64,000 nucleotides of DNA from assembly GCA_965223265.1 (NCBI GenBank), contig OZ244999.1, positions 128,001 through 192,000 of the forward strand. Direction: 5' to 3'. This document shows, piece after piece, positions 1-64,000 of the stretch (the first letter of the stretch is position 1; each line of letters begins with the position of its first letter). Both the position numbers and the translations under genes were made by a program. The notes below the pieces were generated by a model. The model made no database searches, had not been told where the DNA came from, and saw nothing but the letters and a program-made list of their open reading frames with translations. This DNA comes from Planctomycetota bacterium. GTDB lineage: Bacteria; Planctomycetota; UBA8108; SXIK01.

Positions 1-925
1 TGTCATCGTTTAGCGAACTGATCACCCATTCGCGCCAGCGCCAAGCATGCGGGCGGGCGCGGTCCTTCTCGTAGCCGTCGCTGTCAGCGTAGCGCGCCAT
101 GTCGAGCCAGTAGCGACCCCAGCGTTCACCGTAATGTGGGGAGGCGAGCAGGCGATCCACCAGGCGCTGGTATGCGAGCTGCGTGTGACCGCCTGTCGCT
201 TCCGATGCATCGGCGAGAAACTCTTCCACCTCGCCTGGAGTCGGGGGCAAGCCGGTGAGGTCGAGTGAGACACGGCGCAGCAAGGTTTCGAGCGGCGCCT
301 CAGGAGACGGCTCGATCGCCTCCCTCTCCAAGCCTTCGAGTACGAACGCATCGATCGGATTGTGGACCCATGCGTCGTTCTGGACGCGCGGGGGGAGTGG
401 GTCACGGATCGGCTGAAAGGCCCAGTGGTCGGGCGTGTGCCGCGCCGTCGTCTCTGGCTCTTCGGGCCACGCGGCGCCCTGATCGATCCACGCGCGGAGT
501 AGCGCTACGTCGCTCGCGCTCAAAGGCGCGCCTTCGCCCACCGGCGGCATTCGGTTTTCTTCACCCGCGGCACCGGCGACGAGATGAATCAATCGGCTTG
601 AGGCGCTCACGCCGGGAACGATCACCGTCCCACTGGTGCTACCTTCGAAGGCGCGTCGCTTGATGTCGAGGCGGAGGTCGGCGGCTTGTTCCTCGGCGCC
701 GTGACAAGAGACGCAGCGCGCACGCAGGAGAGGTTGAATGTCGCCGACAAAGTCGACCGGCCGTATTGCCGCTGGCGGGAGTTTGCCAAGGTCAACGTCG
801 TCGGCGCGATCCGCCGCAACGAACGCCGGATGGGGCGCCGCTGCGAGGAGGACCAGAAAAAAGGCGACAGCCCGAAACGTAAAAGGGCGCACTTCCCTCT
901 CTTGCTTGAACGAAGGTTGTGTCAT
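1..925 (-). CDS. Planctomycete cytochrome c (PSCyt1) + DUF1549 domain protein; 3' end runs off the window
   Basis: Manual translation from ATG 925: signal-like [12 protein letters not shown], then [20 protein letters not shown] (CxxCH), LRAWIDQGA, and [25 protein letters not shown]...[10 protein letters not shown] typical of DUF1549. Missing from the ORF track because no stop lies in the window. Confidence 0.9.
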
Positions 926-1091
926 TCCGCGGGCGTCATCTCCATTCAACGCCGTCCTGATTCAGCCGCGTGGGGCGCTCGCGGTGCATTTTACTCGCTG
1001 CTCAAGCGGCCTGGAAACCTGATGTCGCGGAAACCGAGCGCGGGAAGCTTTCCGGGCGATACTATGGTCGCTCGAGGGAAACTCTCAGGCG

Positions 1092-2132
1092 CTACGGTGA
1101 GGCGGGAGGGGCGAACTCGACCGGCGTCCAAGGAAGTTCGTTCGTGGTTCGAGGCTTGTACCGGCCACGTTGGATCGCCTTTTGCTTGTGGCGCTGAGCG
1201 GCTTGGTCCACGCCTGTGGGAGGATTCAACGCTCGGGAAAGAAAGCGGAATACCTCGGGGAAGCGCCATCTTTTCGAGTGTCCCACGTGAGCCGCACCCC
1301 GGTGGAGGTGGTAGTCGTGCTCGATCGCAGCATCGAAGAGCAGACGGTGGAGAAGTTCGACGGAGCGGTAGTTCCCGTTCGCATCCTCGTCGCCGACTTC
1401 GATGAGGAGCTGGAGATTCGACGATCGCAAAGTGGCTGCGTTGTCGATCACCATCGTCGGCGGGTGCGTGCTGCGCCAGAATGAGGGGTCGACGGGGTTG
1501 CCGAATCGTCTGCCGTGATTCGCCATGACCTCGGCACCAAAGTAGCTAATGTCCCAATCCTCCAATCGCAGAACGGCGGGGAACCCCGGCGCCATCGCCG
1601 CAGCCGCGGTGAATAACTCCGGGTGACGGAGAGCGATTCGGAGTACTCCCTGCGCTCCGAAAGAGCTGCCCGCGATGACCGTGCCGGCTCGATCTTGACG
1701 CACGTGGTAGTTCGTTCGCACGTGGTCGAGTAACTGTCCCGTGATGAACGTATCCCACTGATTCGTGCCGTCATGCCAATCGATGAAGAACGATGCTCCA
1801 GTCACAGGAGCGACGACGACGCAGGGCGTCAGGTCGCTGTTGACCCACGCTCTTTCAACGAAAGGTCGCAGGTGATTCTCGAGGTAGTCTTTCCCCGACG
1901 TTCCACCGTGCAGCCAGATGAAGAGAGGGAGAGGCTCACCAGCTTGGCTGTAGCCCGGTGGCAAAAGGATGTCTATGGCCGCAGGGCTCGGCACGAGCTT
2001 TGTCTCGAGTCGGAGGTTGATCAGTCTCCCGCGCGGCGTCGAACGTTGCCCCGTGGTCTGGCAGCAGGAGGAGTGAGGCGCTAGGAGGATCAACAGCGTC
2101 AACGCGTTGACATAGTTCGCCATAGTTCTCAT
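1092..2132 (-). CDS. Secreted alpha/beta-hydrolase, putative esterase family
   Basis: ILLPPGY, LHGG, GSSFG nucleophile elbow, VGDED and GAAH; hydrophobic N-terminus. Start moved to MRTMANY to avoid overlap with the SDR. Confidence 0.8.
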   Translation of the reverse strand: MRTMANYVNALTLLILLAPHSSCCQTTGQRSTPRGRLINLRLETKLVPSPAAIDILLPPGYSQAGEPLPLFIWLHGGTSGKDYLENHLRPFVERAWVNSDLTPCVVVAPVTGASFFIDWHDGTNQWDTFITGQLLDHVRTNYHVRQDRAGTVIAGSSFGAQGVLRIALRHPELFTAAAAMAPGFPAVLRLEDWDISYFGAEVMANHGRRFGNPVDPSFWRSTHPPTMVIDNAATLRSSNLQLLIEVGDEDANGNYRSVELLHRLLFDAAIEHDYHLHRGAAHVGHSKRWRFPEVFRFLSRALNPPTGVDQAAQRHKQKAIQRGRYKPRTTNELPWTPVEFAPPASP

Positions 2133-2211
2133 GGAAGTGCGCCTCGCCGCTGGGGCTGGCATCAGGAGCGCCGGGACAAGTTTTGCTCGGCGCTCTCGAG
2201 GCGGTGAGCTG

Positions 2212-2988
2212 TCAACAATTAACTCCCGAGGCGAGGAAACCCCCATCCACCGTGATGCATTGCCCGGTGATGTAACTCGCTCCGTCCGAAGCGAGCAGCA
2301 CCGCGGCGCCGACGAGCTCGCTCGCCTCGCCGAAACGTTTCATCGGCGTACGGAGCTTCAGTTCACGGCCGCGGTCGGTCTTCTCCAGGAGCTCGGCGTT
2401 CAGCTCGGTGGGAAAGACCCCTGGCGCGATCGCATTGACGCAGATTCCGTGTGGTGCCCACTCTACCGCGAGACTGCGCGTCAGCGACAACACTGCCGCC
2501 TTCGACGCGCTATAGCCTGTGACCTCGAAAAGTGACACGAATGAAGTTAACGACGCGATGTTGACGATGCGAGCGTGCTCGCTCTCTTTGAGCGCTGGAA
2601 AGAACGACTGACAGCAGCGCAGGATGCCCGTGAGATTCGTATTGAGAATGTCCTGCCATTCCGCTTCTTCGATCTCGTGGGTCGGCTTCTTGAGCATCTT
2701 GCCTGCGGCATTGACGAGGACGTCGACGTGACCGAATTCGGCGCGCACCGCGTCGCAAAGTGTATCGATGGAGGCTCGCGTGCCGACGTCTGTCGGCTGG
2801 CGCAGTGTCTTTCGACCGAGCCCTTCGATCTCGGTGCAAACCTCGTCTAATCGATCCGCTCGTCGTCCCGTCGGTACGACGTCCGCGCCTGCTTCTGCCA
2901 GGCCGAGGGCTATCGATCGCCCGAGCCCAGAGGTAGCACCTACGACAACTGCAACCCTGCCGGCGAGATCAAGGCATCGGTGACCCAT
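2212..2988 (-). CDS. SDR oxidoreductase, KduD/gluconate 5-dehydrogenase-like
   Basis: GATSGLG Rossmann motif, VLVNAAG, YSASK, VNAIAPG, ITVDGG; divergent from a KDG-kinase-like gene. Confidence 0.88.
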   Translation of the reverse strand: MGHRCLDLAGRVAVVVGATSGLGRSIALGLAEAGADVVPTGRRADRLDEVCTEIEGLGRKTLRQPTDVGTRASIDTLCDAVRAEFGHVDVLVNAAGKMLKKPTHEIEEAEWQDILNTNLTGILRCCQSFFPALKESEHARIVNIASLTSFVSLFEVTGYSASKAAVLSLTRSLAVEWAPHGICVNAIAPGVFPTELNAELLEKTDRGRELKLRTPMKRFGEASELVGAAVLLASDGASYITGQCITVDGGFLASGVNC

Positions 2989-3174
2989 GGCTGGAGAACC
3001 CTTTCAAACGTGCATGTGTTGTCTGGTTAGAAGTTCGGCACCCCTGTGCGTCGACGCGCCGATTTTCGCGCACTCCTTTCCGCGAGCGTTGCGGTATATT
3101 GAGCGACGTCGGCGCCGAACTCGGCGAAGAGCCTACACGATCCGAGACCATCATGACAGGGAGACCACGGCAGA

Positions 3175-4248
3175 ATGAAATACGGCCTCAATATCAGAGA
3201 GGAAGGCGCGCTCGACTTTTTATCCCTGGGCGCCCTTGTCCACCGATTGGACCCGGGGATCATTCCCTTTCGCAAGGCGTCCGAGTGCGCCATTCACGTC
3301 AGCGGCGGCGAGTTCAACTGCGCGGCGAATCTGGCGGACTGTTTCGGCATGCGCACCGGCATGGCAACAGCGATGGTCGACTATCCCATCGGCGCTTTAA
3401 TCGCCGAGCGAGTGCGCGCCATGGGGGTCAAGCCGTTCTACAAACATTTCGAACACAACGGTGTGACCGGGCCGAATATGGCAGCCGTTCTCAGCGACCG
3501 CGGCCAAGGCGTGCGTGCGCCGGTGGTGTTTTACAACCGTTCGAACGAAGCCGCGGCACAGCTGAAACCTGGCGACTTCGACTGGCAGGCGATCTTTGCC
3601 GGCGGCGTGCGTTGGTTTCATAGCGGTGGAATCTTCGCGGCGCTGTCGGGGACGACATCGGACGTGATCGTCGAAGCGATGCAGGCGGCAAAAGCCGCTG
3701 GCGCGATCGTATCGTTCGACCTCAACTTTCGCGCCAAGCTCTGGAAGGTTTTTGGCGGTGAGGATCAATCCGTCTCGATCATGCGGCGCATTGTCGAAAA
3801 CGTCGATGTTCTCGTCGGCAACGAAGAGGATCTCCAGAAGGGTCTCGGTATTCCGGGCCCTGAAGTAGCGACGAAGTCGAAGCTCGACCCGAGCGTTTTC
3901 TTCGGCATGATCGGCCAGGTGAAGGAACGGTACCCGCAGGTCAAGATTGTCGCCACGACGCTACGCGATGTTCAGTCGACGAATCGACATCGCTGGAGCG
4001 CCGTTGCATGGATCGATGGCAAGACCTACGAGGCGCCGACGTGTGATCTCGATGTCTATGACCGCGTCGGCGGGGGCGACGGGTTCGCGTCGGGGTTCTT
4101 CTACGGTTTGCTCACAGGTGAAGCTCCGCAGGAGGCCCTTCGGCTCGGTTGGGCCCATGGTGCTCTCATCACGACGTTCCCCGGCGACACGACGATGGCG
4201 ACTGTCGAGCAAGTGAGGAACTTCGGCTCATCGCGCATTCAGCGGTGA
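3175..4248 (+). CDS. kdgK: PfkB-family sugar kinase, 2-dehydro-3-deoxygluconokinase-like
   Basis: GGEFNCA, SFDLNFRAKLW, GNEED, DRVGGGDGFASG. Confidence 0.8.
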   Translation: MKYGLNIREEGALDFLSLGALVHRLDPGIIPFRKASECAIHVSGGEFNCAANLADCFGMRTGMATAMVDYPIGALIAERVRAMGVKPFYKHFEHNGVTGPNMAAVLSDRGQGVRAPVVFYNRSNEAAAQLKPGDFDWQAIFAGGVRWFHSGGIFAALSGTTSDVIVEAMQAAKAAGAIVSFDLNFRAKLWKVFGGEDQSVSIMRRIVENVDVLVGNEEDLQKGLGIPGPEVATKSKLDPSVFFGMIGQVKERYPQVKIVATTLRDVQSTNRHRWSAVAWIDGKTYEAPTCDLDVYDRVGGGDGFASGFFYGLLTGEAPQEALRLGWAHGALITTFPGDTTMATVEQVRNFGSSRIQR

Positions 4249-4606
4249 CGCGGTCCCCCAACGTGTCCAGAGAGTCGTGAACCTCACTTTTTCGTGTCCG
4301 GAGAGAGTTGTGTTTGCGGATCCTCCGCAAGCGTTGCGCCGCGCTGAGAAGGCACTATGATTCAGGGTGCGCGCCATGCGCAAGATTGGCGGCGCGGTAC
4401 GGCGTGAGCGGAGAGCGCGTGTTGGCACGGGTGCCGACGGGAGTCGTTTTCGTCACCGAGCCGCGTGGGTGGACATCGGTCGGAATGTTTGTTTCGTGAT
4501 TTGGCAGTTGCCCGGTGAATCGTTGTGGGAGACGCGCATTGTGGGGGATATAGTGGAAGACGACCGTCGTTCTATACGCGTTGCGAAGGAGCGCGAAAGG
4601 GGGATT

Positions 4607-5641
4607 ATGAGTTTGTCGTCCGTGAAGCCTGGGGAGATCGAGTACCCCGAAACCGACGGCAAGCCCATGGCTGAGACGGACCGTCATCGCGACTTGATGG
4701 TCGATCTCATCGCGGCGGCTCGCTACCACTTTCAGCATGATGCCGAGGTCTACATCAGCGGCAACCTGCTTCTCTATTACGTCGAGGGGGATCCGCGCAA
4801 GTGTGTGGCGCCCGATTTCTTCTTCGTGCGTGGCGTGACGCCTGGCCAGAGGCGTATTTACAAGCTCTGGGAGGAAGGCGTGGTGCCGCAATTGGTGGTC
4901 GAGTTGACGTCGAGGAAAACTCACCGCGAGGATCTCGGCGACAAACGCAGGCTCTACGAAGAGCTCGGGGTGTTGGAGTACTACCTCTTTGACCCGGAAG
5001 GCGTTCGTTTTCGACCACCGCTTCAGGGGTTTCGCCGTCAGTCGGATGGATTCCGCGCGGTCCAGGCAGAGGCGCGTGCTGACGGTAGCTACGTTTTTTC
5101 GAGTAGGGTGTTGGGACTCGAACTCCACGGTCGTGGGGACACGCTCAGGTTTGTCGACCCAGAGCGTGGCGAGCCCGTGCCGGTCTTTGACGACTTTGTG
5201 AGGATCGCTGCCGAGGAGCGCCGCCGCGCTGACTTCGAACGACGACGCGCCGATGCGGAGGGGCAGCGTGCAGACGAGGAAGGCCAACGCGCGGACGCAG
5301 CGAGCCAACGCGCCAATGAAGAGTGTCAACGCGCTAACGTGGAGAGTCAGCGTGCCGACTCGGAAAGTCAGCGCGCCGATGCGGAGAGTCAGCGTGCCGA
5401 CGCGGAAAGTCAGCGCGCCGATGCGGAGAGTCAGCGTGCCGACGCGGAAAGTCAGCGCGCCGATGCGGAGAGTCAGCGTGCCGACGCGGAAAGTCGACGT
5501 GCCGATGCGGAAAGGCAGCGTGCCGATGCGCTCGAGAAAGCCGCCGCGGCCGCGAGGGAGCGAGAGCAGACGATGGCTGCAGAAGTCGCACGACTCCGCG
5601 CTCAAGTCGATCAATCCACTGGCGAGGATCACCCTGCCTGA
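4607..5641 (+). CDS. Uma2/DUF820 family PD-(D/E)xK nuclease with C-terminal heptad coiled-coil tail
   Basis: YPETDGKPMAET, VAPDFF, PQLVVELTS, KRRLYEELGVLEYYLFDP; start placed at ATG 4607. Confidence 0.9.
   Translation: MSLSSVKPGEIEYPETDGKPMAETDRHRDLMVDLIAAARYHFQHDAEVYISGNLLLYYVEGDPRKCVAPDFFFVRGVTPGQRRIYKLWEEGVVPQLVVELTSRKTHREDLGDKRRLYEELGVLEYYLFDPEGVRFRPPLQGFRRQSDGFRAVQAEARADGSYVFSSRVLGLELHGRGDTLRFVDPERGEPVPVFDDFVRIAAEERRRADFERRRADAEGQRADEEGQRADAASQRANEECQRANVESQRADSESQRADAESQRADAESQRADAESQRADAESQRADAESQRADAESRRADAERQRADALEKAAAAAREREQTMAAEVARLRAQVDQSTGEDHPA
5225..5539 (+). repeat. Intragenic 21-bp tandem repeat (15 RADAESQ-type heptads) with a near-perfect 42-bp higher-order core at ~5341-5495
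   Basis: Direct reading: GGAGAGTCAGCGTGCCGAC(T/G)CGGAAAGTCAGCGCGCCGATGC repeated. Confidence 0.95.
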
Positions 5642-5672
5642 CCGGTCTCTCTCGAAGCTTCACGAACGCTGG

Positions 5673-6668
5673 TCAATTGAAGGGCCGCACCAGCGTGGCA
5701 ACGCATTCTCCCTGCTTGGTGCGCGGAATAGCGCGGCGTCCCATCACGATCCCGTCCGTCGCGGCGGCGACAGGGTGCGGATCGCGCGCGGGCTCCTCGA
5801 TAAAGTGGATTTGGCCAATGGCCTGACCGGCGGCGACCGCATCGCCGAGCTCGATGAATGGTTCAAGGAGGCCAGAGACGGGGGCCATGATGTAATCGCC
5901 GCGTTCGGTGGCTCCGACGACTTGTGGTGTCGTTTTGGGTGGCTGCGGTTCGCCGCTGAGAATACCGAAGTGGCGAAGAACGTTGCGAACTCCTGACTGG
6001 GTCAACGAGAGTGTCTCGACGCCAAACTGCGCCTTGCTTCCCATTTCCGTCCCAAGCGTGATCTTTCCGAGGCTCTCCGCATAGCCGGGCAGTAAACCCG
6101 TACCGCCCACGTCACGGTAAACGAAGACGTACGGGGCTCCCCACGCGACAGCGGCATTCACCATGGCTTCCATCTGCCGGTCGTCCGGCACCTGATGCAT
6201 GTTGACCGACGGCAAGAACAGGGTTGAGCTGCCGCCCGAGTGGACGTCGATGACGATCTCAGTCAGAGGAAACAGAACGCTCGAGACGTAGTGCGCGATC
6301 ATTCCGGTGAGCGTGTCGTCTTCGCGGCCTGGGAAGGCGCGGTTCATGTTGCGGCCGTCGATGGGCGACAGACGAGTTCCAGCATCGATGGCTGGTCGGT
6401 TCAGCATCGGGACGATGATCAAACGTCCCGTGACATCTTCCGGCTGTAAGCTCCGCATGAGTTTGAGGAGAGCGACGGGTCCTTCGAATTCGTCACCATG
6501 GTTGCCGCCAAATAGGAGTGCCGTTCGCCCTGGGCCGTTTTTGATCACTGCGATTGGAATAAACTCCGTCGCCCATCCCGAGCTGTTCGTCGACTGCGGC
6601 ACACCGAGATGACCGATCTGTTTGCCGTCTTGTTCGAAGTCGACATCGGTGAAAACTTGAGTCGTCAC
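5673..6668 (-). CDS. Succinylglutamate desuccinylase/aspartoacylase (M14) deacylase, DoeB-like
   Basis: GGNHGDEFEG, NMNRAFPG, IDVHSGG, biotinyl-like C-terminal domain. Confidence 0.88.
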   Translation of the reverse strand: MTTQVFTDVDFEQDGKQIGHLGVPQSTNSSGWATEFIPIAVIKNGPGRTALLFGGNHGDEFEGPVALLKLMRSLQPEDVTGRLIIVPMLNRPAIDAGTRLSPIDGRNMNRAFPGREDDTLTGMIAHYVSSVLFPLTEIVIDVHSGGSSTLFLPSVNMHQVPDDRQMEAMVNAAVAWGAPYVFVYRDVGGTGLLPGYAESLGKITLGTEMGSKAQFGVETLSLTQSGVRNVLRHFGILSGEPQPPKTTPQVVGATERGDYIMAPVSGLLEPFIELGDAVAAGQAIGQIHFIEEPARDPHPVAAATDGIVMGRRAIPRTKQGECVATLVRPFN

Positions 6669-6674
6669 TGTGGT

Positions 6675-7721
6675 CTATCTCAGGTAGTAGGGTTCGAACG
6701 AAAAGACATGTGGATCTTCGGTGTCGACTGTAATGACGACGCCGGCGACTTCTGGCGCGCCGAAAACTTCGAGGCGTGTGAAATGCAAGAAACGTCGGCG
6801 CGTCTGCGTGTCGCGGAGCGGTTTGTCGATGCGGAAGTAGTGTGTATCACCGTGGACGCATAAGAGCGGGCGGTCTGTACGACGTGCGAACGCTTCGATG
6901 GTCTCGACGAATTTCTGGTGCCCGGAATGGGTTCTCTGCTCGAAGTCGGGGTTGGCGTGAATCACAACAACGACGCCGGAAGCACGACGCTCGATGGCTT
7001 GTGTGAAGCTTTCTTTCAGAAACTTCACCGTGGCCTGATCGCGCGCCTTGAATTCCTGCATCATAGCCGGGCTCTCCTCGTTGCGGCCGTTGTTGCTGCC
7101 AGCCACGTGAGCGACAACGAAGAGAACGCCGCTCTTGAAGAAGCGGAAGTTTTCCGTGTAGAGCTCGTGTTGCGGTTGCTCGCTCTGATGCTCTGCACCA
7201 AGAGCGGCGAGCCGCAGCACGTCCGGATCCGCGAACATGAGCTGTCGTAACTTCACCAGCCGCTCGACCGGGTCGAAGCTGCCGGCGGCCTCACCACCGC
7301 AATCGGTCCACTCGTTGTCACCCGGCGTGTACACGATCGGCGTCGGATAACTGCGGAACAGATCTCGCGTCGCTTCGAGACGTGCGTCTGAGCATGGCTC
7401 ACCTTGGCCTTTGATGTCGCCGACGTGAATCAAGAAGTCGAAATCGTCGTCGGCCGCCTGCTTCAGGAATTTCTTGAACCGAACGGTTTGCTCCTCTGAG
7501 TAGGGGGCGTCTCCAGTAGCAAGTATGCGAAGGACTCGGTGGCGGTGCCCCGAGCAGCCGCTCGCACCAAACGCCGCCGCCAGGAACACGGCAATCGAGA
7601 TGGTTTGCAGAAGGGAAATGATTCGAAGTTTCTTTCTTTCTCTCACGAGCACGCTCCCAGGACGAATCGCGAAACGGTTGGGATGATCGCTGCAACACAG
7701 TGTTTTCGTCGGCGGCCTCAC
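6675..7721 (-). CDS. Calcineurin-like metallophosphoesterase, probably exported or lipoprotein; start uncertain
   Basis: GDAPY, HVGDIK, TPGDNEWTDC, HGDTH; ASGC after a hydrophobic stretch. Confidence 0.82.
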   Translation of the reverse strand: MRPPTKTLCCSDHPNRFAIRPGSVLVRERKKLRIISLLQTISIAVFLAAAFGASGCSGHRHRVLRILATGDAPYSEEQTVRFKKFLKQAADDDFDFLIHVGDIKGQGEPCSDARLEATRDLFRSYPTPIVYTPGDNEWTDCGGEAAGSFDPVERLVKLRQLMFADPDVLRLAALGAEHQSEQPQHELYTENFRFFKSGVLFVVAHVAGSNNGRNEESPAMMQEFKARDQATVKFLKESFTQAIERRASGVVVVIHANPDFEQRTHSGHQKFVETIEAFARRTDRPLLCVHGDTHYFRIDKPLRDTQTRRRFLHFTRLEVFGAPEVAGVVITVDTEDPHVFSFEPYYLR

Positions 7722-7900
7722 GATGTGATCAGTCGCATGTCAGGCGACAGGCAGCTCGGTGGGTCGCGAACAAGAACGCGCCATTATCTCCGTCGCTGCG
7801 GGACCTGAAAAGGGAAAGCACGTCGAGAGGCATGAAAAGCGTCGCGGCTGATCTGGACGCGAAGCAACCAGTGTTCAGCTCGAAGCGCTTTTCGAGGCTG

Positions 7901-9373
7901 CTAAGCCAGTATCTCGTGCACGACGCGACCGTGGACGTCCGTGAGGCTGACGTCGCGGCCGCCGAAACGGTACGTCAGGCGCTGATGGTCGATTCCCAGC
8001 TGGTGCAGGATCGTGGCATGGACGTCATGGATCGTGAGCGTGTCCTGGACGACTGAGTTGCCGAAATCATCCGTCTCGCCGAACGCGAAGCCACCGCGGA
8101 ACCCACCGCCGGCCAGAAAGATCGAGTATCCGTTGACGTGATGGTCGCGCCCACAAGTGGGAGTGATCTTCGGGGTGTGAGGTGTGCGCCCCATCTCACC
8201 TGCCCAGACGACAATGGTCTCGTCAAGGAGCCCGCGGCACTTCAGATCTTGAATCAACGCCGCGACCGCCTGCTCCGTGATCATGGCGTTCTCGGTGTGA
8301 TACTTTTTCAGCTTTCCGTGTTGATCCCACGGTGAGTTGTTGGCATGCGTCACGGGGCAGGTGATCTCGACGAAGCGTACGCCGCGCTCCACGAGACGGC
8401 GAGCGCGCAAACACTGAAGCGAGTAGTAGCGCTTGTACTCGTTGGTAGTATCGAGGCCGTAAAGTTTGCGGACGCTCTCCGGTTCATTGTCAACCTCGCC
8501 GACTTCAGGCACAGCGCTCTGCAGTCGAAACGCTCTCTCGTAGTTGCGGATCGCTGACTCGATCAAGCCGCGAGGGTCGTCCTTAGCCCCGAACTCTCGG
8601 TCCTGAGTGCGTAAAAGATCCAGCTTGCGGCGTTGGATGGCGACGGAATCTGCGGGAGCGATGTTGTCCACCGGAGCGCCGCGCGCGCGGAATTTCGTCG
8701 CCGCATGGGTCGCGGGAAGAAATGCACTCGAGAAGTTTTCAAAGCCGCCGTTCGGGATCCAGTCGTTGTTGAGGAGAACGTAGCCCGGCAGATCCGCGTT
8801 GTCCGTGCCGAGACCGTACGAGACCCAAGAGCCTAGACTCGGTGCACGTCCAGTCTCACGACCAGTGTGCAGGAGAAGATTCTGCTGACCATGCAGCGGT
8901 TGTTTGCCCACGAGCGACCGCAGGACGCAGATGTCGTCCGCGATCTCGGCGATATGCGGAAATAGGTCGCTCACCCACAGGCCGCTGTCGCCGCGGCGGC
9001 GAAAGCGCCAGGGGCTACCGAGCCAGACACGATGCGCAGCACTCTGCGATAATTTCGACACGGCGCTGTTGCCGATCTGCTTGCCTTCGTATCGCGTCAG
9101 CAGCGGCTTGTGATCGAAAGTGTCGACGTGGCTCGGTCCACCGTCCATGAAGCAGAAAATCACGCGCTTGGCGCGCTGCGCGTGATGCGGCGCGCCGCCG
9201 GTCATGCTCAAACCGGCGTAGCTGCGGTCGGCCATGAGGCTGGCGAGCGCCAAGAGGCCGAAACCGTTCGACGAGTGTTTGAGGAAATCGCGGCGGGTCG
9301 TTGCTGCTGTAACCGACCCGGGACAGACGTCGTGTCGTGACGGAAATGTTGTGTTCACGTGAGCGAGTTTCAA
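7901..9373 (-). CDS. DUF1501 domain protein with Tat-like signal
   Basis: TRRDFLK, AKRVIFCFMDGGPSHVDTFD, ARRLVERGVRFV, WDQH, GEMGRTP, GRDHH, DVHATILHQLG. Confidence 0.93.
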   Translation of the reverse strand: MKLAHVNTTFPSRHDVCPGSVTAATTRRDFLKHSSNGFGLLALASLMADRSYAGLSMTGGAPHHAQRAKRVIFCFMDGGPSHVDTFDHKPLLTRYEGKQIGNSAVSKLSQSAAHRVWLGSPWRFRRRGDSGLWVSDLFPHIAEIADDICVLRSLVGKQPLHGQQNLLLHTGRETGRAPSLGSWVSYGLGTDNADLPGYVLLNNDWIPNGGFENFSSAFLPATHAATKFRARGAPVDNIAPADSVAIQRRKLDLLRTQDREFGAKDDPRGLIESAIRNYERAFRLQSAVPEVGEVDNEPESVRKLYGLDTTNEYKRYYSLQCLRARRLVERGVRFVEITCPVTHANNSPWDQHGKLKKYHTENAMITEQAVAALIQDLKCRGLLDETIVVWAGEMGRTPHTPKITPTCGRDHHVNGYSIFLAGGGFRGGFAFGETDDFGNSVVQDTLTIHDVHATILHQLGIDHQRLTYRFGGRDVSLTDVHGRVVHEILA

Positions 9374-9382
9374 CGTTGACGA

Positions 9383-12300
9383 CTAACGGATGTGAATGAA
9401 TTCTTTGAGATTGTAGAACGAATGGGCGATCTCTTTCCACACCGCGATGCTCGACATCACGTCCTCAGCGGCGACTTTGTGTCCGGCAGCGAGGTCTTGG
9501 ACCATGGCTGACCAGCGCTTGAGCTCGGCGGTCGAAGCCGGCCGACCCACTGCACGGAGAAACATCTCTTGCAGTCGCACGGCAACCTCGCGCTTGCCAT
9601 CGGCGACTACCCGCTCGGCCCACGTCCTGGCTTGATCGGTCACGAAGTGGCTGTTCAGGAGAGCTAGGGACTGCGCCACGGTGCTCGTGACGTCGCGGCG
9701 GCCGGTGGGGATTTTTGGGTCCGGTTGGTTGAAGGCGGCAAGGAATTTCGCCGGCTCCATGATCGTCACCTTGGTGTAGAGAGAGCGGCGGCCGCGGCCG
9801 TCGAGTGGGCCGGCGAAGAGGCGTTTAGTCGGATCTTCCTTTTCGCGAAATGGCTGCAAAGGCGATCCATGCAGACGTCGGTCGAGCCGACCGGATGTCG
9901 CAAGCATAGCATCCCGAATTGATTCAGCCTCAAGGCGCCGCAGCGGGTAATGGGAGACGAGGCGGTTGTAAGGGTCGGCAGCGAGAGCCTTCTGCGTCGC
10001 TTGGCCGCTCTGTCGCCACGTCCTCGACGTGACAATGGTGCGGACGAGTCCCTTGAGCGACCAGCCCTCGTCGACGAACCTCGCCGCCAGATGATCGAGA
10101 AGCTCTGGATGGGATGGCGCGTCACCAAGTCGACCGAAGTTATTCGGCGTCGAGACGATCCCTGTGCCGAAGAGCCAATGCCAAACCCGGTTGACGAACA
10201 CGCGTGCCGTGAGAGGATTGTCGGGACTGACAAGTGCTTCCGCGAGTTCGCGCCGGCCGCTGCTGCGCGTATTTGTTGCCAGCGTCGATGCCGAGAGCAC
10301 ACGGAGGTATCCGCGCGGTACGGCTTCGCCGAGCTGGTCGTAATCGCCGCGGATGTTGAGGCGATAGTCGTATCCCGGGTCGTGCTCGAGCATGCCGTTG
10401 ACGGTCGCCGGCGTGGAGAGTGCTTGTTCAGCGGTGCGATAACTCTCGACGAGTTGCTTGATCTTGTCGGCTTCTCTTGTTTTCTCTTTTGCCTGTTCGC
10501 CAGCGTCATTGCTTCCAACAACGATCCGATTCGTGAGGAGGTCGCTGCGCAGTAACCAGTTGATCAATCGAACGTCGTCAGGTGACGCCTCGCCTGCGCG
10601 CCAGCTTTTCAGTGCCGCGACGAGCCAGTCGGCGTACCGCTCAGCGGCTTGTTCCAGAGTCGTAGGGGCCGCTGCGGCGAACAGCGATTTGAATCGTGCC
10701 AGCTCATCCTGAGGTTGAGCATCGACGTCGTGGACGACGACGCGCGTGAGGCCGAACCAGCTCCGCGGATCGGCGGCCTGGTCTTCAGAGCACTTATCTC
10801 CGAGGCCGACGCGAGGCGGGAAGTTTGGATTGCTCGCCTTCGTAGCGAATTCTATGTAGACGTGTCGTTCCTGCTCGTCCGGTCGCGTGGCGAGCGAGAT
10901 CCACGTCGGTTCGTCCGCCTTCAGATACTTCTGCTTCTCTGTCAGAAACGCGTTGTCTATGACGGTGCGATGCGCCGCGAAGTCGCCGCCGGCAGTTTCA
11001 AAGCTGATGCGCGCCCTGTCGTACATGTCTAAGCGCGGCGTCCGCACGGCACCATTCATCCGGGGCGAGAGTGCATCGGTGGAGAAACCTCCGGGGAGCA
11101 GACGGCTGATAACCTCGCCGCCGTTGGTGGCGACAACAAAATCGCCGCATGCGACCCTGTCGCGCACGCCGACGCCGTCGACGGACCAACTATCAGGGAT
11201 GCCATGGCGGAAGTCGGCGATGAGCTCGAAGTTCTCGGCGTTGGCGCTGACTCGCTTGTGGGAGGCGTCCTCGTAGCGCTGCGCGATGTGGCGCCAGGCT
11301 GTCGCGATGTCAGCTCCCTCAGCCGCGGCCTTCGTCAGCTCGAACCAGGTGTGCAGGGGATGCTCAAGCTTTGCCAATGCGTCGCGGTCCAACGAATCGG
11401 ATAGACGTGCCCAAGCCTTGCCCCGCTCGTCTCTGTCATCTGTTGCGTTGTCGGTGCTGGACGGCGGCGGCGCTCCGACGCGCACCAAGTGTTTCGCGAA
11501 CTTCGTAGCGTCGGCGAGCCAAAGCTCGGCGATCAGTGGCTGGATCCTAGCCTTCAGGTCCTGAAGCTCGCGCAGCTGCGTCGCGTGCTGGCCGGGTAAG
11601 TCGAGAGTGCTCGTGATCCAACGCGAACTCATGAAGACGCCCGCGAGTGCGTAGTATTCGTTTTGTGAGATCGGGTCTAGCTTGTGGTCGTGACAACGCG
11701 AGCAAGAGACGGTGAGTGCTTGGAAGGCCTTCGAAAAGGCATCGATCTTGTTGTCGATCATCTCCTGGTGGACGCCGTTGAACTCGGAGCTGTCGCCGTG
11801 TCGGTTTTCGCCGAGCTGAAAGAACATCGGGCCGATGAGCGACTCGTTGAATTCGCTGCCCAGCGTCCGTGGATTCTCGAGAAGGTCGCCGGCGATCTGT
11901 TCACGGAAGAGCTCGTCAATCGGCACGTCCGCGTTAAAGGCACGCACGAGATAGTCGCGGTAGCGCCACGCGCCTTTGGCAGCAATGTCCCACTCGTAGC
12001 CGTAGGTGTCTGTATAGCGGACGACATCCATCCAGTGGCGTGCCCAACGTTCGCCGAAGTGTGGAGACGCCAGGAGTTCGTCGACCAGCCGGCTCCATCC
12101 GCGGGGCGACGGGTCCGAGAGAAACTCGTCGACGTGATCCGGACTGGGCGGTAGACCCGTGAGGGCGAACGCGAGTCGGCGTGCGAGCGTTCTGGGATCG
12201 GCTTGTTGTGCCGGTGAGAGTTCGTGGGCTTCGAGGCGTGCCAGAATGTAACGGTCGATACTACCCGCCGGCCATGTCGTGTCTTTCACGGCCGGCGTGT

Positions 12301-12685
12301 CCGGCGCGCGCACCGGCACAAAACTCCACCAGTCGCGCCGTTCATCGAACAGCGCTTGCCAATGCTGTGCCGCCAGGAGCTTGGGATCGGGCGGGTGGTC
12401 GCGCGGATCGGGTGCGCCCAGTTCGACCCAGCGCACGAAGTCACGGATGATGCGATCGGGTAGCTTTTTTTTCGGCGGCATCTCGAGGCCGCTGTGCTTG
12501 ATCGCATCGACGAGCAGGCTCCTAGAAGCGTCGCCCGGAACGACCGCCGGCCCGGAGTCTCCGCCGTGGCGGACGCCATCGCGACTGTCGAGTCGTAACC
12601 CACCCTTGGGCGTGGCGGCCGCGGAGGAGTGGCACTCGTAGCACTCAGCGATCAGAACTGGGCGGATCTTCTTCTCGAAGAAGTC
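9383..12685 (-). pseudogene. 3' part (~1100 codons) of the PSCyt1/DUF1549/DUF1553 gene interrupted by the integrated island
   Basis: DFFEKKIRPVLIAECYECH, HFGERWARHWMDVVRY, CSRCHDHK, NPLTARVFVNRVW, PSHPELLD. The native signal-peptide 5' end is at 57770-57657. Confidence 0.9.
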
Positions 12686-12686
12686 C
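12671..12686. repeat. att core copy 1 (left junction) CTTCTCGAAGAAGTCC
   Basis: Identical to 30029-30044 and 57657-57672; encodes DFFEK on the minus strand. Confidence 0.93.
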
Positions 12687-12819
12687 TCCGGATTTTCTAA
12701 GTGACGATCTCTGGGATTCTTCAATAAGTATTCCAGCGGAGACGCCACAGAGATCTCCCAAACACAAACACACAATAGACACGCAATCGATGCGTGTTTA
12801 TGAAACTTCGGAGGAGAAG

Positions 12820-13556
12820 ATGATGAGAAAAACAAACTGACTCCTGAGTTGCGCCATTCGGCGTATCTTGCCTTCCAGAACATTAGACAGCGGTGCACGA
12901 ATCGCAACAACAAGGATTTTGACGACTACGGCGGCCGAGGGATCGAATGCGCGCTCTCGCAGGAGGAATTCGCCGATCTCTACTTCCGGACGGATTGCTG
13001 CGAGCTCTGCGGAACTCTGCTGAACGACGAGAACCGAAAGAAAGCGGACGGACGAACGATCGACCGGATCGACCACGACGGTGACTACTCGAGCGAGAAC
13101 GTTCGCGTCATCTGTCGCTCGTGCGGCAGGCGGAACGGGAAGATCCCGGCACGTCGGACGGCGAACGGGAAGCGCAAGGTCAACGGCAAGGCCAACGGCA
13201 ACGGCTGTCTCCCGACTCCGTTCCAGAAGAACGACGGGAAGTGGTACTGCCACTACCAAGGGACGCAGCACTACCTCGGAGAGAACCCCGACGAGAAGAT
13301 CCGGAAGCTCGTTGCCGGTGAGACGATCACGAACGGGGACCGGACGCTCTTGTCGACCGTCGTCGAGATGTACCTCGCCCACGTAGAGCCGATCCAGTCT
13401 CCCGATTCGGTCGCCAACAAGCGGAGGACGTACAGGCGGCTCGTCGAGGACGTCGGGAACATCCCGATTCGGGATGTCACGATCGAGCGTCTCGAGAAGT
13501 ACCGCAACGGTCCGTCTCGTGCTCTTCGCTCGAGATGTTCTTGCAAGCGGCGGTAG
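12820..13556 (+). pseudogene. HNH endonuclease fused to a tyrosine-integrase N-terminal region, truncated before the catalytic domain
   Basis: QNIRQRCTNRNNKDFDDYGGRGI, CELC and TIDRIDHDGDYSSENVRVICRSC, then FQKNDGKWYCHYQGTQHYLGENPDEKIRKLVA...LEKYRN matching integrase 30184. Similarity ends at ~13508. RBS GGAGGAG plus ATG 12820 is one base out of frame at an A5 run. Confidence 0.85.
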
Positions 13557-13710
13557 AAATCAAGTGGCAAGCACAGGCACGGACGGCAGTTGAATCTCAT
13601 GCTCGCCGCGCGCACGATCAGCCTACCGCTCGGACTTGGGATGTGGTACTTTGCGTTCCCGGGACAAGCTGATCCACGGATCAGAAGATCCATGCTCGGA
13701 GGCGTACGCT

Positions 13711-14307
13711 ATGGTGAAGAGAAAAACGCCAGCGGCGAGTACGCGAAAGTCCACTGCTCTCGAAAGGCTCCAGCCCGCAGAGTCCGAAGAGGTTCTCGGA
13801 GCCTTTCTGAAAGCGCACCCAGAACTCCGGAAAGAAGCCGAGGAGATCGCGCGTTCGCTGATCTCGGACGTGTCGTTCGACGAGGTCGCCGAAAAGGTGG
13901 AGTGGGAGCTCGAGTCGCACGATCTCGACGAGCTGAACTCCAGGGCGGGAAAGACTCGCTGGGGTTACACCGACCCCACCGACGCGGCCCACGAGATCCT
14001 TCACGAGGCGATCGATCCGATCATCGAGGAGATGAAACGGCACCTCGAGCTGGGGCTCGAGCGAGAGGCGCTCGAGATGTGCAAGGGTCTCGTGCTGGGG
14101 CGATACGGGGTTCGCGACAAGAAGAACGATGGTTGCCTCGGTTGGGCAGGCGACTTCTGCTGGCAGACCGCAGAGGAAGTCCTGGAGAAGTGGTCGAAGG
14201 GGATTCGAGGGAAGGGGAGGAACGGAAGGAGCGCCAGACTGCGTTCGTTCCTCGACGAACTCGCTCCCGAGTGGATCTCGACGTTCGAACGTGTTCTGTC
14301 GAAGTGA
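13711..14307 (+). CDS. Hypothetical helical acidic protein
   Basis: GGAGG before ATG 13711; coding-like composition. Confidence 0.7.
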   Translation: MVKRKTPAASTRKSTALERLQPAESEEVLGAFLKAHPELRKEAEEIARSLISDVSFDEVAEKVEWELESHDLDELNSRAGKTRWGYTDPTDAAHEILHEAIDPIIEEMKRHLELGLEREALEMCKGLVLGRYGVRDKKNDGCLGWAGDFCWQTAEEVLEKWSKGIRGKGRNGRSARLRSFLDELAPEWISTFERVLSK

Positions 14308-14378
14308 CGTCATGATTCGGAAGAAACCAGACCCCATCGAGCGCTCGATGGAGATTGCCCTGCGACCAGGGCGGTTCA

Positions 14379-14939
14379 TCAGATACGCGGATCCTGCTCG
14401 ACCACCACAGGAAAGCCCGTTGTTTCGGCCAGGCTCAATACACGTGCCCGGATGGCTTCGTCCTTTTCGGGCTTGCCAGGCGGATCGAGGAGCGTGTACG
14501 GAATCGAGCGAATCCAGTCGTTGTGCAGGTCGAGCACGACTTCGGGTTTGGTCTCTACGATCGCGCCGAAGATCTTCGACGCGATTCGTTCCGCCAGGGT
14601 ACCCGTCGGGTTGCCAGGAAACGATCGATTGAGATCTTCCTTGCTGAATGTCACATGCCGCGCGGCCATCTCGAAGCCGATCGGATTCATGAGCGGAAAC
14701 GCGTGCAGCGTGCCTCTCAAGAGCGGGGACTTGCGAAGCTGCTTGAAGACTTCCTGTACGACCACGATCCCGCCGACTTCGTCGCCGTGGGAGCAGGCGG
14801 TGAGCCAAACCGTCGGACCACGACGCTGGCTCCTGGCCTCCATGTACGGGATCCGCCTTGGAGACAAGTCGGAGCCGCTCAAAATCTTGAGGAGCGAATA
14901 GCGAAATCGCGTTCGGTCCTGGTCAATGCTCCGTGGCAT
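14379..14939 (-). pseudogene. Succinylglutamate desuccinylase/aspartoacylase family protein, C-terminally truncated
   Basis: TACSHGDEVGG, DLNRSFPG, VLDLHND; only 186 aa, ending at a head-on junction with another gene fragment. Confidence 0.8.
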
Positions 14940-15368
14940 GTCCGAGCGCGAGACCGCCGATCACGTCGACGGCACGATGTCGCAGCCGGAGCCACACACC
15001 GGTCCGGGGCGTCGTCTCGGCCTGCTAAGACGTCCCGCCTCTTCGCTCACTCGGGAGTCGCGTCGCCCGTCTTTGGACGACGGAGAGGCGGGACGTAGAT
15101 TCCTTTCTACCCGGCCGCTTTGGCTTTCTCCTTCCGCTTCGGCCGGCGCGGGGTCTTCTTGGCCTTGGAATCTTCCGTCGCGCTCGCCTTTTTGGGGCCT
15201 TTCTTTCGCGGCATTGAACCGTCCTCCTCAAGTAACGCCTTCAAGACTCGCTCTGAGACCATCCCAGAGCTCGTCGAGGGAGCAAGCACAGCGTGTGCCA
15301 ATGCGGCGTGCGCGATCGCGATTCTGCGTCCCTGGGCTGCGCCCCCGAAAAGTTGACGCCCGTGATGC

Positions 15369-16805
15369 TCAGTACTTGAAGTGGTTCTTGTCCAGGTCGT
15401 GCTTCTTGAGCTTGTCGAACAAGTTTCGTGTCGTCATTCCGGCGCGCTTTGCCGCCTCACCGACACGGCCACCGCTGATCCGAAGCAACTCGGCGAAGTA
15501 CTCCTTCTCGAAGGCGTCGACGACCTCGCTCTTCGCCTCGGCGAACGGTCGGGTTGCCAGCTCTGCTGCCGGTCGAGGCCCGACGGGAGCCGCGTTCACT
15601 GTCTCGCCAGAACCGGCCGTTCGCTCAGAGCCGTTCAGCCAGACAGGCAGGTCGTTCGGTTTCACGGCACTCCCTCTGGAAAGAAGCATCGAACGTTCGA
15701 CGACGTTGACGAGCTCCCTGATGTTGCCTGGCCACGCGTACTGCTCCATGGCGTGGAGTGCCGCGTCGGAGAAGTGCTGCACCTTGGTCGCCATGCGTCC
15801 CTGAAAGTAGCGCGTGTACGTGGCGACGAGCCCACGGATGTCTTCCTTGCGCTCGCTAAGTGGCGGGACCTCCAGCGTGACGACTCCGAGTCGGTAGTAG
15901 AGATCCTCCCGGAACGTCTTCGCCGTCACGAGCTCCCGTAGCTCACGGTTCGTCGCCGACATGACTCTGACGTCAATTGCGATGGAGCGTTCTGCGCCGA
16001 CTGGCGTCACCTCTCGGTCCTGAAGCACGCGCAGGAGCCGAGACTGAAGGTGGAGCGGCATTTCGCCGATTTCGTCGAGGAATACCGTTCCGCGGTGTGC
16101 GAGCTCGAACCAGCCGCGGCGTGTCGTCGTGGCTCCCGTGAAGGAACCTCGCGCGTGGCCGAAGAGCTCGCTCTCGAGGAGGCTCTCCGGAAGCGCACCG
16201 CAGTTAACCGCCACGAAAGGTCCCTTTGCTCGCGAACTCGCCTGGTGAATCGCTCGAGCCAACCGTTCCTTGCCGACGCCAGTCTCGCCGGTGATGAGGA
16301 GTGTCGAGTCGCTATCGACCACACGCTCCACGACTGACATGAACGCCTGCATCGTGGCGCTCGTCGTCACGAAGTCGCTCAGTTTCGGAGTGTCGATCTC
16401 GCGCTCGAGGAGCAACTCATCGGAACGCTCCTGACGAACCCGGGCAAGAATCCCCTCGAGCGCTTGCGACAAGAGATCGTCGTCTAGGGAAAGGTCGAGA
16501 TGAGCGACGGCACCTGCGGCGACAATCCGCGCATCGTCGTCCGAGTCCTGCTGGGCGCTCAGGACCGCGAGTCGCGGCGCGCCCGGGACGTCGCTCAACA
16601 TAGCCACACTCTGAGGGGCCGGCTTGGGAACGAGCGCACGACTTACAAGGACTATGTCACCGGCATACTGGGCGAGCCGACCCCACAGCGGTTGCTTGCT
16701 CTTTCGAATCGTTTCGACAAACGTGTCGGGCTGCGGACGAAGAAGCCCTCGCAACCGCTTTGTTGTATCGCCGTCCTCGGCACAGATGAGCACTCGTAGA
16801 AGCAT
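15369..16805 (-). CDS. Sigma54-dependent (NtrC/Fis family) activator with atypical receiver domain
   Basis: [46 protein letters not shown]-terminal HTH. Confidence 0.93.
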
Positions 16806-16955
16806 TGCAAATCGTCACTCGCGGCCTGGCAGTCCGGAAGAATTATCTCCGAAAAATCAGAAGTCGCAAGGATGTGCTCTCATCTCGCGATCGCAGCCCC
16901 GCATAACCTATTTAAAAACAGTCAATTACGGCTTTCCCCGTGACGCCGCTCGCTT

Positions 16956-16971
16956 TGGCGTACGAAGTGCT
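16956..16971 (+). promoter_or_regulatory. Putative sigma54 -24/-12 promoter of glutamine synthetase III
   Basis: TGGCGTACGAAGTGCT = GG-N10-GC; AT-rich tract upstream; divergent activator gene adjacent. Confidence 0.6.
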
Positions 16972-17006
16972 TGGGGCTCCTCCAAGTGCTGAGGAGTCTT
17001 ACGCCC

Positions 17007-19199
<2,193 letters not shown>

Positions 19200-19342
19200 G
19201 CGGCGAGGCGGTCCGCCGAAGCGGTCACGGCCTCGCTAAAAAGCGGAAGTTTACCTTCTTATAAAGCGGAGCTGCTGGGCGCCACCCCGACCAGCAAGCC
19301 ACAAGGTGTTTTATGTGAGCCAGTTACGAATCCGGATTGGTG

Positions 19343-19358
19343 TGGCGCCACGTTTGCT
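19343..19358 (+). promoter_or_regulatory. Putative sigma54 promoter of the CBS-hsp20-groESL operon
   Basis: TGGCGCCACGTTTGCT, a close match to TGGCAC-N5-TTGCW. Confidence 0.7.
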
Positions 19359-19422
19359 AAACGTTCGCACGTCGACCTTCTGTCGAGTGACGGACAGTGC
19401 CGGAAAACTATGGTACTCAGCC

Positions 19423-19536
19423 ATGACAAAGACACCCGAGCAACCCAAGCCGGAGCCTGTACCGCCGCCGACCCAGGAGGACGGTGACGAGAAGCCGAGA
19501 CCCAGGCCCGGACCACGGCCTCGTCCCGCCGGTTGA
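19423..19536 (+). CDS. Possible 37-aa Pro-rich small protein
   Basis: ATG about 65 bp after the sigma54 motif; MTKTPEQPKPEPVPPPTQEDGDEKPRPRPGPRPRPAG; no clear RBS. Confidence 0.35.
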   Translation: MTKTPEQPKPEPVPPPTQEDGDEKPRPRPGPRPRPAG

Positions 19537-19599
19537 TCGAAGAACTGAAACCTCGTCCATAGATGAGGCGATTGTAGGCAGGTCACAAGGAGGTAGCCG

Positions 19600-20076
19600 A
19601 TGAAAGTCGAGAGCGTAATGACGAAGGACCCACGCACGTGCTGTCGGACGGACACCCTGAACGTGGCAGCAAAGATCTTCTGGGAGCAAGATTGTGGGTG
19701 CGTGCCCGTGGTCGACCCAGAAGGCAGGGCGATCGGTGTGCTCACCGATCGTGACGTTTGCATCGCGGCCTACACTCAGGGCCGTCCACTGAGTGAGATC
19801 TCTGTGGAAACCGCCATGAGCCGCGAGCTCTTCGCGTGTGCCCCTGGCGACACGCTCGAGCAGGTCCAGGAGACTCTTCGAGATCGGCGAATTCGTCGGC
19901 TCCCTGTTGTCGACGACGATGGCCGGTTGGTCGGGATCGTGTCTCTCAACGACATCGCACGAGAAGCCAGCCGCCAGCGAGAAGGCCGCAAGAGGGATGT
20001 CAGCGAGCGGGAACTCGGAAGAACGCTGGCCGCTCTCTGTGAGAGTACGGGCCGCGAGCTCACGGCAGTCGCCTGA
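19600..20076 (+). CDS. CBS-pair protein
   Basis: MKVESVMT, GCVPVVD, GVLTDRD, IRRLPVVD, GIVSLND; AAGGAGG RBS. Confidence 0.92.
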   Translation: MKVESVMTKDPRTCCRTDTLNVAAKIFWEQDCGCVPVVDPEGRAIGVLTDRDVCIAAYTQGRPLSEISVETAMSRELFACAPGDTLEQVQETLRDRRIRRLPVVDDDGRLVGIVSLNDIAREASRQREGRKRDVSERELGRTLAALCESTGRELTAVA

Positions 20077-20099
20077 GCATTTCGAAAGGAGTGTTACAG

Positions 20100-20537
20100 A
20101 TGGAACTTACCCGTTGGTCACCGTTTGGTCTAGCGTCGCTTCGACGCGAGATGGACGATCTCTTCGATGCTTTCTTGGGAAGGGCGCCGAACGCCCTTTC
20201 GAACGGAGGATGGACGCCTTGGTTGGACATGGCGGAGACTCCCGAAGAACTGGTGGTGAAGGCCGAGCTCCCGGGTATCAACGAGAAGGACATCTCGGTC
20301 ACCGTCTCTGGAGGTCAGCTCGTCATCAAGGGCGAAAGAAAGGCGGAAGAAGAAACAAAGGATAAACACATCCATCGCCTCGAGCGACGATTCGGTTCGT
20401 TCGAACGGGCAGTTCTTCTGCCCGTCGCGGTGGACGAAGACAAGACCGTCGCCGAGTACAAGAACGGCGTGCTCGAGGTTCGGCTTCCAAAAACGGTGAA
20501 GGAGCGCCCGAAGCAGGTCACGGTGAAGATCAAATAG
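20100..20537 (+). CDS. Hsp20/alpha-crystallin small heat-shock protein
   Basis: AELPGI, ERRFGSFER, AEYKNGVLEV. Confidence 0.94.
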   Translation: MELTRWSPFGLASLRREMDDLFDAFLGRAPNALSNGGWTPWLDMAETPEELVVKAELPGINEKDISVTVSGGQLVIKGERKAEEETKDKHIHRLERRFGSFERAVLLPVAVDEDKTVAEYKNGVLEVRLPKTVKERPKQVTVKIK

Positions 20538-20579
20538 CGTCGGGATCTCTGTGCCCGGTGCCTGGAGGTGATTTAACAA

Positions 20580-20879
20580 ATGGCCAAACACAAGATCCAG
20601 CCGCTTTACGATCGGCTTGTCGTCAGGCGCGTCGAAGCCGAGGAGAAGACCAAGGGGGGCATCGTCCTCCCCGACAAGGCGAAGGAGAAACCGAAAGAAG
20701 GTCAGGTCATCGCGATCGGGTCGGGAAGACTTCTTGACGACGGCAGGCGAGCGGAGATGCAAGTAAAGGTCAAGGACCGCGTTCTCTTCTCGAGCTACGC
20801 AGGCACTGAGATCAAGTTGGACGGCGAAGACTTCCTCATTCTCAAGGAGGACGATGTGCTCGCCGTTGTGGAGTCGTGA
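20580..20879 (+). CDS. groES: Co-chaperonin GroES
   Basis: [27 protein letters not shown]. Confidence 0.97.
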
Positions 20880-20925
20880 CATCAGAAGAAGTGAGCGCTC
20901 CATACCGTAGGAGCGAACCATAGCC

Positions 20926-22536
20926 ATGAGCGCAAAGAAGATCGTATACGACAACGACGCCCGCGAGGCTGTCCGTGCGGGAGTCAAGAAGCTCGCCCAT
21001 GCAGTGAGGGTCACGCTGGGACCACGTGGTAGGAACGTCGTACTCAACAAGAGCTTCGGGCCCCCGAAAGTCACGAAGGACGGTGTGACCGTCGCCAAGG
21101 AGATCGACCTGCCGGATCCCCACGAGAACATGGGTGCGCAAATGGTCAAGGAGGTCGCCAAGAAGACCGGCGACGCCGCAGGCGACGGGACGACGACCGC
21201 GACGATTCTCGCCGAGGCGATCTACGAGCAAGGCCTTCGAAACGTGGCCGCGGGCGCCAGTGCCATCTCGCTTCAACGAGGTATCGACAAAGCGGCCAAG
21301 GCAGTCGTCGAGCAACTCAAGAAGCGCTCAAAGAAGATCTCTACTCACGCTGAAATCGCGCAGGTCGCCACGGTTGCATGCAACCACGACACGGAAATCG
21401 GCGAGATCATTGCCGAGGCGATCGAGAAAGTCGGGAAGGATGGCGTCGTCACGATCGAGGAAGGAAAGAGCCTCGAGACCAACGTGGAATGGGTCGAAGG
21501 CATGCAGTTCGACAAGGGCTACCTCTCACCCTATTTCATCAATGCACAAGAGAAGATGACATGTGAGCTCGAGGAACCCTACATCTTGATCCACGAGAAG
21601 AAGGTGGCGTCGGTCAAAGACATGTTGCCCCTTCTCGAGAAGATTGCCCAGAGCGGCAAGCCCGTGTTGGTGATCGCGGAAGATGTCGAGGGAGAGGCGC
21701 TCGCGACTCTCGTCGTCAATCGACTCCGCGGTTCGTTCCAGAGCTGTGCGGTCAAGGCGCCTGGCTTTGGAGACCGCCGCAAGGCCATGCTCCAAGACAT
21801 CGCGATCTTGACGGGCGGACGGGCGATCTCGGAGGATCTCGGGATCGAGCTGAAAAGCCTCGAGCTCAAGGACCTCGGACGAGCCAAGAAGGTACTGGTG
21901 GAGAAGGACTCCTGCACCATCGTCGAGGGCCAGGGCGCTAAGTCGGAGATCAAGGCACGGATCGATCAGATCCGGACGGAGATCGGGAAGTCCACCTCCG
22001 ACTACGACAAAGAGAAGCTCCAAGAGCGACTTGGAAAACTCACGGGAGGGGTCGCGAAGATCAACGTCGGCGCGGCGACTGAAATCGAGATGAAGGAGAA
22101 GAAAGACCGCGTGGACGACGCTCTCCACGCCACCCGAGCAGCCCTCGAGGAGGGAATCGTCCCCGGCGGCGGGACAGCCTACCTGAGGTGCCTCGACGTG
22201 ATCGCGAAGCTGGAGGCGACCGGCGACGAAGCCGTGGGCGCTCAGATCGTTCTCCGCGCGCTTGAGGCTCCAGTACGCCAGATCGCCGTGAATGCTGGAA
22301 TGGACGGTGCTGTCGTCTGCGAGAAAGTCAAAAACTCGACTGGGAACGTGGGCTTTGACGCGGCCACGGGCGAGTACACCGATCTCGTCGACAGGGGAAT
22401 CGTCGACCCGACGAAAGTCTGCCGCATCGCACTCGAGAACGCGGCAAGCGTCGCTGGGCTGCTTCTCACCACGGAAGCGGTGATCTGCGAGAAACAGGAC
22501 GAAAGGAAGTCGGCCAAACACTCACACGACTATTGA
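20926..22536 (+). CDS. groEL: Chaperonin GroEL paralog without GGM tail
   Basis: [40 protein letters not shown]; ends KHSHDY. Confidence 0.97.
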
Positions 22537-22572
22537 ACGGGCTCCCCCAGGAGCAATGGAAGGAAATAACCG

Positions 22573-23151
22573 GTGCCGACTGAAGGTGTATTGACAACGT
22601 CTCAGTGGGGCCTGGCACTGGCCATATTCGCACTGCGAATCATCGACGTCTCTGTCGGAACGGTTCGTACACTTGCGGTTGTCCAAGGCAAAGTGAAGGC
22701 CTCGGTGATCTTGGGATTCTTCGAGGTTCTTGTCTGGCTGGTGGCGGTTTCCCACGTTCTCGGACAGGTAACCGCGAACCCTATCCTGATGTTCGTCTAC
22801 TGCGCCGGATTCGCCGGTGGCAACGCGGTAGGAATCGTTCTCGAGAAGAAGCTCGCCCTCGGCGGCGTCGTTCTCCGAGTGATCTCTACCGCAGATCGAG
22901 ACCAGATGCTTCGATGCCTGTACGAGCAGGCGGCACGCGTCACGACGTTCGAGGGGGCGGACAGCGGAACTCCGGTGACGCTGTTCTATGTCGTCTGCCG
23001 ACGTAGAATCCTGCGCGCTCTGCTTGACCAGGCTCGCCAACTTGACCCCGAGCTCTTCTTCGCAGTCGAACCTCTGAGGGAAAGCAGTCTGGAGCTGACT
23101 CAGCCTCTCCCCCGCGCTACCGGCTGGCGATCATTACGCAAGGCGAAGTGA
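22573..23151 (+). CDS. DUF2179/DUF5698 (UPF0316-like) membrane protein
   Basis: IFALRIIDVSVGTVR, GFFEVLVW, GFAGGNAVG. Confidence 0.8.
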   Translation: MPTEGVLTTSQWGLALAIFALRIIDVSVGTVRTLAVVQGKVKASVILGFFEVLVWLVAVSHVLGQVTANPILMFVYCAGFAGGNAVGIVLEKKLALGGVVLRVISTADRDQMLRCLYEQAARVTTFEGADSGTPVTLFYVVCRRRILRALLDQARQLDPELFFAVEPLRESSLELTQPLPRATGWRSLRKAK

Positions 23152-23158
23152 CGTAGAA

Positions 23159-25129
23159 ATGAAGAAGAACCTGGAGCGCGGTCGTGAAACCAAGCCATCA
23201 GCGAAAAACGGCGGACGGACGATAGGGCCGGTTTCGGACCTCGAGCGTCATTTGCCGTCCGATTGGTGGCGGACGCTCTTCAACTCCATCTACTTGAAAA
23301 CCGATGGAGATGTGATCGAGAACACTGCGAACACGAAACGCGAAGTGGATGCCGTGATTCGAGCGGCCGGACTCGAGGTGAACGACCGGATCCTGGACCT
23401 CTGCTGCGGTCAGGGAAGACACTGCCTGGAGCTCGCCCGGCGAGGCTTCGCGCATGTTACTGGCGTGGATCGATCGCGCTACCTCATTCAACTCGCTCGG
23501 AAACGTGCGAAAGACGAAGGCCTTTCGGTAGTTTTTCGCGAGCGTGACGCTCGGAAGCTCCGCCTGCGTGAGACGCCGTTTCACTGCGTTACCCTACTTG
23601 GAAACTCCTTCGGGTATTTCGATACAGAAGACGACGATCGACGGCTGCTCGAAAGCGTCAAGAACGCTCTTCATGGTGGCGGGATCCTGGTCCTCGACAT
23701 CGCCGACGGAGAGTGGCTCAGGACGCACTTCGCGCCGCGCTCGTGGGAGTGGATCGATCAGAACCACTTCGTCTGCCGTGAGCGATCTCTGGCAGCCGAC
23801 GGGACACGCCTGATCTCGCGGGAGGTCGTCGTGCACGCCGAACGTGGCGTGATCGCAGACCAGTTCTACGCGGAGCGACTCTATCCCAAGGAACGGCTCA
23901 ACGGGCTTCTGGAGTCCGTGGGTTTCGCGGATCTGCGTGATCATGGCTTTCTCTTTCCCCAATCGGAGCGTAACCAAGATCTCGGGATGATGGCGCAGCG
24001 CTACCTGCTCACGGCACAGGCGCCGCGGATCGTTCAGACGTCAACGAGAGCGGGTCCTCGCTACACTGAAGTTGCAGTACTTCTCGGTGATCCTCGGCTT
24101 CCGGACCGCGTCAAGCGTGAGGGACAATTCAATGAGGAAGACTTCGAGACGCTCCGCAAGCTGAAGGATGCCCTCGGTGAACTCGACGAGTACAGATTCG
24201 AGTACCTGGACAATCATGCGTCTCTGATCACCCAGTTGCGCGGCTGTCGACCAGAGTTTGTCTTCAACCTCTGTGACGAGGGTTTCGACAACGACGCCTT
24301 CAAGGAACTCCACGTTCCTGCCGTACTCGAAATGCTCGACATTCCCTATAGCGGTGCCGGCCCCGCTTGTCTCGCCATCTGCTACGACAAGTCACTTGTT
24401 CGCGCGTTTGCCGAGTCGCTGGACATCCCTGTGCCGCTCGAGTCGTACTACAACGTGGATGACCACGCGGCGACCTTGCCTTCCGTATTTCCCGCGTTGG
24501 TCAAGCCCAACTACGGCGACTCGAGCATCGGGATTACGAAGGACGCGGTCGTGAGGTCTCCGGAGCAGCTCGTGGCTTACCTCGAGAAACTGCAGGACGA
24601 GCTCCCGAGCCGCTCGATCCTCATTCAGGAGTTTCTTAGCGGACCAGAGTACAGTGTAGCAGTCATCGGCAACCCGGGGAACGAGCTGACGATCCTTCCA
24701 CCGCTCGAGGTCGATTACAGCGGATTGTCCAGCGGGCTGCCGGCGATTCTCGGATACGAATCGAAGTGGATGCCGGAGTCTCCGTACTGGAGCGAGATCC
24801 GTTACCACGAGGCGCGGATCGACGAGGACGCTCGACGCCAGCTTGGCGACTACTCCCTGCGCCTTTTTGAGCGACTGGGCTGTCGGGACTACGCTCGTTT
24901 CGATTTTCGTGCCGACTCCGCTGGCGTGATCAAACTTCTTGAGGTGAACCCGAACCCCGGCTGGTGCTGGGACGGCAAGCTGAACTTCATGGCGGGCTAC
25001 GCGGGGATGCGATACTCGGAATTGCTCCGAGGCGTGCTCGAAGCGGCTCAGGAGCGGATCGCCAATGGAGCGCCTCGGCGGGAAGTCCCTTGTCAAGGCA
25101 TCCCACTCACGGCCACCAGCTGCGAGTGA
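23159..25129 (+). CDS. Class I SAM methyltransferase fused to a D-Ala-D-Ala-ligase-like ATP-grasp domain
   Basis: ILDLCCGQGRH and NSFGYF; then VFNLCD, IPYSG, LVKP..GDSSIGI, QEFLSGPE, RDYARFDFR, LEVNPNP. Confidence 0.88.
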   Translation: MKKNLERGRETKPSAKNGGRTIGPVSDLERHLPSDWWRTLFNSIYLKTDGDVIENTANTKREVDAVIRAAGLEVNDRILDLCCGQGRHCLELARRGFAHVTGVDRSRYLIQLARKRAKDEGLSVVFRERDARKLRLRETPFHCVTLLGNSFGYFDTEDDDRRLLESVKNALHGGGILVLDIADGEWLRTHFAPRSWEWIDQNHFVCRERSLAADGTRLISREVVVHAERGVIADQFYAERLYPKERLNGLLESVGFADLRDHGFLFPQSERNQDLGMMAQRYLLTAQAPRIVQTSTRAGPRYTEVAVLLGDPRLPDRVKREGQFNEEDFETLRKLKDALGELDEYRFEYLDNHASLITQLRGCRPEFVFNLCDEGFDNDAFKELHVPAVLEMLDIPYSGAGPACLAICYDKSLVRAFAESLDIPVPLESYYNVDDHAATLPSVFPALVKPNYGDSSIGITKDAVVRSPEQLVAYLEKLQDELPSRSILIQEFLSGPEYSVAVIGNPGNELTILPPLEVDYSGLSSGLPAILGYESKWMPESPYWSEIRYHEARIDEDARRQLGDYSLRLFERLGCRDYARFDFRADSAGVIKLLEVNPNPGWCWDGKLNFMAGYAGMRYSELLRGVLEAAQERIANGAPRREVPCQGIPLTATSCE

Positions 25130-25136
25130 GTGTCAG

Positions 25137-27473
25137 GTGAAAACGCGTCGCACGACGAACATCCCGCACGCGCTTTCGGAGATTCTGACGAGCACGACGT
25201 CGCTCGCGCAGATTCTCGAGGCAACGGTAGGTATCGTGGCGGAGCAACTTCGCGCCGACGTGTGCTCGATCTATCTTTTGGACCTCTTCAGTGGCCGACT
25301 TCGCCTGGTCGCCTCCAGAGGTTTCAAGGAGGGGGCCCTCGGTCGAGTCTCCCTGGGACCCGACGAAGGCATCACGGGCACTGTCGTCTCCACAATGTCC
25401 TCGATCGCTTCCGAGGACGCCAAGGAGCATCCCTCCTACCGTTACTTTCCGGCCACCGGAGAGGAGGAGTTCTCCGCCTACCTCGGGGCTCCATTGAGCG
25501 TGGGAAGGCGACCCGTCGGAGCGATTGTGCTGAGGAACCGGGAGCGGCGAAGCTACACCGAGTACCAGAAGAAGACGCTTCAGACGGTAGCGGCGCAGTT
25601 GGTCGGAGTCATCGAAAACGCACGACTCGTCGAGGCGCTCGATCAGCCCGATGGCGGGAGAGCCTACTTTGAGGAGCTGCACAAGTGGAACCGCGGTCTT
25701 CGCGAGTATCGCCCGACTCAGGATGGGCACGGGGAGGTGATTCTACGCGGAACCGCTGGTTCCCATGGAGTGGCCATCGGAAAGGCTGTCGTGCGGGGAT
25801 CATCGGATCCCACCTCCGAGCTCCACATGTCACCCGAATCTGCTGAAGAGGAACGACAACGCCTCGGGGTTGCGATTGAAAGAACTGGCAGTGACCTCGC
25901 TCACATCCATGCTGCAGCCGAACGTGAAACCGGCGAAGAGCACGCGCTTATCTTCTCTGCGCATCTCCTTATCTTGAGTGATCCCACGCTGCGAGGACGA
26001 ATCGAGGCCTTGATCGACGACGGGCTGTCTGCCACGCAGGCAGCGCACCGAGTGTTTGCCGACGTCGAGGCGCAACTGCGTGGTCTCGGAGACCCCTATC
26101 TCAAGGAGCGGGCTGAGGACATCCTCGATCTGCGTGCGAGGCTTTTGGGACATCTGACCGACCCGGCGACGAGGACTCAGGATTTGAGCGACCGGATCGT
26201 CGCTGCGGAGCGGCTTTCGCCTTCGATGATCATTGAACTCCGCGCCGAGGGAGTGCTCGGAGTTGCGACCGAACGCGGTGGAGACACCTCGCACGGGGCG
26301 CTCCTGGCTCGCGCCATGGGAGTGCCGGCCGTCACGGCCGTTCCTGAGTTGATGCGGAACGTTCTTCCCGGAGACGATCTCATTCTCGATGGCTCCACCG
26401 GCACTGTGATTGTAAGGCCGCAGCCGGAGACGTTGAGCAAGTATCAGGAGAAAGCACGGCGGTGCGTCGCGTCGGCTGAAAGGCTCGCAGGCATTTCGCA
26501 GAGTCCGGCCCAATCACTCGACGGCCGCAGCGTGAAGTTACTTGCAAACGTAGGGTTGGCCGCAGAAATCGACGAAGTAGCCGGGCGAGGCGCCCAAGGG
26601 ATCGGACTCTATCGGACCGAGTTCCTCTTCCTGGGACGGACCGACCACCCGACCTCGGAAGAGCAGACTCGCGTCTACCGTGCCGCCTGTGATTGCGTGC
26701 CCGACGGTCCGATCTACTTTCGTCTCCTCGACGTCGGAGGGGATAAGTGGTACGCCCGGTTGACGTTAGCAGGAGAGGCGAACCCTGCGCTCGGCTACCG
26801 ATCGGTTCGACTGCTGCTTGACGCGCCATGCGTCTTCAAGGAGCAGGTAGAAGCCGTCCTTAGAGCCGCTGGGGAACGCGAGGTCGGGATCATCGTCCCC
26901 CTCGTTACGGACCTCGAAGAGGCTCGTAGGGCGAAGACCCTCATTCGCGAGGTACACGATTATCTCTCTGAGTCCGAAGCGGACCCCGTAACTATGCCGC
27001 GAATCGGCATCATGATCGAAGTGCCGGCGGCGGCCGAGATCGCTTCGCACCTGGCAGAGGAGGCCGACTTCTTGTCGCTGGGAACGAACGACCTCGTCCA
27101 GTTTACACTCGCCGCGGACCGGGAGAACGCTCGAGTGGCGCACCGTGGTACTCCCTTCCATCCTGGCGTTCTGAGCTTGGTCCGCCGGACGATCGACGCC
27201 GGACGATCCGTTGGGAAGCCAGTCGGGTGTTGCGGCGAGCTGGCCGCGGTTCCCGAACTTGCGATCTTGCTTCTCGCCATGGGCGTCGACTACCTGAGTC
27301 TCGCTCCAGTGTCGATCCCCAGAGTCAAGCTGGCTATTCAGCACAACGACATCGGAAAGCTCGAAGCCCGCCTGGATGAGATATTGGCGCTGCCCGAGGC
27401 GTCACTCGTGGAGAACATGCTACGTGAGGCGGTGGTCAAGCCGAGATGGAAGGAGGGCCGTCGCCTGGAGTGA
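25137..27473 (+). CDS. ptsP: GAF-domain PEP-protein phosphotransferase (Enzyme I-Ntr-like)
   Basis: N-terminal GAF (ADVCSIYL), GGDTSHGALLAR, GIGLYRTEF, MIEVP, GTNDL, CGE; GTG start inferred. Confidence 0.88.
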   Translation: MKTRRTTNIPHALSEILTSTTSLAQILEATVGIVAEQLRADVCSIYLLDLFSGRLRLVASRGFKEGALGRVSLGPDEGITGTVVSTMSSIASEDAKEHPSYRYFPATGEEEFSAYLGAPLSVGRRPVGAIVLRNRERRSYTEYQKKTLQTVAAQLVGVIENARLVEALDQPDGGRAYFEELHKWNRGLREYRPTQDGHGEVILRGTAGSHGVAIGKAVVRGSSDPTSELHMSPESAEEERQRLGVAIERTGSDLAHIHAAAERETGEEHALIFSAHLLILSDPTLRGRIEALIDDGLSATQAAHRVFADVEAQLRGLGDPYLKERAEDILDLRARLLGHLTDPATRTQDLSDRIVAAERLSPSMIIELRAEGVLGVATERGGDTSHGALLARAMGVPAVTAVPELMRNVLPGDDLILDGSTGTVIVRPQPETLSKYQEKARRCVASAERLAGISQSPAQSLDGRSVKLLANVGLAAEIDEVAGRGAQGIGLYRTEFLFLGRTDHPTSEEQTRVYRAACDCVPDGPIYFRLLDVGGDKWYARLTLAGEANPALGYRSVRLLLDAPCVFKEQVEAVLRAAGEREVGIIVPLVTDLEEARRAKTLIREVHDYLSESEADPVTMPRIGIMIEVPAAAEIASHLAEEADFLSLGTNDLVQFTLAADRENARVAHRGTPFHPGVLSLVRRTIDAGRSVGKPVGCCGELAAVPELAILLLAMGVDYLSLAPVSIPRVKLAIQHNDIGKLEARLDEILALPEASLVENMLREAVVKPRWKEGRRLE

Positions 27474-27568
27474 CTCCCTATTCGGTGTGGAACTCCCGAA
27501 CTCCATTTAACGGCCTCCGTCGGCCTCCGTGAAGCGAGTTCTCTATGAGGAGGAAGTTTGGGGGTCAG

Positions 27569-29086
27569 TCATTCTTCACTCGTCCTCATCCTCTCCTCGT
27601 CTTCCATATCTACAGCTTCAGCAGCAAGCGTGACGAGGTCATCGCCGCTGAGTTCGTGCTCCGTAGAACGTTGGGTTCTGCGGAAGCGAAAGCCACGATA
27701 CAGACCGACCGGAAAGCGTAGCACTCGTAGCGGGGTGGCGCCAATGAGTTGCGTCATGACGTGGGGCGTCCCGTGCGCCTCTGGTTCCTGAATCCGCAAC
27801 GCGTAGACCACGCTGATCAACCGCAAGGCGAGGCTGGTAGCGAAGAGAAGCTCGAAGTTTCCAACCGTGGCCGTTCCGAGTTGCACCTGCCAGGAAGCGG
27901 TGGCTACGAGCGCCGCTCCCGCCAGAATCGAGGCAACTCCGCCGACCATGCCTGCCAGGGCGGTTCCGGCGGCGATGTACATCGTGCGGTTTACTGAAGG
28001 AGATTTCTTCAACATAAATCCATTCGAGGCAATGGCAATGCCCGCGTTGAGCCCAGAGTCGACAAGAAAGACGAGAGCGAGCAAACAGAAGGCGAATTCA
28101 AGATTCGAGGGGAGAAAGAGCAACGCGATCATGTTTGTCGACTTGAGTGAGGTACAGAGAACCAGGACGGGACGATTGCCGTACTTTTCGGCCGCTCGTC
28201 CGAGAGGGACTGCAACCAGTGCGCCGCCGGCCCAGCAGAACGTCCATAGCAACAGTAGGTGGAAGAGACTCAGACCGACCTCGGACAAGAGGTACAAACT
28301 GATGAACGGTGCTCCGATCATCGCAGCGAAGTTCCAGAAACACGCGTACGAGATGAACGTGCGAAAGCCGGACTCTTTGAACGGAGCGCTGAACACACGT
28401 ATCAAGCTTGGCTCTGGTACGGGCTGAACCGTTGGCTCCTCGATTTTGAGGAAAAAGAGGAGGTCTCCGACACCGAAGATCGCACCGACCCCGATCAGAA
28501 CGGCAAAGGCTGTGTGAGTATCGACTCCACTCTTGTGGACGAAAAACGCGCCTGCCAAGAGAGACAGCGCCCCCGCCCACTGCATCCACCGCTGTCGTAC
28601 TCCCCAGTAACTATTGAGTCCTGCGTGAGGAAGGTAATCCCCCATCCAGGAGAGCCAGAGCGGGGAGCCGAAGTGGAGAAGAGCATGGTTTACCGCAGTG
28701 GTGGCGACGAGCAACAACAACCAGGTCGCGTGTACCACGTCCGGGAACAAGAGCGGTCCAAGAGCGGCCGGCACGAGAATCAACCGCTGTACGATTGACA
28801 CGGCCAACCAGAGGGGACGACGGTACCGTAGGTGGTTGGCGACAACCGCGGCGACGAACTGCATGAACACCATTGCCGTGGGCAGAGCGCCAAGGAGGCC
28901 GATGTGGAAGGCGCTGGCATCCAGGGAACGGGCGAATTCTATGGTGGCCGGCGACATCGTCAGCTGTGTGTAAACCATCGACATGCAGCCGGCGATAATG
29001 ATGGCCCGTTTCGCAGTAGGAAGTGACCACATGATGGCACGTTCTCTCCAGGCAACCCTGCTCTTTGGCAATCCCAGGCGGAGCAT
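27569..29086 (-). CDS. MFS transporter
   Basis: About 12 hydrophobic segments, WLSWMGDY, GRAAEKYGNRP. Confidence 0.85.
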   Translation of the reverse strand: MLRLGLPKSRVAWRERAIMWSLPTAKRAIIIAGCMSMVYTQLTMSPATIEFARSLDASAFHIGLLGALPTAMVFMQFVAAVVANHLRYRRPLWLAVSIVQRLILVPAALGPLLFPDVVHATWLLLLVATTAVNHALLHFGSPLWLSWMGDYLPHAGLNSYWGVRQRWMQWAGALSLLAGAFFVHKSGVDTHTAFAVLIGVGAIFGVGDLLFFLKIEEPTVQPVPEPSLIRVFSAPFKESGFRTFISYACFWNFAAMIGAPFISLYLLSEVGLSLFHLLLLWTFCWAGGALVAVPLGRAAEKYGNRPVLVLCTSLKSTNMIALLFLPSNLEFAFCLLALVFLVDSGLNAGIAIASNGFMLKKSPSVNRTMYIAAGTALAGMVGGVASILAGAALVATASWQVQLGTATVGNFELLFATSLALRLISVVYALRIQEPEAHGTPHVMTQLIGATPLRVLRFPVGLYRGFRFRRTQRSTEHELSGDDLVTLAAEAVDMEDEERMRTSEE

Positions 29087-29295
29087 AGAATACGTCCCGC
29101 CGCTTCGAGCGGCCAGTCTTTCGTTTCATCGGGTATTCCGGGGTTCTTGATGAGATGAGGGCCTCGATCTCCGTCCCCACCGCCCAGTGGATTTGTGCCG
29201 AAGGCTCAGAGACAATTGGAAGGTGTCAGTGCGCGTGCGGTCGCTCACGTGGCTGGACGTGCCCACGAGAAGGAGTGGTAGTCGACAGATTCTAA

Positions 29296-29665
29296 ATGAA
29301 CACTGAGCAAGAAGATCTCAACCGGTTTCATATCGCTCGGCAGCAGTTGGATCGCGCCGTCCAGTTCCTTCCGGACTTCAAGAAAGGACTGATCGATTTC
29401 CTGAAGTCGCCGGCGCGCAGTATCACTCTCTGCTTTCCCGTCGAGATGGACGACGGATTCGGTGCAGACCTTTACGGGGTATCGCGTCCTTCACAGCCGG
29501 ATCCGTGGACCGGGAAAAGGAGGCATCCGGTATCACCCTGACGTCAGCGCGGACGAAGTGCGCGCTCTGGCGAGTTGGATGACGTGGAAATGTGCGCTCG
29601 TCGACGTTCCGTTCGGTGGTGCAAAGGGCGGTGTTGTCCGTGACCCGAAGGAGCTCAGCGAGACG
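29296..29665 (+). pseudogene. Glu/Leu/Phe/Val (glutamate) dehydrogenase 5' fragment, frameshifted and truncated
   Basis: FPVEMDDG / frameshift at ~29457 / [44 protein letters not shown]; homology stops just before the element end. Confidence 0.88.
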
Positions 29666-29736
29666 TCGAGATCCACGCCCGACCGGTTGCTCCGACTTCT
29701 CCCACCACCTCCTCACTCCGAACGCCATATCGAAAG

Positions 29737-30044
29737 AGAAACCGCGGGTAATCGCCGGTTTCTGATCTGGAGCTCCAGCGTCCGTGAAAAACGCGTTTCA
29801 GATCGAAAGGTGCCAGGATGCTAGAGACGTTTTTACTAACGCGAGGCCGAGAGGACCGAGATCGAGATTCTGAATCTCACCCGTTGATCTGTCTGCCGAA
29901 TCTGAAGACAGTGCCTTTGTCAACTGCCGCGGCGGAAACGAAAAGGTATCGACTTCTCCCAGAAGGTGATCCCTCGATCCGTAACTCCGCGTATCCCGCG
30001 GAGAAAGGATCCGTCAGAAAGGTATCGACTTCTCGAAGAAGTCC
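29737..30044. repeat. Conserved right end of element A, homologous to 57388-57672
   Basis: Shared in order: AGAAACCG..AATCGCCGGT, TGAAA(A/C)ACG(C/T)GTTTCA, ATCTCACCCGTTGATCT, and two AAAGGTATCGACTTCTC copies 76 bp apart. Confidence 0.9.
30029..30044. repeat. att core copy 2 (junction of elements A and B, attP-like)
   Basis: GACTT-CTCGAAG-AAGTC inverted repeat around a 7-bp spacer; element right-end sequence on one side, left-end sequence on the other. Confidence 0.92.
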
Positions 30045-30183
30045 ACCTCGTTTTGTACGTGACGATCTTTCGGAGAGTTAGATAGATCGGAGAGAGGAGA
30101 AGTTGTCCCCTCGAGTACAGAAAACAGCGGACAAAGTTTCGCTTTGAGGACAACCAAAGCGGACAAACAGAGGAGAACCAAGA

Positions 30184-31191
30184 ATGAAGAAGTCACCGAA
30201 GGCATTTCAGAAGAGCGATGGAAACTGGTATTGCCATTACAACGGCAAGCAGCACTACCTCGGCAAGAACCCCGACGAGAAGATTCGGAAGCTTGTCGCC
30301 GCGGACAACGTCAAGACCAGCAAGCTGACGATCAGCGACGTATCCACGCAGTACCTTGCCTGGATCGAGCCGACCCAATCGCCAGATTCGATCGACGGCA
30401 AACGACGAGCGTATCGACGGCTCGTCAACGACCTCGGCGACATTCCGATCCAGGATCTCACGCTCGAAAAACTCGAGGAATACCGAAACTCCCTGCTCAA
30501 GCAGGTGAAGAAGTCGACCGTACGGACGACGTTCATCAAGCTCAGCGCGCTCCTTCAGTTCTGTGCGGACCGCAAGATACTGCCTGACAACCCGTGCCGG
30601 AAGATGCGGAAACTGAAAGTGCCGGAGGACGCCCAGCCGGACGTGCTCACCGAGGAGGAGGTCTTGACGCTTCTCGACCTTTGCTCATCGAAACCGAAAT
30701 CGACGATAGTTCAGGAACGCGATCGCATGATCTTCCTGCTGATGCTCCACTGCGGACTCCGAAGGATCGAGGTGAGCAACCTCAGGTGGAGTGACGTCGA
30801 TCTCGAGCGGCGGCTCCTCGTCGTGCGCAATGGCAAAGGAGGGAAGGACCGTCTCGTGGCGTTGAACGACACGATGCACGATGCGCTGAGCAACCACGAA
30901 CGCCTCAACGACGAGTTCGTCTTGACCACGCGAGATGGCGATCAGCTCTCGCGCACGATGATGAACCGGATCACGGTGAAGTACCTCGACGATCTTGACC
31001 ATCACTACCGGGGCAAGAAACGGTTGTCGCTGCACGCACTTAGGGCGACCTTCGCTACGAGGCTCTGCGAGAAGGGCGTCTCGACGCGAGTCGTCCAAGG
31101 ACTTCTCGGCCACTCTGATCCGAGAGTGACGATGCGTTACGCCGCCGTCACCGAGGCCGCTTGTTTGGACGCGGTCAGGAAGATCGGGTAA
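30184..31191 (+). CDS. Tyrosine recombinase/integrase
   Basis: Catalytic set R (GLRRIE), K (GKGGK), HALR, LGH, Y (TMRY); GAGGAG RBS. Confidence 0.96.
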   Translation: MKKSPKAFQKSDGNWYCHYNGKQHYLGKNPDEKIRKLVAADNVKTSKLTISDVSTQYLAWIEPTQSPDSIDGKRRAYRRLVNDLGDIPIQDLTLEKLEEYRNSLLKQVKKSTVRTTFIKLSALLQFCADRKILPDNPCRKMRKLKVPEDAQPDVLTEEEVLTLLDLCSSKPKSTIVQERDRMIFLLMLHCGLRRIEVSNLRWSDVDLERRLLVVRNGKGGKDRLVALNDTMHDALSNHERLNDEFVLTTRDGDQLSRTMMNRITVKYLDDLDHHYRGKKRLSLHALRATFATRLCEKGVSTRVVQGLLGHSDPRVTMRYAAVTEAACLDAVRKIG

Positions 31192-31579
31192 CAGATCCGG
31201 CGATACGGCGGCAGGGGGAAGCGACTCTACGTGTGGTCACATCGCAGGTGCCGGCGTTCATCTACCGTGAAGCTTCCCGAAATGATAAGGACATTCCTGG
31301 TGTCAGCTGGCTCGTCCAGCCTCCCCACGTCGTTAACCCATCACCATCGTGCTGGACCCGCCAGTTAATAATCTCCCTCCAAATGTGAGTTTTCGTGACA
31401 GATTCTGGCGCTCCGCCACTCCACGCATGCATACGACAGTACGCAGCGCAGACGACTAAAGGCACGCAGCCGAAACCGCCGCCCAGCTTATCAGCCTGAG
31501 TGTCACTGAGTTCGCATGGGAGTAGCTGTCCCGATCGCGCACCGCCAACAGTGTAGGCGACTCGCTTCCCGGGCAGCTC

Positions 31580-33895
31580 ATGAATCGCGAGATGCAAGAT
31601 CACCTCGAGGATACAGTTGGGCGGGACCTTCCGAAGGATTCTCCCCGTGCCTTCGGAATCGAGTCGCTCTTGCGGAACGTCCTCTCGTACCTGACCGGAA
31701 CACCTCGGAAGTCAGTAGTGCTGCTCGGTCGTTCTGGAGTTGGCAAAACCGCCCTGGTACACGAACTGGCGACCGTGCCCAAGTTGCGAGTTCGCCGCGT
31801 CTCGGCGCAGGATATCATGGAAGGTACGTCGTACCTGGGGGAATGGGAGACGAAAGTTCGTAAGCTGGTAAACCAGGCTTCAGCGACAAAGGGAATCCTC
31901 GTCTATGTTCCCCGTCTTGATGAGCTGATGCACGCCGGCAAATGCAGCAAGTCGGACAGGAACGTCCTCGCAGCCCTTGCGCCCCACATCGAGGACGGTT
32001 CTATCGTCCTCCTTGGCGAGACGACCCCTGAGGCTTTCAGGGCGGGGATCGGAGGTGATGCCTCCTTGAGCAGTCTCTTCAAGGTGGTCAAGCTGGAGCC
32101 CGCTTCCCTTCGAACGTCAAGTGCCATCGTGCGTCGCGTTGCGGTCGACGAAGGCGTACGCATGCCCCCGTCGCTATGCGATCGTTTGGTCAACTTGAGC
32201 GATCTATACGGAGCGAACACTGTACAGCCAGGAAAAGCGGTCCACGTGTTGCGCGAAGCGCTCCGTCTGGCATCTGGCCAAGGAGCACTCACCCTCCGTG
32301 ATATCTTGGAAGCTCTCTCAAGAAAATCTGGAATCCCCATTGATCTCCTCGACGACGACATCCCCATCGACGTCGGCGACGTACGGCGCTTCTTCGAATC
32401 CAGGGTGATGGGACAGGGGAAAGCTACCTGCGCGGTAACGGATCTCGTCGTCAGAGTGAAAGCAGGCGTCACGGAACCGGCAAGACCCCTCGGCGTATTC
32501 TTTTTCGCCGGTCCGAGTGGCGTTGGCAAGACTGAGCTCGCCAAGGCGATCGCCAACTTCATGTTCGGCGACGCCAGCCGCCTTGTGCGGCTGGATATGA
32601 GCGAGTATCAGGGGTTCGACGCCGTTGATCGTATGATCGGCGGAGTGGGAAGAGCAGGCCGCCTCACGTCAGCGATCTTGGAAAAGCCCTTCTCGGTCGT
32701 TCTTCTCGATGAGATCGAGAAGGCTCACGGAGGTGTCTTTGACCTGTTCCTTCAAGTCTTCGATGCCGGTCGGTTGACTGACGGACAAGGAAGAACCGTC
32801 GATTTTGGTCACACGATCTTCATTCTGACTTCGAACGCCGGCGGCACGATCCGGATTCAAGACCAGGTGCCGATCGGTTTTGCTACGAAAGGGAAAGCCG
32901 ACACCTGTTTGGAGAGCGAGCTGTGGGAGGAGCTCGAGAAAACCTTCCGGCGCGAGTTTCTCAATCGGCTCGATGAGATCATCTCCTTCGAACCGCTCGG
33001 CCGAGACGTTGTGGAGAAGATCGCCCAACAAGAAGTACAAGCATTTCTCAATCGACCTGGGATTCGTCAGCGGAATCTTGATGTGCGCGTGCAGTCGGAT
33101 GTGGTCTCCTTCGTCGCTCGCGAAGGCTATTCGCGCATCCTCGGCGCACGCGCGCTGAAGCGTACGGTCGAGAAGGTCCTTCATCCTGTCACGATCGCAA
33201 TCGCTGAGAAGAGAATCCGGAAAGGTGGTGGCATCACCGCTTCGGTCCAGGAGGGACGAGTTGTCATTGCGGTCGATTCGGACCGGACTCCTGAAGTGGA
33301 ACCCGAGTCCGTACCGGATCAGTGTGCGATCGAACCGAAGCGGCAGAATCCGGACAACAGCGAAGATCCGCGCTCTGACGGTAACGGTTCGGCGTACTGC
33401 TGGAAGATACGTTTCGTCCTCGAGACGGACGAGGGTGGCAGGAAAAGACGTTGGTATCAACCCGCTCTCTACGTTATCGATTCCGACACCCGTGGAGTAC
33501 CGCGCTATCGTTTTGTGCGACCCCTAGGTCCCGAATGCGACGACGCAGAGACGGCCGCGGACATCGGTTCAACGAAAACCAACGTCCGGCGTGATGACCG
33601 AGCTCGCAACGGCGGCATCGCCTTGCGCGTCAGCGATGTCCTTTCGCCTTCGGAGGCGTCCAGCTGGCGACTCGGTCACGCCAAGTACGCGATCTTCAAC
33701 GCGAAGTCTTCGGCAAGAGATCGCTGGAAGGTGGCAGTCGGTAAACTCACCAAGAGGAGAGGGCGCGATCTCTGGGTCGTACACCGGTATCTTGGCACCT
33801 TCTCCCGGAAGCAGACGACAGAAATAAACACCGTCGAGTTTCCGGTTAGACGCGTTAGCAAGCTTCCTCGAAAGGAAGGAAAAGTAATCCAGTGA
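31580..33895 (+). CDS. ClpA/ClpC-like double AAA+ ATPase lacking the N-domain, with an unknown C-terminal extension
   Basis: GRSGVGKT, GTSYLGEWE, RVMGQ, GPSGVGKT, RLDMSEY, LLDEIEKAH, GRLTD, PIGF, EFLNRLD, GARALKR. Confidence 0.88.
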   Translation: MNREMQDHLEDTVGRDLPKDSPRAFGIESLLRNVLSYLTGTPRKSVVLLGRSGVGKTALVHELATVPKLRVRRVSAQDIMEGTSYLGEWETKVRKLVNQASATKGILVYVPRLDELMHAGKCSKSDRNVLAALAPHIEDGSIVLLGETTPEAFRAGIGGDASLSSLFKVVKLEPASLRTSSAIVRRVAVDEGVRMPPSLCDRLVNLSDLYGANTVQPGKAVHVLREALRLASGQGALTLRDILEALSRKSGIPIDLLDDDIPIDVGDVRRFFESRVMGQGKATCAVTDLVVRVKAGVTEPARPLGVFFFAGPSGVGKTELAKAIANFMFGDASRLVRLDMSEYQGFDAVDRMIGGVGRAGRLTSAILEKPFSVVLLDEIEKAHGGVFDLFLQVFDAGRLTDGQGRTVDFGHTIFILTSNAGGTIRIQDQVPIGFATKGKADTCLESELWEELEKTFRREFLNRLDEIISFEPLGRDVVEKIAQQEVQAFLNRPGIRQRNLDVRVQSDVVSFVAREGYSRILGARALKRTVEKVLHPVTIAIAEKRIRKGGGITASVQEGRVVIAVDSDRTPEVEPESVPDQCAIEPKRQNPDNSEDPRSDGNGSAYCWKIRFVLETDEGGRKRRWYQPALYVIDSDTRGVPRYRFVRPLGPECDDAETAADIGSTKTNVRRDDRARNGGIALRVSDVLSPSEASSWRLGHAKYAIFNAKSSARDRWKVAVGKLTKRRGRDLWVVHRYLGTFSRKQTTEINTVEFPVRRVSKLPRKEGKVIQ

Positions 33896-33931
33896 TACTC
33901 CTCGTCAGGCTTTCTGCCTCCTGACGCTCCA

Positions 33932-34258
33932 TTGCGGACTACGATCTATGAAGCGCTGAACTGCACCCGCCTCAGCGAGGAGTTCGTCGTCACGGGCCGG
34001 GCCGGCAATCAGCTCGCTCGCTCGTCGATGACCAGGATCACGGCGAAGTACCTCGACGACCTCGATCACCACTACAAGGGCAGGAAGCGGCTGTCGCTCC
34101 ATTCTCTGAGAGCAACCTTCGCCACACAGCTCTGCGAGAACGGAGTTTCGACGAGGGTCATCCAGGGACTGCTCGGCCACTCGGACCCGCGGACGACGAT
34201 GAGGTATGCAGCGGTCACGGAAGCCGCTTGTCTCGAGGCCGTTCGGAAGATCGGCTGA
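33932..34258 (+). pseudogene. C-terminal fragment of a related tyrosine integrase
   Basis: KYLDDLDHHYKGRKRLSLHSLRATFAT..LLGHSDPRTTMRYAAVTEAACLEAVRKIG, nearly identical to the C-terminus of 30184-31191. Confidence 0.92.
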
Positions 34259-34399
34259 CGCCGACAGAAGGACGGTCGCCCTTTCTGAAACACGTGTTTC
34301 ACGGCGCGACCGTTCAGCACCGGGGCATACTGAAAACGTCTTCAGCAACCATTTGTGGCCTCTCCCTCTCGCCGCCTGCGATCTGGTATCCTCTCGCAG

Positions 34400-35233
34400 A
34401 TGAAAGCGGCTCCTCCACAGGATGAAATCGATCGCTTCCTGGCCACCGGAGATTACGACATCCTCTTCGTCAATTGGCCGGGGCAGAACATTGTCGACAA
34501 GGCGCAGCGCGGCTCACGGATCCTCGCCGACGCGCTCGCTGCCGAGGTGCGCCGGCGAGCAGAAGGCATAACCGTTCGAACTCCTGATGCTCTCCGTGGA
34601 ACGGATACCGCCGCGTTTGCCCGAAGAAAGGTAGAGCCAATGGTGCGGGGCTTGTTCTCCCGCGTAGAGCAAGATCCTGTACTCGCCCTCCTCGAGCGAT
34701 CGCTGGTCTTTCTGACACCCGAGACGATCGAGCCTCTGATCCAGAACGAGAGATCCCTAGGCACCGCAAGGCTCGCTGCGAACGTCTATCTGGACAGCAT
34801 CGGCGCAGAACCACTGGACGAGGACGAAACAGTTCCCGTGGGGTTCTCGGAGGAGACGACGTGCTACGTCTCGATTGCGTACTTCGATGTCGACGATCCC
34901 TTCGCCGACTACGTGATCCACGAGGCCGCGCACGTGTTCCATAACACGAAGCGAAAGACGCTGGGTCTTCACGAGACGAGGCGCCGAGAATGGCTCCTGC
35001 CGATTGAATTCGTGAAGCGGGAGACGTTCGCATACGCGTGCGAGTTCTACTCTCGCATTCTCGAGCTTGGGAAACGCTCTTCAGAGCGAAAAGAACTCCT
35101 GGAGAAGTTAAAGGACCGCGCATCGCTTCCGGACGAGCGAGCCGACTTTGACGAGTTGCTCGACATCCTGGACCGTGCGCTCGACCGGCGAAACGGGTGG
35201 AAGACGATCTTGGAGAGATGCTCGGTTCGGTGA
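34400..35233 (+). CDS. Hypothetical protein with HExxH motif (possible zinc metallopeptidase)
   Basis: YVIHEAAHVFH and downstream RETFAYACE. Confidence 0.65.
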   Translation: MKAAPPQDEIDRFLATGDYDILFVNWPGQNIVDKAQRGSRILADALAAEVRRRAEGITVRTPDALRGTDTAAFARRKVEPMVRGLFSRVEQDPVLALLERSLVFLTPETIEPLIQNERSLGTARLAANVYLDSIGAEPLDEDETVPVGFSEETTCYVSIAYFDVDDPFADYVIHEAAHVFHNTKRKTLGLHETRRREWLLPIEFVKRETFAYACEFYSRILELGKRSSERKELLEKLKDRASLPDERADFDELLDILDRALDRRNGWKTILERCSVR

Positions 35234-36261
35234 ATAGGGGCGATCGGTGATCCGAGCAGCCTTCGCGATTGGGTTTTAATCCACCTAACCCACCCCTTCC
35301 TTCCCACGGACCAGCCCGTCTGGCTATACTGCGCTCCCGAGCTTTCAGAGCCGCCCAACTCGTGGAGAGAACTGGCCATGGGTCACTACTGCCGGATGTG
35401 CGGTCGCGTGCGCGACTTCAAAAGTGGCAGCTAAACTTTCCAGGATGAATCCCCAAACCGAATCCATTTGGGTGATTCGTGTTGTGGATCGATCGGGAAC
35501 AGGCCCGGTGTTTACGTACCGCTACTCGCGAGAGGAAGTCCGAGACGTTCTCGACGGCGTCAACCCATGTGGAGATCTAGCATCTTGACAAGACTTGAAT
35601 GGCGACGGTGATCTCCTCGCTTGATACGAGGGATCGCAGTCCCACGATCAGGGATCGTGAGCGTGCCAACAGCAAACTCGAAGCTCGAACGAGGAACGGG
35701 GTAGCCATCGAGCTGCCCCGTTCTGTTCTACTGCGAGAGCGGGTTTCCGGAGCGCGCGCTAGCATAGCGGGTTTTACGAGGAATCGCGGTTCTTCCAGCT
35801 TTGCCGGCTTGGGTAGACGGGGAAGAACGCGGAATCAGAGTGAAGGATCCCATCACGCACGACGAAATGGGCGAACGCTGGTAGGTGAAACACGTGTTTC
35901 ATCCGTCAACAGCACAGGAGAACCAGCTTGAAGTGTTTTTGATCGAGTGCGATCGCACCGGGTGGTGTAACGTTTCGTCTGTAAATTCATCCCATCGACC
36001 TTCGATGAATCCTTCGATGGTGATGGGATGTTAGGAAACCCACAAAGCCGGGGTTCGGTATGAGGGAGAGGTGGGGAAGGAGAAGGAAAAGAGGTGGGAT
36101 CGAGTGGTGGTCGTGGTCGACGCGCGAGACCTCGGTTCTCCGAAGACCGCCGCTTATCCGTTCGATTTGACGTTCGCCGTTCGGTCCGGACGGAATGCGC
36201 AGGCGATTTGGTTTGAAGCGTTCTGAGGCGAAGAGATCGTGGGAAATCGGCGGTTCCGACC

Positions 36262-36567
36262 TTAGCTCGGCAGCTCCGAGGCGAGTGGCGTTACCGGAGT
36301 CGGCATCGCATCCGGTTGATCCCCGTGATCTATGTGTGCCAATGCCAGATCCATTTGAGCGTCAAGCAGCTCCCGCTTTGGGACCACAGCTTTCACGATG
36401 TTTTGGATCTGCGATCGGCAGTACTCAGCCTCCGGAGTTCCTGGGTGCGTGGCCATGACGCTCCTATAGAGCTCGAGCGCTTTGCGCAAGTCCTTCGTCG
36501 AGTAGTGTGCCGCGTGCGCCGCAGCGTATTGCTTGCTTGCCTCTGTAGGTCCGGTGCCGTGTTTCAT
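36262..36567 (-). CDS. Small TPR-like hypothetical protein
   Basis: ALELYRSVMATHPGTPEAEY helical pattern; AGAAGAG upstream. Confidence 0.65.
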   Translation of the reverse strand: MKHGTGPTEASKQYAAAHAAHYSTKDLRKALELYRSVMATHPGTPEAEYCRSQIQNIVKAVVPKRELLDAQMDLALAHIDHGDQPDAMPTPVTPLASELPS

Positions 36568-36904
36568 GTCTCTTCTTCTGATCTCCTCGCGCGCGCGATC
36601 CTGTGACCTCTGCGACGGAGCACGACCTGGACCGCTTTCGCTGGTCGCTTTGGCCGGAACGCCCGATGAGCAGGACTTGTGAGCAGATCTCTGAGATGCG
36701 CTTCGAAGAAAAAAGGGGAAAAGGAGGGAAGAGGACGGAAGATGTCCTCTTCCCGATCCTTCCTCGTTTGTTTCAGGCCCAAATGATTCTCATCGAGTTC
36801 GAGCTCGAAGACAAAGGAGGGAAGAGGATGGGGTGCCCTCTTCCCGTCCCAGAGAAGTGAAGAGAGATCGTGGGGAGTTGGTGGTTCGGTCAACAGGAAG
36901 AACT

Positions 36905-37132
36905 TCATTGGGGATCGACCGCGTCGACGACCGCGTCGAACCTGGCGCGTTCGTTGCTCGCGTAGCTCGCGGCGTTCGAAATCGTGTCGCCGAGATCCTT
37001 CAGCCACTTCTTGACGAGATCAGCGTCTGGATGCGCGGGGGCCCGCAGCCCGGCTTCGCATCTCCGACAAGCATCGGCCGCTGCGTAAAGAGCGTGCAGC
37101 AGGCTCGTCGTCATTGGCTCCTCGTTTGTCAT
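36905..37132 (-). CDS. Small hypothetical protein
   Basis: AAGGA before the ATG; helical composition. Confidence 0.4.
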   Translation of the reverse strand: MTNEEPMTTSLLHALYAAADACRRCEAGLRAPAHPDADLVKKWLKDLGDTISNAASYASNERARFDAVVDAVDPQ

Positions 37133-37610
37133 TCCTTGCCCATCTTCTGGATCACCGTACATCCGGTTGCAACATGGCCAACCGCCACGGCGTCCTCTCC
37201 ATGCGTCTCTATATTGTCCTATCCATGACTATGCGAGATTCCGACGGCTACGAATTCGCCGATCCATGTCGAGACTTTACGAAGCGCTCGGTCGTTCGGT
37301 TGCTTCGGAGGCACTGTCTGCGCGAGGTTGCGCGTCAGTGGGCCGCTTCCGAGCTCCAACGGAGATCGGGACTAGCTCAGCTCGTCCACACAACCGAAGA
37401 CACGTCCGTTTTAGTAACAAGGCGCATAGAATCGCGGTGTCACGAATGAATCCAATCAAGCCTTTCATATCGACCTCCAGTGTACAGAATGGTTGTGGCC
37501 CACCAGTGAGCTGAACAGTCGGACGTCGTTCAATTCCGGTTTCACTGGCGGGGCCGACGAATCACCAACTCCAACCCAACCCTTTTGGTCCGCTCCTTGA
37601 GCGAAGAGAC

Positions 37611-37925
37611 TCATTTGACTTCAACACGATGGAAAGTGGAGTGGACAACCTCATAGGCTTCAACGTGAGGATCGCCCTCGACCACTTCCGCGAAAATCTT
37701 CAGCACTTCGGAATACCGTCCTCGGTGGTAAGCGTCAGCGCTCTCCTTCTTGTCCCACAGACTGATGGCGACTGCCATCGTCCCACCGGGGGCAACGAAC
37801 GTGATCTCCTCCTGGAATCCGCGCTGCGCTCGCAACAGCGGAATCAACTCGTTCTCCAACGTTCGGGATAGTTCGGGAGTGCCATCGGCGTCCTTCAGAT
37901 TCATCACCACTTGGTGCGCATACAT
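37611..37925 (-). CDS. ABM-like (dimeric alpha+beta barrel) protein
   Basis: IPLLRAQRGF, ISLWDKKESADAY; AAGGA RBS. Confidence 0.7.
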   Translation of the reverse strand: MYAHQVVMNLKDADGTPELSRTLENELIPLLRAQRGFQEEITFVAPGGTMAVAISLWDKKESADAYHRGRYSEVLKIFAEVVEGDPHVEAYEVVHSTFHRVEVK

Positions 37926-38246
37926 GTCGGCGTCGTCCTTGGTTCGTTGCGGGGGAGGCGACGACTCAGATAACCTATTTCGGTTTAGAGGCTCGGCCAC
38001 CTTGGTCCACGCTTAACCATTATGAGTGAATTCGCTTGATCGGTCAAGGAAATAGCGGTACGATTTCCCCAGATTAACCGATTATGGTAAAGTCATTGGC
38101 GTGGAAAGCTCTGGCACCGAAGAAAGTGGTTTTGCTCCACGACAGTCGTGTGGACGTTTCACAAGCAGAGTATTGGAAGTGACTTGCGGAATCCGAAGAG
38201 GGATCTGCACCCAGACGATTGCGGTGCATCAAGCGGAGGCCCTGCT

Positions 38247-39104
38247 GTGGATGTTTGTTTGCTGATCAAACAGCGCTTGGAAGAACTTGGGCTCGAGCAG
38301 AAGGACCTCGCGACTGCTGCGAACGTTACGGAGTCGTATGTCTCCCAGTTATTGACGCGGAAGAAGACCCCCCCGGCGCCAGACCAGAGCGACATCTACG
38401 AAAGGATGGCGAAGCTCTTGAAACTCCCGAGCAGCCAGCTTTCGAAGCTGGCTGACGCCCGGCGTAAAGAGGAGTTGAAGAAAAAGCTCGGGGACCCAGC
38501 AGCGCCGTTGTTCAAGGAGATTCGCGAGCTGATTCTCCGGAAGTGCTCACCGGCGGAAGAAAAGCAAGTCCGCGCGGTCTTCGAGAAGCAGCCCTTCGGC
38601 GAACTCGAACGTCTCGTCACCCAAAAGCTCTTGGATGTCGTCAAGCAGCTCGCCAAGGAAGAGTTGGAAAACGAAAGCTGGCTTCGCGAAGCGGCGCGAC
38701 TCGGCGACCGAAGCTATGAACAGATGCGCGTTGTCATCCTCGAGTTCCTGGAGACGGACGTCTTCAACTTGTCACCGGAAAACTGTGTTTCCTTCCTGGA
38801 CCCGCTGATTGAATCCTGGCGTATCGACCTGACGACATTTGGTATGGACATCGTGTTAAACCGGAGGCTGGCCCCAGCGCACCGCAAGAGATTCGAATTC
38901 GTGGAAACGGATGCCGACCACCGGTTCGAGGAAGAACCGGGGCTCGAAGAATTCTTCCGTGACCCTTCCCTCAGCGGCGACGCTACTGCGGAAGAAATCA
39001 AGTTTCTAAAGAGGCTGAATCTCAGAGGGAAACGACCCACGGCCCTTTACTATTACCGCGAATTACAGAACCTCAGAGACCCGATCCATTTTCGAACGGG
39101 ATAG
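38247..39104 (+). CDS. XRE-family HTH transcriptional regulator
   Basis: RLEELGLEQKDLATAANVTESYVSQLL; GGAGG before the GTG. Confidence 0.85.
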   Translation: MDVCLLIKQRLEELGLEQKDLATAANVTESYVSQLLTRKKTPPAPDQSDIYERMAKLLKLPSSQLSKLADARRKEELKKKLGDPAAPLFKEIRELILRKCSPAEEKQVRAVFEKQPFGELERLVTQKLLDVVKQLAKEELENESWLREAARLGDRSYEQMRVVILEFLETDVFNLSPENCVSFLDPLIESWRIDLTTFGMDIVLNRRLAPAHRKRFEFVETDADHRFEEEPGLEEFFRDPSLSGDATAEEIKFLKRLNLRGKRPTALYYYRELQNLRDPIHFRTG

Positions 39105-39344
39105 AGTGCGCTTGGCTACCGAAGGACGGCTCAGTCGTTGCGGCTTTCACATGATCCGCCCGTCTACATTCCTTTTAAACAAACGTGGGGCCGATCGTTG
39201 AATCCCAGAGACGAAAGCATCGTGGCGCTCAAGCAGGCCGAAGCCCCGGCTGCGCGGCTGGTCGCAGTCACTGGGGGTTTTGAAACAGCCCCAATCTAAG
39301 TCCAGAAGCTGGGCGGCTGACGCTCGGAGAAAGGAGGACGTCCT

Positions 39345-41645
39345 ATGGTGCGTGTCTCGGAGATTCGAAAGCTCGCGTTGATAGGCGATTACCTGCCGCG
39401 CAAGTGCGGCATTGCCACCTTCACCTCGGACTTGTTCCACGCCGTGGCCGACAAGTACCCGTCGGTCGACCGCATGGTAGTCCCGGTGAACGATGTCGAC
39501 GAGGGCTACGACTACCCACCAGAAGTCAGCTTTGCGTTCTTCCAGCAGGACCTCGATTCGTATCGCCGTGCGGCCGATTTCCTCAATTTCAGCACTGCCG
39601 ACGTCGCATGCCTCCAGCACGAGTACGGCCTCTACGGCGGGCCGGCTGGCCGGTACATCCTCGCGCTCTTACGTGACCTGCGCATGCCGATCGTCACAAC
39701 GCTACACACGGTGCTTCGCGAACCCACAGACGACCAGAGGCAGGTGATGGTCGACCTGGGCGAACTTTCGTCCCGGCTCATCGTGATGTCGGAGCGCGGT
39801 CGCGATTTTCTGATCGACCTCTACGGCGTGCCCGAAGGCAAGATCGACGTGATAGCCCACGGCATCCCCGATATGCCCTTCGCCTCGCCCGACCCTTACA
39901 AGGACCAGTTCGGCGTCGACGGGAAACACGTCGTGCTCACCTTCGGCCTGCTCTCTCCAAACAAGGGCATCGAATACGCTCTCAAGGCGCTGCCCGAAGT
40001 CATCCACGAGTTTCCGAATCTAGTCTACATCGTACTGGGAGCCACGCACCCCAACCTGGTCCGAGAGCAAGGCGAGAGCTATCGGAGGAGCCTCGAGCGT
40101 CTGGCCGGCGATCTGGGCATCGCGAAACACGTGATCTTCTATGACCGTTTCGTCGAACGCGAAGAGCTGATCGAGTTCATTGGCGCTGCCGACATTTACT
40201 TGACCCCTTACCTGGAGCCGGCGCAGATTACCTCGGGTACGCTCGCCTACGCCTTTGGCTGCGGCAAGGCGGTGGTCTCCACCCCCTACTGGCACGCCGA
40301 GGAGTTGCTAGCGGACGGCCGTGGCGTGTTGGTGCCGTTTCGCGATTCACAGGGCATAGCGCGCGAGCTGTTAGACCTCCTCCGCAACGAGCCGAAGCGG
40401 CACGCGATGAGCAAACACGCCCACACACTGGGGCGAGATATGATTTGGACTCACGTGGGCCACCTCTACATGAATTCGTTTCAGCGGGCGCGGCAGACCC
40501 GCCTCGACAAGGCCGTCAAGCCACTGGCGATTCTCACGCTGGAGGAGCGCCACTGGGAACTGCCCAGGTTGCGGGTCGATCACCTGTTGCAAATGACCGA
40601 CTCGACCGGGCTGCTGCAGCACGCCCGTTACACCCTACCCAACTTCGCGGACGGCTACTGCACGGATGACAATGCCCGGGCCCTGCTGTTTGCGATGCTG
40701 CTCGAGGAGATGGGGCTCGACACGCCAGAGACTCGGCAAGCGACGACGCGCTACGCAGCTTTTCTCAACGCGGCCTTCGACCCCGAATGCCGGCGGTTTC
40801 GCAACTTCCTCAGCTTCGACCGCCGTTGGCTCGAGGACGTAGGCTCAGACGATTGCTTCGGCCGCGCCCTTTGCGCCCTGGGGGCCTGTATCGGCCGCTC
40901 CAAGCAGCCGAGCCTACAGTCCTGGGCCATGCAGATTTTTCAGGGCGCACTTACCTCCAGCGTCGAGTTGACTTCGCCCAGAGCCTGGGCCGCGACTCTC
41001 ATCGGCATCCACGACTACCTCGGCCGACTCAATGGCGACCGGTTGGTCAACGACGTGCGAGACACGCTGACTGAGCGACTGATCGATCTCCACGAGCGCA
41101 CCGCTTCCGCCGAATGGTCGTGGTTTGAGGATGTCCTGACTTACGACAACGCCCGGCTGCCACAAGCCCTGATCCTCAGCGGCCGCGACACCCCGAACGC
41201 CAAAGCCCTGGACATCGGACTCCAGAGCCTCCGCTGGCTGGCGGAGATGCAGCGGACGCAAGAGGGGCACTTCCGGCCGATCGGCTGTAAGGGGTTCTGC
41301 CGGCGGGGCAGCGATCGGGCCGACTTCGACCAGCAACCGATCGAGGCCTTGGCGATGGTTTCCGCCTGCGTCGAGGCCTATCGTACGACCAAGGATGTGT
41401 CGTGGCAGAACGAAGCCCGCCTGGCCTTCGAGTGGTTCCTTGGACGCAACGACCTTGGGCTCGAACTCTACGACGAGCGCACCGGCGGTTGCAACGACGG
41501 CCTCCAGGAAGATCGAGTCAACCAAAACCAGGGGGCTGAATCGACACTTGCGTTCCTTCTCTCGCTGGTTGAGTTGAAGCAACTCGAAAGCTCCTTGGCC
41601 GCGTTCCACCGCACGGCGGAGATGGCGACCGACCAGCATGCATAA
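39345..41645 (+). CDS. GT4 glycosyltransferase fused to a six-hairpin glycosidase-like C-terminal domain
   Basis: PRKCGIATF, QHEYGLYGG, FGLLSPNKGIE, SGTLAYA; GYCTDDNARAL, TYDNARL, FDQQPIE, NQGAEST. Confidence 0.88.
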   Translation: MVRVSEIRKLALIGDYLPRKCGIATFTSDLFHAVADKYPSVDRMVVPVNDVDEGYDYPPEVSFAFFQQDLDSYRRAADFLNFSTADVACLQHEYGLYGGPAGRYILALLRDLRMPIVTTLHTVLREPTDDQRQVMVDLGELSSRLIVMSERGRDFLIDLYGVPEGKIDVIAHGIPDMPFASPDPYKDQFGVDGKHVVLTFGLLSPNKGIEYALKALPEVIHEFPNLVYIVLGATHPNLVREQGESYRRSLERLAGDLGIAKHVIFYDRFVEREELIEFIGAADIYLTPYLEPAQITSGTLAYAFGCGKAVVSTPYWHAEELLADGRGVLVPFRDSQGIARELLDLLRNEPKRHAMSKHAHTLGRDMIWTHVGHLYMNSFQRARQTRLDKAVKPLAILTLEERHWELPRLRVDHLLQMTDSTGLLQHARYTLPNFADGYCTDDNARALLFAMLLEEMGLDTPETRQATTRYAAFLNAAFDPECRRFRNFLSFDRRWLEDVGSDDCFGRALCALGACIGRSKQPSLQSWAMQIFQGALTSSVELTSPRAWAATLIGIHDYLGRLNGDRLVNDVRDTLTERLIDLHERTASAEWSWFEDVLTYDNARLPQALILSGRDTPNAKALDIGLQSLRWLAEMQRTQEGHFRPIGCKGFCRRGSDRADFDQQPIEALAMVSACVEAYRTTKDVSWQNEARLAFEWFLGRNDLGLELYDERTGGCNDGLQEDRVNQNQGAESTLAFLLSLVELKQLESSLAAFHRTAEMATDQHA

Positions 41646-41675
41646 GACACTATTCAGAGGAGCGGCAGGGAGTCG

Positions 41676-42752
41676 ATGCCCCGACGAGTTCTCACGCGCT
41701 GCCTCCTGAGGCCGGTCGACGTGCGGCCGCAGTTCGAGGGCTTCGAAGTCATTGGCACGTTCAATCCGGCGGCCATCGAGTTGGATGACGAGATCGCGCT
41801 CCTTGTTCGGGTAGCCGAACGACCGACCGAAACTCGCGAGGGCTACATCGCCTTGCCGTACTGGGATTGGCGGCGGTGCGAAGTGACGATCGACTGGCGT
41901 CGGTCGGATGAAGTCGAACGGATAGATCCCCGAATTGTGCGGCTGCGGCCGAGCGGGCACTTGCGGCTGACGTTCGTCTCTTGGCTCCTGGTGGCCTTCA
42001 GTCGGGACGGTCTATCGATCGATCGTTTCGGCGAGGCGCCTTTCCTGCCGGCCACGCGCTACGAAACCTTTGGGGTGGAGGACCCACGGCTGGCGAAGTT
42101 GGACGACCGTTTCTACTTCACCTACGTGGCCGTTTCCGAACACGGCGTGGCCACGGCCCTCGCGTCGACCACCGATTTCCGCTCTTTCGAGAGACACGGG
42201 ATCATCTTCTGCCCGGAGAACAAGGACGTGATCCTGTTTCCGGAAAAAATCGATGGCGGGTACGTGGCCCTACACCGGCCCAACCCGAACGCCCACTTCT
42301 GTCGACCCGAGGTCTGGATCGCCCGCTCTCCCGACCTCCGCCACTGGGGTGATCACGCGCGTTTGCTGGGAACCGAGGCGGTTTGGGCGACCCTCAAAGT
42401 CGGCGGGGGCACTCCGCCCGTGCGCACCGGCCGTGGTTGGCTGTCGCTCTTTCATGGGCACATCGAGTCCGAGCAGACGGGCGAAGTTGGAGAGTACGCC
42501 GCCGGGGCGATGCTCCTCGACTTGAAGGATCCGCAGCGGGTCGTTGGCTTGTCCCCGCATCCAGTGATGCGAGCCGAGGCCGAATTCGAGCGCACCGGCT
42601 TCCTGCCGGGGATCGTCTTTCCGACAGCGATAGTAGGCCGTGGCGACGAACTGGACGTCTACTACGGGGCAGCCGACACGGCCACGGGGGTCGCGCGGTA
42701 TTCGTTGGAAGAGCTTCTCGCGGGTACAAAGCCCAAGCCCGGTGTCGTTTGA
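41676..42752 (+). CDS. GH130 glycoside phosphorylase/hydrolase
   Basis: TFNPAA, GVEDPR, NKDVILFPEKI, LHRP, IVFP, YYGAAD. Confidence 0.9.
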   Translation: MPRRVLTRCLLRPVDVRPQFEGFEVIGTFNPAAIELDDEIALLVRVAERPTETREGYIALPYWDWRRCEVTIDWRRSDEVERIDPRIVRLRPSGHLRLTFVSWLLVAFSRDGLSIDRFGEAPFLPATRYETFGVEDPRLAKLDDRFYFTYVAVSEHGVATALASTTDFRSFERHGIIFCPENKDVILFPEKIDGGYVALHRPNPNAHFCRPEVWIARSPDLRHWGDHARLLGTEAVWATLKVGGGTPPVRTGRGWLSLFHGHIESEQTGEVGEYAAGAMLLDLKDPQRVVGLSPHPVMRAEAEFERTGFLPGIVFPTAIVGRGDELDVYYGAADTATGVARYSLEELLAGTKPKPGVV

Positions 42753-42760
42753 GGCCGACT

Positions 42761-44239
42761 TCACATCAGGCGGGCGAGCAGTTGTTCCAACGAGACCGTC
42801 GCAAAGCGAGTCATCGTGTCCGACGTCGCAAACGGGATGTACACGTACCCCTTGTGGATCATCGCCCCACAGGTGTAAACCACGTTGGGCACGTAACCGT
42901 CGCGCTCCTTATCGGTCGGCATGATCAGTGGCTCGTCAAGGATGCCGATCACCCTGAGCGGATCTTCCAGGTCCAAGAGCATCGCGCCGATGCAGTACGT
43001 CCGCATCGGCCCCACGCCATGTGTCAAGACGAGCCACCCTTCGGGCGTCTCCAGCGGCGAGCCGCAATTGCCGATCTGTACGAACTCCCAGGGGCTTCTT
43101 GGGGTCTGTAGCAACTCGGCGGTCTCCCAGAAATGGACGATATCGGAACGCATGATGTAGAGGTTCTCGCCGTCGATCCGTGAGCACATCACGTAATGGC
43201 CACCGATGCGACGGGGAAACAGCGCCATGCCCTTGTTTTGCGCCCGGGCACCGTTGAGCGTGTGGACGCCGATTCTGAGGAAGTCGGTTGTCTCGATCAA
43301 CTGCGGGAGAATCCGGTAGCCGTCGAACGCCGTGCAGGTGCCGTAGTAGGTCACTGAGTCGTCATCGTCGACGAAGCGAACCATCCGCAGGTCCTCGATC
43401 CCGCGGCTCTCGTTGCTGGTTTGCGGAAAAATGACCATCTCGGAGACCTCGGCCTCGCGCGAGAGCTCGAGCTGGTAATTTGACCGCGCGAGCCATCGGA
43501 TCCCCTGTATGGTCTCTTCGGACTGGAGCGTGTCAGGCGCCGCCTCGCGCGCGGCGGTGATAGCGTGCTCCAGTTCGGCCATGTTGAACGAGTCACCGAG
43601 TCGGTCTAGCACGAGATTCACCGCGCGCTCGTACACCCCGATGTCATTCAGCTTGCGGTGAAAGAGCCGCTTGTCGTATTCCTTATCGGGAAAGACGCCG
43701 ATCGGATGGGCGAACCGCCCGGACGAGTCCAGCTCGATCTCGTGGTCAGAGTGAATCATACCTGTGCGGAAGACGATCGAGGAGACGTGTCCCTCGCCCG
43801 TGGCGCGCAGGCTCATGATGAAGCGCACGGCGCCATCGGGCAACTCCGGCTGGCTCGGGTGGGCGACGATCGACGGATTGAACAGCGCCGCCGATTCGAT
43901 CGAATACTCCATGGTAAAGTAGGAGCCGATCAGCAGTCGGCGGTCGTGCTCCAGGTCGTCCGATTCGCCGACCATCGACATGACGTTTCGGTAGTGCTGT
44001 TCGAAGACCGCGGCAATGTTGCTGTGCCGGGTGCGGAAGCGCTCAAGGACGAGTTCCAGCAATCGCGCGACCTCGGTGTCGGAAAGCTGCGCGACCCGCT
44101 GAACGATGTTTTGAATTCGGGCCTCGCCACCGGGATCGAAGAACCGGGTGATGACGCGGCGCATGTCGCTGGTGAACGTGACGGGCAGGCGCCTGACGGC
44201 GATCGGATTCGAGCTGCTGTGCTTTCTTACTGGCGTCAT
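42761..44239 (-). CDS. GH130 protein with N-terminal extension
   Basis: EYSIESAALFNPS, GIEDLR, NKGMALFPR, GYVPNVVYTCG; start inferred at MTPVRK. Confidence 0.88.
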   Translation of the reverse strand: MTPVRKHSSSNPIAVRRLPVTFTSDMRRVITRFFDPGGEARIQNIVQRVAQLSDTEVARLLELVLERFRTRHSNIAAVFEQHYRNVMSMVGESDDLEHDRRLLIGSYFTMEYSIESAALFNPSIVAHPSQPELPDGAVRFIMSLRATGEGHVSSIVFRTGMIHSDHEIELDSSGRFAHPIGVFPDKEYDKRLFHRKLNDIGVYERAVNLVLDRLGDSFNMAELEHAITAAREAAPDTLQSEETIQGIRWLARSNYQLELSREAEVSEMVIFPQTSNESRGIEDLRMVRFVDDDDSVTYYGTCTAFDGYRILPQLIETTDFLRIGVHTLNGARAQNKGMALFPRRIGGHYVMCSRIDGENLYIMRSDIVHFWETAELLQTPRSPWEFVQIGNCGSPLETPEGWLVLTHGVGPMRTYCIGAMLLDLEDPLRVIGILDEPLIMPTDKERDGYVPNVVYTCGAMIHKGYVYIPFATSDTMTRFATVSLEQLLARLM

Positions 44240-44501
44240 CCAAAGATTATACCCGATTCTCAGTTCGGTGGGGATGGCTCTCGGGATCGTTGGAACTCTG
44301 CGGACGTCGTGGTCCGTCCGTGGTCCGGTGGATCCGACGGGGCGTCCATGTTCTGGCGGTTTGGCGGTGAAGATGAGACCATAGCCGGAGAAGACGCCTC
44401 CCGGAACTCGGTGGAGGTTGATTTTGGTATGGTTCACGGTCACCGACGGAGACGTCCAACGGATTCTCCAGACCACTACTCTCTTATTACACGATCACAC
44501 G

Positions 44502-45560
44502 ATGCCTGCGGTTGACCCCTCGAGCATGCGTATCGCGATGCTCGGCCCCATTTCGTGGCGAACGCCTCCGCGTCACTATGGACCTTGGGAGCTGTTCGTC
44601 TCGATGCTGACGGAGGGCCTGGTTGAACGAGGGGTCGACGTGACGCTGTTCGCCACCGCCGACTCGATCACGAAAGCGCGTCTCATCGCGACGGCCGTCC
44701 GGGGCTACTCAGAAGACCCTGACATCGAACCGAAGGTCTGGGAGGGTCTCCACATCTCCCAAGTGTTCGAGCGGTCAGGGGAGTTCGACCTGATCCACAA
44801 CAACTTCGACTACCTCCCGCTGACGTACAGCCGGCTCGTCGGCACTCCCGTGCTTACGACGATTCATGGGTTCTCATCGGAGCGCATCCTGCCAGTCTAT
44901 GAGAAGTACAACGGCCACGGCTACTACGTCGCCATCAGTGACGCGGATCGCAACGAGAAACTCGATTACATCGCTACCGTTCACCATGGCATTGTGCTCG
45001 ACGACTTCGACCTCAGCGCTGAACCTGGCGACTACCTACTCTTTTTTGGGCGAATCCATCATGACAAGGGCGCGGCTGAGGCGATTCGCGTCGCTCGACG
45101 GAGTGGACTTCCGCTGGTGATCGCCGGCATCATCCAGGACCAGGCGTACTTCGATTCCGAGGTTGCCCCGCATCTCGACGACGAGACAGTTCGCTACGTC
45201 GGCCCAGTTGGACCCCAGCGCCGAAATGAGCTGTTGGGCGGAGCTCTCGCTCTCCTTCACCTCATCAACTTTGATGAGCCGTTCGGCCTCAGTGTGGTGG
45301 AAGGCATGGCGTGCGGAACGCCGGTGGTCGCTGTGGAGCGCGGCTCGATGCCGGAGCTGATCGAGCACGGTGTCGACGGGTTTCTCGTCGATGGAATTGA
45401 CGCGGCGATCGAGGCCGTCGCGGCCGTCCCGAGCCTCGATCGTCGCCGAGTCAGACAGACGATCGAGGACCGCTTCACTCACGACCGGATGGTCGACGAG
45501 TACATCGCAGTGTACCAGCAGGTGCTCGAGCTGCGTACGACTGGGATACCACGCCCATGA
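44502..45560 (+). CDS. GT4 glycosyltransferase
   Basis: TPPRHYGPWE, GRIHHDKG, EPFGLSVVEGMACGTPV. Confidence 0.92.
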   Translation: MPAVDPSSMRIAMLGPISWRTPPRHYGPWELFVSMLTEGLVERGVDVTLFATADSITKARLIATAVRGYSEDPDIEPKVWEGLHISQVFERSGEFDLIHNNFDYLPLTYSRLVGTPVLTTIHGFSSERILPVYEKYNGHGYYVAISDADRNEKLDYIATVHHGIVLDDFDLSAEPGDYLLFFGRIHHDKGAAEAIRVARRSGLPLVIAGIIQDQAYFDSEVAPHLDDETVRYVGPVGPQRRNELLGGALALLHLINFDEPFGLSVVEGMACGTPVVAVERGSMPELIEHGVDGFLVDGIDAAIEAVAAVPSLDRRRVRQTIEDRFTHDRMVDEYIAVYQQVLELRTTGIPRP

Positions 45561-46780
45561 TGCCCCTTGAGGACGGCGGGCAATTTCGTTTGGGCATCAA
45601 CTACTGGCCGGCCCATGTCGGGATGAGGTGGTGGCAGCGGTTCGATCTCGAGACGGTCGCCGCCGACTTTGTGCGCATTCGGCGTGCCGGTTTCGATTCC
45701 GTTCGCCTGTTTCTCTTGTGGGAGGACTTTCAGCCCGACGCGATGGAGGTGAGCAGGGCGGCTCTCCGCCGCCTTGTTAGCGTAGCTGACGCTGCGGGGG
45801 AGGCCGGTCTCGATCTTATGCCCACCCTGTTCACCGGCCACATGAGTGGCGTCAACTGGATACCGGCGTGGGCGCTGGGGGGCACCGAGGGCGACGAACG
45901 ATTTCGGGTGGTCAGCGGTGGCGTGCCGACGAAGGCGGGCCTCCGCAATTGGTATGTCGACGACGACATGCTCGCTTCCCAGGAGCTCATGGCGGTCGAG
46001 GCCGCCCGCGCGTTGAAGGGGCACGCGGCAGTGTGGGCATGGGACCTCGGGAACGAGAACTCCAATTGCGTGATCCCTCCGAACCGCGAGGCAGGCCGCA
46101 GGTGGCTGGCCCGCATGACCAGAGCGATCCACTCCGCCGATCCGGAGCGGCCCATCACCTTGGGCCTCCACATGGAGGATCTCGAGGAGGATCGGAGGAT
46201 CGGCCCGGCCGAAGCCGCCGCGTACTGTGATTTCCTTTGCATGCACGGATATCCTATTTACGCCAACTGGGCAGTCGGTCCCACCGACGAGCTTGTCCTG
46301 CCCTTTCTCGCTGCGATCACTAGCTGGTTGGGTGGCGGGAAGGATGTACTGTTCGCTGAGTTCGGTCTGCCCACCTACCGCGGAGGCGATCCGGAGCTTG
46401 AGCGCCATCGGGCGGCCAGCTCTTCGGCGCTCATCGAAGAGTCTGAGGCCGCCGCGTACATCGAGCGAGGGCTCAGTGGGCTCCACAAGTGTGGAACCAC
46501 CGGCGCCATGTTGTGGTGCTACGCCGACTACGACCCGCTCATCTGGCACGAGCCGCCTTTCGACGTGGCCATGCACGAACGCTTCTTCGGCCTTTGGCGG
46601 GCGGATGCAACGCCCAAGCCGGCCTTAGCAGAGGTAGCCGCTCACTCCGGCAGAACTCGCGTTGGACGGCCGGACGACTGGCGATGGATCGACCTGGATC
46701 CGGCCGAGTACTACCAGCGTCCCCGAGTTCACCTCGAGCGGCTCTACTCTCGGTTCCGAGAGCGGTATCGGCCGAGCTGA
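45557..46780 (+). CDS. Clan GH-A glycoside hydrolase (GH5-like, beta-mannosidase/mannanase-like)
   Basis: GINYWP, VRLFLLWEDFQP, WDLGNE (acid/base), MHGY, AEFG (nucleophile), LWC. Confidence 0.82.
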   Translation: MMPLEDGGQFRLGINYWPAHVGMRWWQRFDLETVAADFVRIRRAGFDSVRLFLLWEDFQPDAMEVSRAALRRLVSVADAAGEAGLDLMPTLFTGHMSGVNWIPAWALGGTEGDERFRVVSGGVPTKAGLRNWYVDDDMLASQELMAVEAARALKGHAAVWAWDLGNENSNCVIPPNREAGRRWLARMTRAIHSADPERPITLGLHMEDLEEDRRIGPAEAAAYCDFLCMHGYPIYANWAVGPTDELVLPFLAAITSWLGGGKDVLFAEFGLPTYRGGDPELERHRAASSSALIEESEAAAYIERGLSGLHKCGTTGAMLWCYADYDPLIWHEPPFDVAMHERFFGLWRADATPKPALAEVAAHSGRTRVGRPDDWRWIDLDPAEYYQRPRVHLERLYSRFRERYRPS

Positions 46781-47023
46781 CGGGAGGACGCAAACTGACC
46801 CCGGCTCGCCAACCTCTCTTGCCGACCGCGCACCCAGTGCGGTCCTTGCACGCCGGTGCCTAAAGACCCCGGGCGTTCGATGGACATAACGATCTCGACA
46901 GTGTCCACGGGCCAGTACTTGTTCGGTCTCGAAAGCACCAATGCGACTTTCGGCATCAGAGATGCTGACAGAAGGATGCTGAAAAAAAACGACCCTCCGT
47001 CCTTGCGTCCCCAGTATCGTGAA

Positions 47024-47770
47024 TCATGGGTCAGTTAGTGTTAGCAGAATATCGGCATACCACGAGCAGTTCAGTCCGAGAGCCTCGTCCAGTTCAACGT
47101 CCCGTGTACCAGAATCAAATCGTGCCGAGTGGACGCCGAGCAGTGTCCAACGTAGATCACCCGAGAACGAATCTTGCCGCGGAGCGCGCATCACGACGGG
47201 CGCGCCACTGGTGCCCCGATGAGTGCGGGCGTCGGTGAGGAAGTATCCCTTGCCCTGGAACCTCAGGCCGAAGGCAGAGGCGACTACCGCATGTCGCACT
47301 ACTGGAAAATGGTGAAGAGTATCGTGGAAACCCAGCGGAAACCCTACCACCGAGAGCGTGGTACCGACCTCAACCCGATCTTCCGGATTGTAAAGATGCC
47401 CGGGTGTAAATGCACTGTAAACCGTCGCATCAGGCAATGCAGCACGTTCGATCTCGATCACGGCGACATCGACCTCGCCGGCGCCGTCGACTCCCTGGCG
47501 CCACGTGCTCTTGCCGTCGCGGTAGAGCGGCATCGAAAACCCAATCGACTGGGTCATGTTCTCGGAGTCGACGTGCAACTCAATGTTGATGCGATCAGGG
47601 AAGTGATTACTCGGCTTGTCAATCAGCACGTGTCGGCTTGTCACCAGGAACAATCGTTCGTCGCGCTCGAAGAAAAACCCACTCGCGTTGGTCAGGAGGC
47701 TCGCTTTTTCAAAGGTGAAGACGGGCGTCGTGGCAAGCAGAAGAGGTTCGACCCTAGGCATCGATCCCAC
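47024..47770 (-). CDS. Trypsin-like serine protease
   Basis: LVTSRHV, DVAV, GTSGAPV, LLGVHS. Confidence 0.85.
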   Translation of the reverse strand: MGSMPRVEPLLLATTPVFTFEKASLLTNASGFFFERDERLFLVTSRHVLIDKPSNHFPDRINIELHVDSENMTQSIGFSMPLYRDGKSTWRQGVDGAGEVDVAVIEIERAALPDATVYSAFTPGHLYNPEDRVEVGTTLSVVGFPLGFHDTLHHFPVVRHAVVASAFGLRFQGKGYFLTDARTHRGTSGAPVVMRAPRQDSFSGDLRWTLLGVHSARFDSGTRDVELDEALGLNCSWYADILLTLTDP

Positions 47771-47851
47771 CCATCAAGATACAGCGACCAAAAAACACCG
47801 CCCAGGTTGAAGATTGCATATCCGCAGGTATCGCACCGTGTATGCTAACAG

Positions 47852-49591
47852 CTAACCGGGGTGCATAGTCTTCTCGATCACCTCTGAGCGTTCGAGGACT
47901 TCCCGCACTTGTTGCGGCGTTCGGCACTGAAGAGCCCGATCAGCGACTTGCGACGCATCACGGCAACGGACATGCCGCAATGCGTCACGCACACCGGCGG
48001 CTTGAGTGGGGCTCAAGCTCAGTTCTCGCACGCCCAGTCCGACCAGTAAGCAGGCGAAGTGCGCAATCCCGGCCTCTTCGCCGCACACGCAGACAGGACA
48101 TTGCCATCTTTCCGTCGCCTCAACAATTTGCCTGATCGCTCTCAGAACTGCGGGGTGCATAGCAGTGCAGTCGTCCGTCACCTCGCAGCAATCCCGATCC
48201 AGCGCGAGCATGTACTGCGTCAAATCGTTGGTGCCGAGGGCCACGAAATCAGCCAAGTCGAGAATCTCGTCCAAGGCATACAGTGCCGCCGGAGTTTCTA
48301 TCATCGCCCCAATAGGAGGTCTTCTTAGCAAGCTCAGTTCCTCGACGACAGTATCGACCGCCTCGATGGCCCGGGCAAAGTCGTCGCTGCCAATGACCAT
48401 CGGAAACAGGATTCGTACGTCCGACGCTTGCGCTACATATAGGATGGCACGTAACTGCGTATCAAGGAGAGTTCGCTCGGCCAGTGAGAATCGCAAACCC
48501 CGCAGGTGAAGGCTAGTACGCCTTTGCGATCCCTCCTCCGACAGGAGAAAGGGCGGAAGTTTGTCACCGCCAAGATCGAAGGTGCGGATGACCAACCGCA
48601 GGCCATCGAGGCTTCTCGCCATGCTGTCGTAAATCTCCAGCTGCATCGGATAATCCGGACGCTCGTGCGATTCGATGAAGAGAAACTCCGTGCGAAATAG
48701 CCCCGCACCGACAAGATTGTGTTTCGCGACGCGCTCAACCTCATCGGGGCGGCCGATATTGGCTAGCAGCGAGATTTCAATGCCGTCCTCAGTGACACAC
48801 GGGAGTTTCTCGTCAACCGCGATCGATGTTGCGAGACTCTCGTATTTCCGCTTCCGCTTTAGGAAACTCTCCTCGTCCGACGGTGAGGGAGCGACCACCA
48901 CGCCTCCCGTCTCACCATCTACAAGCAATCGCACGCCGGCATGAATCAGCCCAGTGACGTCGGAGATTCCCGTAACCGCGGGAATACCTAACGACGTGGC
49001 CACGATGGCTGTGTGGCTGTATTTCCCTCCGTGTTCGGATACGATCGCGATGATTCCGGACTTTGCGAGCTCGACGGTTTCCGACGGCAGTAGTTCCCTG
49101 GCCACGATGACCGATCCGCGCGGCAAGGGTTCGTTGGTCCAAGGCGGAGAACCCTCCAAGTGCCGCATGATCCGCCGTCCCACGTCACGGACGTCTTGTT
49201 CGCGCTCGCGAAAATAGGCGCTATCCAGTCGTTCCAGACGCTCGACGAAGTCGCGGATCACCGAATCGAGCGCGTGCTCCACGTTGACAAACTCGCGGCC
49301 GATGTGTCGCTTCACCAGCGCGCCGATTTCGTTCGCGATTTCCGAATGGGCGGACAACAGGGCCCCACAGTCGGCGAGCCGTGGCTCGCTCGAGGCAGTC
49401 CGCTCGACGATCTTCAAGGCCTGACTGGATTGTTCCAAGGCGTCGTCGAGCCGTTGACATTCCGGCTCGACTTCTGAATGCGATATCGCACGACGTGGCA
49501 ACTCGAGCTTGCGTTCAATCTCATAGTCGTAAACAACGGCGATTCCACTGGCGTAACCAGCAGAAACAGGAATCCCTTGCAGGCGCAGCAT
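47852..49591 (-). CDS. ptsI: PEP-protein phosphotransferase (PTS Enzyme I)
   Basis: GGKYSHTAIVA, GLFRTEF, RTFDLGGDK, MIETP, GTNDLTQY, VCGE. Confidence 0.88.
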   Translation of the reverse strand: MLRLQGIPVSAGYASGIAVVYDYEIERKLELPRRAISHSEVEPECQRLDDALEQSSQALKIVERTASSEPRLADCGALLSAHSEIANEIGALVKRHIGREFVNVEHALDSVIRDFVERLERLDSAYFREREQDVRDVGRRIMRHLEGSPPWTNEPLPRGSVIVARELLPSETVELAKSGIIAIVSEHGGKYSHTAIVATSLGIPAVTGISDVTGLIHAGVRLLVDGETGGVVVAPSPSDEESFLKRKRKYESLATSIAVDEKLPCVTEDGIEISLLANIGRPDEVERVAKHNLVGAGLFRTEFLFIESHERPDYPMQLEIYDSMARSLDGLRLVIRTFDLGGDKLPPFLLSEEGSQRRTSLHLRGLRFSLAERTLLDTQLRAILYVAQASDVRILFPMVIGSDDFARAIEAVDTVVEELSLLRRPPIGAMIETPAALYALDEILDLADFVALGTNDLTQYMLALDRDCCEVTDDCTAMHPAVLRAIRQIVEATERWQCPVCVCGEEAGIAHFACLLVGLGVRELSLSPTQAAGVRDALRHVRCRDASQVADRALQCRTPQQVREVLERSEVIEKTMHPG

Positions 49592-49597
49592 TCGAAT

Positions 49598-50674
49598 CTA
49601 CTTCCCCACTGCTGTCTGAGCCCTGACCCTTCGCTTCGCACTCTCGCTACGCCGGAGGTCTCTGAGATGGCGGAAGCTGACCAGTTTCTTCGCTGACTCA
49701 TCCCAAAGACGGAAACTGATTGACTTGAGGCTGGAGAACAACGTCACCGGCTTCACGTCCTTGAACATCGGGTCAGCCTCATGGCATTTCTCGAGGTTGT
49801 AGTTGGGAATCCGCGGACTGAGATGATGGATGTGATGAAACCCGATGTTCCCAGAGAACCACTGCAGGATTCTCGGCAGCTTGTAGAACGAACTTCCCTT
49901 CAGCGCCGCCGCAGTGTAATCCCAGTCCTCGCCGCGCTCCCAGTAAACGTCTTCGAACTGGTGCTGGACGTAGAACAGCCAGACCCCCGCGGAACCAGCC
50001 ACGACCATCGCTGTGAACTGGATCACGAGATACGGCACAATGCCGAAGATCATGCTCAACGCGGCCGCCATTCCGAGGACCGCAAGATTCATCGCCCACA
50101 CCGAGTGCCGTTCTCGCCGACTCGCTCTGGGCGACGGAAGCCGCTGCCAGCCCACGAATAGGACAAGGGGAACAATCACGAACAGTACGACCGGGTTGCG
50201 GGCCAGCCGGTAGGCGAAGCGCTTCCAACGGGACGATTCGAGGTACTCCTGAACCGTTAGCGTCCAGATGTCACCGACGCCACGCCGATCCAGATCACCC
50301 GCTGCTCCATGGTGGATTGAGTGCTCCCATCGCCAGTGGTAGTAGGGCGTGAACGTGAGAAGCCCCGAGATGAATCCCCAGAAAGCGTTGGCGGTTCGCG
50401 ACTTGAGAAACGAACCGTGACCGCAGTCATGAAAAATGATGAAAGTCCGCACCAGCAACCCTCCCGCCAGGACCGCCAGCGGCAGCGTAATCCACCAGGA
50501 CACGCTCAGGCTGAGATACATAAGATACCAGAGACCAGCATAGGAGCCGATCGTGTTGACGATCTGCCACGAGGCTCGCCAAAAACTGGGCTTCTGATGT
50601 TCGGCCAAGATCCCCTTCCACGCCGCAATCTCCGCGCGACGCTTGCCCTTGATCGAATTTGAATCCTCCGCCAT
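49598..50674 (-). CDS. Membrane fatty acid desaturase (Bacillus Des-like)
   Basis: His boxes HDCGH, HSIHH, HHIHH; LFYVQHQFE. Confidence 0.93.
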   Translation of the reverse strand: MAEDSNSIKGKRRAEIAAWKGILAEHQKPSFWRASWQIVNTIGSYAGLWYLMYLSLSVSWWITLPLAVLAGGLLVRTFIIFHDCGHGSFLKSRTANAFWGFISGLLTFTPYYHWRWEHSIHHGAAGDLDRRGVGDIWTLTVQEYLESSRWKRFAYRLARNPVVLFVIVPLVLFVGWQRLPSPRASRRERHSVWAMNLAVLGMAAALSMIFGIVPYLVIQFTAMVVAGSAGVWLFYVQHQFEDVYWERGEDWDYTAAALKGSSFYKLPRILQWFSGNIGFHHIHHLSPRIPNYNLEKCHEADPMFKDVKPVTLFSSLKSISFRLWDESAKKLVSFRHLRDLRRSESAKRRVRAQTAVGK

Positions 50675-50721
50675 TCGGTTCCTCTGGGTTTCTTTGGCAT
50701 CGCTAATCAAGCCACGCATTA

Positions 50722-51150
50722 TCAGCCTTCTCCGCCGATATCTCGGTCGGCTTCTCGAATCAGTTTAGACTCCAGATTCTGATGCCTCTTGACCGCGTCG
50801 ATGAGCAAAGCGGTTGCCTTGTGTAGTTCATGTACCGCGGGCGTGCCGTCTTCATCTCTCCGGACAGACAGCTGCAAGACAACCGCTGCCTGCGGCAGCA
50901 GCCTTCTGACGTTCTCGTGGAATTTGGCGCAAAGCGAAATGAGACGAGGATGAGCCCGTGCAATCTCCTTGAAGAACTCCGATGTCCCTGCCTCGAGCGC
51001 CTCGGCATTGAGGGCTTGCTCAAGCGAGTCAAGGTATTGATTCGCTTTAGCTGCCCACCGAGCCTCGCGGTCTGTGTATGACTCTCCAAGTAACTTCGTC
51101 AGCCGATCCAGCGACTCGCGCACGCACATGTTCGACCGCTCTGTATCCAT
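50722..51150 (-). CDS. Hemerythrin-like four-helix hypothetical protein
   Basis: Helical; KFHE and RHQNLE motifs; in the same operon as its neighbours. Confidence 0.55.
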   Translation of the reverse strand: MDTERSNMCVRESLDRLTKLLGESYTDREARWAAKANQYLDSLEQALNAEALEAGTSEFFKEIARAHPRLISLCAKFHENVRRLLPQAAVVLQLSVRRDEDGTPAVHELHKATALLIDAVKRHQNLESKLIREADRDIGGEG

Positions 51151-51159
51151 TCTTACCCT

Positions 51160-51687
51160 CTATTCCGCTCGCGGAGTTAGCCGCGACTGCGTCGCTTCCA
51201 ACGCGCGGCAGCGGTCTCGGACGGAGCGAAACGGCATGCCCTCCTCCCGTTCATACCGCTCTGCTCGGAGGAACCAGAACGCCAAACCGCCGGTGTTGTG
51301 GTACGCGCCCGGCGTAGTCTCGCCAGAGACCACCGCCGCGCGAACGCCTAGAGATCCCTTTCTGCCCGTCTTTCGCCATCCGCGCCGCTCCATGATCATG
51401 CGAACGAGCACGCCGATCGCCTGCCGCAGTCGTTTCGCGCGACTGGGGTGTTGCGCAGCGAGGAACTCCTCGATGGCGGGTTGCGACTCGAGCTCCCGGA
51501 CTACGCCAGCTAGAGGGGCCCTGTCGTGGTGGATCTCGGATTCTTCCATGCGACGTTGCCGATCCTCATCGTTGAAAAACTCGAGCACCCGGTCGAAGGG
51601 TGCTTCCGGATCACCCACCACGTCGGCGAACGTCTTGCCTCGCGGTTCCTCAAGGAACTCTTCCAGGGTGAAGGTCAAGTGGTTCAT
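51160..51687 (-). CDS. Hypothetical protein
   Basis: Coding-like ORF 9 bp upstream of the next gene; GRKGSLG..FWFLRAERY. Confidence 0.7.
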   Translation of the reverse strand: MNHLTFTLEEFLEEPRGKTFADVVGDPEAPFDRVLEFFNDEDRQRRMEESEIHHDRAPLAGVVRELESQPAIEEFLAAQHPSRAKRLRQAIGVLVRMIMERRGWRKTGRKGSLGVRAAVVSGETTPGAYHNTGGLAFWFLRAERYEREEGMPFRSVRDRCRALEATQSRLTPRAE

Positions 51688-51822
51688 TTGGCACCTGAAT
51701 CGTGAGTGGATAGCTAATTACAGGTTTTGCACGTTCAAATTTTGCACCTACAAATATGGTATCAGATAAGCTCGCATTTTCAAGGACTGGTAGGCCCCTT
51801 TGAACAAACGACTTGTAGGAGG

Positions 51823-52509
51823 TCAGGACGACTGGCGGCAGCCGGCGGGAGGAGGTCCGGCTGCGAACTGGTAGATGAACTTCCAGTGGACAGCCATTCC
51901 CGCCACCACCGCTATGTGCCAAAGCTCGTGCGGACCGATCACTCCGGGGATGATCGTCGGCCAGCCGAGACCGAGGAGAATAGCCCCGAGGGAGTACACC
52001 GCTCCTCCCACGACAAGAGGCCGAACGAACGCAAAGCCGTATCTGCGCCAGAGCACCACTGCCGAGCAGCCGGCGATCCAACCCAGCGCCAAATAGACGG
52101 TCGTTCCGAGTCCCCGCGGAAGTTGGTCGAAGAAGACGGTGAACAACGTGATCCCTGTCGCTACGAGCGTCCACATGAGCGCGAGCACCCCCCAACGTGA
52201 GATGCCGTTGAAGAAGATCCCCTGTACGGGAGTGAACGTGCCGGCGATCAGTACAAAGATTGCGGCCTTGTCAAGACGGAAAAGGACCGCACGGGCGGTT
52301 CCACCGCTCGAGAGCATGTGGTACACGCCGCTCATCGACAGGAGCAGCACCGATGAGAACGCGAACACGCTCAAGCAGAGAACCCGCCACACGTTCCCCC
52401 GTCCACGACGGAGTAGGAAGATCGTCGCTACGGCGAAGACCAGCGCTCCGACAAGATGAATCCAGGAACTGACCGGCTCGTTGAATCCCGGTATCGGGTG
52501 GGTTTCCAT
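51823..52509 (-). CDS. Hemolysin III / PAQR family membrane protein
   Basis: SSWIHLVG, SGVYH, RLDKAAIFVLIAGTFTP, YLALGW, HELWH. Confidence 0.92.
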   Translation of the reverse strand: METHPIPGFNEPVSSWIHLVGALVFAVATIFLLRRGRGNVWRVLCLSVFAFSSVLLLSMSGVYHMLSSGGTARAVLFRLDKAAIFVLIAGTFTPVQGIFFNGISRWGVLALMWTLVATGITLFTVFFDQLPRGLGTTVYLALGWIAGCSAVVLWRRYGFAFVRPLVVGGAVYSLGAILLGLGWPTIIPGVIGPHELWHIAVVAGMAVHWKFIYQFAAGPPPAGCRQSS

Positions 52510-52799
52510 CGCGCGCCAACGATTTCCTTTCCGCCTGAAGATCCGAACTCACGAATCCCGGCGGGTATTCTCCGCTTTCATTGGCGTCAAGGAAAGGGCG
52601 AGCCTTGGCCCACTACGGTAGGACTTATGCCGAATCGTCCGTGATCTGCGAACCAACGGAGAGGCCCTGAATCGTCGCTTGGCGCGGCTCTCAACAGAGG
52701 TCTTGTCAGGTTTTCGGTCACTCGCTAAATTGTTCTCGATGAGTTTGTCAACGAAGCATGACCCGAAGAGGAATTGTTCTGCACGTGGAGAATGGTTCC

Positions 52800-53843
52800 A
52801 TGCCGAGCGAAGAAACAGAACTGCCCAAATTCGGAAAGCAGCTGCTTGACGCGACACGGCCGTTCGCGGTGGAGTCCTCGATTAGAAGTTGGTGGTCTGT
52901 GGGCTCCACGCTTGTCGTGCTCGGAGCGATACTCGTCGTGGCAGCGCTCGCCCCTTGGTGGCCGTTGCGGCTCGGCGGGTCAGTTCTTGCCGGACTGCTG
53001 CTGGTACGGACATTCATCCTGTACCACGACTTCATGCACCGAGCCCTCTTGCGTCAATCACGATTCGCGAAGGCGCTATTCTATTTCTTCGGACTGCTCC
53101 TGCTGACACCTCCGCGGTACTGGCGATACAGCCACAACTTCCACCATGCGAACGTCGGCAAGCCGCTCAACGCGGCCGACGCCGGTCCGGCCCTCCTTGT
53201 GACATCGGACATCGGCTCATTTCCGCTCATGACTACGGACACGTGGCAAGAAACCTCGATCTGGCAGCGTCTGCGATATCGTGTCAGCCGTCATCCGTTG
53301 ACACTTCTATGCGCCTATGTGACGGTTTTCCTTTTCAGCCTCTGCCTCCTGCCACTGCTGCAGAATCCGCGGAAGTACTGGGACGGCGCACTGTCGCTCC
53401 TCGCGCATGGCGCGCTCGTTGCCGGGCTCTGGGTGTTTGCTGGATTCGCTGCACTCTTTTTCTCCTTCTTGCTGCCTTTCACGATTGCAGCAGCCGCCGG
53501 AGCGTACCTTTTCTTCGCGCAGCACAACTACGAGGGTATGCGCGTGTTGAAGCCGGAGGAGTGGACCTATTATCGAGGCGCGACTGAGTCATCAAGTCAC
53601 ATGAAGCTCGGCTCGTTGATGCACTGGTTCACGGGAAATATCGGCTACCATCACGTCCACCACTTGAATCCTCTCATTCCGTTCTATCGCCTCCCGGAAG
53701 CGATGGCCGCCATTCCCGAGCTCCAACAGCCGCAGATGACATCACTTCGTCCTCGCGACATTCTCGCGTGTCTGCGATTGAATCTCTGGGACCCGGAGAG
53801 GCGACGACTCGTCAGTTACGGCGAGGCGAGGAAGGCGGTGTGA
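52800..53843 (+). CDS. Membrane fatty acid desaturase
   Basis: HDFMH, HNFHH, HHVHH; FAQHN. Confidence 0.92.
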   Translation: MPSEETELPKFGKQLLDATRPFAVESSIRSWWSVGSTLVVLGAILVVAALAPWWPLRLGGSVLAGLLLVRTFILYHDFMHRALLRQSRFAKALFYFFGLLLLTPPRYWRYSHNFHHANVGKPLNAADAGPALLVTSDIGSFPLMTTDTWQETSIWQRLRYRVSRHPLTLLCAYVTVFLFSLCLLPLLQNPRKYWDGALSLLAHGALVAGLWVFAGFAALFFSFLLPFTIAAAAGAYLFFAQHNYEGMRVLKPEEWTYYRGATESSSHMKLGSLMHWFTGNIGYHHVHHLNPLIPFYRLPEAMAAIPELQQPQMTSLRPRDILACLRLNLWDPERRRLVSYGEARKAV

Positions 53844-53916
53844 ACAACGCAACAAGCGCAGTGGAAGCGATCCGCATGGTCCAATCGGATAACCATCGAG
53901 CCATGCGGCTAGGCGG

Positions 53917-54912
53917 TCAGGCCGCTTCTCGAAACGAGATCATCCGATCAGCTTCGGTGTCCCATAGGTTTAACCGGAGACATCGCCACACGTCCCGCAC
54001 AGCGAGCGAGGTCTCACCCGGAGACTGCAACTCCTCGATTCCATCCATGGCCTCGGGCAGTCGGTAGAAGGGGATACGCGCGTTGAGGTGATGGACATGA
54101 TGATAGCCGATATTCCCCGTGAACCAGTTGAGAATCGGGCCCATGCGAATGAAGCTCGAGGAGTGAACGGCCGCGAAGAAGTAATCCCAATCCTTGCTTT
54201 CGCGAAGCTTGACCGCGGGGAAGTTGTGCTGCGCGTAGAAAAGATAGGCGCCGAGCCCCGAGGCAACGATCATAGGGATCACGATGAGGTAGAAGACGAC
54301 TCCCGGATTGATGAGCAGAAGCGCCACGACGAGACCAATGTGAAGGACAATCGACAGAGCCGAGTCCCAGTGCATCCTTGGGTTGACCAGAAAGGAGCGA
54401 AGACACATGCCCCAAAAGAAGATGGTCAAGTAGCCCAAGGCGATCGTAACCGGATGTCTTGAGAGTGCGTAGACGAAGCGTGTAACACGCGAGGCACGCT
54501 CGTAGCTCTCTCGCGTCATCACCGGGTACGAGCCAATGCTTGCACCGTAGATCTTAGCATTGTTCCTGTGATGATGATCGTGTGAGCGACGCCAGATGCT
54601 TGGCGGATTGAGCACCAAAAGGCCATAGATGCGCATGATCGTTCGTGCTACACGCGAACCCCGGAAAATCGTGCCGTGTTCCGAATCGTGGTAGAGGATG
54701 AAGATCCGCACCATAACAAGCCCCAGGAGAAAGCTCGCCGCCAGTGTCACTGCGAGCGACCCGCCCATGAAGGTCAGTACGGCGAGAACGCCGAAGACCG
54801 AAAATGTCGACAGGAGATGCCACCAACTCAGCCAGGGACGTTCGCACGCGTACGCCTTACTGTGGAGTACGACCTCTTTGCTTCCTCTGACGGTTGTCCT
54901 CTCTACTTCCAT
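53917..54912 (-). CDS. Membrane fatty acid desaturase
   Basis: HDSEH, HDHHH, HHVHH; YAQHN. Confidence 0.92.
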   Translation of the reverse strand: MEVERTTVRGSKEVVLHSKAYACERPWLSWWHLLSTFSVFGVLAVLTFMGGSLAVTLAASFLLGLVMVRIFILYHDSEHGTIFRGSRVARTIMRIYGLLVLNPPSIWRRSHDHHHRNNAKIYGASIGSYPVMTRESYERASRVTRFVYALSRHPVTIALGYLTIFFWGMCLRSFLVNPRMHWDSALSIVLHIGLVVALLLINPGVVFYLIVIPMIVASGLGAYLFYAQHNFPAVKLRESKDWDYFFAAVHSSSFIRMGPILNWFTGNIGYHHVHHLNARIPFYRLPEAMDGIEELQSPGETSLAVRDVWRCLRLNLWDTEADRMISFREAA

Positions 54913-54915
54913 TCC

Positions 54916-55227
54916 TTAGGATCCTTGAAAGCTGCGTTGCTCCGCATCGGGAATCGCGCCTCCTTCTCCCTCTTCGCCTTCGCGTTCGTCCTTCTTTGTT
55001 TTTTGAGGTGCTTCCGTGTCCCGGCGTTTCTCCGTCTGCTCTTCCGTTACGTGGCCTGTGGACGTTCCTTCTTCGCTTGCGCACTCGATCGTCTTGACTC
55101 CCAGCGACGACGAGCCGTTTTCGGCGGCCGCCTTCCGCTCTGCTTTCCTTCTCGCCTTTTCTTCGCGGCGTTCTCTCTTGGCTCGTTCTCTGCGGCGCTT
55201 TTCGAAGGATGGGTTTGATTTCGCCAA
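54916..55227 (-). CDS. Small protein with Lys/Arg-rich N-terminus and acidic C-terminus
   Basis: AAGGAGA RBS before the TTG; MAKSNPSFEKRRRERAKRERREEK; stop 3 bp before the desaturase start. Confidence 0.7.
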   Translation of the reverse strand: MAKSNPSFEKRRRERAKRERREEKARRKAERKAAAENGSSSLGVKTIECASEEGTSTGHVTEEQTEKRRDTEAPQKTKKDEREGEEGEGGAIPDAEQRSFQGS

Positions 55228-56498
55228 GGCGCGTCTCCTTTCACTTGCTGCTTTCGTGTGCGAGCCCTCGTTGACCTCGAAGCGACACAGGTCACGACCG
55301 TCGGCGTCGGTTGCACATCGCTTGACTGGAGTTCCTCCGGCGTCCGCTCGACTTGGATCGTTCTTCTCGTCAGTTGTTCAATGGCTTGAAGCTGAGGTCG
55401 CTCGATGCTCGCGCAGAAGGAGATCGCCGTTCCCGGGGCACCCGCTCTTCCCGTACGACCAATTCGGTGCACATAGACTTCGGCGACCTCGGGGAGGTCG
55501 AGATTGAACACATGCGTGATGCCGTTGACGTCGAGGCCTCGCGCTGCGATGTCCGTCGCGACCAGCACAGAGACCTGACCTGATCGAAACTGGTCGAGTA
55601 CTCGCTGACGCTGGCCCTGGCTCTTGTTGCCGTGGATCGCCGCCGCCAACAGACCAACACGCTTGAGATGCTTCACCACCTTGTCGGCCCCGTACTTCGT
55701 GCGAGTGAAGGCGAGTGAACGATTGCCGGGCAGGTTTCGCAAGAGGGATGCAAGCAAACGCGGCTTCTGCTTCTTGCCGACGTAGTAAAGCGATTGTTCG
55801 ACGTCCTCCGCCGGTGTGGAAACCGGATCCACTTGAACGTGAACCGAATCCGTGAGCCATTCTTGCGCGAGCTCACGAATCTCGCGCGGCATCGTCGCCG
55901 AGAACATCAGAGTCTGGCGCTTTGCCGGGACCGTCTTGACGATGCGCTTCAGTGCATGAATGAAGCCGATATCGAGCATGTGATCGGCTTCATCGAGAAT
56001 CAGAATCTCAACGGCGTGAAGGCTCACGACGCGTTGCGCCATGAGATCCTCGAGTCGGCCCGGCGTGGCGACCAGGATATCCGCCCCGCGCTTGATCGCC
56101 TGAACCTGCGGACCCTGGCCGACGCCGCCATAGATGACGGTGCTTTTCAGCCCAGTGTAGCGCCCGTAAGCGCGGAACTTCTCGCCGATCTGCGCGGCCA
56201 GCTCGCGCGTGGGTGCAAGAACGAGCGCGCGGATCGAACGCGCTGGAACGAACCGGTGCCGTCGACCGTGTCCCCTGTGACGAGTCCGCGTGCCGTGGCT
56301 CCCTTTCAGGCGCTCCAGCGTCGGCAGGGCAAAAGCCGCCGTCTTGCCGGTGCCTGTCTGGGCGTTACCCATGAGATCCCGGCCCATGAGGACTTCGGGA
56401 ATAGCGCGGATCTGAATCGGGGTGGCTCGCTGGTAGCCTTCGGTATCAACAGCGCGAAGGACCTCCTCGGAAAGACCGAGATCGCAGAAATGACTCAA
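55047..56498 (-). CDS. DEAD-box RNA helicase (RhlE-like); C-terminal end uncertain
   Basis: TPIQ, GTGKT, PTRELA, TPGRL, DEAD, SAT, ARGLD, HRIGRTGR. Confidence 0.93.
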   Translation of the reverse strand: MSHFCDLGLSEEVLRAVDTEGYQRATPIQIRAIPEVLMGRDLMGNAQTGTGKTAAFALPTLERLKGSHGTRTRHRGHGRRHRFVPARSIRALVLAPTRELAAQIGEKFRAYGRYTGLKSTVIYGGVGQGPQVQAIKRGADILVATPGRLEDLMAQRVVSLHAVEILILDEADHMLDIGFIHALKRIVKTVPAKRQTLMFSATMPREIRELAQEWLTDSVHVQVDPVSTPAEDVEQSLYYVGKKQKPRLLASLLRNLPGNRSLAFTRTKYGADKVVKHLKRVGLLAAAIHGNKSQGQRQRVLDQFRSGQVSVLVATDIAARGLDVNGITHVFNLDLPEVAEVYVHRIGRTGRAGAPGTAISFCASIERPQLQAIEQLTRRTIQVERTPEELQSSDVQPTPTVVTCVASRSTRARTRKQQVKGDAPWRNQTHPSKSAAENEPRENAAKKRREGKQSGRRPPKTARRRWESRRSSAQAKKERPQAT

Positions 56499-56659
56499 AT
56501 ATGTCTCTTTTCGTTAATGCGCGCTCCGCGATCCGATGTTCCAAGTCACGCGCACTGAGAGCACACGTGCGATCGAAGAGAGAGCGGCGTGCAGCTAAAT
56601 CCCGCGGAATGCCCAAAACGACATCCCACGGGTGTGTCATCGAGCGATCGGCAAGCGCT

Positions 56660-56929
56660 CTACCAGCGCCCGCGTCCTCCGCCTCCATGCTGGCGCTCTC
56701 GTGCGACATTGACGTTGAGCGCGCGTCCTTCGAATTGGTGACCGTTCAGCGCCGCGATCGCCGCGTCAGCGTTTTCCATTTCGACGAAGCCGAATCCGCG
56801 GGGGCGTCCGGTGTCGCGGTCAGTGATGAGGTTGACGGAGTGGACCTCGCCGTGCTGCGAGAAGAGTCCTTGCAGATCGTCGGAGGTCACGGAGAAGGGG
56901 AGATTCCCCACATACAGCTTCTGAGCCAT
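56660..56929 (-). CDS. RRM RNA-binding protein with Gly-rich tail
   Basis: LYVGNL (RNP2), RGFGFVEM (RNP1), GGGGRGRW; AAGGAG RBS. Confidence 0.95.
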   Translation of the reverse strand: MAQKLYVGNLPFSVTSDDLQGLFSQHGEVHSVNLITDRDTGRPRGFGFVEMENADAAIAALNGHQFEGRALNVNVARERQHGGGGRGRW

Positions 56930-57387
56930 GGCTCGTAGCTCCTTTGAGTCGGTTGCTTCGAGTACAGGCCCAGAGACGTGGAGAGAATCCGAGAGAGACC
57001 AGAGAGCAACGGTTGAAACGTGCGAACGACGCCGACGCGACGTCGTAATGAACGGCAGCGCCCAACTTCGGGACAGCTGTCGAGGCGCACGTCTAACCCC
57101 CGCAGCGCTAAACTAAAGGTCCCCGTCGATCGCTGAAAGTAACTGATAACAAAGCCTTCGGAAAGGGCGGCATCTCAGTTGGCCCACTTCCGGAGTCTTC
57201 GCAGGCCCCTGATGGACTCAATCGGTGGAGTATACCCTAACGTAGCCAGTTTCCCATCGAAATCGGACTTCTGCGATAATGGTCTGCAGTGGGGCCGACG
57301 CTTTTCGCGTGGAGAGAGGTGGAAGAACCGGTAATCGACCCGTGGACGAAATTCCCCAGTCACACCGTCCCGACGCCTCAGAGATCG

Positions 57388-57672
57388 AGAAACCGCCGGA
57401 AATCGCCGGTCTCTCATTCAACTCTCCGCCGCCCTTGAAACACGTGTTTCACCCGAACGCGGCTCCGGCGCTCCCCGAAACCCGAGCTCCCAATCCACGA
57501 TCTCACCCGTTGATCTTCGTCGCGAATCTGAAGATCGTGCATTCGTGAATCGAAGCCGCGCCGGAATTCAAAGGTATCGACTTCTCCCAGAAGCTGATCC
57601 CTCGATCCGTAACTCCGCGTATTCCGCGAAGAAAGGATCCCTCACAAAGGTATCGACTTCTCGAAGAAGTCC
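57388..57672. repeat. Conserved right end of element B including att core copy 3 (57657-57672)
   Basis: Colinear motifs shared with 29737-30044. Confidence 0.9.
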
Positions 57673-57770
57673 ATACTCCCGGAGTCGACAGCACTGTCGT
57701 TAGCCACGCCCGTCTGGGCGGCTAAGTAGAGCGCGATCAGGATTGGCGACCACGAGACACTTGCTCTCAT
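57642..57770 (-). pseudogene. 5' fragment (signal peptide to DFFEK) of the interrupted PSCyt1/DUF1549/DUF1553 gene
   Basis: MRASVSWSPILIALYLAAQTGVANDSAVDSGSMDFFEK then SIPL-stop in element DNA; joins in frame to KIRPVLIAECYECH at 12670. Confidence 0.9.
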
Positions 57771-57855
57771 GACGCTATTGTCGGCGATCGGACAGATTCG
57801 ATCAACTGGCTCTGCATCGAGTCGTAGACCCTAACCCGCGGTCGAGCTGGCGAGG

Positions 57856-58740
57856 TCACCGTGTTTGCCAACGGCTTGGACTGATTCCCGGGGCTTCCGT
57901 ACGCATGCCTTTCGGTTTGTGCGGTTGCTCCCAGGCGACACCTGTTGTGTTGAGGCTCTTGAGGAATGGCTTGGCAACGTCCGGTGCCTTTGCGACGAGA
58001 TCGGGATCCCACTCGTCGACCGGCTGGATCGGGCCTGCCCACGATGGGCGGTAGCCGAATTGGATGAGCTCGCGCGGGTGTTCGCTCTTGTTGGGATGGC
58101 TACCGTGGAAGAGGAGCGCGGGAATGAGGACAGCAGAACCGGCGGGGACGCAGAGCGTGATCTCTTCAGGGTGCCACTGGTAGCGCGTGTAAGGGCTGGC
58201 CTCCGCGTGAAACGAGAGATGAGAGCGGGGAAGGAGTCGGAACGGGGCGCGTTCGGGAGTCAGGTCATCGAGGTAGTACAGAACGCGCAAGAGTCGTGGG
58301 CAGCTACCCTCGAATCCGAACAGATTCGATCCGTGCGGCTGGCCGTCGGTGTGCATGGAAATGCCAGGTGAGCCGGGGTGCGTGCGTTGGAAGAAGCCGC
58401 GCGTGAAGACGATGTCGGGACCCATGAGCTGCGTCAAGAAGTCGATCATTGGCGGGTAGCCGATGAGCTCGGCGACGCTTCGCCCCAACCACTGCGGTTC
58501 GGTGAGCGAGTATGTCTGCTGCGTGCTGTAGCTTTTGTGCGTCATCTCTGCGTCGGCCAGCTCGTCTTTGAGGCGGGTGACGCATTCCGAGCTGAGAATG
58601 CGCGGAAAGACGGTGTACCCCTCAACCTCGAGATGACGGATTCTCTCGCCGCGCGACATTGAGTCGAAGGCGGTGTCGTCGACGTTCATGATCGGGATTT
58701 CTTCATCGGGCGTAATCTGTGGGTGCATGTTTTTGTTCAT
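57856..58740 (-). CDS. Phytanoyl-CoA dioxygenase (PhyH) family Fe(II)/2OG oxygenase
   Basis: EGYTVF, MHTDG (HxD), YYLDD, PRSH, FHGS. Confidence 0.85.
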   Translation of the reverse strand: MNKNMHPQITPDEEIPIMNVDDTAFDSMSRGERIRHLEVEGYTVFPRILSSECVTRLKDELADAEMTHKSYSTQQTYSLTEPQWLGRSVAELIGYPPMIDFLTQLMGPDIVFTRGFFQRTHPGSPGISMHTDGQPHGSNLFGFEGSCPRLLRVLYYLDDLTPERAPFRLLPRSHLSFHAEASPYTRYQWHPEEITLCVPAGSAVLIPALLFHGSHPNKSEHPRELIQFGYRPSWAGPIQPVDEWDPDLVAKAPDVAKPFLKSLNTTGVAWEQPHKPKGMRTEAPGISPSRWQTR

Positions 58741-59036
58741 GAGTCTGTTCCTTTGAGTCCAGTGCCCACATTGTCCTCAAGCCGCGTCGGAATTTCCATG
58801 GGTCGTCAGGCATCGGGAGTTTGAAGGTGATGTCGCTCGAGCACGAAATCGTTCAGCGGCCTTCGAATCTCGCAGATGAGGTCGCTATTGAGCGGCACCG
58901 TTCATAGTGCGCCTGATGGCGACTGGGGAACGCGATCGCCTTGCCCTCCATAGCCAGAGTCGCTATCATCGCGGCTCTTCCATGGGCAAACCGTCCGTAC
59001 TTCCATACCTTTTCACATATGGATTGAATTCAGGCG

Positions 59037-60257
59037 ATGACCACAGCAGCTCGATCGTTCGTGATGGCGACAATACTCTCTCTCGCATTCGGCTTGTTGT
59101 TGAATGCCGCACCAATGCACCGCGGTGAGCTCATCTTTCCGCTCGAGCACTGGCACAATCACGGTTCTTGCATCGTCGAGGCGCCCAATGGCGAGATCAT
59201 CGTCTGTTGGTTCCACGGTTCGGGAGAACGGTCAGCCGACGACGTCGTCATCCTTGGTGCCAAGCGCGACCCGGCGACAAGTAAGTGGACGAAGCCGTTC
59301 CTGATGGCAGACACACCTGAGTTTCCGGATACGAATTGTTGCATGATCGTCGACCCTGCAGGTCAGCTCTGGCTCTTCTGGCCGACCATCCAGGCGAACC
59401 TTTGGCAGTCGGCGCTCATGAACTACAAAGTTTCGGATGACTATCAGAAATCGGGTGCCGCGCCGGTCTGGAAGAAGCACGCGGTCTTGCACATGAAGCC
59501 CGGGACGGAGTTCCCGAAAACCGTGCGCACGAAGTTCGTTGACTATTTGAGCAAGCGCGAACTGACGCTGCGCGATATCGAGTGGGCCCATGGCGCGTTT
59601 GAGCAGGCTGATGACAAGCTGACACGGCGACTTGGCTGGTTTACCCGGGCTCGCCCTATCCTTCTTGACGACGGTCGATTGCTCGTCGGGCTCTATTCAG
59701 ACGGCTTCCACTTTTCCATGGTTGCGTACACCGATAACTGGGGTGAGTCATGGGGTTTCAGTGAGCCGATGGTGGGAACCGGCAACATCCAACCGACGTT
59801 CGCTCGCAAGAAGGACGGCACGATCGTCGCCTACATGCGCGACGCCGGGCCGCCACCAAAGCGCGTGCACGTCTCCGAGTCTAGCGATCGCGGCGAAACC
59901 TGGGGCAAGGTCTATGACCACCCCGTCTTGCCGAACCCAGGCGCTGGACTTGAGCTGATGAATCTGAGCGATGGGCGATTCCTCGTCATCTATAACGACA
60001 CCGAACGAGGACGTCATAGCCTTGCCGTTGCCATCTCTGAGGACGAGGGTAAGACGTTTCGCTGGACGCGGCACCTTGAGCTTGTCGAACCTGGGAGCGG
60101 CTCGTTTCACTACCCAGCGATCATGCAGTCCAAGGATGGGATGCTGCACGCGTCGTACAGTTACTTCGTCAGGGACCCGAACACGGGGGAGCAGCGCAAG
60201 ACCATCAAGTACGCGACGTTTAACATCGAGTGGGTGGAGGCAGGGGACGGGCGCTAG
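59037..60257 (+). CDS. Secreted BNR/Asp-box sialidase-family protein
   Basis: HNHGSC, WFHGSGE, YTDNWGESW, SSDRGETW, SEDEGKTF, YPAI. Confidence 0.88.
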   Translation: MTTAARSFVMATILSLAFGLLLNAAPMHRGELIFPLEHWHNHGSCIVEAPNGEIIVCWFHGSGERSADDVVILGAKRDPATSKWTKPFLMADTPEFPDTNCCMIVDPAGQLWLFWPTIQANLWQSALMNYKVSDDYQKSGAAPVWKKHAVLHMKPGTEFPKTVRTKFVDYLSKRELTLRDIEWAHGAFEQADDKLTRRLGWFTRARPILLDDGRLLVGLYSDGFHFSMVAYTDNWGESWGFSEPMVGTGNIQPTFARKKDGTIVAYMRDAGPPPKRVHVSESSDRGETWGKVYDHPVLPNPGAGLELMNLSDGRFLVIYNDTERGRHSLAVAISEDEGKTFRWTRHLELVEPGSGSFHYPAIMQSKDGMLHASYSYFVRDPNTGEQRKTIKYATFNIEWVEAGDGR

Positions 60258-60323
60258 AGGTCGAGACCAAGCTCTTGACCGTCGATTCGAGAAGGTCTCT
60301 GCGGTGATGTTTGGGGAACACAC

Positions 60324-61490
60324 ATGAGCCGTTTCTACGGATGGGCTGCGTGCGGCGCTTTCTCGTGGCTTGCCTGGATTCTTGTGACGTCGATCCCATG
60401 TCACTCGGAGGACGAATCGGCGGCGGTCGAACGTGCTCTGCAGAAATCCTACGAACCGATCGATCTCTCACTCTTTCGCGACAGCATTCATCACTGGCAG
60501 ATGAAAGACGGTCGCGACCGAAATGACCCGCGATATCGACCGGAACAAGTCGTCCACATCGCCGAGAACCTGCTCAAGTTTCAAAACGAGGATGGCGGTT
60601 GGCCGACCAATCTCGATTGGCTGGCGATCATCGATGTCGCGGAGGTTGCCAAGATTCGAAAGAAGGGCTTGAAGCGTAGTTCTTTCGACAACCGGAACAC
60701 GTATCCTCAAATCGATTACTTGGCCAAAGTCTACGGCTGCACCGAGCTGCCGCGATACAGAGACGCAGCTCTGCGCGGATTCGAGTATATCCTTCGAGAG
60801 CAGCGCCCGTCAGGAGGATGGCGTGGCAATGACGTCGACGCGATCACTTTCAACGACGACGTGATGGTGGGCATCATGCGACTGCTTCTGAAAATTCGTG
60901 AAGGAGACGCGCACTTCGATTGGCTCGACACAGCTCTGAGGCGCCGCTTGGAGGAGTCGCTGAGTCGTGCGATCGCCGTGACGCTTCAGTGTCAGATCGA
61001 GGTTGACAAGGTCAAGACAGCTTGGTGCCAGCAGCATGATCACGCGACGCTCCAGCCTGTTCGTGCCCGGTCCTACGAACTTCCCTCGATCACCGCGCAG
61101 GAGAGCGTCGGCGTCGTCAAGTTTCTCATGGATCTGCCAGCTCCCTCTGAAGAGGTTGTCGCGGCTGTCAACAGCGCCGTCGCGTGGTTCGAAGTCTCAG
61201 CGATCAAAGGGCTCAGAGTCAAAACTGTCCCCATCGATCCGGTTCGATTCGATGGGTTCACGGCGAAGAAAGACCGCATCGAGGTGATTGACGAACGGGC
61301 ACCGCCGATTTGGGCGCGTTTCTATGAGATCGGGACAAACCGTCCATTCTTTTGCAATCGGGACGGCACCAAGGTTTATCGCTTGGCCGATGTCCACCTC
61401 GAGAGGCGTGCCGGGTATGGCTGGTACGGGCATTGGCCAGCAGAGGTGATCGGCGATGCTCATTCTTCTTGGAAACAGCGTCTTCGTTGA
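60324..61490 (+). CDS. Pectate lyase, PL10 (PelA/Pel-15E family)
   Basis: QNEDGGWP, SFDN, ITFNDDVM, WCQQHD, ARSYELPS, WARFYE, ERRAGYGWY. Confidence 0.9.
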   Translation: MSRFYGWAACGAFSWLAWILVTSIPCHSEDESAAVERALQKSYEPIDLSLFRDSIHHWQMKDGRDRNDPRYRPEQVVHIAENLLKFQNEDGGWPTNLDWLAIIDVAEVAKIRKKGLKRSSFDNRNTYPQIDYLAKVYGCTELPRYRDAALRGFEYILREQRPSGGWRGNDVDAITFNDDVMVGIMRLLLKIREGDAHFDWLDTALRRRLEESLSRAIAVTLQCQIEVDKVKTAWCQQHDHATLQPVRARSYELPSITAQESVGVVKFLMDLPAPSEEVVAAVNSAVAWFEVSAIKGLRVKTVPIDPVRFDGFTAKKDRIEVIDERAPPIWARFYEIGTNRPFFCNRDGTKVYRLADVHLERRAGYGWYGHWPAEVIGDAHSSWKQRLR

Positions 61491-61556
61491 CTCTCTCAAG
61501 TTTCGTAGCGCATTACGACGAAGCTCTTGGCAACTCTGTCTTGAGAGGCCACGCAC

Positions 61557-62095
61557 TCAGCGCGGACGCGTAGTGTACTGCTTGAAGGCGGCGGCATCGA
61601 AGACCGTATCGCCGCCGGTGTACCAGATCACCAGCTTCGGAAAGAACTCAAGAAGATAAACCAGCAGTTCGAGAGCGATCGATTCACACGGGGCGCCTCG
61701 CTTGAAGGATAGCCCGACCAGAGGGTACGAGCGCCTTCCGGTAGGAGTCCGGGGCGCTGCAAGCCGGCGCTCTAATCGTCGCGACAGGCGGTGGCAACCG
61801 CGTCGCGCACCGACTCGTATTCGAAAGGATCGTCGGCTCGAAAGCGGAGGAATCGATTTGCGTGTGCGGTAACAGCTACGGATTCGACGTCGCACCAAAG
61901 GTCCCAGGACGGATTTCCTCCGGCCCCGTGTCGATCGATGACTTTCTCGAATCGATCAACGGCGTTGAAGAAGCCCTCTACGTCATCGATTGGCACGTAC
62001 GGGTCTGGCTCGTCGCCTAACCAATCGAAAAGCATCGCCGGAAACGTCGCGGAGTCCGGATGGTTCAACTGCAAGATTTCGATGTGGCCGCCCAT
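61557..62095 (-). other. Hypothetical protein(s); possibly one gene split by a frameshift near 61772
   Basis: 107-aa ORF followed at once by protein-like sequence in another frame. Confidence 0.4.
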
Positions 62096-62221
62096 GGGTC
62101 CGATTCTAACACAGGGTTCTATCGAGGTGGCGCATGCACGAATAAGAACTGCTGACTTCCGCTGAGAACGCGTCGCTGAAAGCTAACGTCAGTCTACCCG
62201 CGTAAGAATACAGACAAAAGC

Positions 62222-63367
62222 TCACGTTCCCTTGTACGTCAACAGTGGTCGAAGCCTCCGCACAGCACGCGTGAGCTCGCGCTGAGCGCGCATCACTTTC
62301 TCGATGTCCTTGTAACTGGCTGGCGCTTCCTCCCGCAGCGCCTTCCCGATTCGGTGGTCGAACCAAACACCGCGCATTTGACGTTCTAGATCCGTCGCGC
62401 CGATGGTTCGTCGTGCGTCTGAGCGGCTTAGCTGTCGTCCAGCGCCATGCGAACTCGAAGCGAGGGCTTCGGGACAGCCGCGCCCCTGAACGTGAAAGCT
62501 TGTCGTCCCCATTGATCCCGGAATGATGCCGATCTCGCCTGCTTGAGCGGAGAGCGCTCCCTTTCTGTGCACCCAAAGGTCAGAACCGAAGTGGCGTTCT
62601 CGCTGAACGTGATTGTGATCGCAAGCGATGCGCGACGAAGGGTTGGCGCTCGCTCCGAATAGCTCTCGAACGAGGAGGGTCGCGGCTTCGAGCATACGCT
62701 CACGGTTCGCTGCAGCGTATGCTCGCGCCCACTCGACGTCCCCAAGGTACGCCTGACCCTCGGTTCCCTGCGCATCGAGATGTCGTAGACCGACGGAGTC
62801 CTGCGTTGCGTATTCGAGATGATGCCCGGTGATCGCCTGCCCTACGGCGCGCGAGCCACTGTGGACCATGACCCACAGAGCGTCTTGTTCGTCTGCTTGG
62901 AACTCGAGGAAGTGGTTTCCGCGTCCCAGAGTGCCGAACTGTACGCGCCCGTCGCGATGCTTGAGTCGTTCGAGCCTCTTGTGACTCAGCGGAGCTTCAA
63001 CGAGTGCGGCTGGCAGGCACGCCGGTGCGGTCGAGCCTGAATGTCGACGAGCCGGGACAAGGACGCGGAGGGCATGAAGGATCTGTGCCGCCATGCGTTC
63101 GTTTCGGATGACGTCAGCGCTGCAATTGAACTCGAGAGCGGCCATGCCACAGCCGATGTCGCCCCCGACGGCGTGTGGCAGGAGCCTCGATGAAGTGGCA
63201 ACGACGGCGCCTACGCACACCTCTTCGCACAAGTGCACGTCGGGCATGACTGCAACGCGCTCAACGATCTCAGAGCGCGCGAGTCGATTCAGCGCGCCGA
63301 CGACATCATCGGTTAACGGGGCTGGGAGCCAGGAGTGCAACTTGCGACCGGAGAGTAGACGCGTCAT
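62222..63367 (-). CDS. rtcB: RtcB RNA ligase
   Basis: MPDVH, VGGDIGCG, GTLGRGNHFLE, HSGSR, HNH, HRKGA, PGSMG, SHGAGR, EAPASYKD. Confidence 0.95.
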   Translation of the reverse strand: MTRLLSGRKLHSWLPAPLTDDVVGALNRLARSEIVERVAVMPDVHLCEEVCVGAVVATSSRLLPHAVGGDIGCGMAALEFNCSADVIRNERMAAQILHALRVLVPARRHSGSTAPACLPAALVEAPLSHKRLERLKHRDGRVQFGTLGRGNHFLEFQADEQDALWVMVHSGSRAVGQAITGHHLEYATQDSVGLRHLDAQGTEGQAYLGDVEWARAYAAANRERMLEAATLLVRELFGASANPSSRIACDHNHVQRERHFGSDLWVHRKGALSAQAGEIGIIPGSMGTTSFHVQGRGCPEALASSSHGAGRQLSRSDARRTIGATDLERQMRGVWFDHRIGKALREEAPASYKDIEKVMRAQRELTRAVRRLRPLLTYKGT

Positions 63368-63783
63368 GGTTTCACCTCCGCTGCGGCGCAGTACTCGAAG
63401 CAGAGAAGGGGTGCGCGCTTTCTGTGAATAGCGTTCGCTACTTCGGCACGTAGGCGCACTGAAATCGATTCGAGGACGCTGAGGACGTCACGCGATGCAA
63501 GTGAGGCAGACGGCGAAGCCGGACAGACGACGACTTTCAATCGCGACGCATCCGGCGCAGGTTCGACGCCGGCGACCTGCAGGTCGCGGAGGAGCGACTC
63601 GCGGGTTTCGGCAGCGAGGGCTAAGCCGATCGCGATTGCGGCCTGTTTGCAGAGCTGCTGTGTCTTTCGATTGTCCTTGCGATGGTATTCGTTGTGAAGA
63701 ATCTTGCGCGGATCGACCCCGTCGTCAGGGCCAACCTGGGCGCACAATGCTGCGAGTTCCTGTAGGGAGCGCTTTCTATGCAT
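63364..63783 (-). CDS. Ribosome-binding factor A-like protein (divergent paralog)
   Basis: RKTQQLCKQ, VEPAPDASRL, LRAEVANAIHRKRAPLL; stop overlaps the rtcB start (ATGA). Confidence 0.75.
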   Translation of the reverse strand: MHRKRSLQELAALCAQVGPDDGVDPRKILHNEYHRKDNRKTQQLCKQAAIAIGLALAAETRESLLRDLQVAGVEPAPDASRLKVVVCPASPSASLASRDVLSVLESISVRLRAEVANAIHRKRAPLLCFEYCAAAEVKP

Positions 63784-64000
63784 ACATTCCTCTCACGTCG
63801 GCGAGTTGTCTTCAGACAGCTCGCCCGAGTTTTTTCGACAGCTCCCGTATCGACGGTGACACGTGGAGCATGGGCGTGAGAGCCTGCCCGAACACTCGGG
63901 AGATTCTCCGGAGAGGATACAGTGCAATCTCGTCTCGAAGCTGCGGGCGCAGGCTACGGCGAGACGGCAGTCCCTGGACCCGTCCGGGCCAGGCTCGACG

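Follow-up and report, generated by a model that had tools for sequence, protein, structure and literature searches.

The window, a 64,000-nucleotide stretch of a Planctomycetota genome, contains two tandem integrase islands that are likely to target codons of a PSCyt gene and to exchange the 5' end of that gene for an island-borne one. In the proposed mechanism, an integrase would recombine a site on the island with a host stretch of at least 11 nt, GACTTCTTCGA, which encodes D-F-F-E near the start of PSCyt1/DUF1549/DUF1553 genes; because this stretch recurs among paralogs, several genes per genome could serve as attB. On its integrase side, each island ends in a start codon of its own followed by about 50 codons of signal-peptide-like leader that run into the core in frame, so that integration would exchange the promoter, start and leader of the gene for island-borne ones; the native first 38 codons remain behind as a stub at the opposite border of the insert. 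The intact integrase Int2 is the putative catalyst, strand exchange presumably falls within the 11 nt, and the predicted leader and island promoter would both be functional. Int2 may also mobilise two relatives, E1 and E3, in trans.

The ~45-kb insert consists of two related integrative islands, E1 and E2, placed one after the other, with the same 16-bp core at the borders of each. Three exact copies of the 16-mer CTTCTCGAAGAAGTCC are located at 12671-12686 (attL, where the gene body meets the left end of E1), 30029-30044 (attM, where the right end of E1 meets the left end of E2) and 57657-57672 (attR). The exact 16-mer is confined to this locus in the 9.18-Mb genome, and 100 shuffles gave no match to it. 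An earlier note on this DNA had reported the outer pair, 44,986 bp apart, which was recovered here, but had taken the insert for a single island, overlooking the third core at 30029; the integrase of the gene-adjacent island is truncated. The left flank of the middle core is 95% identical to that of the 57657 core (29942-30045 and 57570-57673, the island right ends), and its right flank is 80% identical to that of the 12671 core (12666-12716 and 30024-30074, the island left ends). A middle copy with matched flanks on either side indicates two tandem elements, not one. Each island has an integrase gene at one end and direct repeats at both ends, as a genomic island does. Integrative elements can form tandem arrays at one att site, and ICEclc uses several tRNA-Gly genes. 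The present islands resemble these in being related elements placed head to tail at one att site and in having more than one attB per genome, but ICEclc-type elements target a tRNA gene, whereas these islands use a protein-coding motif found where paralogous secreted-protein genes begin.

It is hardly credible that no mobile element is involved, and that the repeats result from recombination or duplication among PSCyt paralogs or from misassembly. The core does lie within a motif common to paralogs, and the source runs are apparently metagenomic, with a depth of ~10x. Yet at each of two separate loci the cores are flanked by 200-250 nt of conserved non-genic end sequence, the middle core is 155 bp upstream of an integrase gene, Logan contigs from four runs bridge the 12671 junction as assembled and likewise the 30029 junction, an ortholog of the target gene is uninterrupted, and the leader is conserved far above the gene bodies.

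The target, gene A, is divided between the two outer boundaries of the insert. Its body (9383..12685, minus strand), assigned by Pfam and translation to PSCyt1, PSCyt2/DUF1549 and PSD1/DUF1553, runs for 1100 codons between DFFEK and the stop, and the frame at 12685 reads DFFEKKIRPVLIAECYECH. The downstream partner of the PSCyt gene is a DUF1501 gene (7901..9373, minus strand; PF07394, E 1.4e-126). The native first 38 codons of gene A, severed from the body, form a stub (57657..57770, minus strand) that contains a start codon, a signal-peptide-like segment and DFFEK; read on the minus strand from 57770, the ORF gives MRASVSWSPILIALYLAAQTGVANDSAVDSGSMDFFEK, followed by SIPL and a stop. A PhyH-family gene (57856..58740, minus strand; PF05721, E 4.3e-15) was the upstream neighbour before insertion. 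Deletion of 12671-57656 (44,986 bp) in silico produces one 1133-aa ORF without internal stops, in which the core occupies codons 34-38 and so lies near the 5' end of the coding sequence. The earlier note had described these reading frames, domains and neighbours from the letters alone, and had placed the element exactly in the DFFEK codons, so that excision between the outer cores would restore a gene of normal appearance; all of this stands, the domains and both flanking genes now with Pfam matches. An empty-site allele, which that note had suggested seeking in related genomes, is present in G007, a genome of a different family in the same order as the window genome and not a close strain. 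Its uninterrupted ortholog of gene A (G007:C11:49172-52450; 61% identical full-length) reads straight across the site (...RIDFFEKKIRPVL), has an N-terminus (...ICLLAQPGPEDADRIDFFEKK) that resembles the stub and the rebuilt 5' end, and adjoins a DUF1501 ortholog with 76% identity.

Island E2 (30045..57656, plus strand; core-to-core unit 27,628 bp), annotated with Pfam and PHROGs, carries Int2, a ClpB-like AAA+ protein, an integrase fragment, an HTH regulator, two GT4 and two GH130 proteins, a GH2-like protein, a trypsin-like protease, PtsI, three fatty-acid desaturases, HlyIII and a DEAD-box helicase. Its left end (30045..30205, minus strand) has an in-frame leader of its own and overlaps the first integrase codons on the opposite strand; its right end (57373..57656, plus strand) has GGTATCGACTTCTC at 57573 and 57649 and a 16-bp palindrome at 57436. 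Int2 (30184..31191, plus strand; 335 aa) is the tyrosine integrase that had been recognised at 30184, and has a full PF00589 domain (E 5.6e-34; 117.8 bits with a cut-off of 27.1; profile positions 2-170 of 172). Residues 49-139 match PF13102 and PF14659, the SAM-like N-terminal (core-binding) domains, and among 26 relatives the candidate catalytic residues R193, R194, K218, K221, H284, R287 and H310 do not vary, and Y319 hardly does. A C-terminal integrase fragment within E2 (33932..34258, plus strand; PF00589 positions 90-170) is 75% identical in protein and 76% identical in nucleotide sequence to Int2 residues 226-335. Among the five best hits listed, phage integrases are at most 30% identical to Int2, and IMG/VR contained no relatives. 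No conjugation, virion or phage families were found by Pfam in 36 scanned ORFs of E1 and E2, nor were conjugation or virion genes found by PHROGs in ten E1/E2 ORFs, mostly those without a Pfam match.

Island E1 (12687..30028, plus strand; core-to-core unit 17,358 bp), delimited by repeats and end matches and annotated with Pfam, carries an AstE/M14-like protein, a sigma-54 activator, a type III glutamine synthetase (the sole one found in the genome), a CBS protein, GroEL, DUF5698, a methyltransferase-ATP-grasp fusion, GAF-PtsP and an MFS transporter. Among the cargo of the islands are additional copies of stress-type genes: GroEL, the DEAD-box helicase with the desaturases, and PtsP/PtsI. The right end of E1 (29856..30028, plus strand) has direct copies of GGTATCGACTTCTC at 29945 and 30021. 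At the other end is a truncated long integrase (12849..13556, plus strand), consisting of an HNH-like N-terminal domain and an integrase N-terminus without the catalytic domain. It shares 82% identity with P0004, a metagenomic protein of 456 aa with PF00589, over residues 10-224 of the latter; the PHROGs match of the E1 protein is an HNH endonuclease (E 1.6e-14), and E1 matches Int2 over residues 5-106 only.

The E1 leader (12686..12835, minus strand) comprises 50 codons in frame with DFFEK and is signal-peptide-like, with a TTG start (12833-12835), ASIACLLCVCV as its hydrophobic core and a c-region that closes with SVAS ahead of P; the E1-side frame is open for 80 codons upstream of the core. 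The E2 leader has an ATG at codon -54 and the hydrophobic core VLLCLSALVVL. In all five long-type left ends the frame is open for 64-80 codons, and each has a hydrophobic core and a TTG that aligns with the others (codon -49 to -51). Three database PSCyt proteins, P0042, P0043 and P0044, begin with the leader of E1 at 92, 94 and 80% identity, and their bodies are 45, 43 and 43% identical to gene A; the leader is far better conserved than the gene bodies. In the genome of the window, the only leader-like peptides with E below 1e-3 are those at the three element left ends. The E2-type leader had no database match, and a 56-aa leader searched against 1.84 billion cluster representatives returned only two short fragments. 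With an in-frame start and leader at the junction, and the same leader on divergent PSCyt bodies, integration probably swaps the 5' end of the gene; judged from sequence, gene A has probably been re-headed, not switched off. The genome's own record (P0045) starts gene A at codon -21, downstream of the hydrophobic core, an annotation trap that becomes visible in this light; the exchange would also account for chimeric PSCyt N-termini.

Plain insertional inactivation, in which the DFFEK codons are targeted, the leader-like frame is non-functional and dead copies are tolerated because the family is redundant, is an unlikely alternative to such re-heading. It would suit the differences between the E1 and E3 leaders (9, 8 and 12 at codon positions 1, 2 and 3), which amount to a weak third-position bias, and the presence of at least 15 related genes in the genome. 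It would also suit the lack of a recognisable sigma-70-type or consensus promoter near the leader, and the leader and HNH-integrase starts, which are divergent and ~13 nt apart, leaving no ordinary intergenic promoter space. However, the aligned TTG and the open frame persist in five of five long-type left ends at 54-81% nucleotide identity, and the one indel among the leaders, of 6 nt, preserves the frame. Further evidence against inactivation comes from other occupied paralogs.

A third, integrase-less relative, E3 (G000:C1:5888012-5906766), occupies the same codons of another paralog in the same genome. The anatomy of its ends is as in the window (right end 81-85% identical, left end ~84%), and positions 4 and 16 distinguish one of its cores from the other, as expected for exchange inside TCGAAGAAGTC. 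The genome has 15 PSCyt1-type FFE genes by regular expression; three of the 15 contain the exact 11-mer, and two of these three are occupied. The third is intact, with relic element ends 4-24 kb upstream. Relics were found at three more paralogs across two related genomes, as two attL-like junctions and one attR-like junction in G001 and a 1.5-kb mini-element in G007:C124. The five occupied genes share 45-55% mutual identity and so represent different paralogs. The claim that a multi-copy protein motif serves as attB therefore gains ground from two occupied paralogs here and relics in three more, and the DFFEK codons are well supported as the target. The bodies of all five occupied genes are uninterrupted and retain PSCyt1, PSCyt2 and PSD1 matches, old relics included, which argues against inactivation; four of the five are complete, and the gene in G007_C124 is open for 798 codons to the contig start, where its PSD1 match is cut. 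In the relics the leader survives together with 60-140 nt from the beginning of the integrase gene, the remainder of the element being lost, a pattern that likewise does not favour inactivation.

Known switch elements include skin in sigK, SPbeta in spsM, the comK prophage of Listeria and Sa3int phages in hlb. These share with the present islands a site-specific insertion within an ORF that precise excision would rebuild, and an excision-controlled switch, with the PSCyt gene off until programmed excision, had been proposed for this insert on the model of skin, nifD and comK elements. The perfect 16-bp repeats, the plausible native leader of the restored ORF, the intact integrase in E2 and the start codon and open frame retained by the native stub are all compatible with a switch. 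We nevertheless consider one quite improbable, and that part of the earlier proposal was not supported. The junction with the gene body already has an in-frame start codon and signal-peptide-like leader, public data contain this leader on PSCyt proteins that are otherwise unrelated, and relic genes that lack an integrase, where its loss makes excision impossible, still have their PSCyt1, PSCyt2 and PSD1 matches. Rebuilding gene A would require joint excision of both islands across the outer cores, and the integrase of the gene-adjacent E1 is lost. No recombination directionality factor was recognised in the island ORFs by Pfam or PHROGs, and no excised or circular joint was found among contigs of four runs from one study, which show integrated junctions only and drop rare forms. 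The islands thus differ from switch elements in having a replacement 5' end at the junction and occupied genes that stay intact even after the element decays, and in that neither regulated excision nor a directionality factor is in evidence.

Exchange of the 5' end has closer parallels in the dusA-specific islands and prophages with dusA-associated integrases, which replace the 5' end of their target gene, and the target gene is believed to remain functional, as set out by Farrugia et al. 2015 (PMC4482086). Both are tyrosine-integrase islands in the 5' end of a protein-coding gene to which they supply a new 5' end, here in frame. The dusA target is a single-copy housekeeping gene, whereas the motif here belongs to the PSCyt paralog family with several sites per genome; what is replaced here is a start codon and signal-peptide-like leader, and the hosts have planctomycete-type genomes. 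An island that replaces the 5' end of its target gene is therefore known already, and what is added is the paralog-family target and the swapped leader. A peptide-coding motif common to paralogs would be a new kind of attachment site. It suggests a route by which mobile DNA may rewire both regulation and export signal in members of a family of genes whose function PMC5615132 still gives as unknown. More tentatively, the island clade may be viewed as portable 'gene heads' that use a conserved N-terminal motif of a large secreted-protein family as a multi-copy attB: each integration would swap promoter, start and signal peptide of the paralog that it hits, the left end would persist after decay of the island and be domesticated as the new 5' end, chimeric PSCyt proteins would result, and distant relatives of the integrase may treat other paralog families likewise, with L007, near a kinase ORF, as a possible instance.

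To our knowledge, few mobile elements and few genetic tools have been described for the host phylum, and Int2, for which attP and attB sequences are defined, is a candidate integrase for inserting DNA into the chromosomes of these bacteria. The element family is narrow. Left-end DNA was found in three of 59 genomes of the class, a 23-nt motif comprising the right end plus core in two of 401 genomes sampled from the phylum, and only one intact integrase of the Int2 clade was found among all genomes searched. The expectation that the wider integrase family would lie beside PSCyt genes was not borne out: none of the five assessable relatives, at 44-51% identity, does so (loci L007, L008, L009, L081 and L082). 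The relative at L007 is located ~240 nt from an ORF for an N-terminally truncated Ser/Thr kinase.

The exact 16-mer CTTCTCGAAGAAGTCC is present at both window positions 12671 and 57657, as the earlier note had it (0 of 100 shuffles matched), and in a search of the whole 9.18-Mb single-contig genome, of which the window is G000:C1:128001-192000, it is confined to this locus. On the minus strand, the frame that begins at 57770 runs for 38 codons up to DFFEK (the stub, 57657-57770) and meets a stop four codons on, and the frame at 12685, where the body of the target gene begins (gene A, 9383-12685, minus strand), reads DFFEKKIRPVLIAECYECH. Scripted removal of 12671-57656 yields the 1133-aa ORF that had been predicted, and Pfam bears out the order PhyH > PSCyt > DUF1501, with PhyH upstream, PSCyt1, PSCyt2/DUF1549 and PSD1/DUF1553 in the gene body, and DUF1501 downstream. 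The insert had been claimed as a single island, but the core has a third exact copy at 30029, and the integrase gene starts 155 bp further on (30184). The left flank of this copy resembles that of the core at 57657 (29942-30045 versus 57570-57673, 95%), and its right flank resembles that of the core at 12671 (12666-12716 versus 30024-30074, 80%). The third core and its matching flanks divide the insert into E1 (17,358 bp, with 12687-30028 between the cores) and E2 (27,628 bp, with 30045-57656 between the cores), head to tail, and the two are very probably tandem site-specific islands. At its border with the right end, the core is close to a palindrome (GACTTCT-CGA-AGAAGTC). Within the right end, GGTATCGACTTCTC is present twice in direct orientation at a spacing of about 76 bp, and these copies would fit core-type binding sites. 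No tRNA genes or Rfam families were found in the 64-kb window, and the islands are not clearly set off by base composition (0.56-0.64 inside versus 0.57-0.63 outside).

Four lines of evidence give good support to the proposal that the DFFEK codons, here those of several paralogs, are a site of site-specific integration. The intact ortholog sought in relatives is present in the related genome G007, where an uninterrupted gene on contig C11 reads straight through ...LLAQPGPEDADRIDFFEKKIRPVL; it is a true ortholog of gene A (61% identical over 1098 residues) and adjoins a DUF1501 gene that is 76% identical. A second paralog is occupied in the same genome as the window: at G000:C1:5887996 a signal-peptide stub leads through DFFEK into an island right end, and at G000:C1:5906767 an island left end leads through DFFEK into the gene body, followed by DUF1501. 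This island, E3, is 18.8 kb long and lacks an integrase; its ends are 81-85% identical to those of the window islands, and its cargo is unrelated. Its two cores are mismatched to each other at positions 4 and 16, the pattern expected from an exchange between the island site CTTCTCGAAGAAGTCC and the host site CTTTTCGAAGAAGTCG within TCGAAGAAGTC. The host 16-mer CTTTTCGAAGAAGTCG is also present, unoccupied, in a third paralog (G000:C1:4230454). A strict pattern finds 15 genes of the PSCyt1 type in the genome that have an FFE motif at the N-terminus. The exact 11-mer GACTTCTTCGA is present in three: two of these are occupied, and relic island ends lie 4-24 kb upstream of the other. Relics in G001, a genome of the same family, comprise two left-end-plus-gene-body junctions and one stub-type junction, and the relic in G007, from another family of the same order, is a 1.5-kb mini-element with both junctions kept. 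Pairwise identity among the five occupied genes is 45-55%, which makes them different paralogs.

In the stub of the gene occupied by E3 (G000:C1:5887919-5888013; L064:5912-6011), about 100 nt of the right-end terminus of the island are repeated in inverted orientation between signal peptide and core. The repeat is in frame and adds 27 codons (RIDFPQK...NRIDFFEK), with two right-end termini facing each other across the core. An earlier insertion in the opposite orientation, with subsequent deletion to the inner core-like repeat, may have left the inverted terminus as its footprint. Decayed island ends are scattered over G000:C1:4234488-4256848, on the upstream side of the intact third DFFEK paralog (4230454) and 4-26 kb from it: a 45-nt left-end piece (4234488), right ends with partial cores (4239345-4239573 and 4253700-4254012), and smaller island pieces (4240790, 4243170 and 4256745). 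At this locus a common flank of about 100 nt follows three cores, and it is present inside E3 too (about 5889489-5889593). The stub-type junction of G001 (G001:C4:2907836-2907868) is reduced to a 33-nt palindrome of core and half-sites. Two E3 cargo genes have homologs (83-85% protein identity) at G001:C4:2913337-2916373, 5.5 kb past this stub and outside any island, and the matching left-end junctions are 1.5-3.5 Mb away from it, a layout that points to rearrangement between island copies.

Disruption of the target gene had been assumed, but the frame of the gene body runs on into the island, where it acquires a start codon and a leader (12686-12835, minus strand, in E1). In the five long-type left ends (E1, E3, two in G001, and G007) this frame is open for 64-80 codons, with a TTG aligned at codon -49 to -51 in all five, and downstream of the TTG come basic residues, then a hydrophobic core whose Kyte-Doolittle mean is 2.3-2.9 over 11 residues, and then a short c-region. 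The left end of E2 is of a different type, with an ATG at -54 and a hydrophobic core. Matches to PSCyt1, PSCyt2 and PSD1 are kept in all five occupied genes, including those whose island is otherwise reduced to a few hundred bases; in G007_C124 the frame is open as far as the contig start, where the PSD1 match is cut. The relics always keep the leader and the first 60-140 nt of the HNH-integrase gene (12849-13556, plus strand, in E1). No more than about 13 nt separate the two start codons, which leaves this retained 5' part as the place for any promoter of the leader.

The strongest result for a leader swap, in which the island supplies the gene with a new 5' end, is a database search with the leader alone as query, which recovered three PSCyt proteins from public assemblies other than this one. 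Identity to the E1 leader is 92% for the N-terminus of P0042, 94% for that of P0043 and 80% for that of P0044, whereas their bodies share only 45, 43 and 43%, respectively, with gene A, and identity drops exactly at (D/E)FFEK; independent gene callers placed all three starts at or beside the codon aligned to the TTG. Within the genome itself, leader-like peptides (E below 1e-3) are found at the three island left ends only. A leader shared by divergent bodies indicates a mobile module that heads different paralogs, and its function would be that of a signal peptide. Against a leader swap are the weak third-position bias within the leader, promoter scans that found no consensus promoter for it, the lack of a database match for the E2-type leader, and a leader search of a 50%-cluster representative library that returned two short fragments only. 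On balance the leader swap is the best reading, favoured by somewhat better than even chances. The excision-controlled gene switch proposed in the earlier note is unsupported, since the gene-body frame continues into the island with a leader; the case does not match a switch of the skin or comK type, because the frame disruption that defines such a switch is absent.

Within the leader, a 7-bp stem-loop (ACACGCA-TCGAT-TGCGTGT; 12779-12797, minus strand) was flagged as resembling a terminator. All five long-type leaders preserve the stem but vary in the loop, and the same bases encode a conserved H-A-x-x-A-C, making RNA or DNA structure inseparable from coding constraint as the source of the conservation. 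The genome's own protein record for gene A (P0045, 1121 aa; 9383-12748) begins with a GTG at codon -21 (MASPLEY...). This start lies past the hydrophobic core and leaves the annotated product without any signal peptide.

The closest known system is that of the dusA-specific islands, whose integrases are described as inserting in the 5' end of dusA, substituting island sequence and leaving the displaced 5' end of the gene at the outer boundary (PMC4482086); the window islands appear to work likewise. They differ from the dusA islands as described there in that their target is a motif common to paralogs, with several sites per genome, in that the replaced part is an export leader, signal-peptide-like by sequence, and in their host group. 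The target had been thought undescribed, and the literature searched yielded no account in which PSCyt, DUF1549 or DUF1553 genes serve as integrase attachment sites. The PSCyt family is characterised as abundant and without a known function (PMC5615132).

E2 encodes an intact tyrosine integrase of 335 aa (Int2; 30184-31191, plus strand; PF00589, E 5.6e-34) with SAM-like N-terminal domains by Pfam, and catalytic-type arginines, lysines, histidines and one tyrosine are conserved among Int2 and 26 relatives. The integrase of E1 consists of only the first 221 residues of a longer protein, 82% identical to P0004, a 456-aa metagenomic protein in which an HNH-like N-terminal domain is fused to an integrase; the catalytic integrase domain is absent from E1. 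Neither island has phage or conjugation genes recognisable with Pfam or PHROGs. Their cargo is metabolic and stress-related, and some of it duplicates chromosomal genes: the GroEL of E1 (20926-22536) is the fourth copy in the genome, 70% identical to the nearest chromosomal copy, and the DEAD-box helicase (70%) and neighbouring desaturase (76%) of E2 (53917-56498) mirror an adjacent chromosomal pair (G000:C1:5742151-5744900). The type III glutamine synthetase of E1 (16971-19199) is the only one in the genome by tblastn. Just past a ClpB-like gene in E2 is a second integrase C-terminal fragment (33932-34258), with 75% protein identity to residues 226-335 of Int2, which gives E2 the appearance of two related islands that were fused or rearranged. 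Three copies of the perfect 16-bp palindrome TGAAACACGTGTTTCA lie in E2 (34286-34301, 35886-35901 and 57436-57451; 0.07 expected by chance), and a variant with two mismatches is found in the right end of E1 (29785-29800); each right-end core has a palindrome of this type about 220-245 bp away. The palindrome might be the operator of an island regulator, for which the HTH protein encoded at 38148-39104 is one possibility.

No close relatives of Int2 were found in the three other genomes of the family, and of the 20 other genomes of the order one, G004, has relatives, in three places (45-49% identity). A scan of genome contigs with Int2 gave 44 loci, with identity above 40% in L007-L009 only, and a metagenome scan, of which the best 80 of 522 relatives were considered, gave L081 (51%), L082 (47%) and L083 (62%) as the close ones among the matches listed. 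The relatives had been expected beside PSCyt genes, but none of the five assessable loci (L007, L008, L009, L081 and L082; 44-51% identity) has this arrangement, L083 being a C-terminal piece without upstream DNA. Pfam searches of seven frames upstream of relatives found a WD40 protein, a truncated kinase and a collagen-binding-like domain, and no match for four of the seven. A motif scan found the motif in none of L003-L005, three loci that may coincide with L007-L009 and do not enter the count separately. Two of the five loci (L082 and L009) have a core-like palindrome, GACTTTTT..CGAA..AAAGTC, upstream of the integrase gene. At L007 a Ser/Thr kinase ORF (8752-9636, minus strand) lies about 240 nt from the integrase relative (48%), and its Pfam match begins at profile position 103 of 263; it is possibly a gene of another paralog family cut by an island. 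A search of IMG/VR gave no Int2 relatives, and the 669 matching records of a phage collection are all below 60% identity to Int2, the best five listed being at 25-30%. Left-end DNA was found in three of 59 genomes of the class, and a 23-nt right-end-plus-core motif in two of 401 genomes sampled from the phylum.

Logan contigs from four runs of one study, aligned over window positions 11000-30999, contain integrated junctions only; among the rows listed there is neither a joint of 12671 to 30029 nor a loose end at a core, a result that is uninformative on excision, as contigs cannot reveal rare forms. The junction at 57657 lies outside this range. Alternative letters appear in the contigs of the four runs at 12694, 12869, 12875 and 29995-30013. 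Those at 29995-30013 are the right end of E2 placed on that of E1, and those at 12694-12875 point to the presence in the samples of another left end or strain, closely related to the first.

Follow-up and report, generated by a model that had tools for sequence, protein, structure and literature searches.

A duplicated, mismatched core in the right arm of planctomycete islands inserted in PSCyt1 genes: a candidate accessory integrase site

The right ends of two tandem islands in the genome of a Planctomycetota bacterium (here G000) carry a second copy of the junction core with a different spacer, and the question is what this inner copy does. The window analysed is a single stretch of 64,000 nucleotides (G000:C1:128001-192000). 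The original prediction, made from its letters, was that a 17-mer occurs in two pairs; the copies (29942, 30018, 57570 and 57646) are present exactly, 76 bp apart in both places, no further copy was found in the 64-kb window with up to three mismatches allowed, and shuffles of the window gave an expectation of 0.10 copies, none of them reaching four. The letters also confirm the junction as GACTT-CTCGAAG-AAGTC, an inverted repeat around 7 bp, and its palindrome reaches into the spacer (GACTTCT-3-AGAAGTC). The two places, called A and B, had been taken for the two ends of one element; both do carry conserved copies, but they are the right ends of two elements in tandem.

Genes of the DUF1549/DUF1553/PSCyt1 and DUF1501 families were recognised in the window, a content suggestive of a planctomycete-type host, and one PSCyt1 gene is interrupted at the DFFEK codons. 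Its 3′ part (9383-12685, minus strand; PF07635, PF07583 and PF07587; translation DFFEKKIRPVL..CYECH) begins at DFFEK and is called as an open reading frame up to 12913, since it continues in frame into the left end of element A; its 5′ part, displaced to 57667-57770 (minus strand), consists in translation of a start codon and a signal-peptide-like stretch and ends at DFFEK. Between them lie element A (approximately 12685-30043), with an attL-like left core (12671-12685, plus strand) and a truncated integrase (12849-13556, plus strand; 62% by tblastn to residues 5-103 of P0001), and element B (30043-57671), which has an intact tyrosine integrase of 335 amino acids (P0001, 30184-31191, plus strand, PF00589) starting 140 bp past junction A. 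The left end of element B has a 9-mer with TCCGC in two copies (30127-30167), which are candidate arm-type sites. The target's CTTCGAG, reverse-complemented, is identical to the junction spacer, and this would give an overlap within the 6–8 bp of lambda-type att sites, and the DFFEK codons themselves form a near dyad. Among 19 PSCyt1-like motif matches in G000 (two of them occupied sites and two that look spurious) this spacer is CTTCGAG in nine and CTTCGAA in four. Judged from these sequences, the islands are inserted by a lambda-type tyrosine integrase at the DFFEK codons of PSCyt1/DUF1553 genes, and they apparently form an undescribed family whose target is a motif common to a family of paralogues; the literature searched holds no description of it, although catalogues in supplements could list such islands. 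No tRNA was found by a scan of the window.

G000 has four more arms of this kind, three (C, D and F) clustered within 22 kb and separated by cargo and one (E) on the minus strand, as well as further left ends. The cluster (G000:C1:4234480-4257000) consists of a left end, three arm-core-Y-arm junctions (F, C, D), solo arm fragments and intervening cargo genes; no family integrase lies near it, an intact target paralogue is found at 4228048-4230549, and the array looks like stacked non-autonomous cassettes. A complete non-autonomous element of 1.5 kb with both ends inside a PSCyt1 gene occurs in another genome (L090 2365-3890, G041 C124), with an intact PSCyt1 paralogue at 8016-11147 of the same locus, and at L019 and L091 a tandem junction is followed by an integrase reduced by deletion to two short pieces. 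Similar N-terminal sequences in genes near the G038 and element E junctions (L089 6338-9374 and G000 5903096-5906165) suggest that these two have cargo in common. Within the window, a fragment of a Glu/Leu/Phe/Val dehydrogenase gene (29462-29824) is cut off just upstream of arm A, a ClpA/ClpB-like ATPase that scores under every curated cutoff lies directly 3′ of the integrase (31580-33895), and a 16-bp palindrome from the upstream part of the arm recurs at 29786, 34287, 35887 and 57437, standing alone inside element B, in one case just past an integrase C-terminal fragment (33932-34258).

Inspection of the right arm showed the inner copy to be a whole two-armed dyad. In element A (plus strand) an upstream part with two small dyads and a conserved box (29736-29909), homologous to the region upstream of a target-gene subfamily, precedes a left arm, L1 (29942-29955), that is a direct repeat of the junction arm, a 7-bp spacer, S1 (29956-29962), variable at positions 2-3, and a right arm, R1 (29963-29974), that had not been recognised before. 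R1 is an inverted core-type half-site whose start is 69 bp away from where the junction arm ends and which matches the reverse complement of that arm at 9 of 12 bases. A stem-loop follows (29976-30011; outer GATCC/GGATC stem, central dyad 29985-30003 with a 5-bp centre) and then the junction core shared by the two elements (30018-30043, plus strand; L2 30018-30031, spacer 30032-30038, start of R2 30039-30043). The right arm of element B has the same order on the plus strand (57506-57602, with the box at 57506, L1 57570-57583, S1 57584-57590 and R1 57591-57602), followed by its central dyad (57613-57631) and its attR-like right junction core (57646-57671, plus strand). The stem-loop is as first described, with one stem mismatch in B (C.A on the plus strand, G.T on the minus) and one loop change there in addition. 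The inner spacer is indeed CTCCCAG and reads FWEK on the minus strand, but this is probably the wrong direction of reading, since S1 is nearer to CTTCGAG than to the junction spacer CTCGAAG in 5 of the 11 full arms described below, equally distant in 6 and never farther, so that the inner site is best taken to run opposite to the junction; translated forward it gives KGIDFSQKVIP, which resembles the target's GRIDFFEKKIRP.

The integrases make up a small family, with 31 of 120 matches lying above a clear gap in the scores. Residues R193, K218, H284, R287 and H310 are invariant and Y319 is kept in at least 90% of 30 family proteins; these we take to be the R-K-H-R-H-Y catalytic set of tyrosine integrases. 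In a structural model of P0001 (mean pLDDT 84.8) a three-strand sheet (7-9, 15-19, 22-27) and a helix (30-39) precede the core-binding and catalytic domains, and the top Foldseek match of the model is full-length lambda Int (E 1.7e-12 over 346 columns), so P0001 has at its N-terminus a predicted domain of lambda type for binding arm sites. P0001 was rejected as an integron integrase (TIGR02249, 83.3 bits against a cutoff of 265, the match falling in two stretches) and as XerC or XerD (scores under both cutoffs). It gave no match as lone query against the genome contigs, and only G000 among 401 genomes of the phylum at E 1e-40. Viral contigs yielded only distant integrases and no junction pattern, and plasmid and phage collections no match. 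In one subtype (12849-13556, P0004 and P0026) the N-terminus is extended by a further domain of about 120 amino acids with no Pfam match, presumably HNH-like to judge from its motif. A recurrent palindrome centred on GACGTC lies near family integrases and arms (L015, L016 past the integrase stop, L091 at about 2960) and is possibly a regulator site. At L016, about 9620 (G035 C158), a family integrase adjoins a Ser/Thr kinase gene that is cut just before its AMQF motif, which suggests that relatives target another expanded gene family.

Of the 11 full arms that were aligned, G000 supplied six, G041 one, L019 one and metagenome loci three, and with six from a single genome the conservation, 81% identity by column, is partly kinship. 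The inner site can be aligned in all 11, two of which are degenerate (F and G041, with L1 matching L2 at 7/14 and 8/14), and in three arms L1 equals L2 at 14/14. Pairwise identity is 0.82 for the inner 10 bp of L1 (0.92 without the degenerate F), 0.80 for R1, 0.90 for L2 and 0.97 for the junction spacer, against 0.37 for positions 2-3 of S1 and 0.56 for the linker after R1; with one arm per source the corresponding values are 0.87, 0.77, 0.91, 0.95, 0.30 and 0.63. The inner spacer takes eight forms and the junction spacer two. R1 lies at 67-70 bp in every arm and is the top inverted match to the core arm in nine (67-69 bp), and all 11 arms join foreign DNA at the outer core. The inner copy is absent from three other junction-like sites (L054, the G038 junction in L003, and a decayed site at about 4243240 in the genome); a metagenome scan with a pattern for the junction only found it in three of four loci, the fourth, L054, having only about 25 bp of arm. 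Arms were found only in near relatives (3 of 59 genomes of the class, G000 included). The junction 17-mer with one mismatch allowed matched 28 of the 401 phylum genomes, but of the 30 loci examined none outside G000 had the inner copy or homology to the arm (L116 is the G038 junction), and these matches are therefore treated as chance. Contigs from four runs of one study covered most of 11600-31500 in pieces, none of them spanning it, and no excision joint between cores was seen among 15 of 75 contig joints, a count that is uninformative on excision because contigs drop rare variants. A TCCGC motif is present in the right arms, the left arms, the Y arms and the neighbourhood of the G035 integrases, although it was chosen post hoc and is found in 36% of random 130-nt windows.

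A more distant relative, G035, has three family integrases (44–48% identity to P0001) and related arm modules with a different core, one module scoring 87 against the G-type end at junction E (G_E; shuffle maximum 31.5). For each G035 arm we took its own 12-bp core arm, with the crossover point inferred from where the left ends join foreign DNA, and sought its best inverted match within 24-160 bp upstream. This fell at 69-70 bp in four of five arms, compared with 7.5% for random positions; as three of the four are one sequence type this amounts to two lineages of three, for which p is about 0.02 as estimated from the 7.5% null. None of the five arms has the L1 direct repeat at 76 bp or the central hairpin, and one lacks R1 as well. 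The inner copy and hairpin had been expected to persist in more distant relatives; the direct repeat and hairpin are missing from G035 and the inverted half-site is kept, so that this expectation half fails, and the family-wide feature is an inverted half-site at a fixed distance rather than a direct repeat.

The reading that we favour, with moderate confidence, is that the inner copy is an uncut accessory site for the element's own integrase, set at a fixed helical phase and descended from an old junction at the 5′ end of a target gene. The accessory integrase site of the original prediction gains support from four features of the alignments, namely that the arms are conserved, the centre of the spacer is free, the distance is fixed and the half-site follows the different core of G035. 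Strand exchange would take place at the junction core, and further integrase subunits would bind the core-type arms of the inner site, chiefly the inverted R1, which would be held 69-70 bp, or about 6.5 turns, from the junction arm. We read the central CTCCGCG-N5-CGCGRAG dyad as a double-stranded protein site, for an arm-type or bending protein, rather than a folded structure. The same form of dyad, altered in a way that keeps the symmetry, is found some 280 bp upstream of the integrase at L016 in G035, where the pattern has only two sites, although its frequency in other GC-rich genomes makes this recurrence modest evidence. Together the inner site and dyad may shape the synaptic complex and bias its direction, as DR1 and DR2 do for TnpI, while the mismatched inner spacer would stop the inner site from completing an exchange. 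It counts against an accessory site of core type that lambda-type integrases are described, in the available portion of PMC2817482, with accessory sites of arm type and not with extra core-type ones.

Where the arm came from is indicated by its homology to target genes. In local alignments against the upstream part of arm D, L054 scores 88, a target paralogue (1371800) 54.5 and G_E 48, with shuffle maxima of 33-35; 3 of 11 target-side or G-type sequences score clearly above shuffles, and the displaced 5′ part of the target beside B does not. A global alignment of the arm with the target 5′ end has a deletion over the signal peptide, with uncertain edges. What we call G-type ends (one beside junction E, one in L057 and one in protein P0122) still have the signal peptide, together with a version of the inner segment that is 75 bp long and in frame, identical to arm A at 61 of 84 positions and one base shorter; two such DNAs differ by five synonymous and six non-synonymous codons, where the remaining forward frames give 1/9 and 2/7. 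At G038 the junction looks like an inner site bearing the target's true spacer (77% over 56 nt), and among 38 candidates for a full-length gene with a 25-residue insert there is one protein, a weak case that ends at FFEK. We infer the order old junction, in-frame G-type end, non-coding right arm: the arm would derive from a target-gene 5′ end with an in-frame 75-bp piece between two cores, the signal peptide being deleted later and one base gained in the right-arm lineage. On the other side of the island, the left ends LA, LB, LE and that of G041 (window 12686-12913 and 30044-30210, both minus strand; G000 5906618-5906770; G041 C124 2365-2632) have a frame open into the target DFFEK, and three have a hydrophobic peptide in common. 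LA and the G041 left end differ by 9 synonymous and 18 non-synonymous codon changes (8 and 9 synonymous in two other frames; a weak codon signal), and it is possible that left ends supply replacement N-termini to the target.

The same homology could mean that the inner copy is a neutral fossil, left over from a former junction of a target 5′ end with an earlier element end and preserved only through the close kinship of the arms. Homology to the 5′ regions of target genes extends along the arm up to the RIDF codons, the forward reading of the inner site is target-like, the site has decayed in 2 of 11 arms and is missing at the three junction-like sites, and arms are found only in near relatives; we nevertheless consider a fossil unlikely, because the arms of the site hold their sequence where the intervening and flanking bases drift, L1 and L2 are identical in three arms, and in G035 a half-site matching a different core stands at the same distance. 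It is very unlikely, in our view, that the inner copy is an alternative crossover site, serving paralogues whose spacer differs or insertion in inverted orientation. Here the G-type ends (G_E, L057 and P0122), in which a signal peptide is joined at the inner site, speak in favour, as does the degenerate site near 4243240, where the inner position is the point at which the upstream arm meets a 5′ remnant that looks like the target, although deletion between direct repeats explains that site equally well; IntDOT, moreover, recombines mismatched overlaps (PMC2817482, in the same portion). The suggestion that other paralogues supply the matching spacer turned out to be weak: neither FWEK nor FSQK is read in any of the 19 PSCyt1-like motif matches (13 have CTTCGAG or CTTCGAA), so an FWEK paralogue was rejected for G000, and the variety of the inner spacer and the joining of every full arm to foreign DNA at its outer core argue the same way.

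Two further readings turn on the fold of the arm. That it encodes a small structured RNA carrying a target-like sequence is barely credible to us. The central 7-bp stem is paired in 86.7% of cases on the plus strand and 98.7% on the minus, it has a probability of at least 0.9 in 8 of 11 arms when folded with DNA parameters, folding z-scores are low in several arms, and upstream lies a promoter-like box that we take to be of target-gene origin; but low z-scores follow from the binding-site dyads themselves, no Rfam family matched the window at the gathering score, and 29600-30300 has no terminator-like or sigma-70-like site. Covariation in the aligned arms did not exceed that of shuffles on either strand (0.049 versus 0.057 on one, 0.074 versus 0.074 on the minus), and the outer stem, paired across arms at 70% (plus) and 65% (minus), is probable (at least 0.5) in only 2 of 11, so the stem-loop as a conserved structure was rejected. 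The other reading is a single-strand site of the kind represented by CTXphi attP and integron attC, in which the minus strand folds back to pair the inner and junction sites with a mismatched overlap, and one exchange is completed by replication. This fits with the inverted orientation of the two sites, with an RNAalifold consensus of -24.3 kcal/mol for the minus strand compared with -10.7 for the plus, the minus fold being one long hairpin that is also the DNA minimum-energy fold of A (z -4.3) and B (z -3.5), with the preference of the central stem for the minus strand, with the existence of tandem arrays with regenerated cores and with the geometry of the two inverted site pairs of CTXphi, as far as the accessible text of PMC3442271 describes it. 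If it were true, integration into any DFFEK paralogue would need only one strand exchange, and a lambda-type integrase would be recombining a folded single strand, an independent origin of the CTXphi/attC strategy that was made out of captured target-gene sequence and feeds integron-like arrays of 5–27-kb cassettes. We think it quite unlikely: any two inverted binding sites can pair on paper, R1 pairs with L2 at a probability of at least 0.5 on the minus strand in only 3 of 11 arms, covariation is at the level of shuffles, the spacing is fixed, the integrase falls far below the integron cutoff, no relaxase or Rep family that might provide a single strand was recognised among the 72 window ORFs scanned, and the G035 arms, with neither L1 nor the central hairpin, could not take the same form.

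The accessory site that we favour would be a variation on known helper sites, since accessory recombinase sites as such are already known. In the parts of the sources available, the internal resolution site of TnpI/Tn4430 has, beside its IR1-IR2 core, the motifs DR1 and DR2 (PMC2847244), and the Tn4651-type rst site has IRa/IRb beside IR1/IR2 (PMC7157771); in both, extra core-type motifs near the crossover remain uncut. The islands are like the TnpI site in having extra copies of the core motif next to the core (L1 direct, R1 inverted), but those are resolution sites inside Tn3-family transposons and this is an element end (no Tn3 transposase family was recognised among the window ORFs scanned), the extra copy here is a full dyad with a 7-bp spacer, apparently descended from the target gene, and the enzyme, unlike TnpI, has a lambda-like N-terminal domain. 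With lambda-type att sites they have in common the catalytic residues, the domain layout and an odd overlap of about 7 bp between inverted core arms; in contrast to those, whose accessory sites are arm-type as far as the portion of PMC2817482 goes, the arm here repeats a dyad of core type, and what is targeted is a motif common to a paralogue family. Two inverted site pairs able to fold back on one strand and tandem arrays recall CTXphi attP1/attP2 (PMC3442271, accessible text), but in that IMEX host XerCD acts at dif and here the element has its own integrase and a PSCyt1 gene as target. Integron attI1 has two direct repeats beside its core (excerpt of PMC4792948), whereas the likeness to attC ends with the conservation of sequence rather than structure and an enzyme that is not an integron integrase. 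Finally, dusA-associated islands (PMC4482086, sections available) also insert in the 5′ part of a protein gene and offer it a new 5′ end, as the left ends that read in frame into DFFEK would do here, but in a different target gene, which here is a multi-copy family. The inner site most likely works like the accessory motifs of TnpI, though the islands are not a TnpI system, an integron or an IMEX.

Known accessory recombinase sites rarely show how they arose. In these islands the target 5′ end, an in-frame intermediate and the completed arm can all still be read, so how an accessory site may be born of an old junction would be open to direct study, and the substrate is small and testable, with one integrase of 335 amino acids, an arm of about 110 bp and a coding motif common to a family of paralogues.
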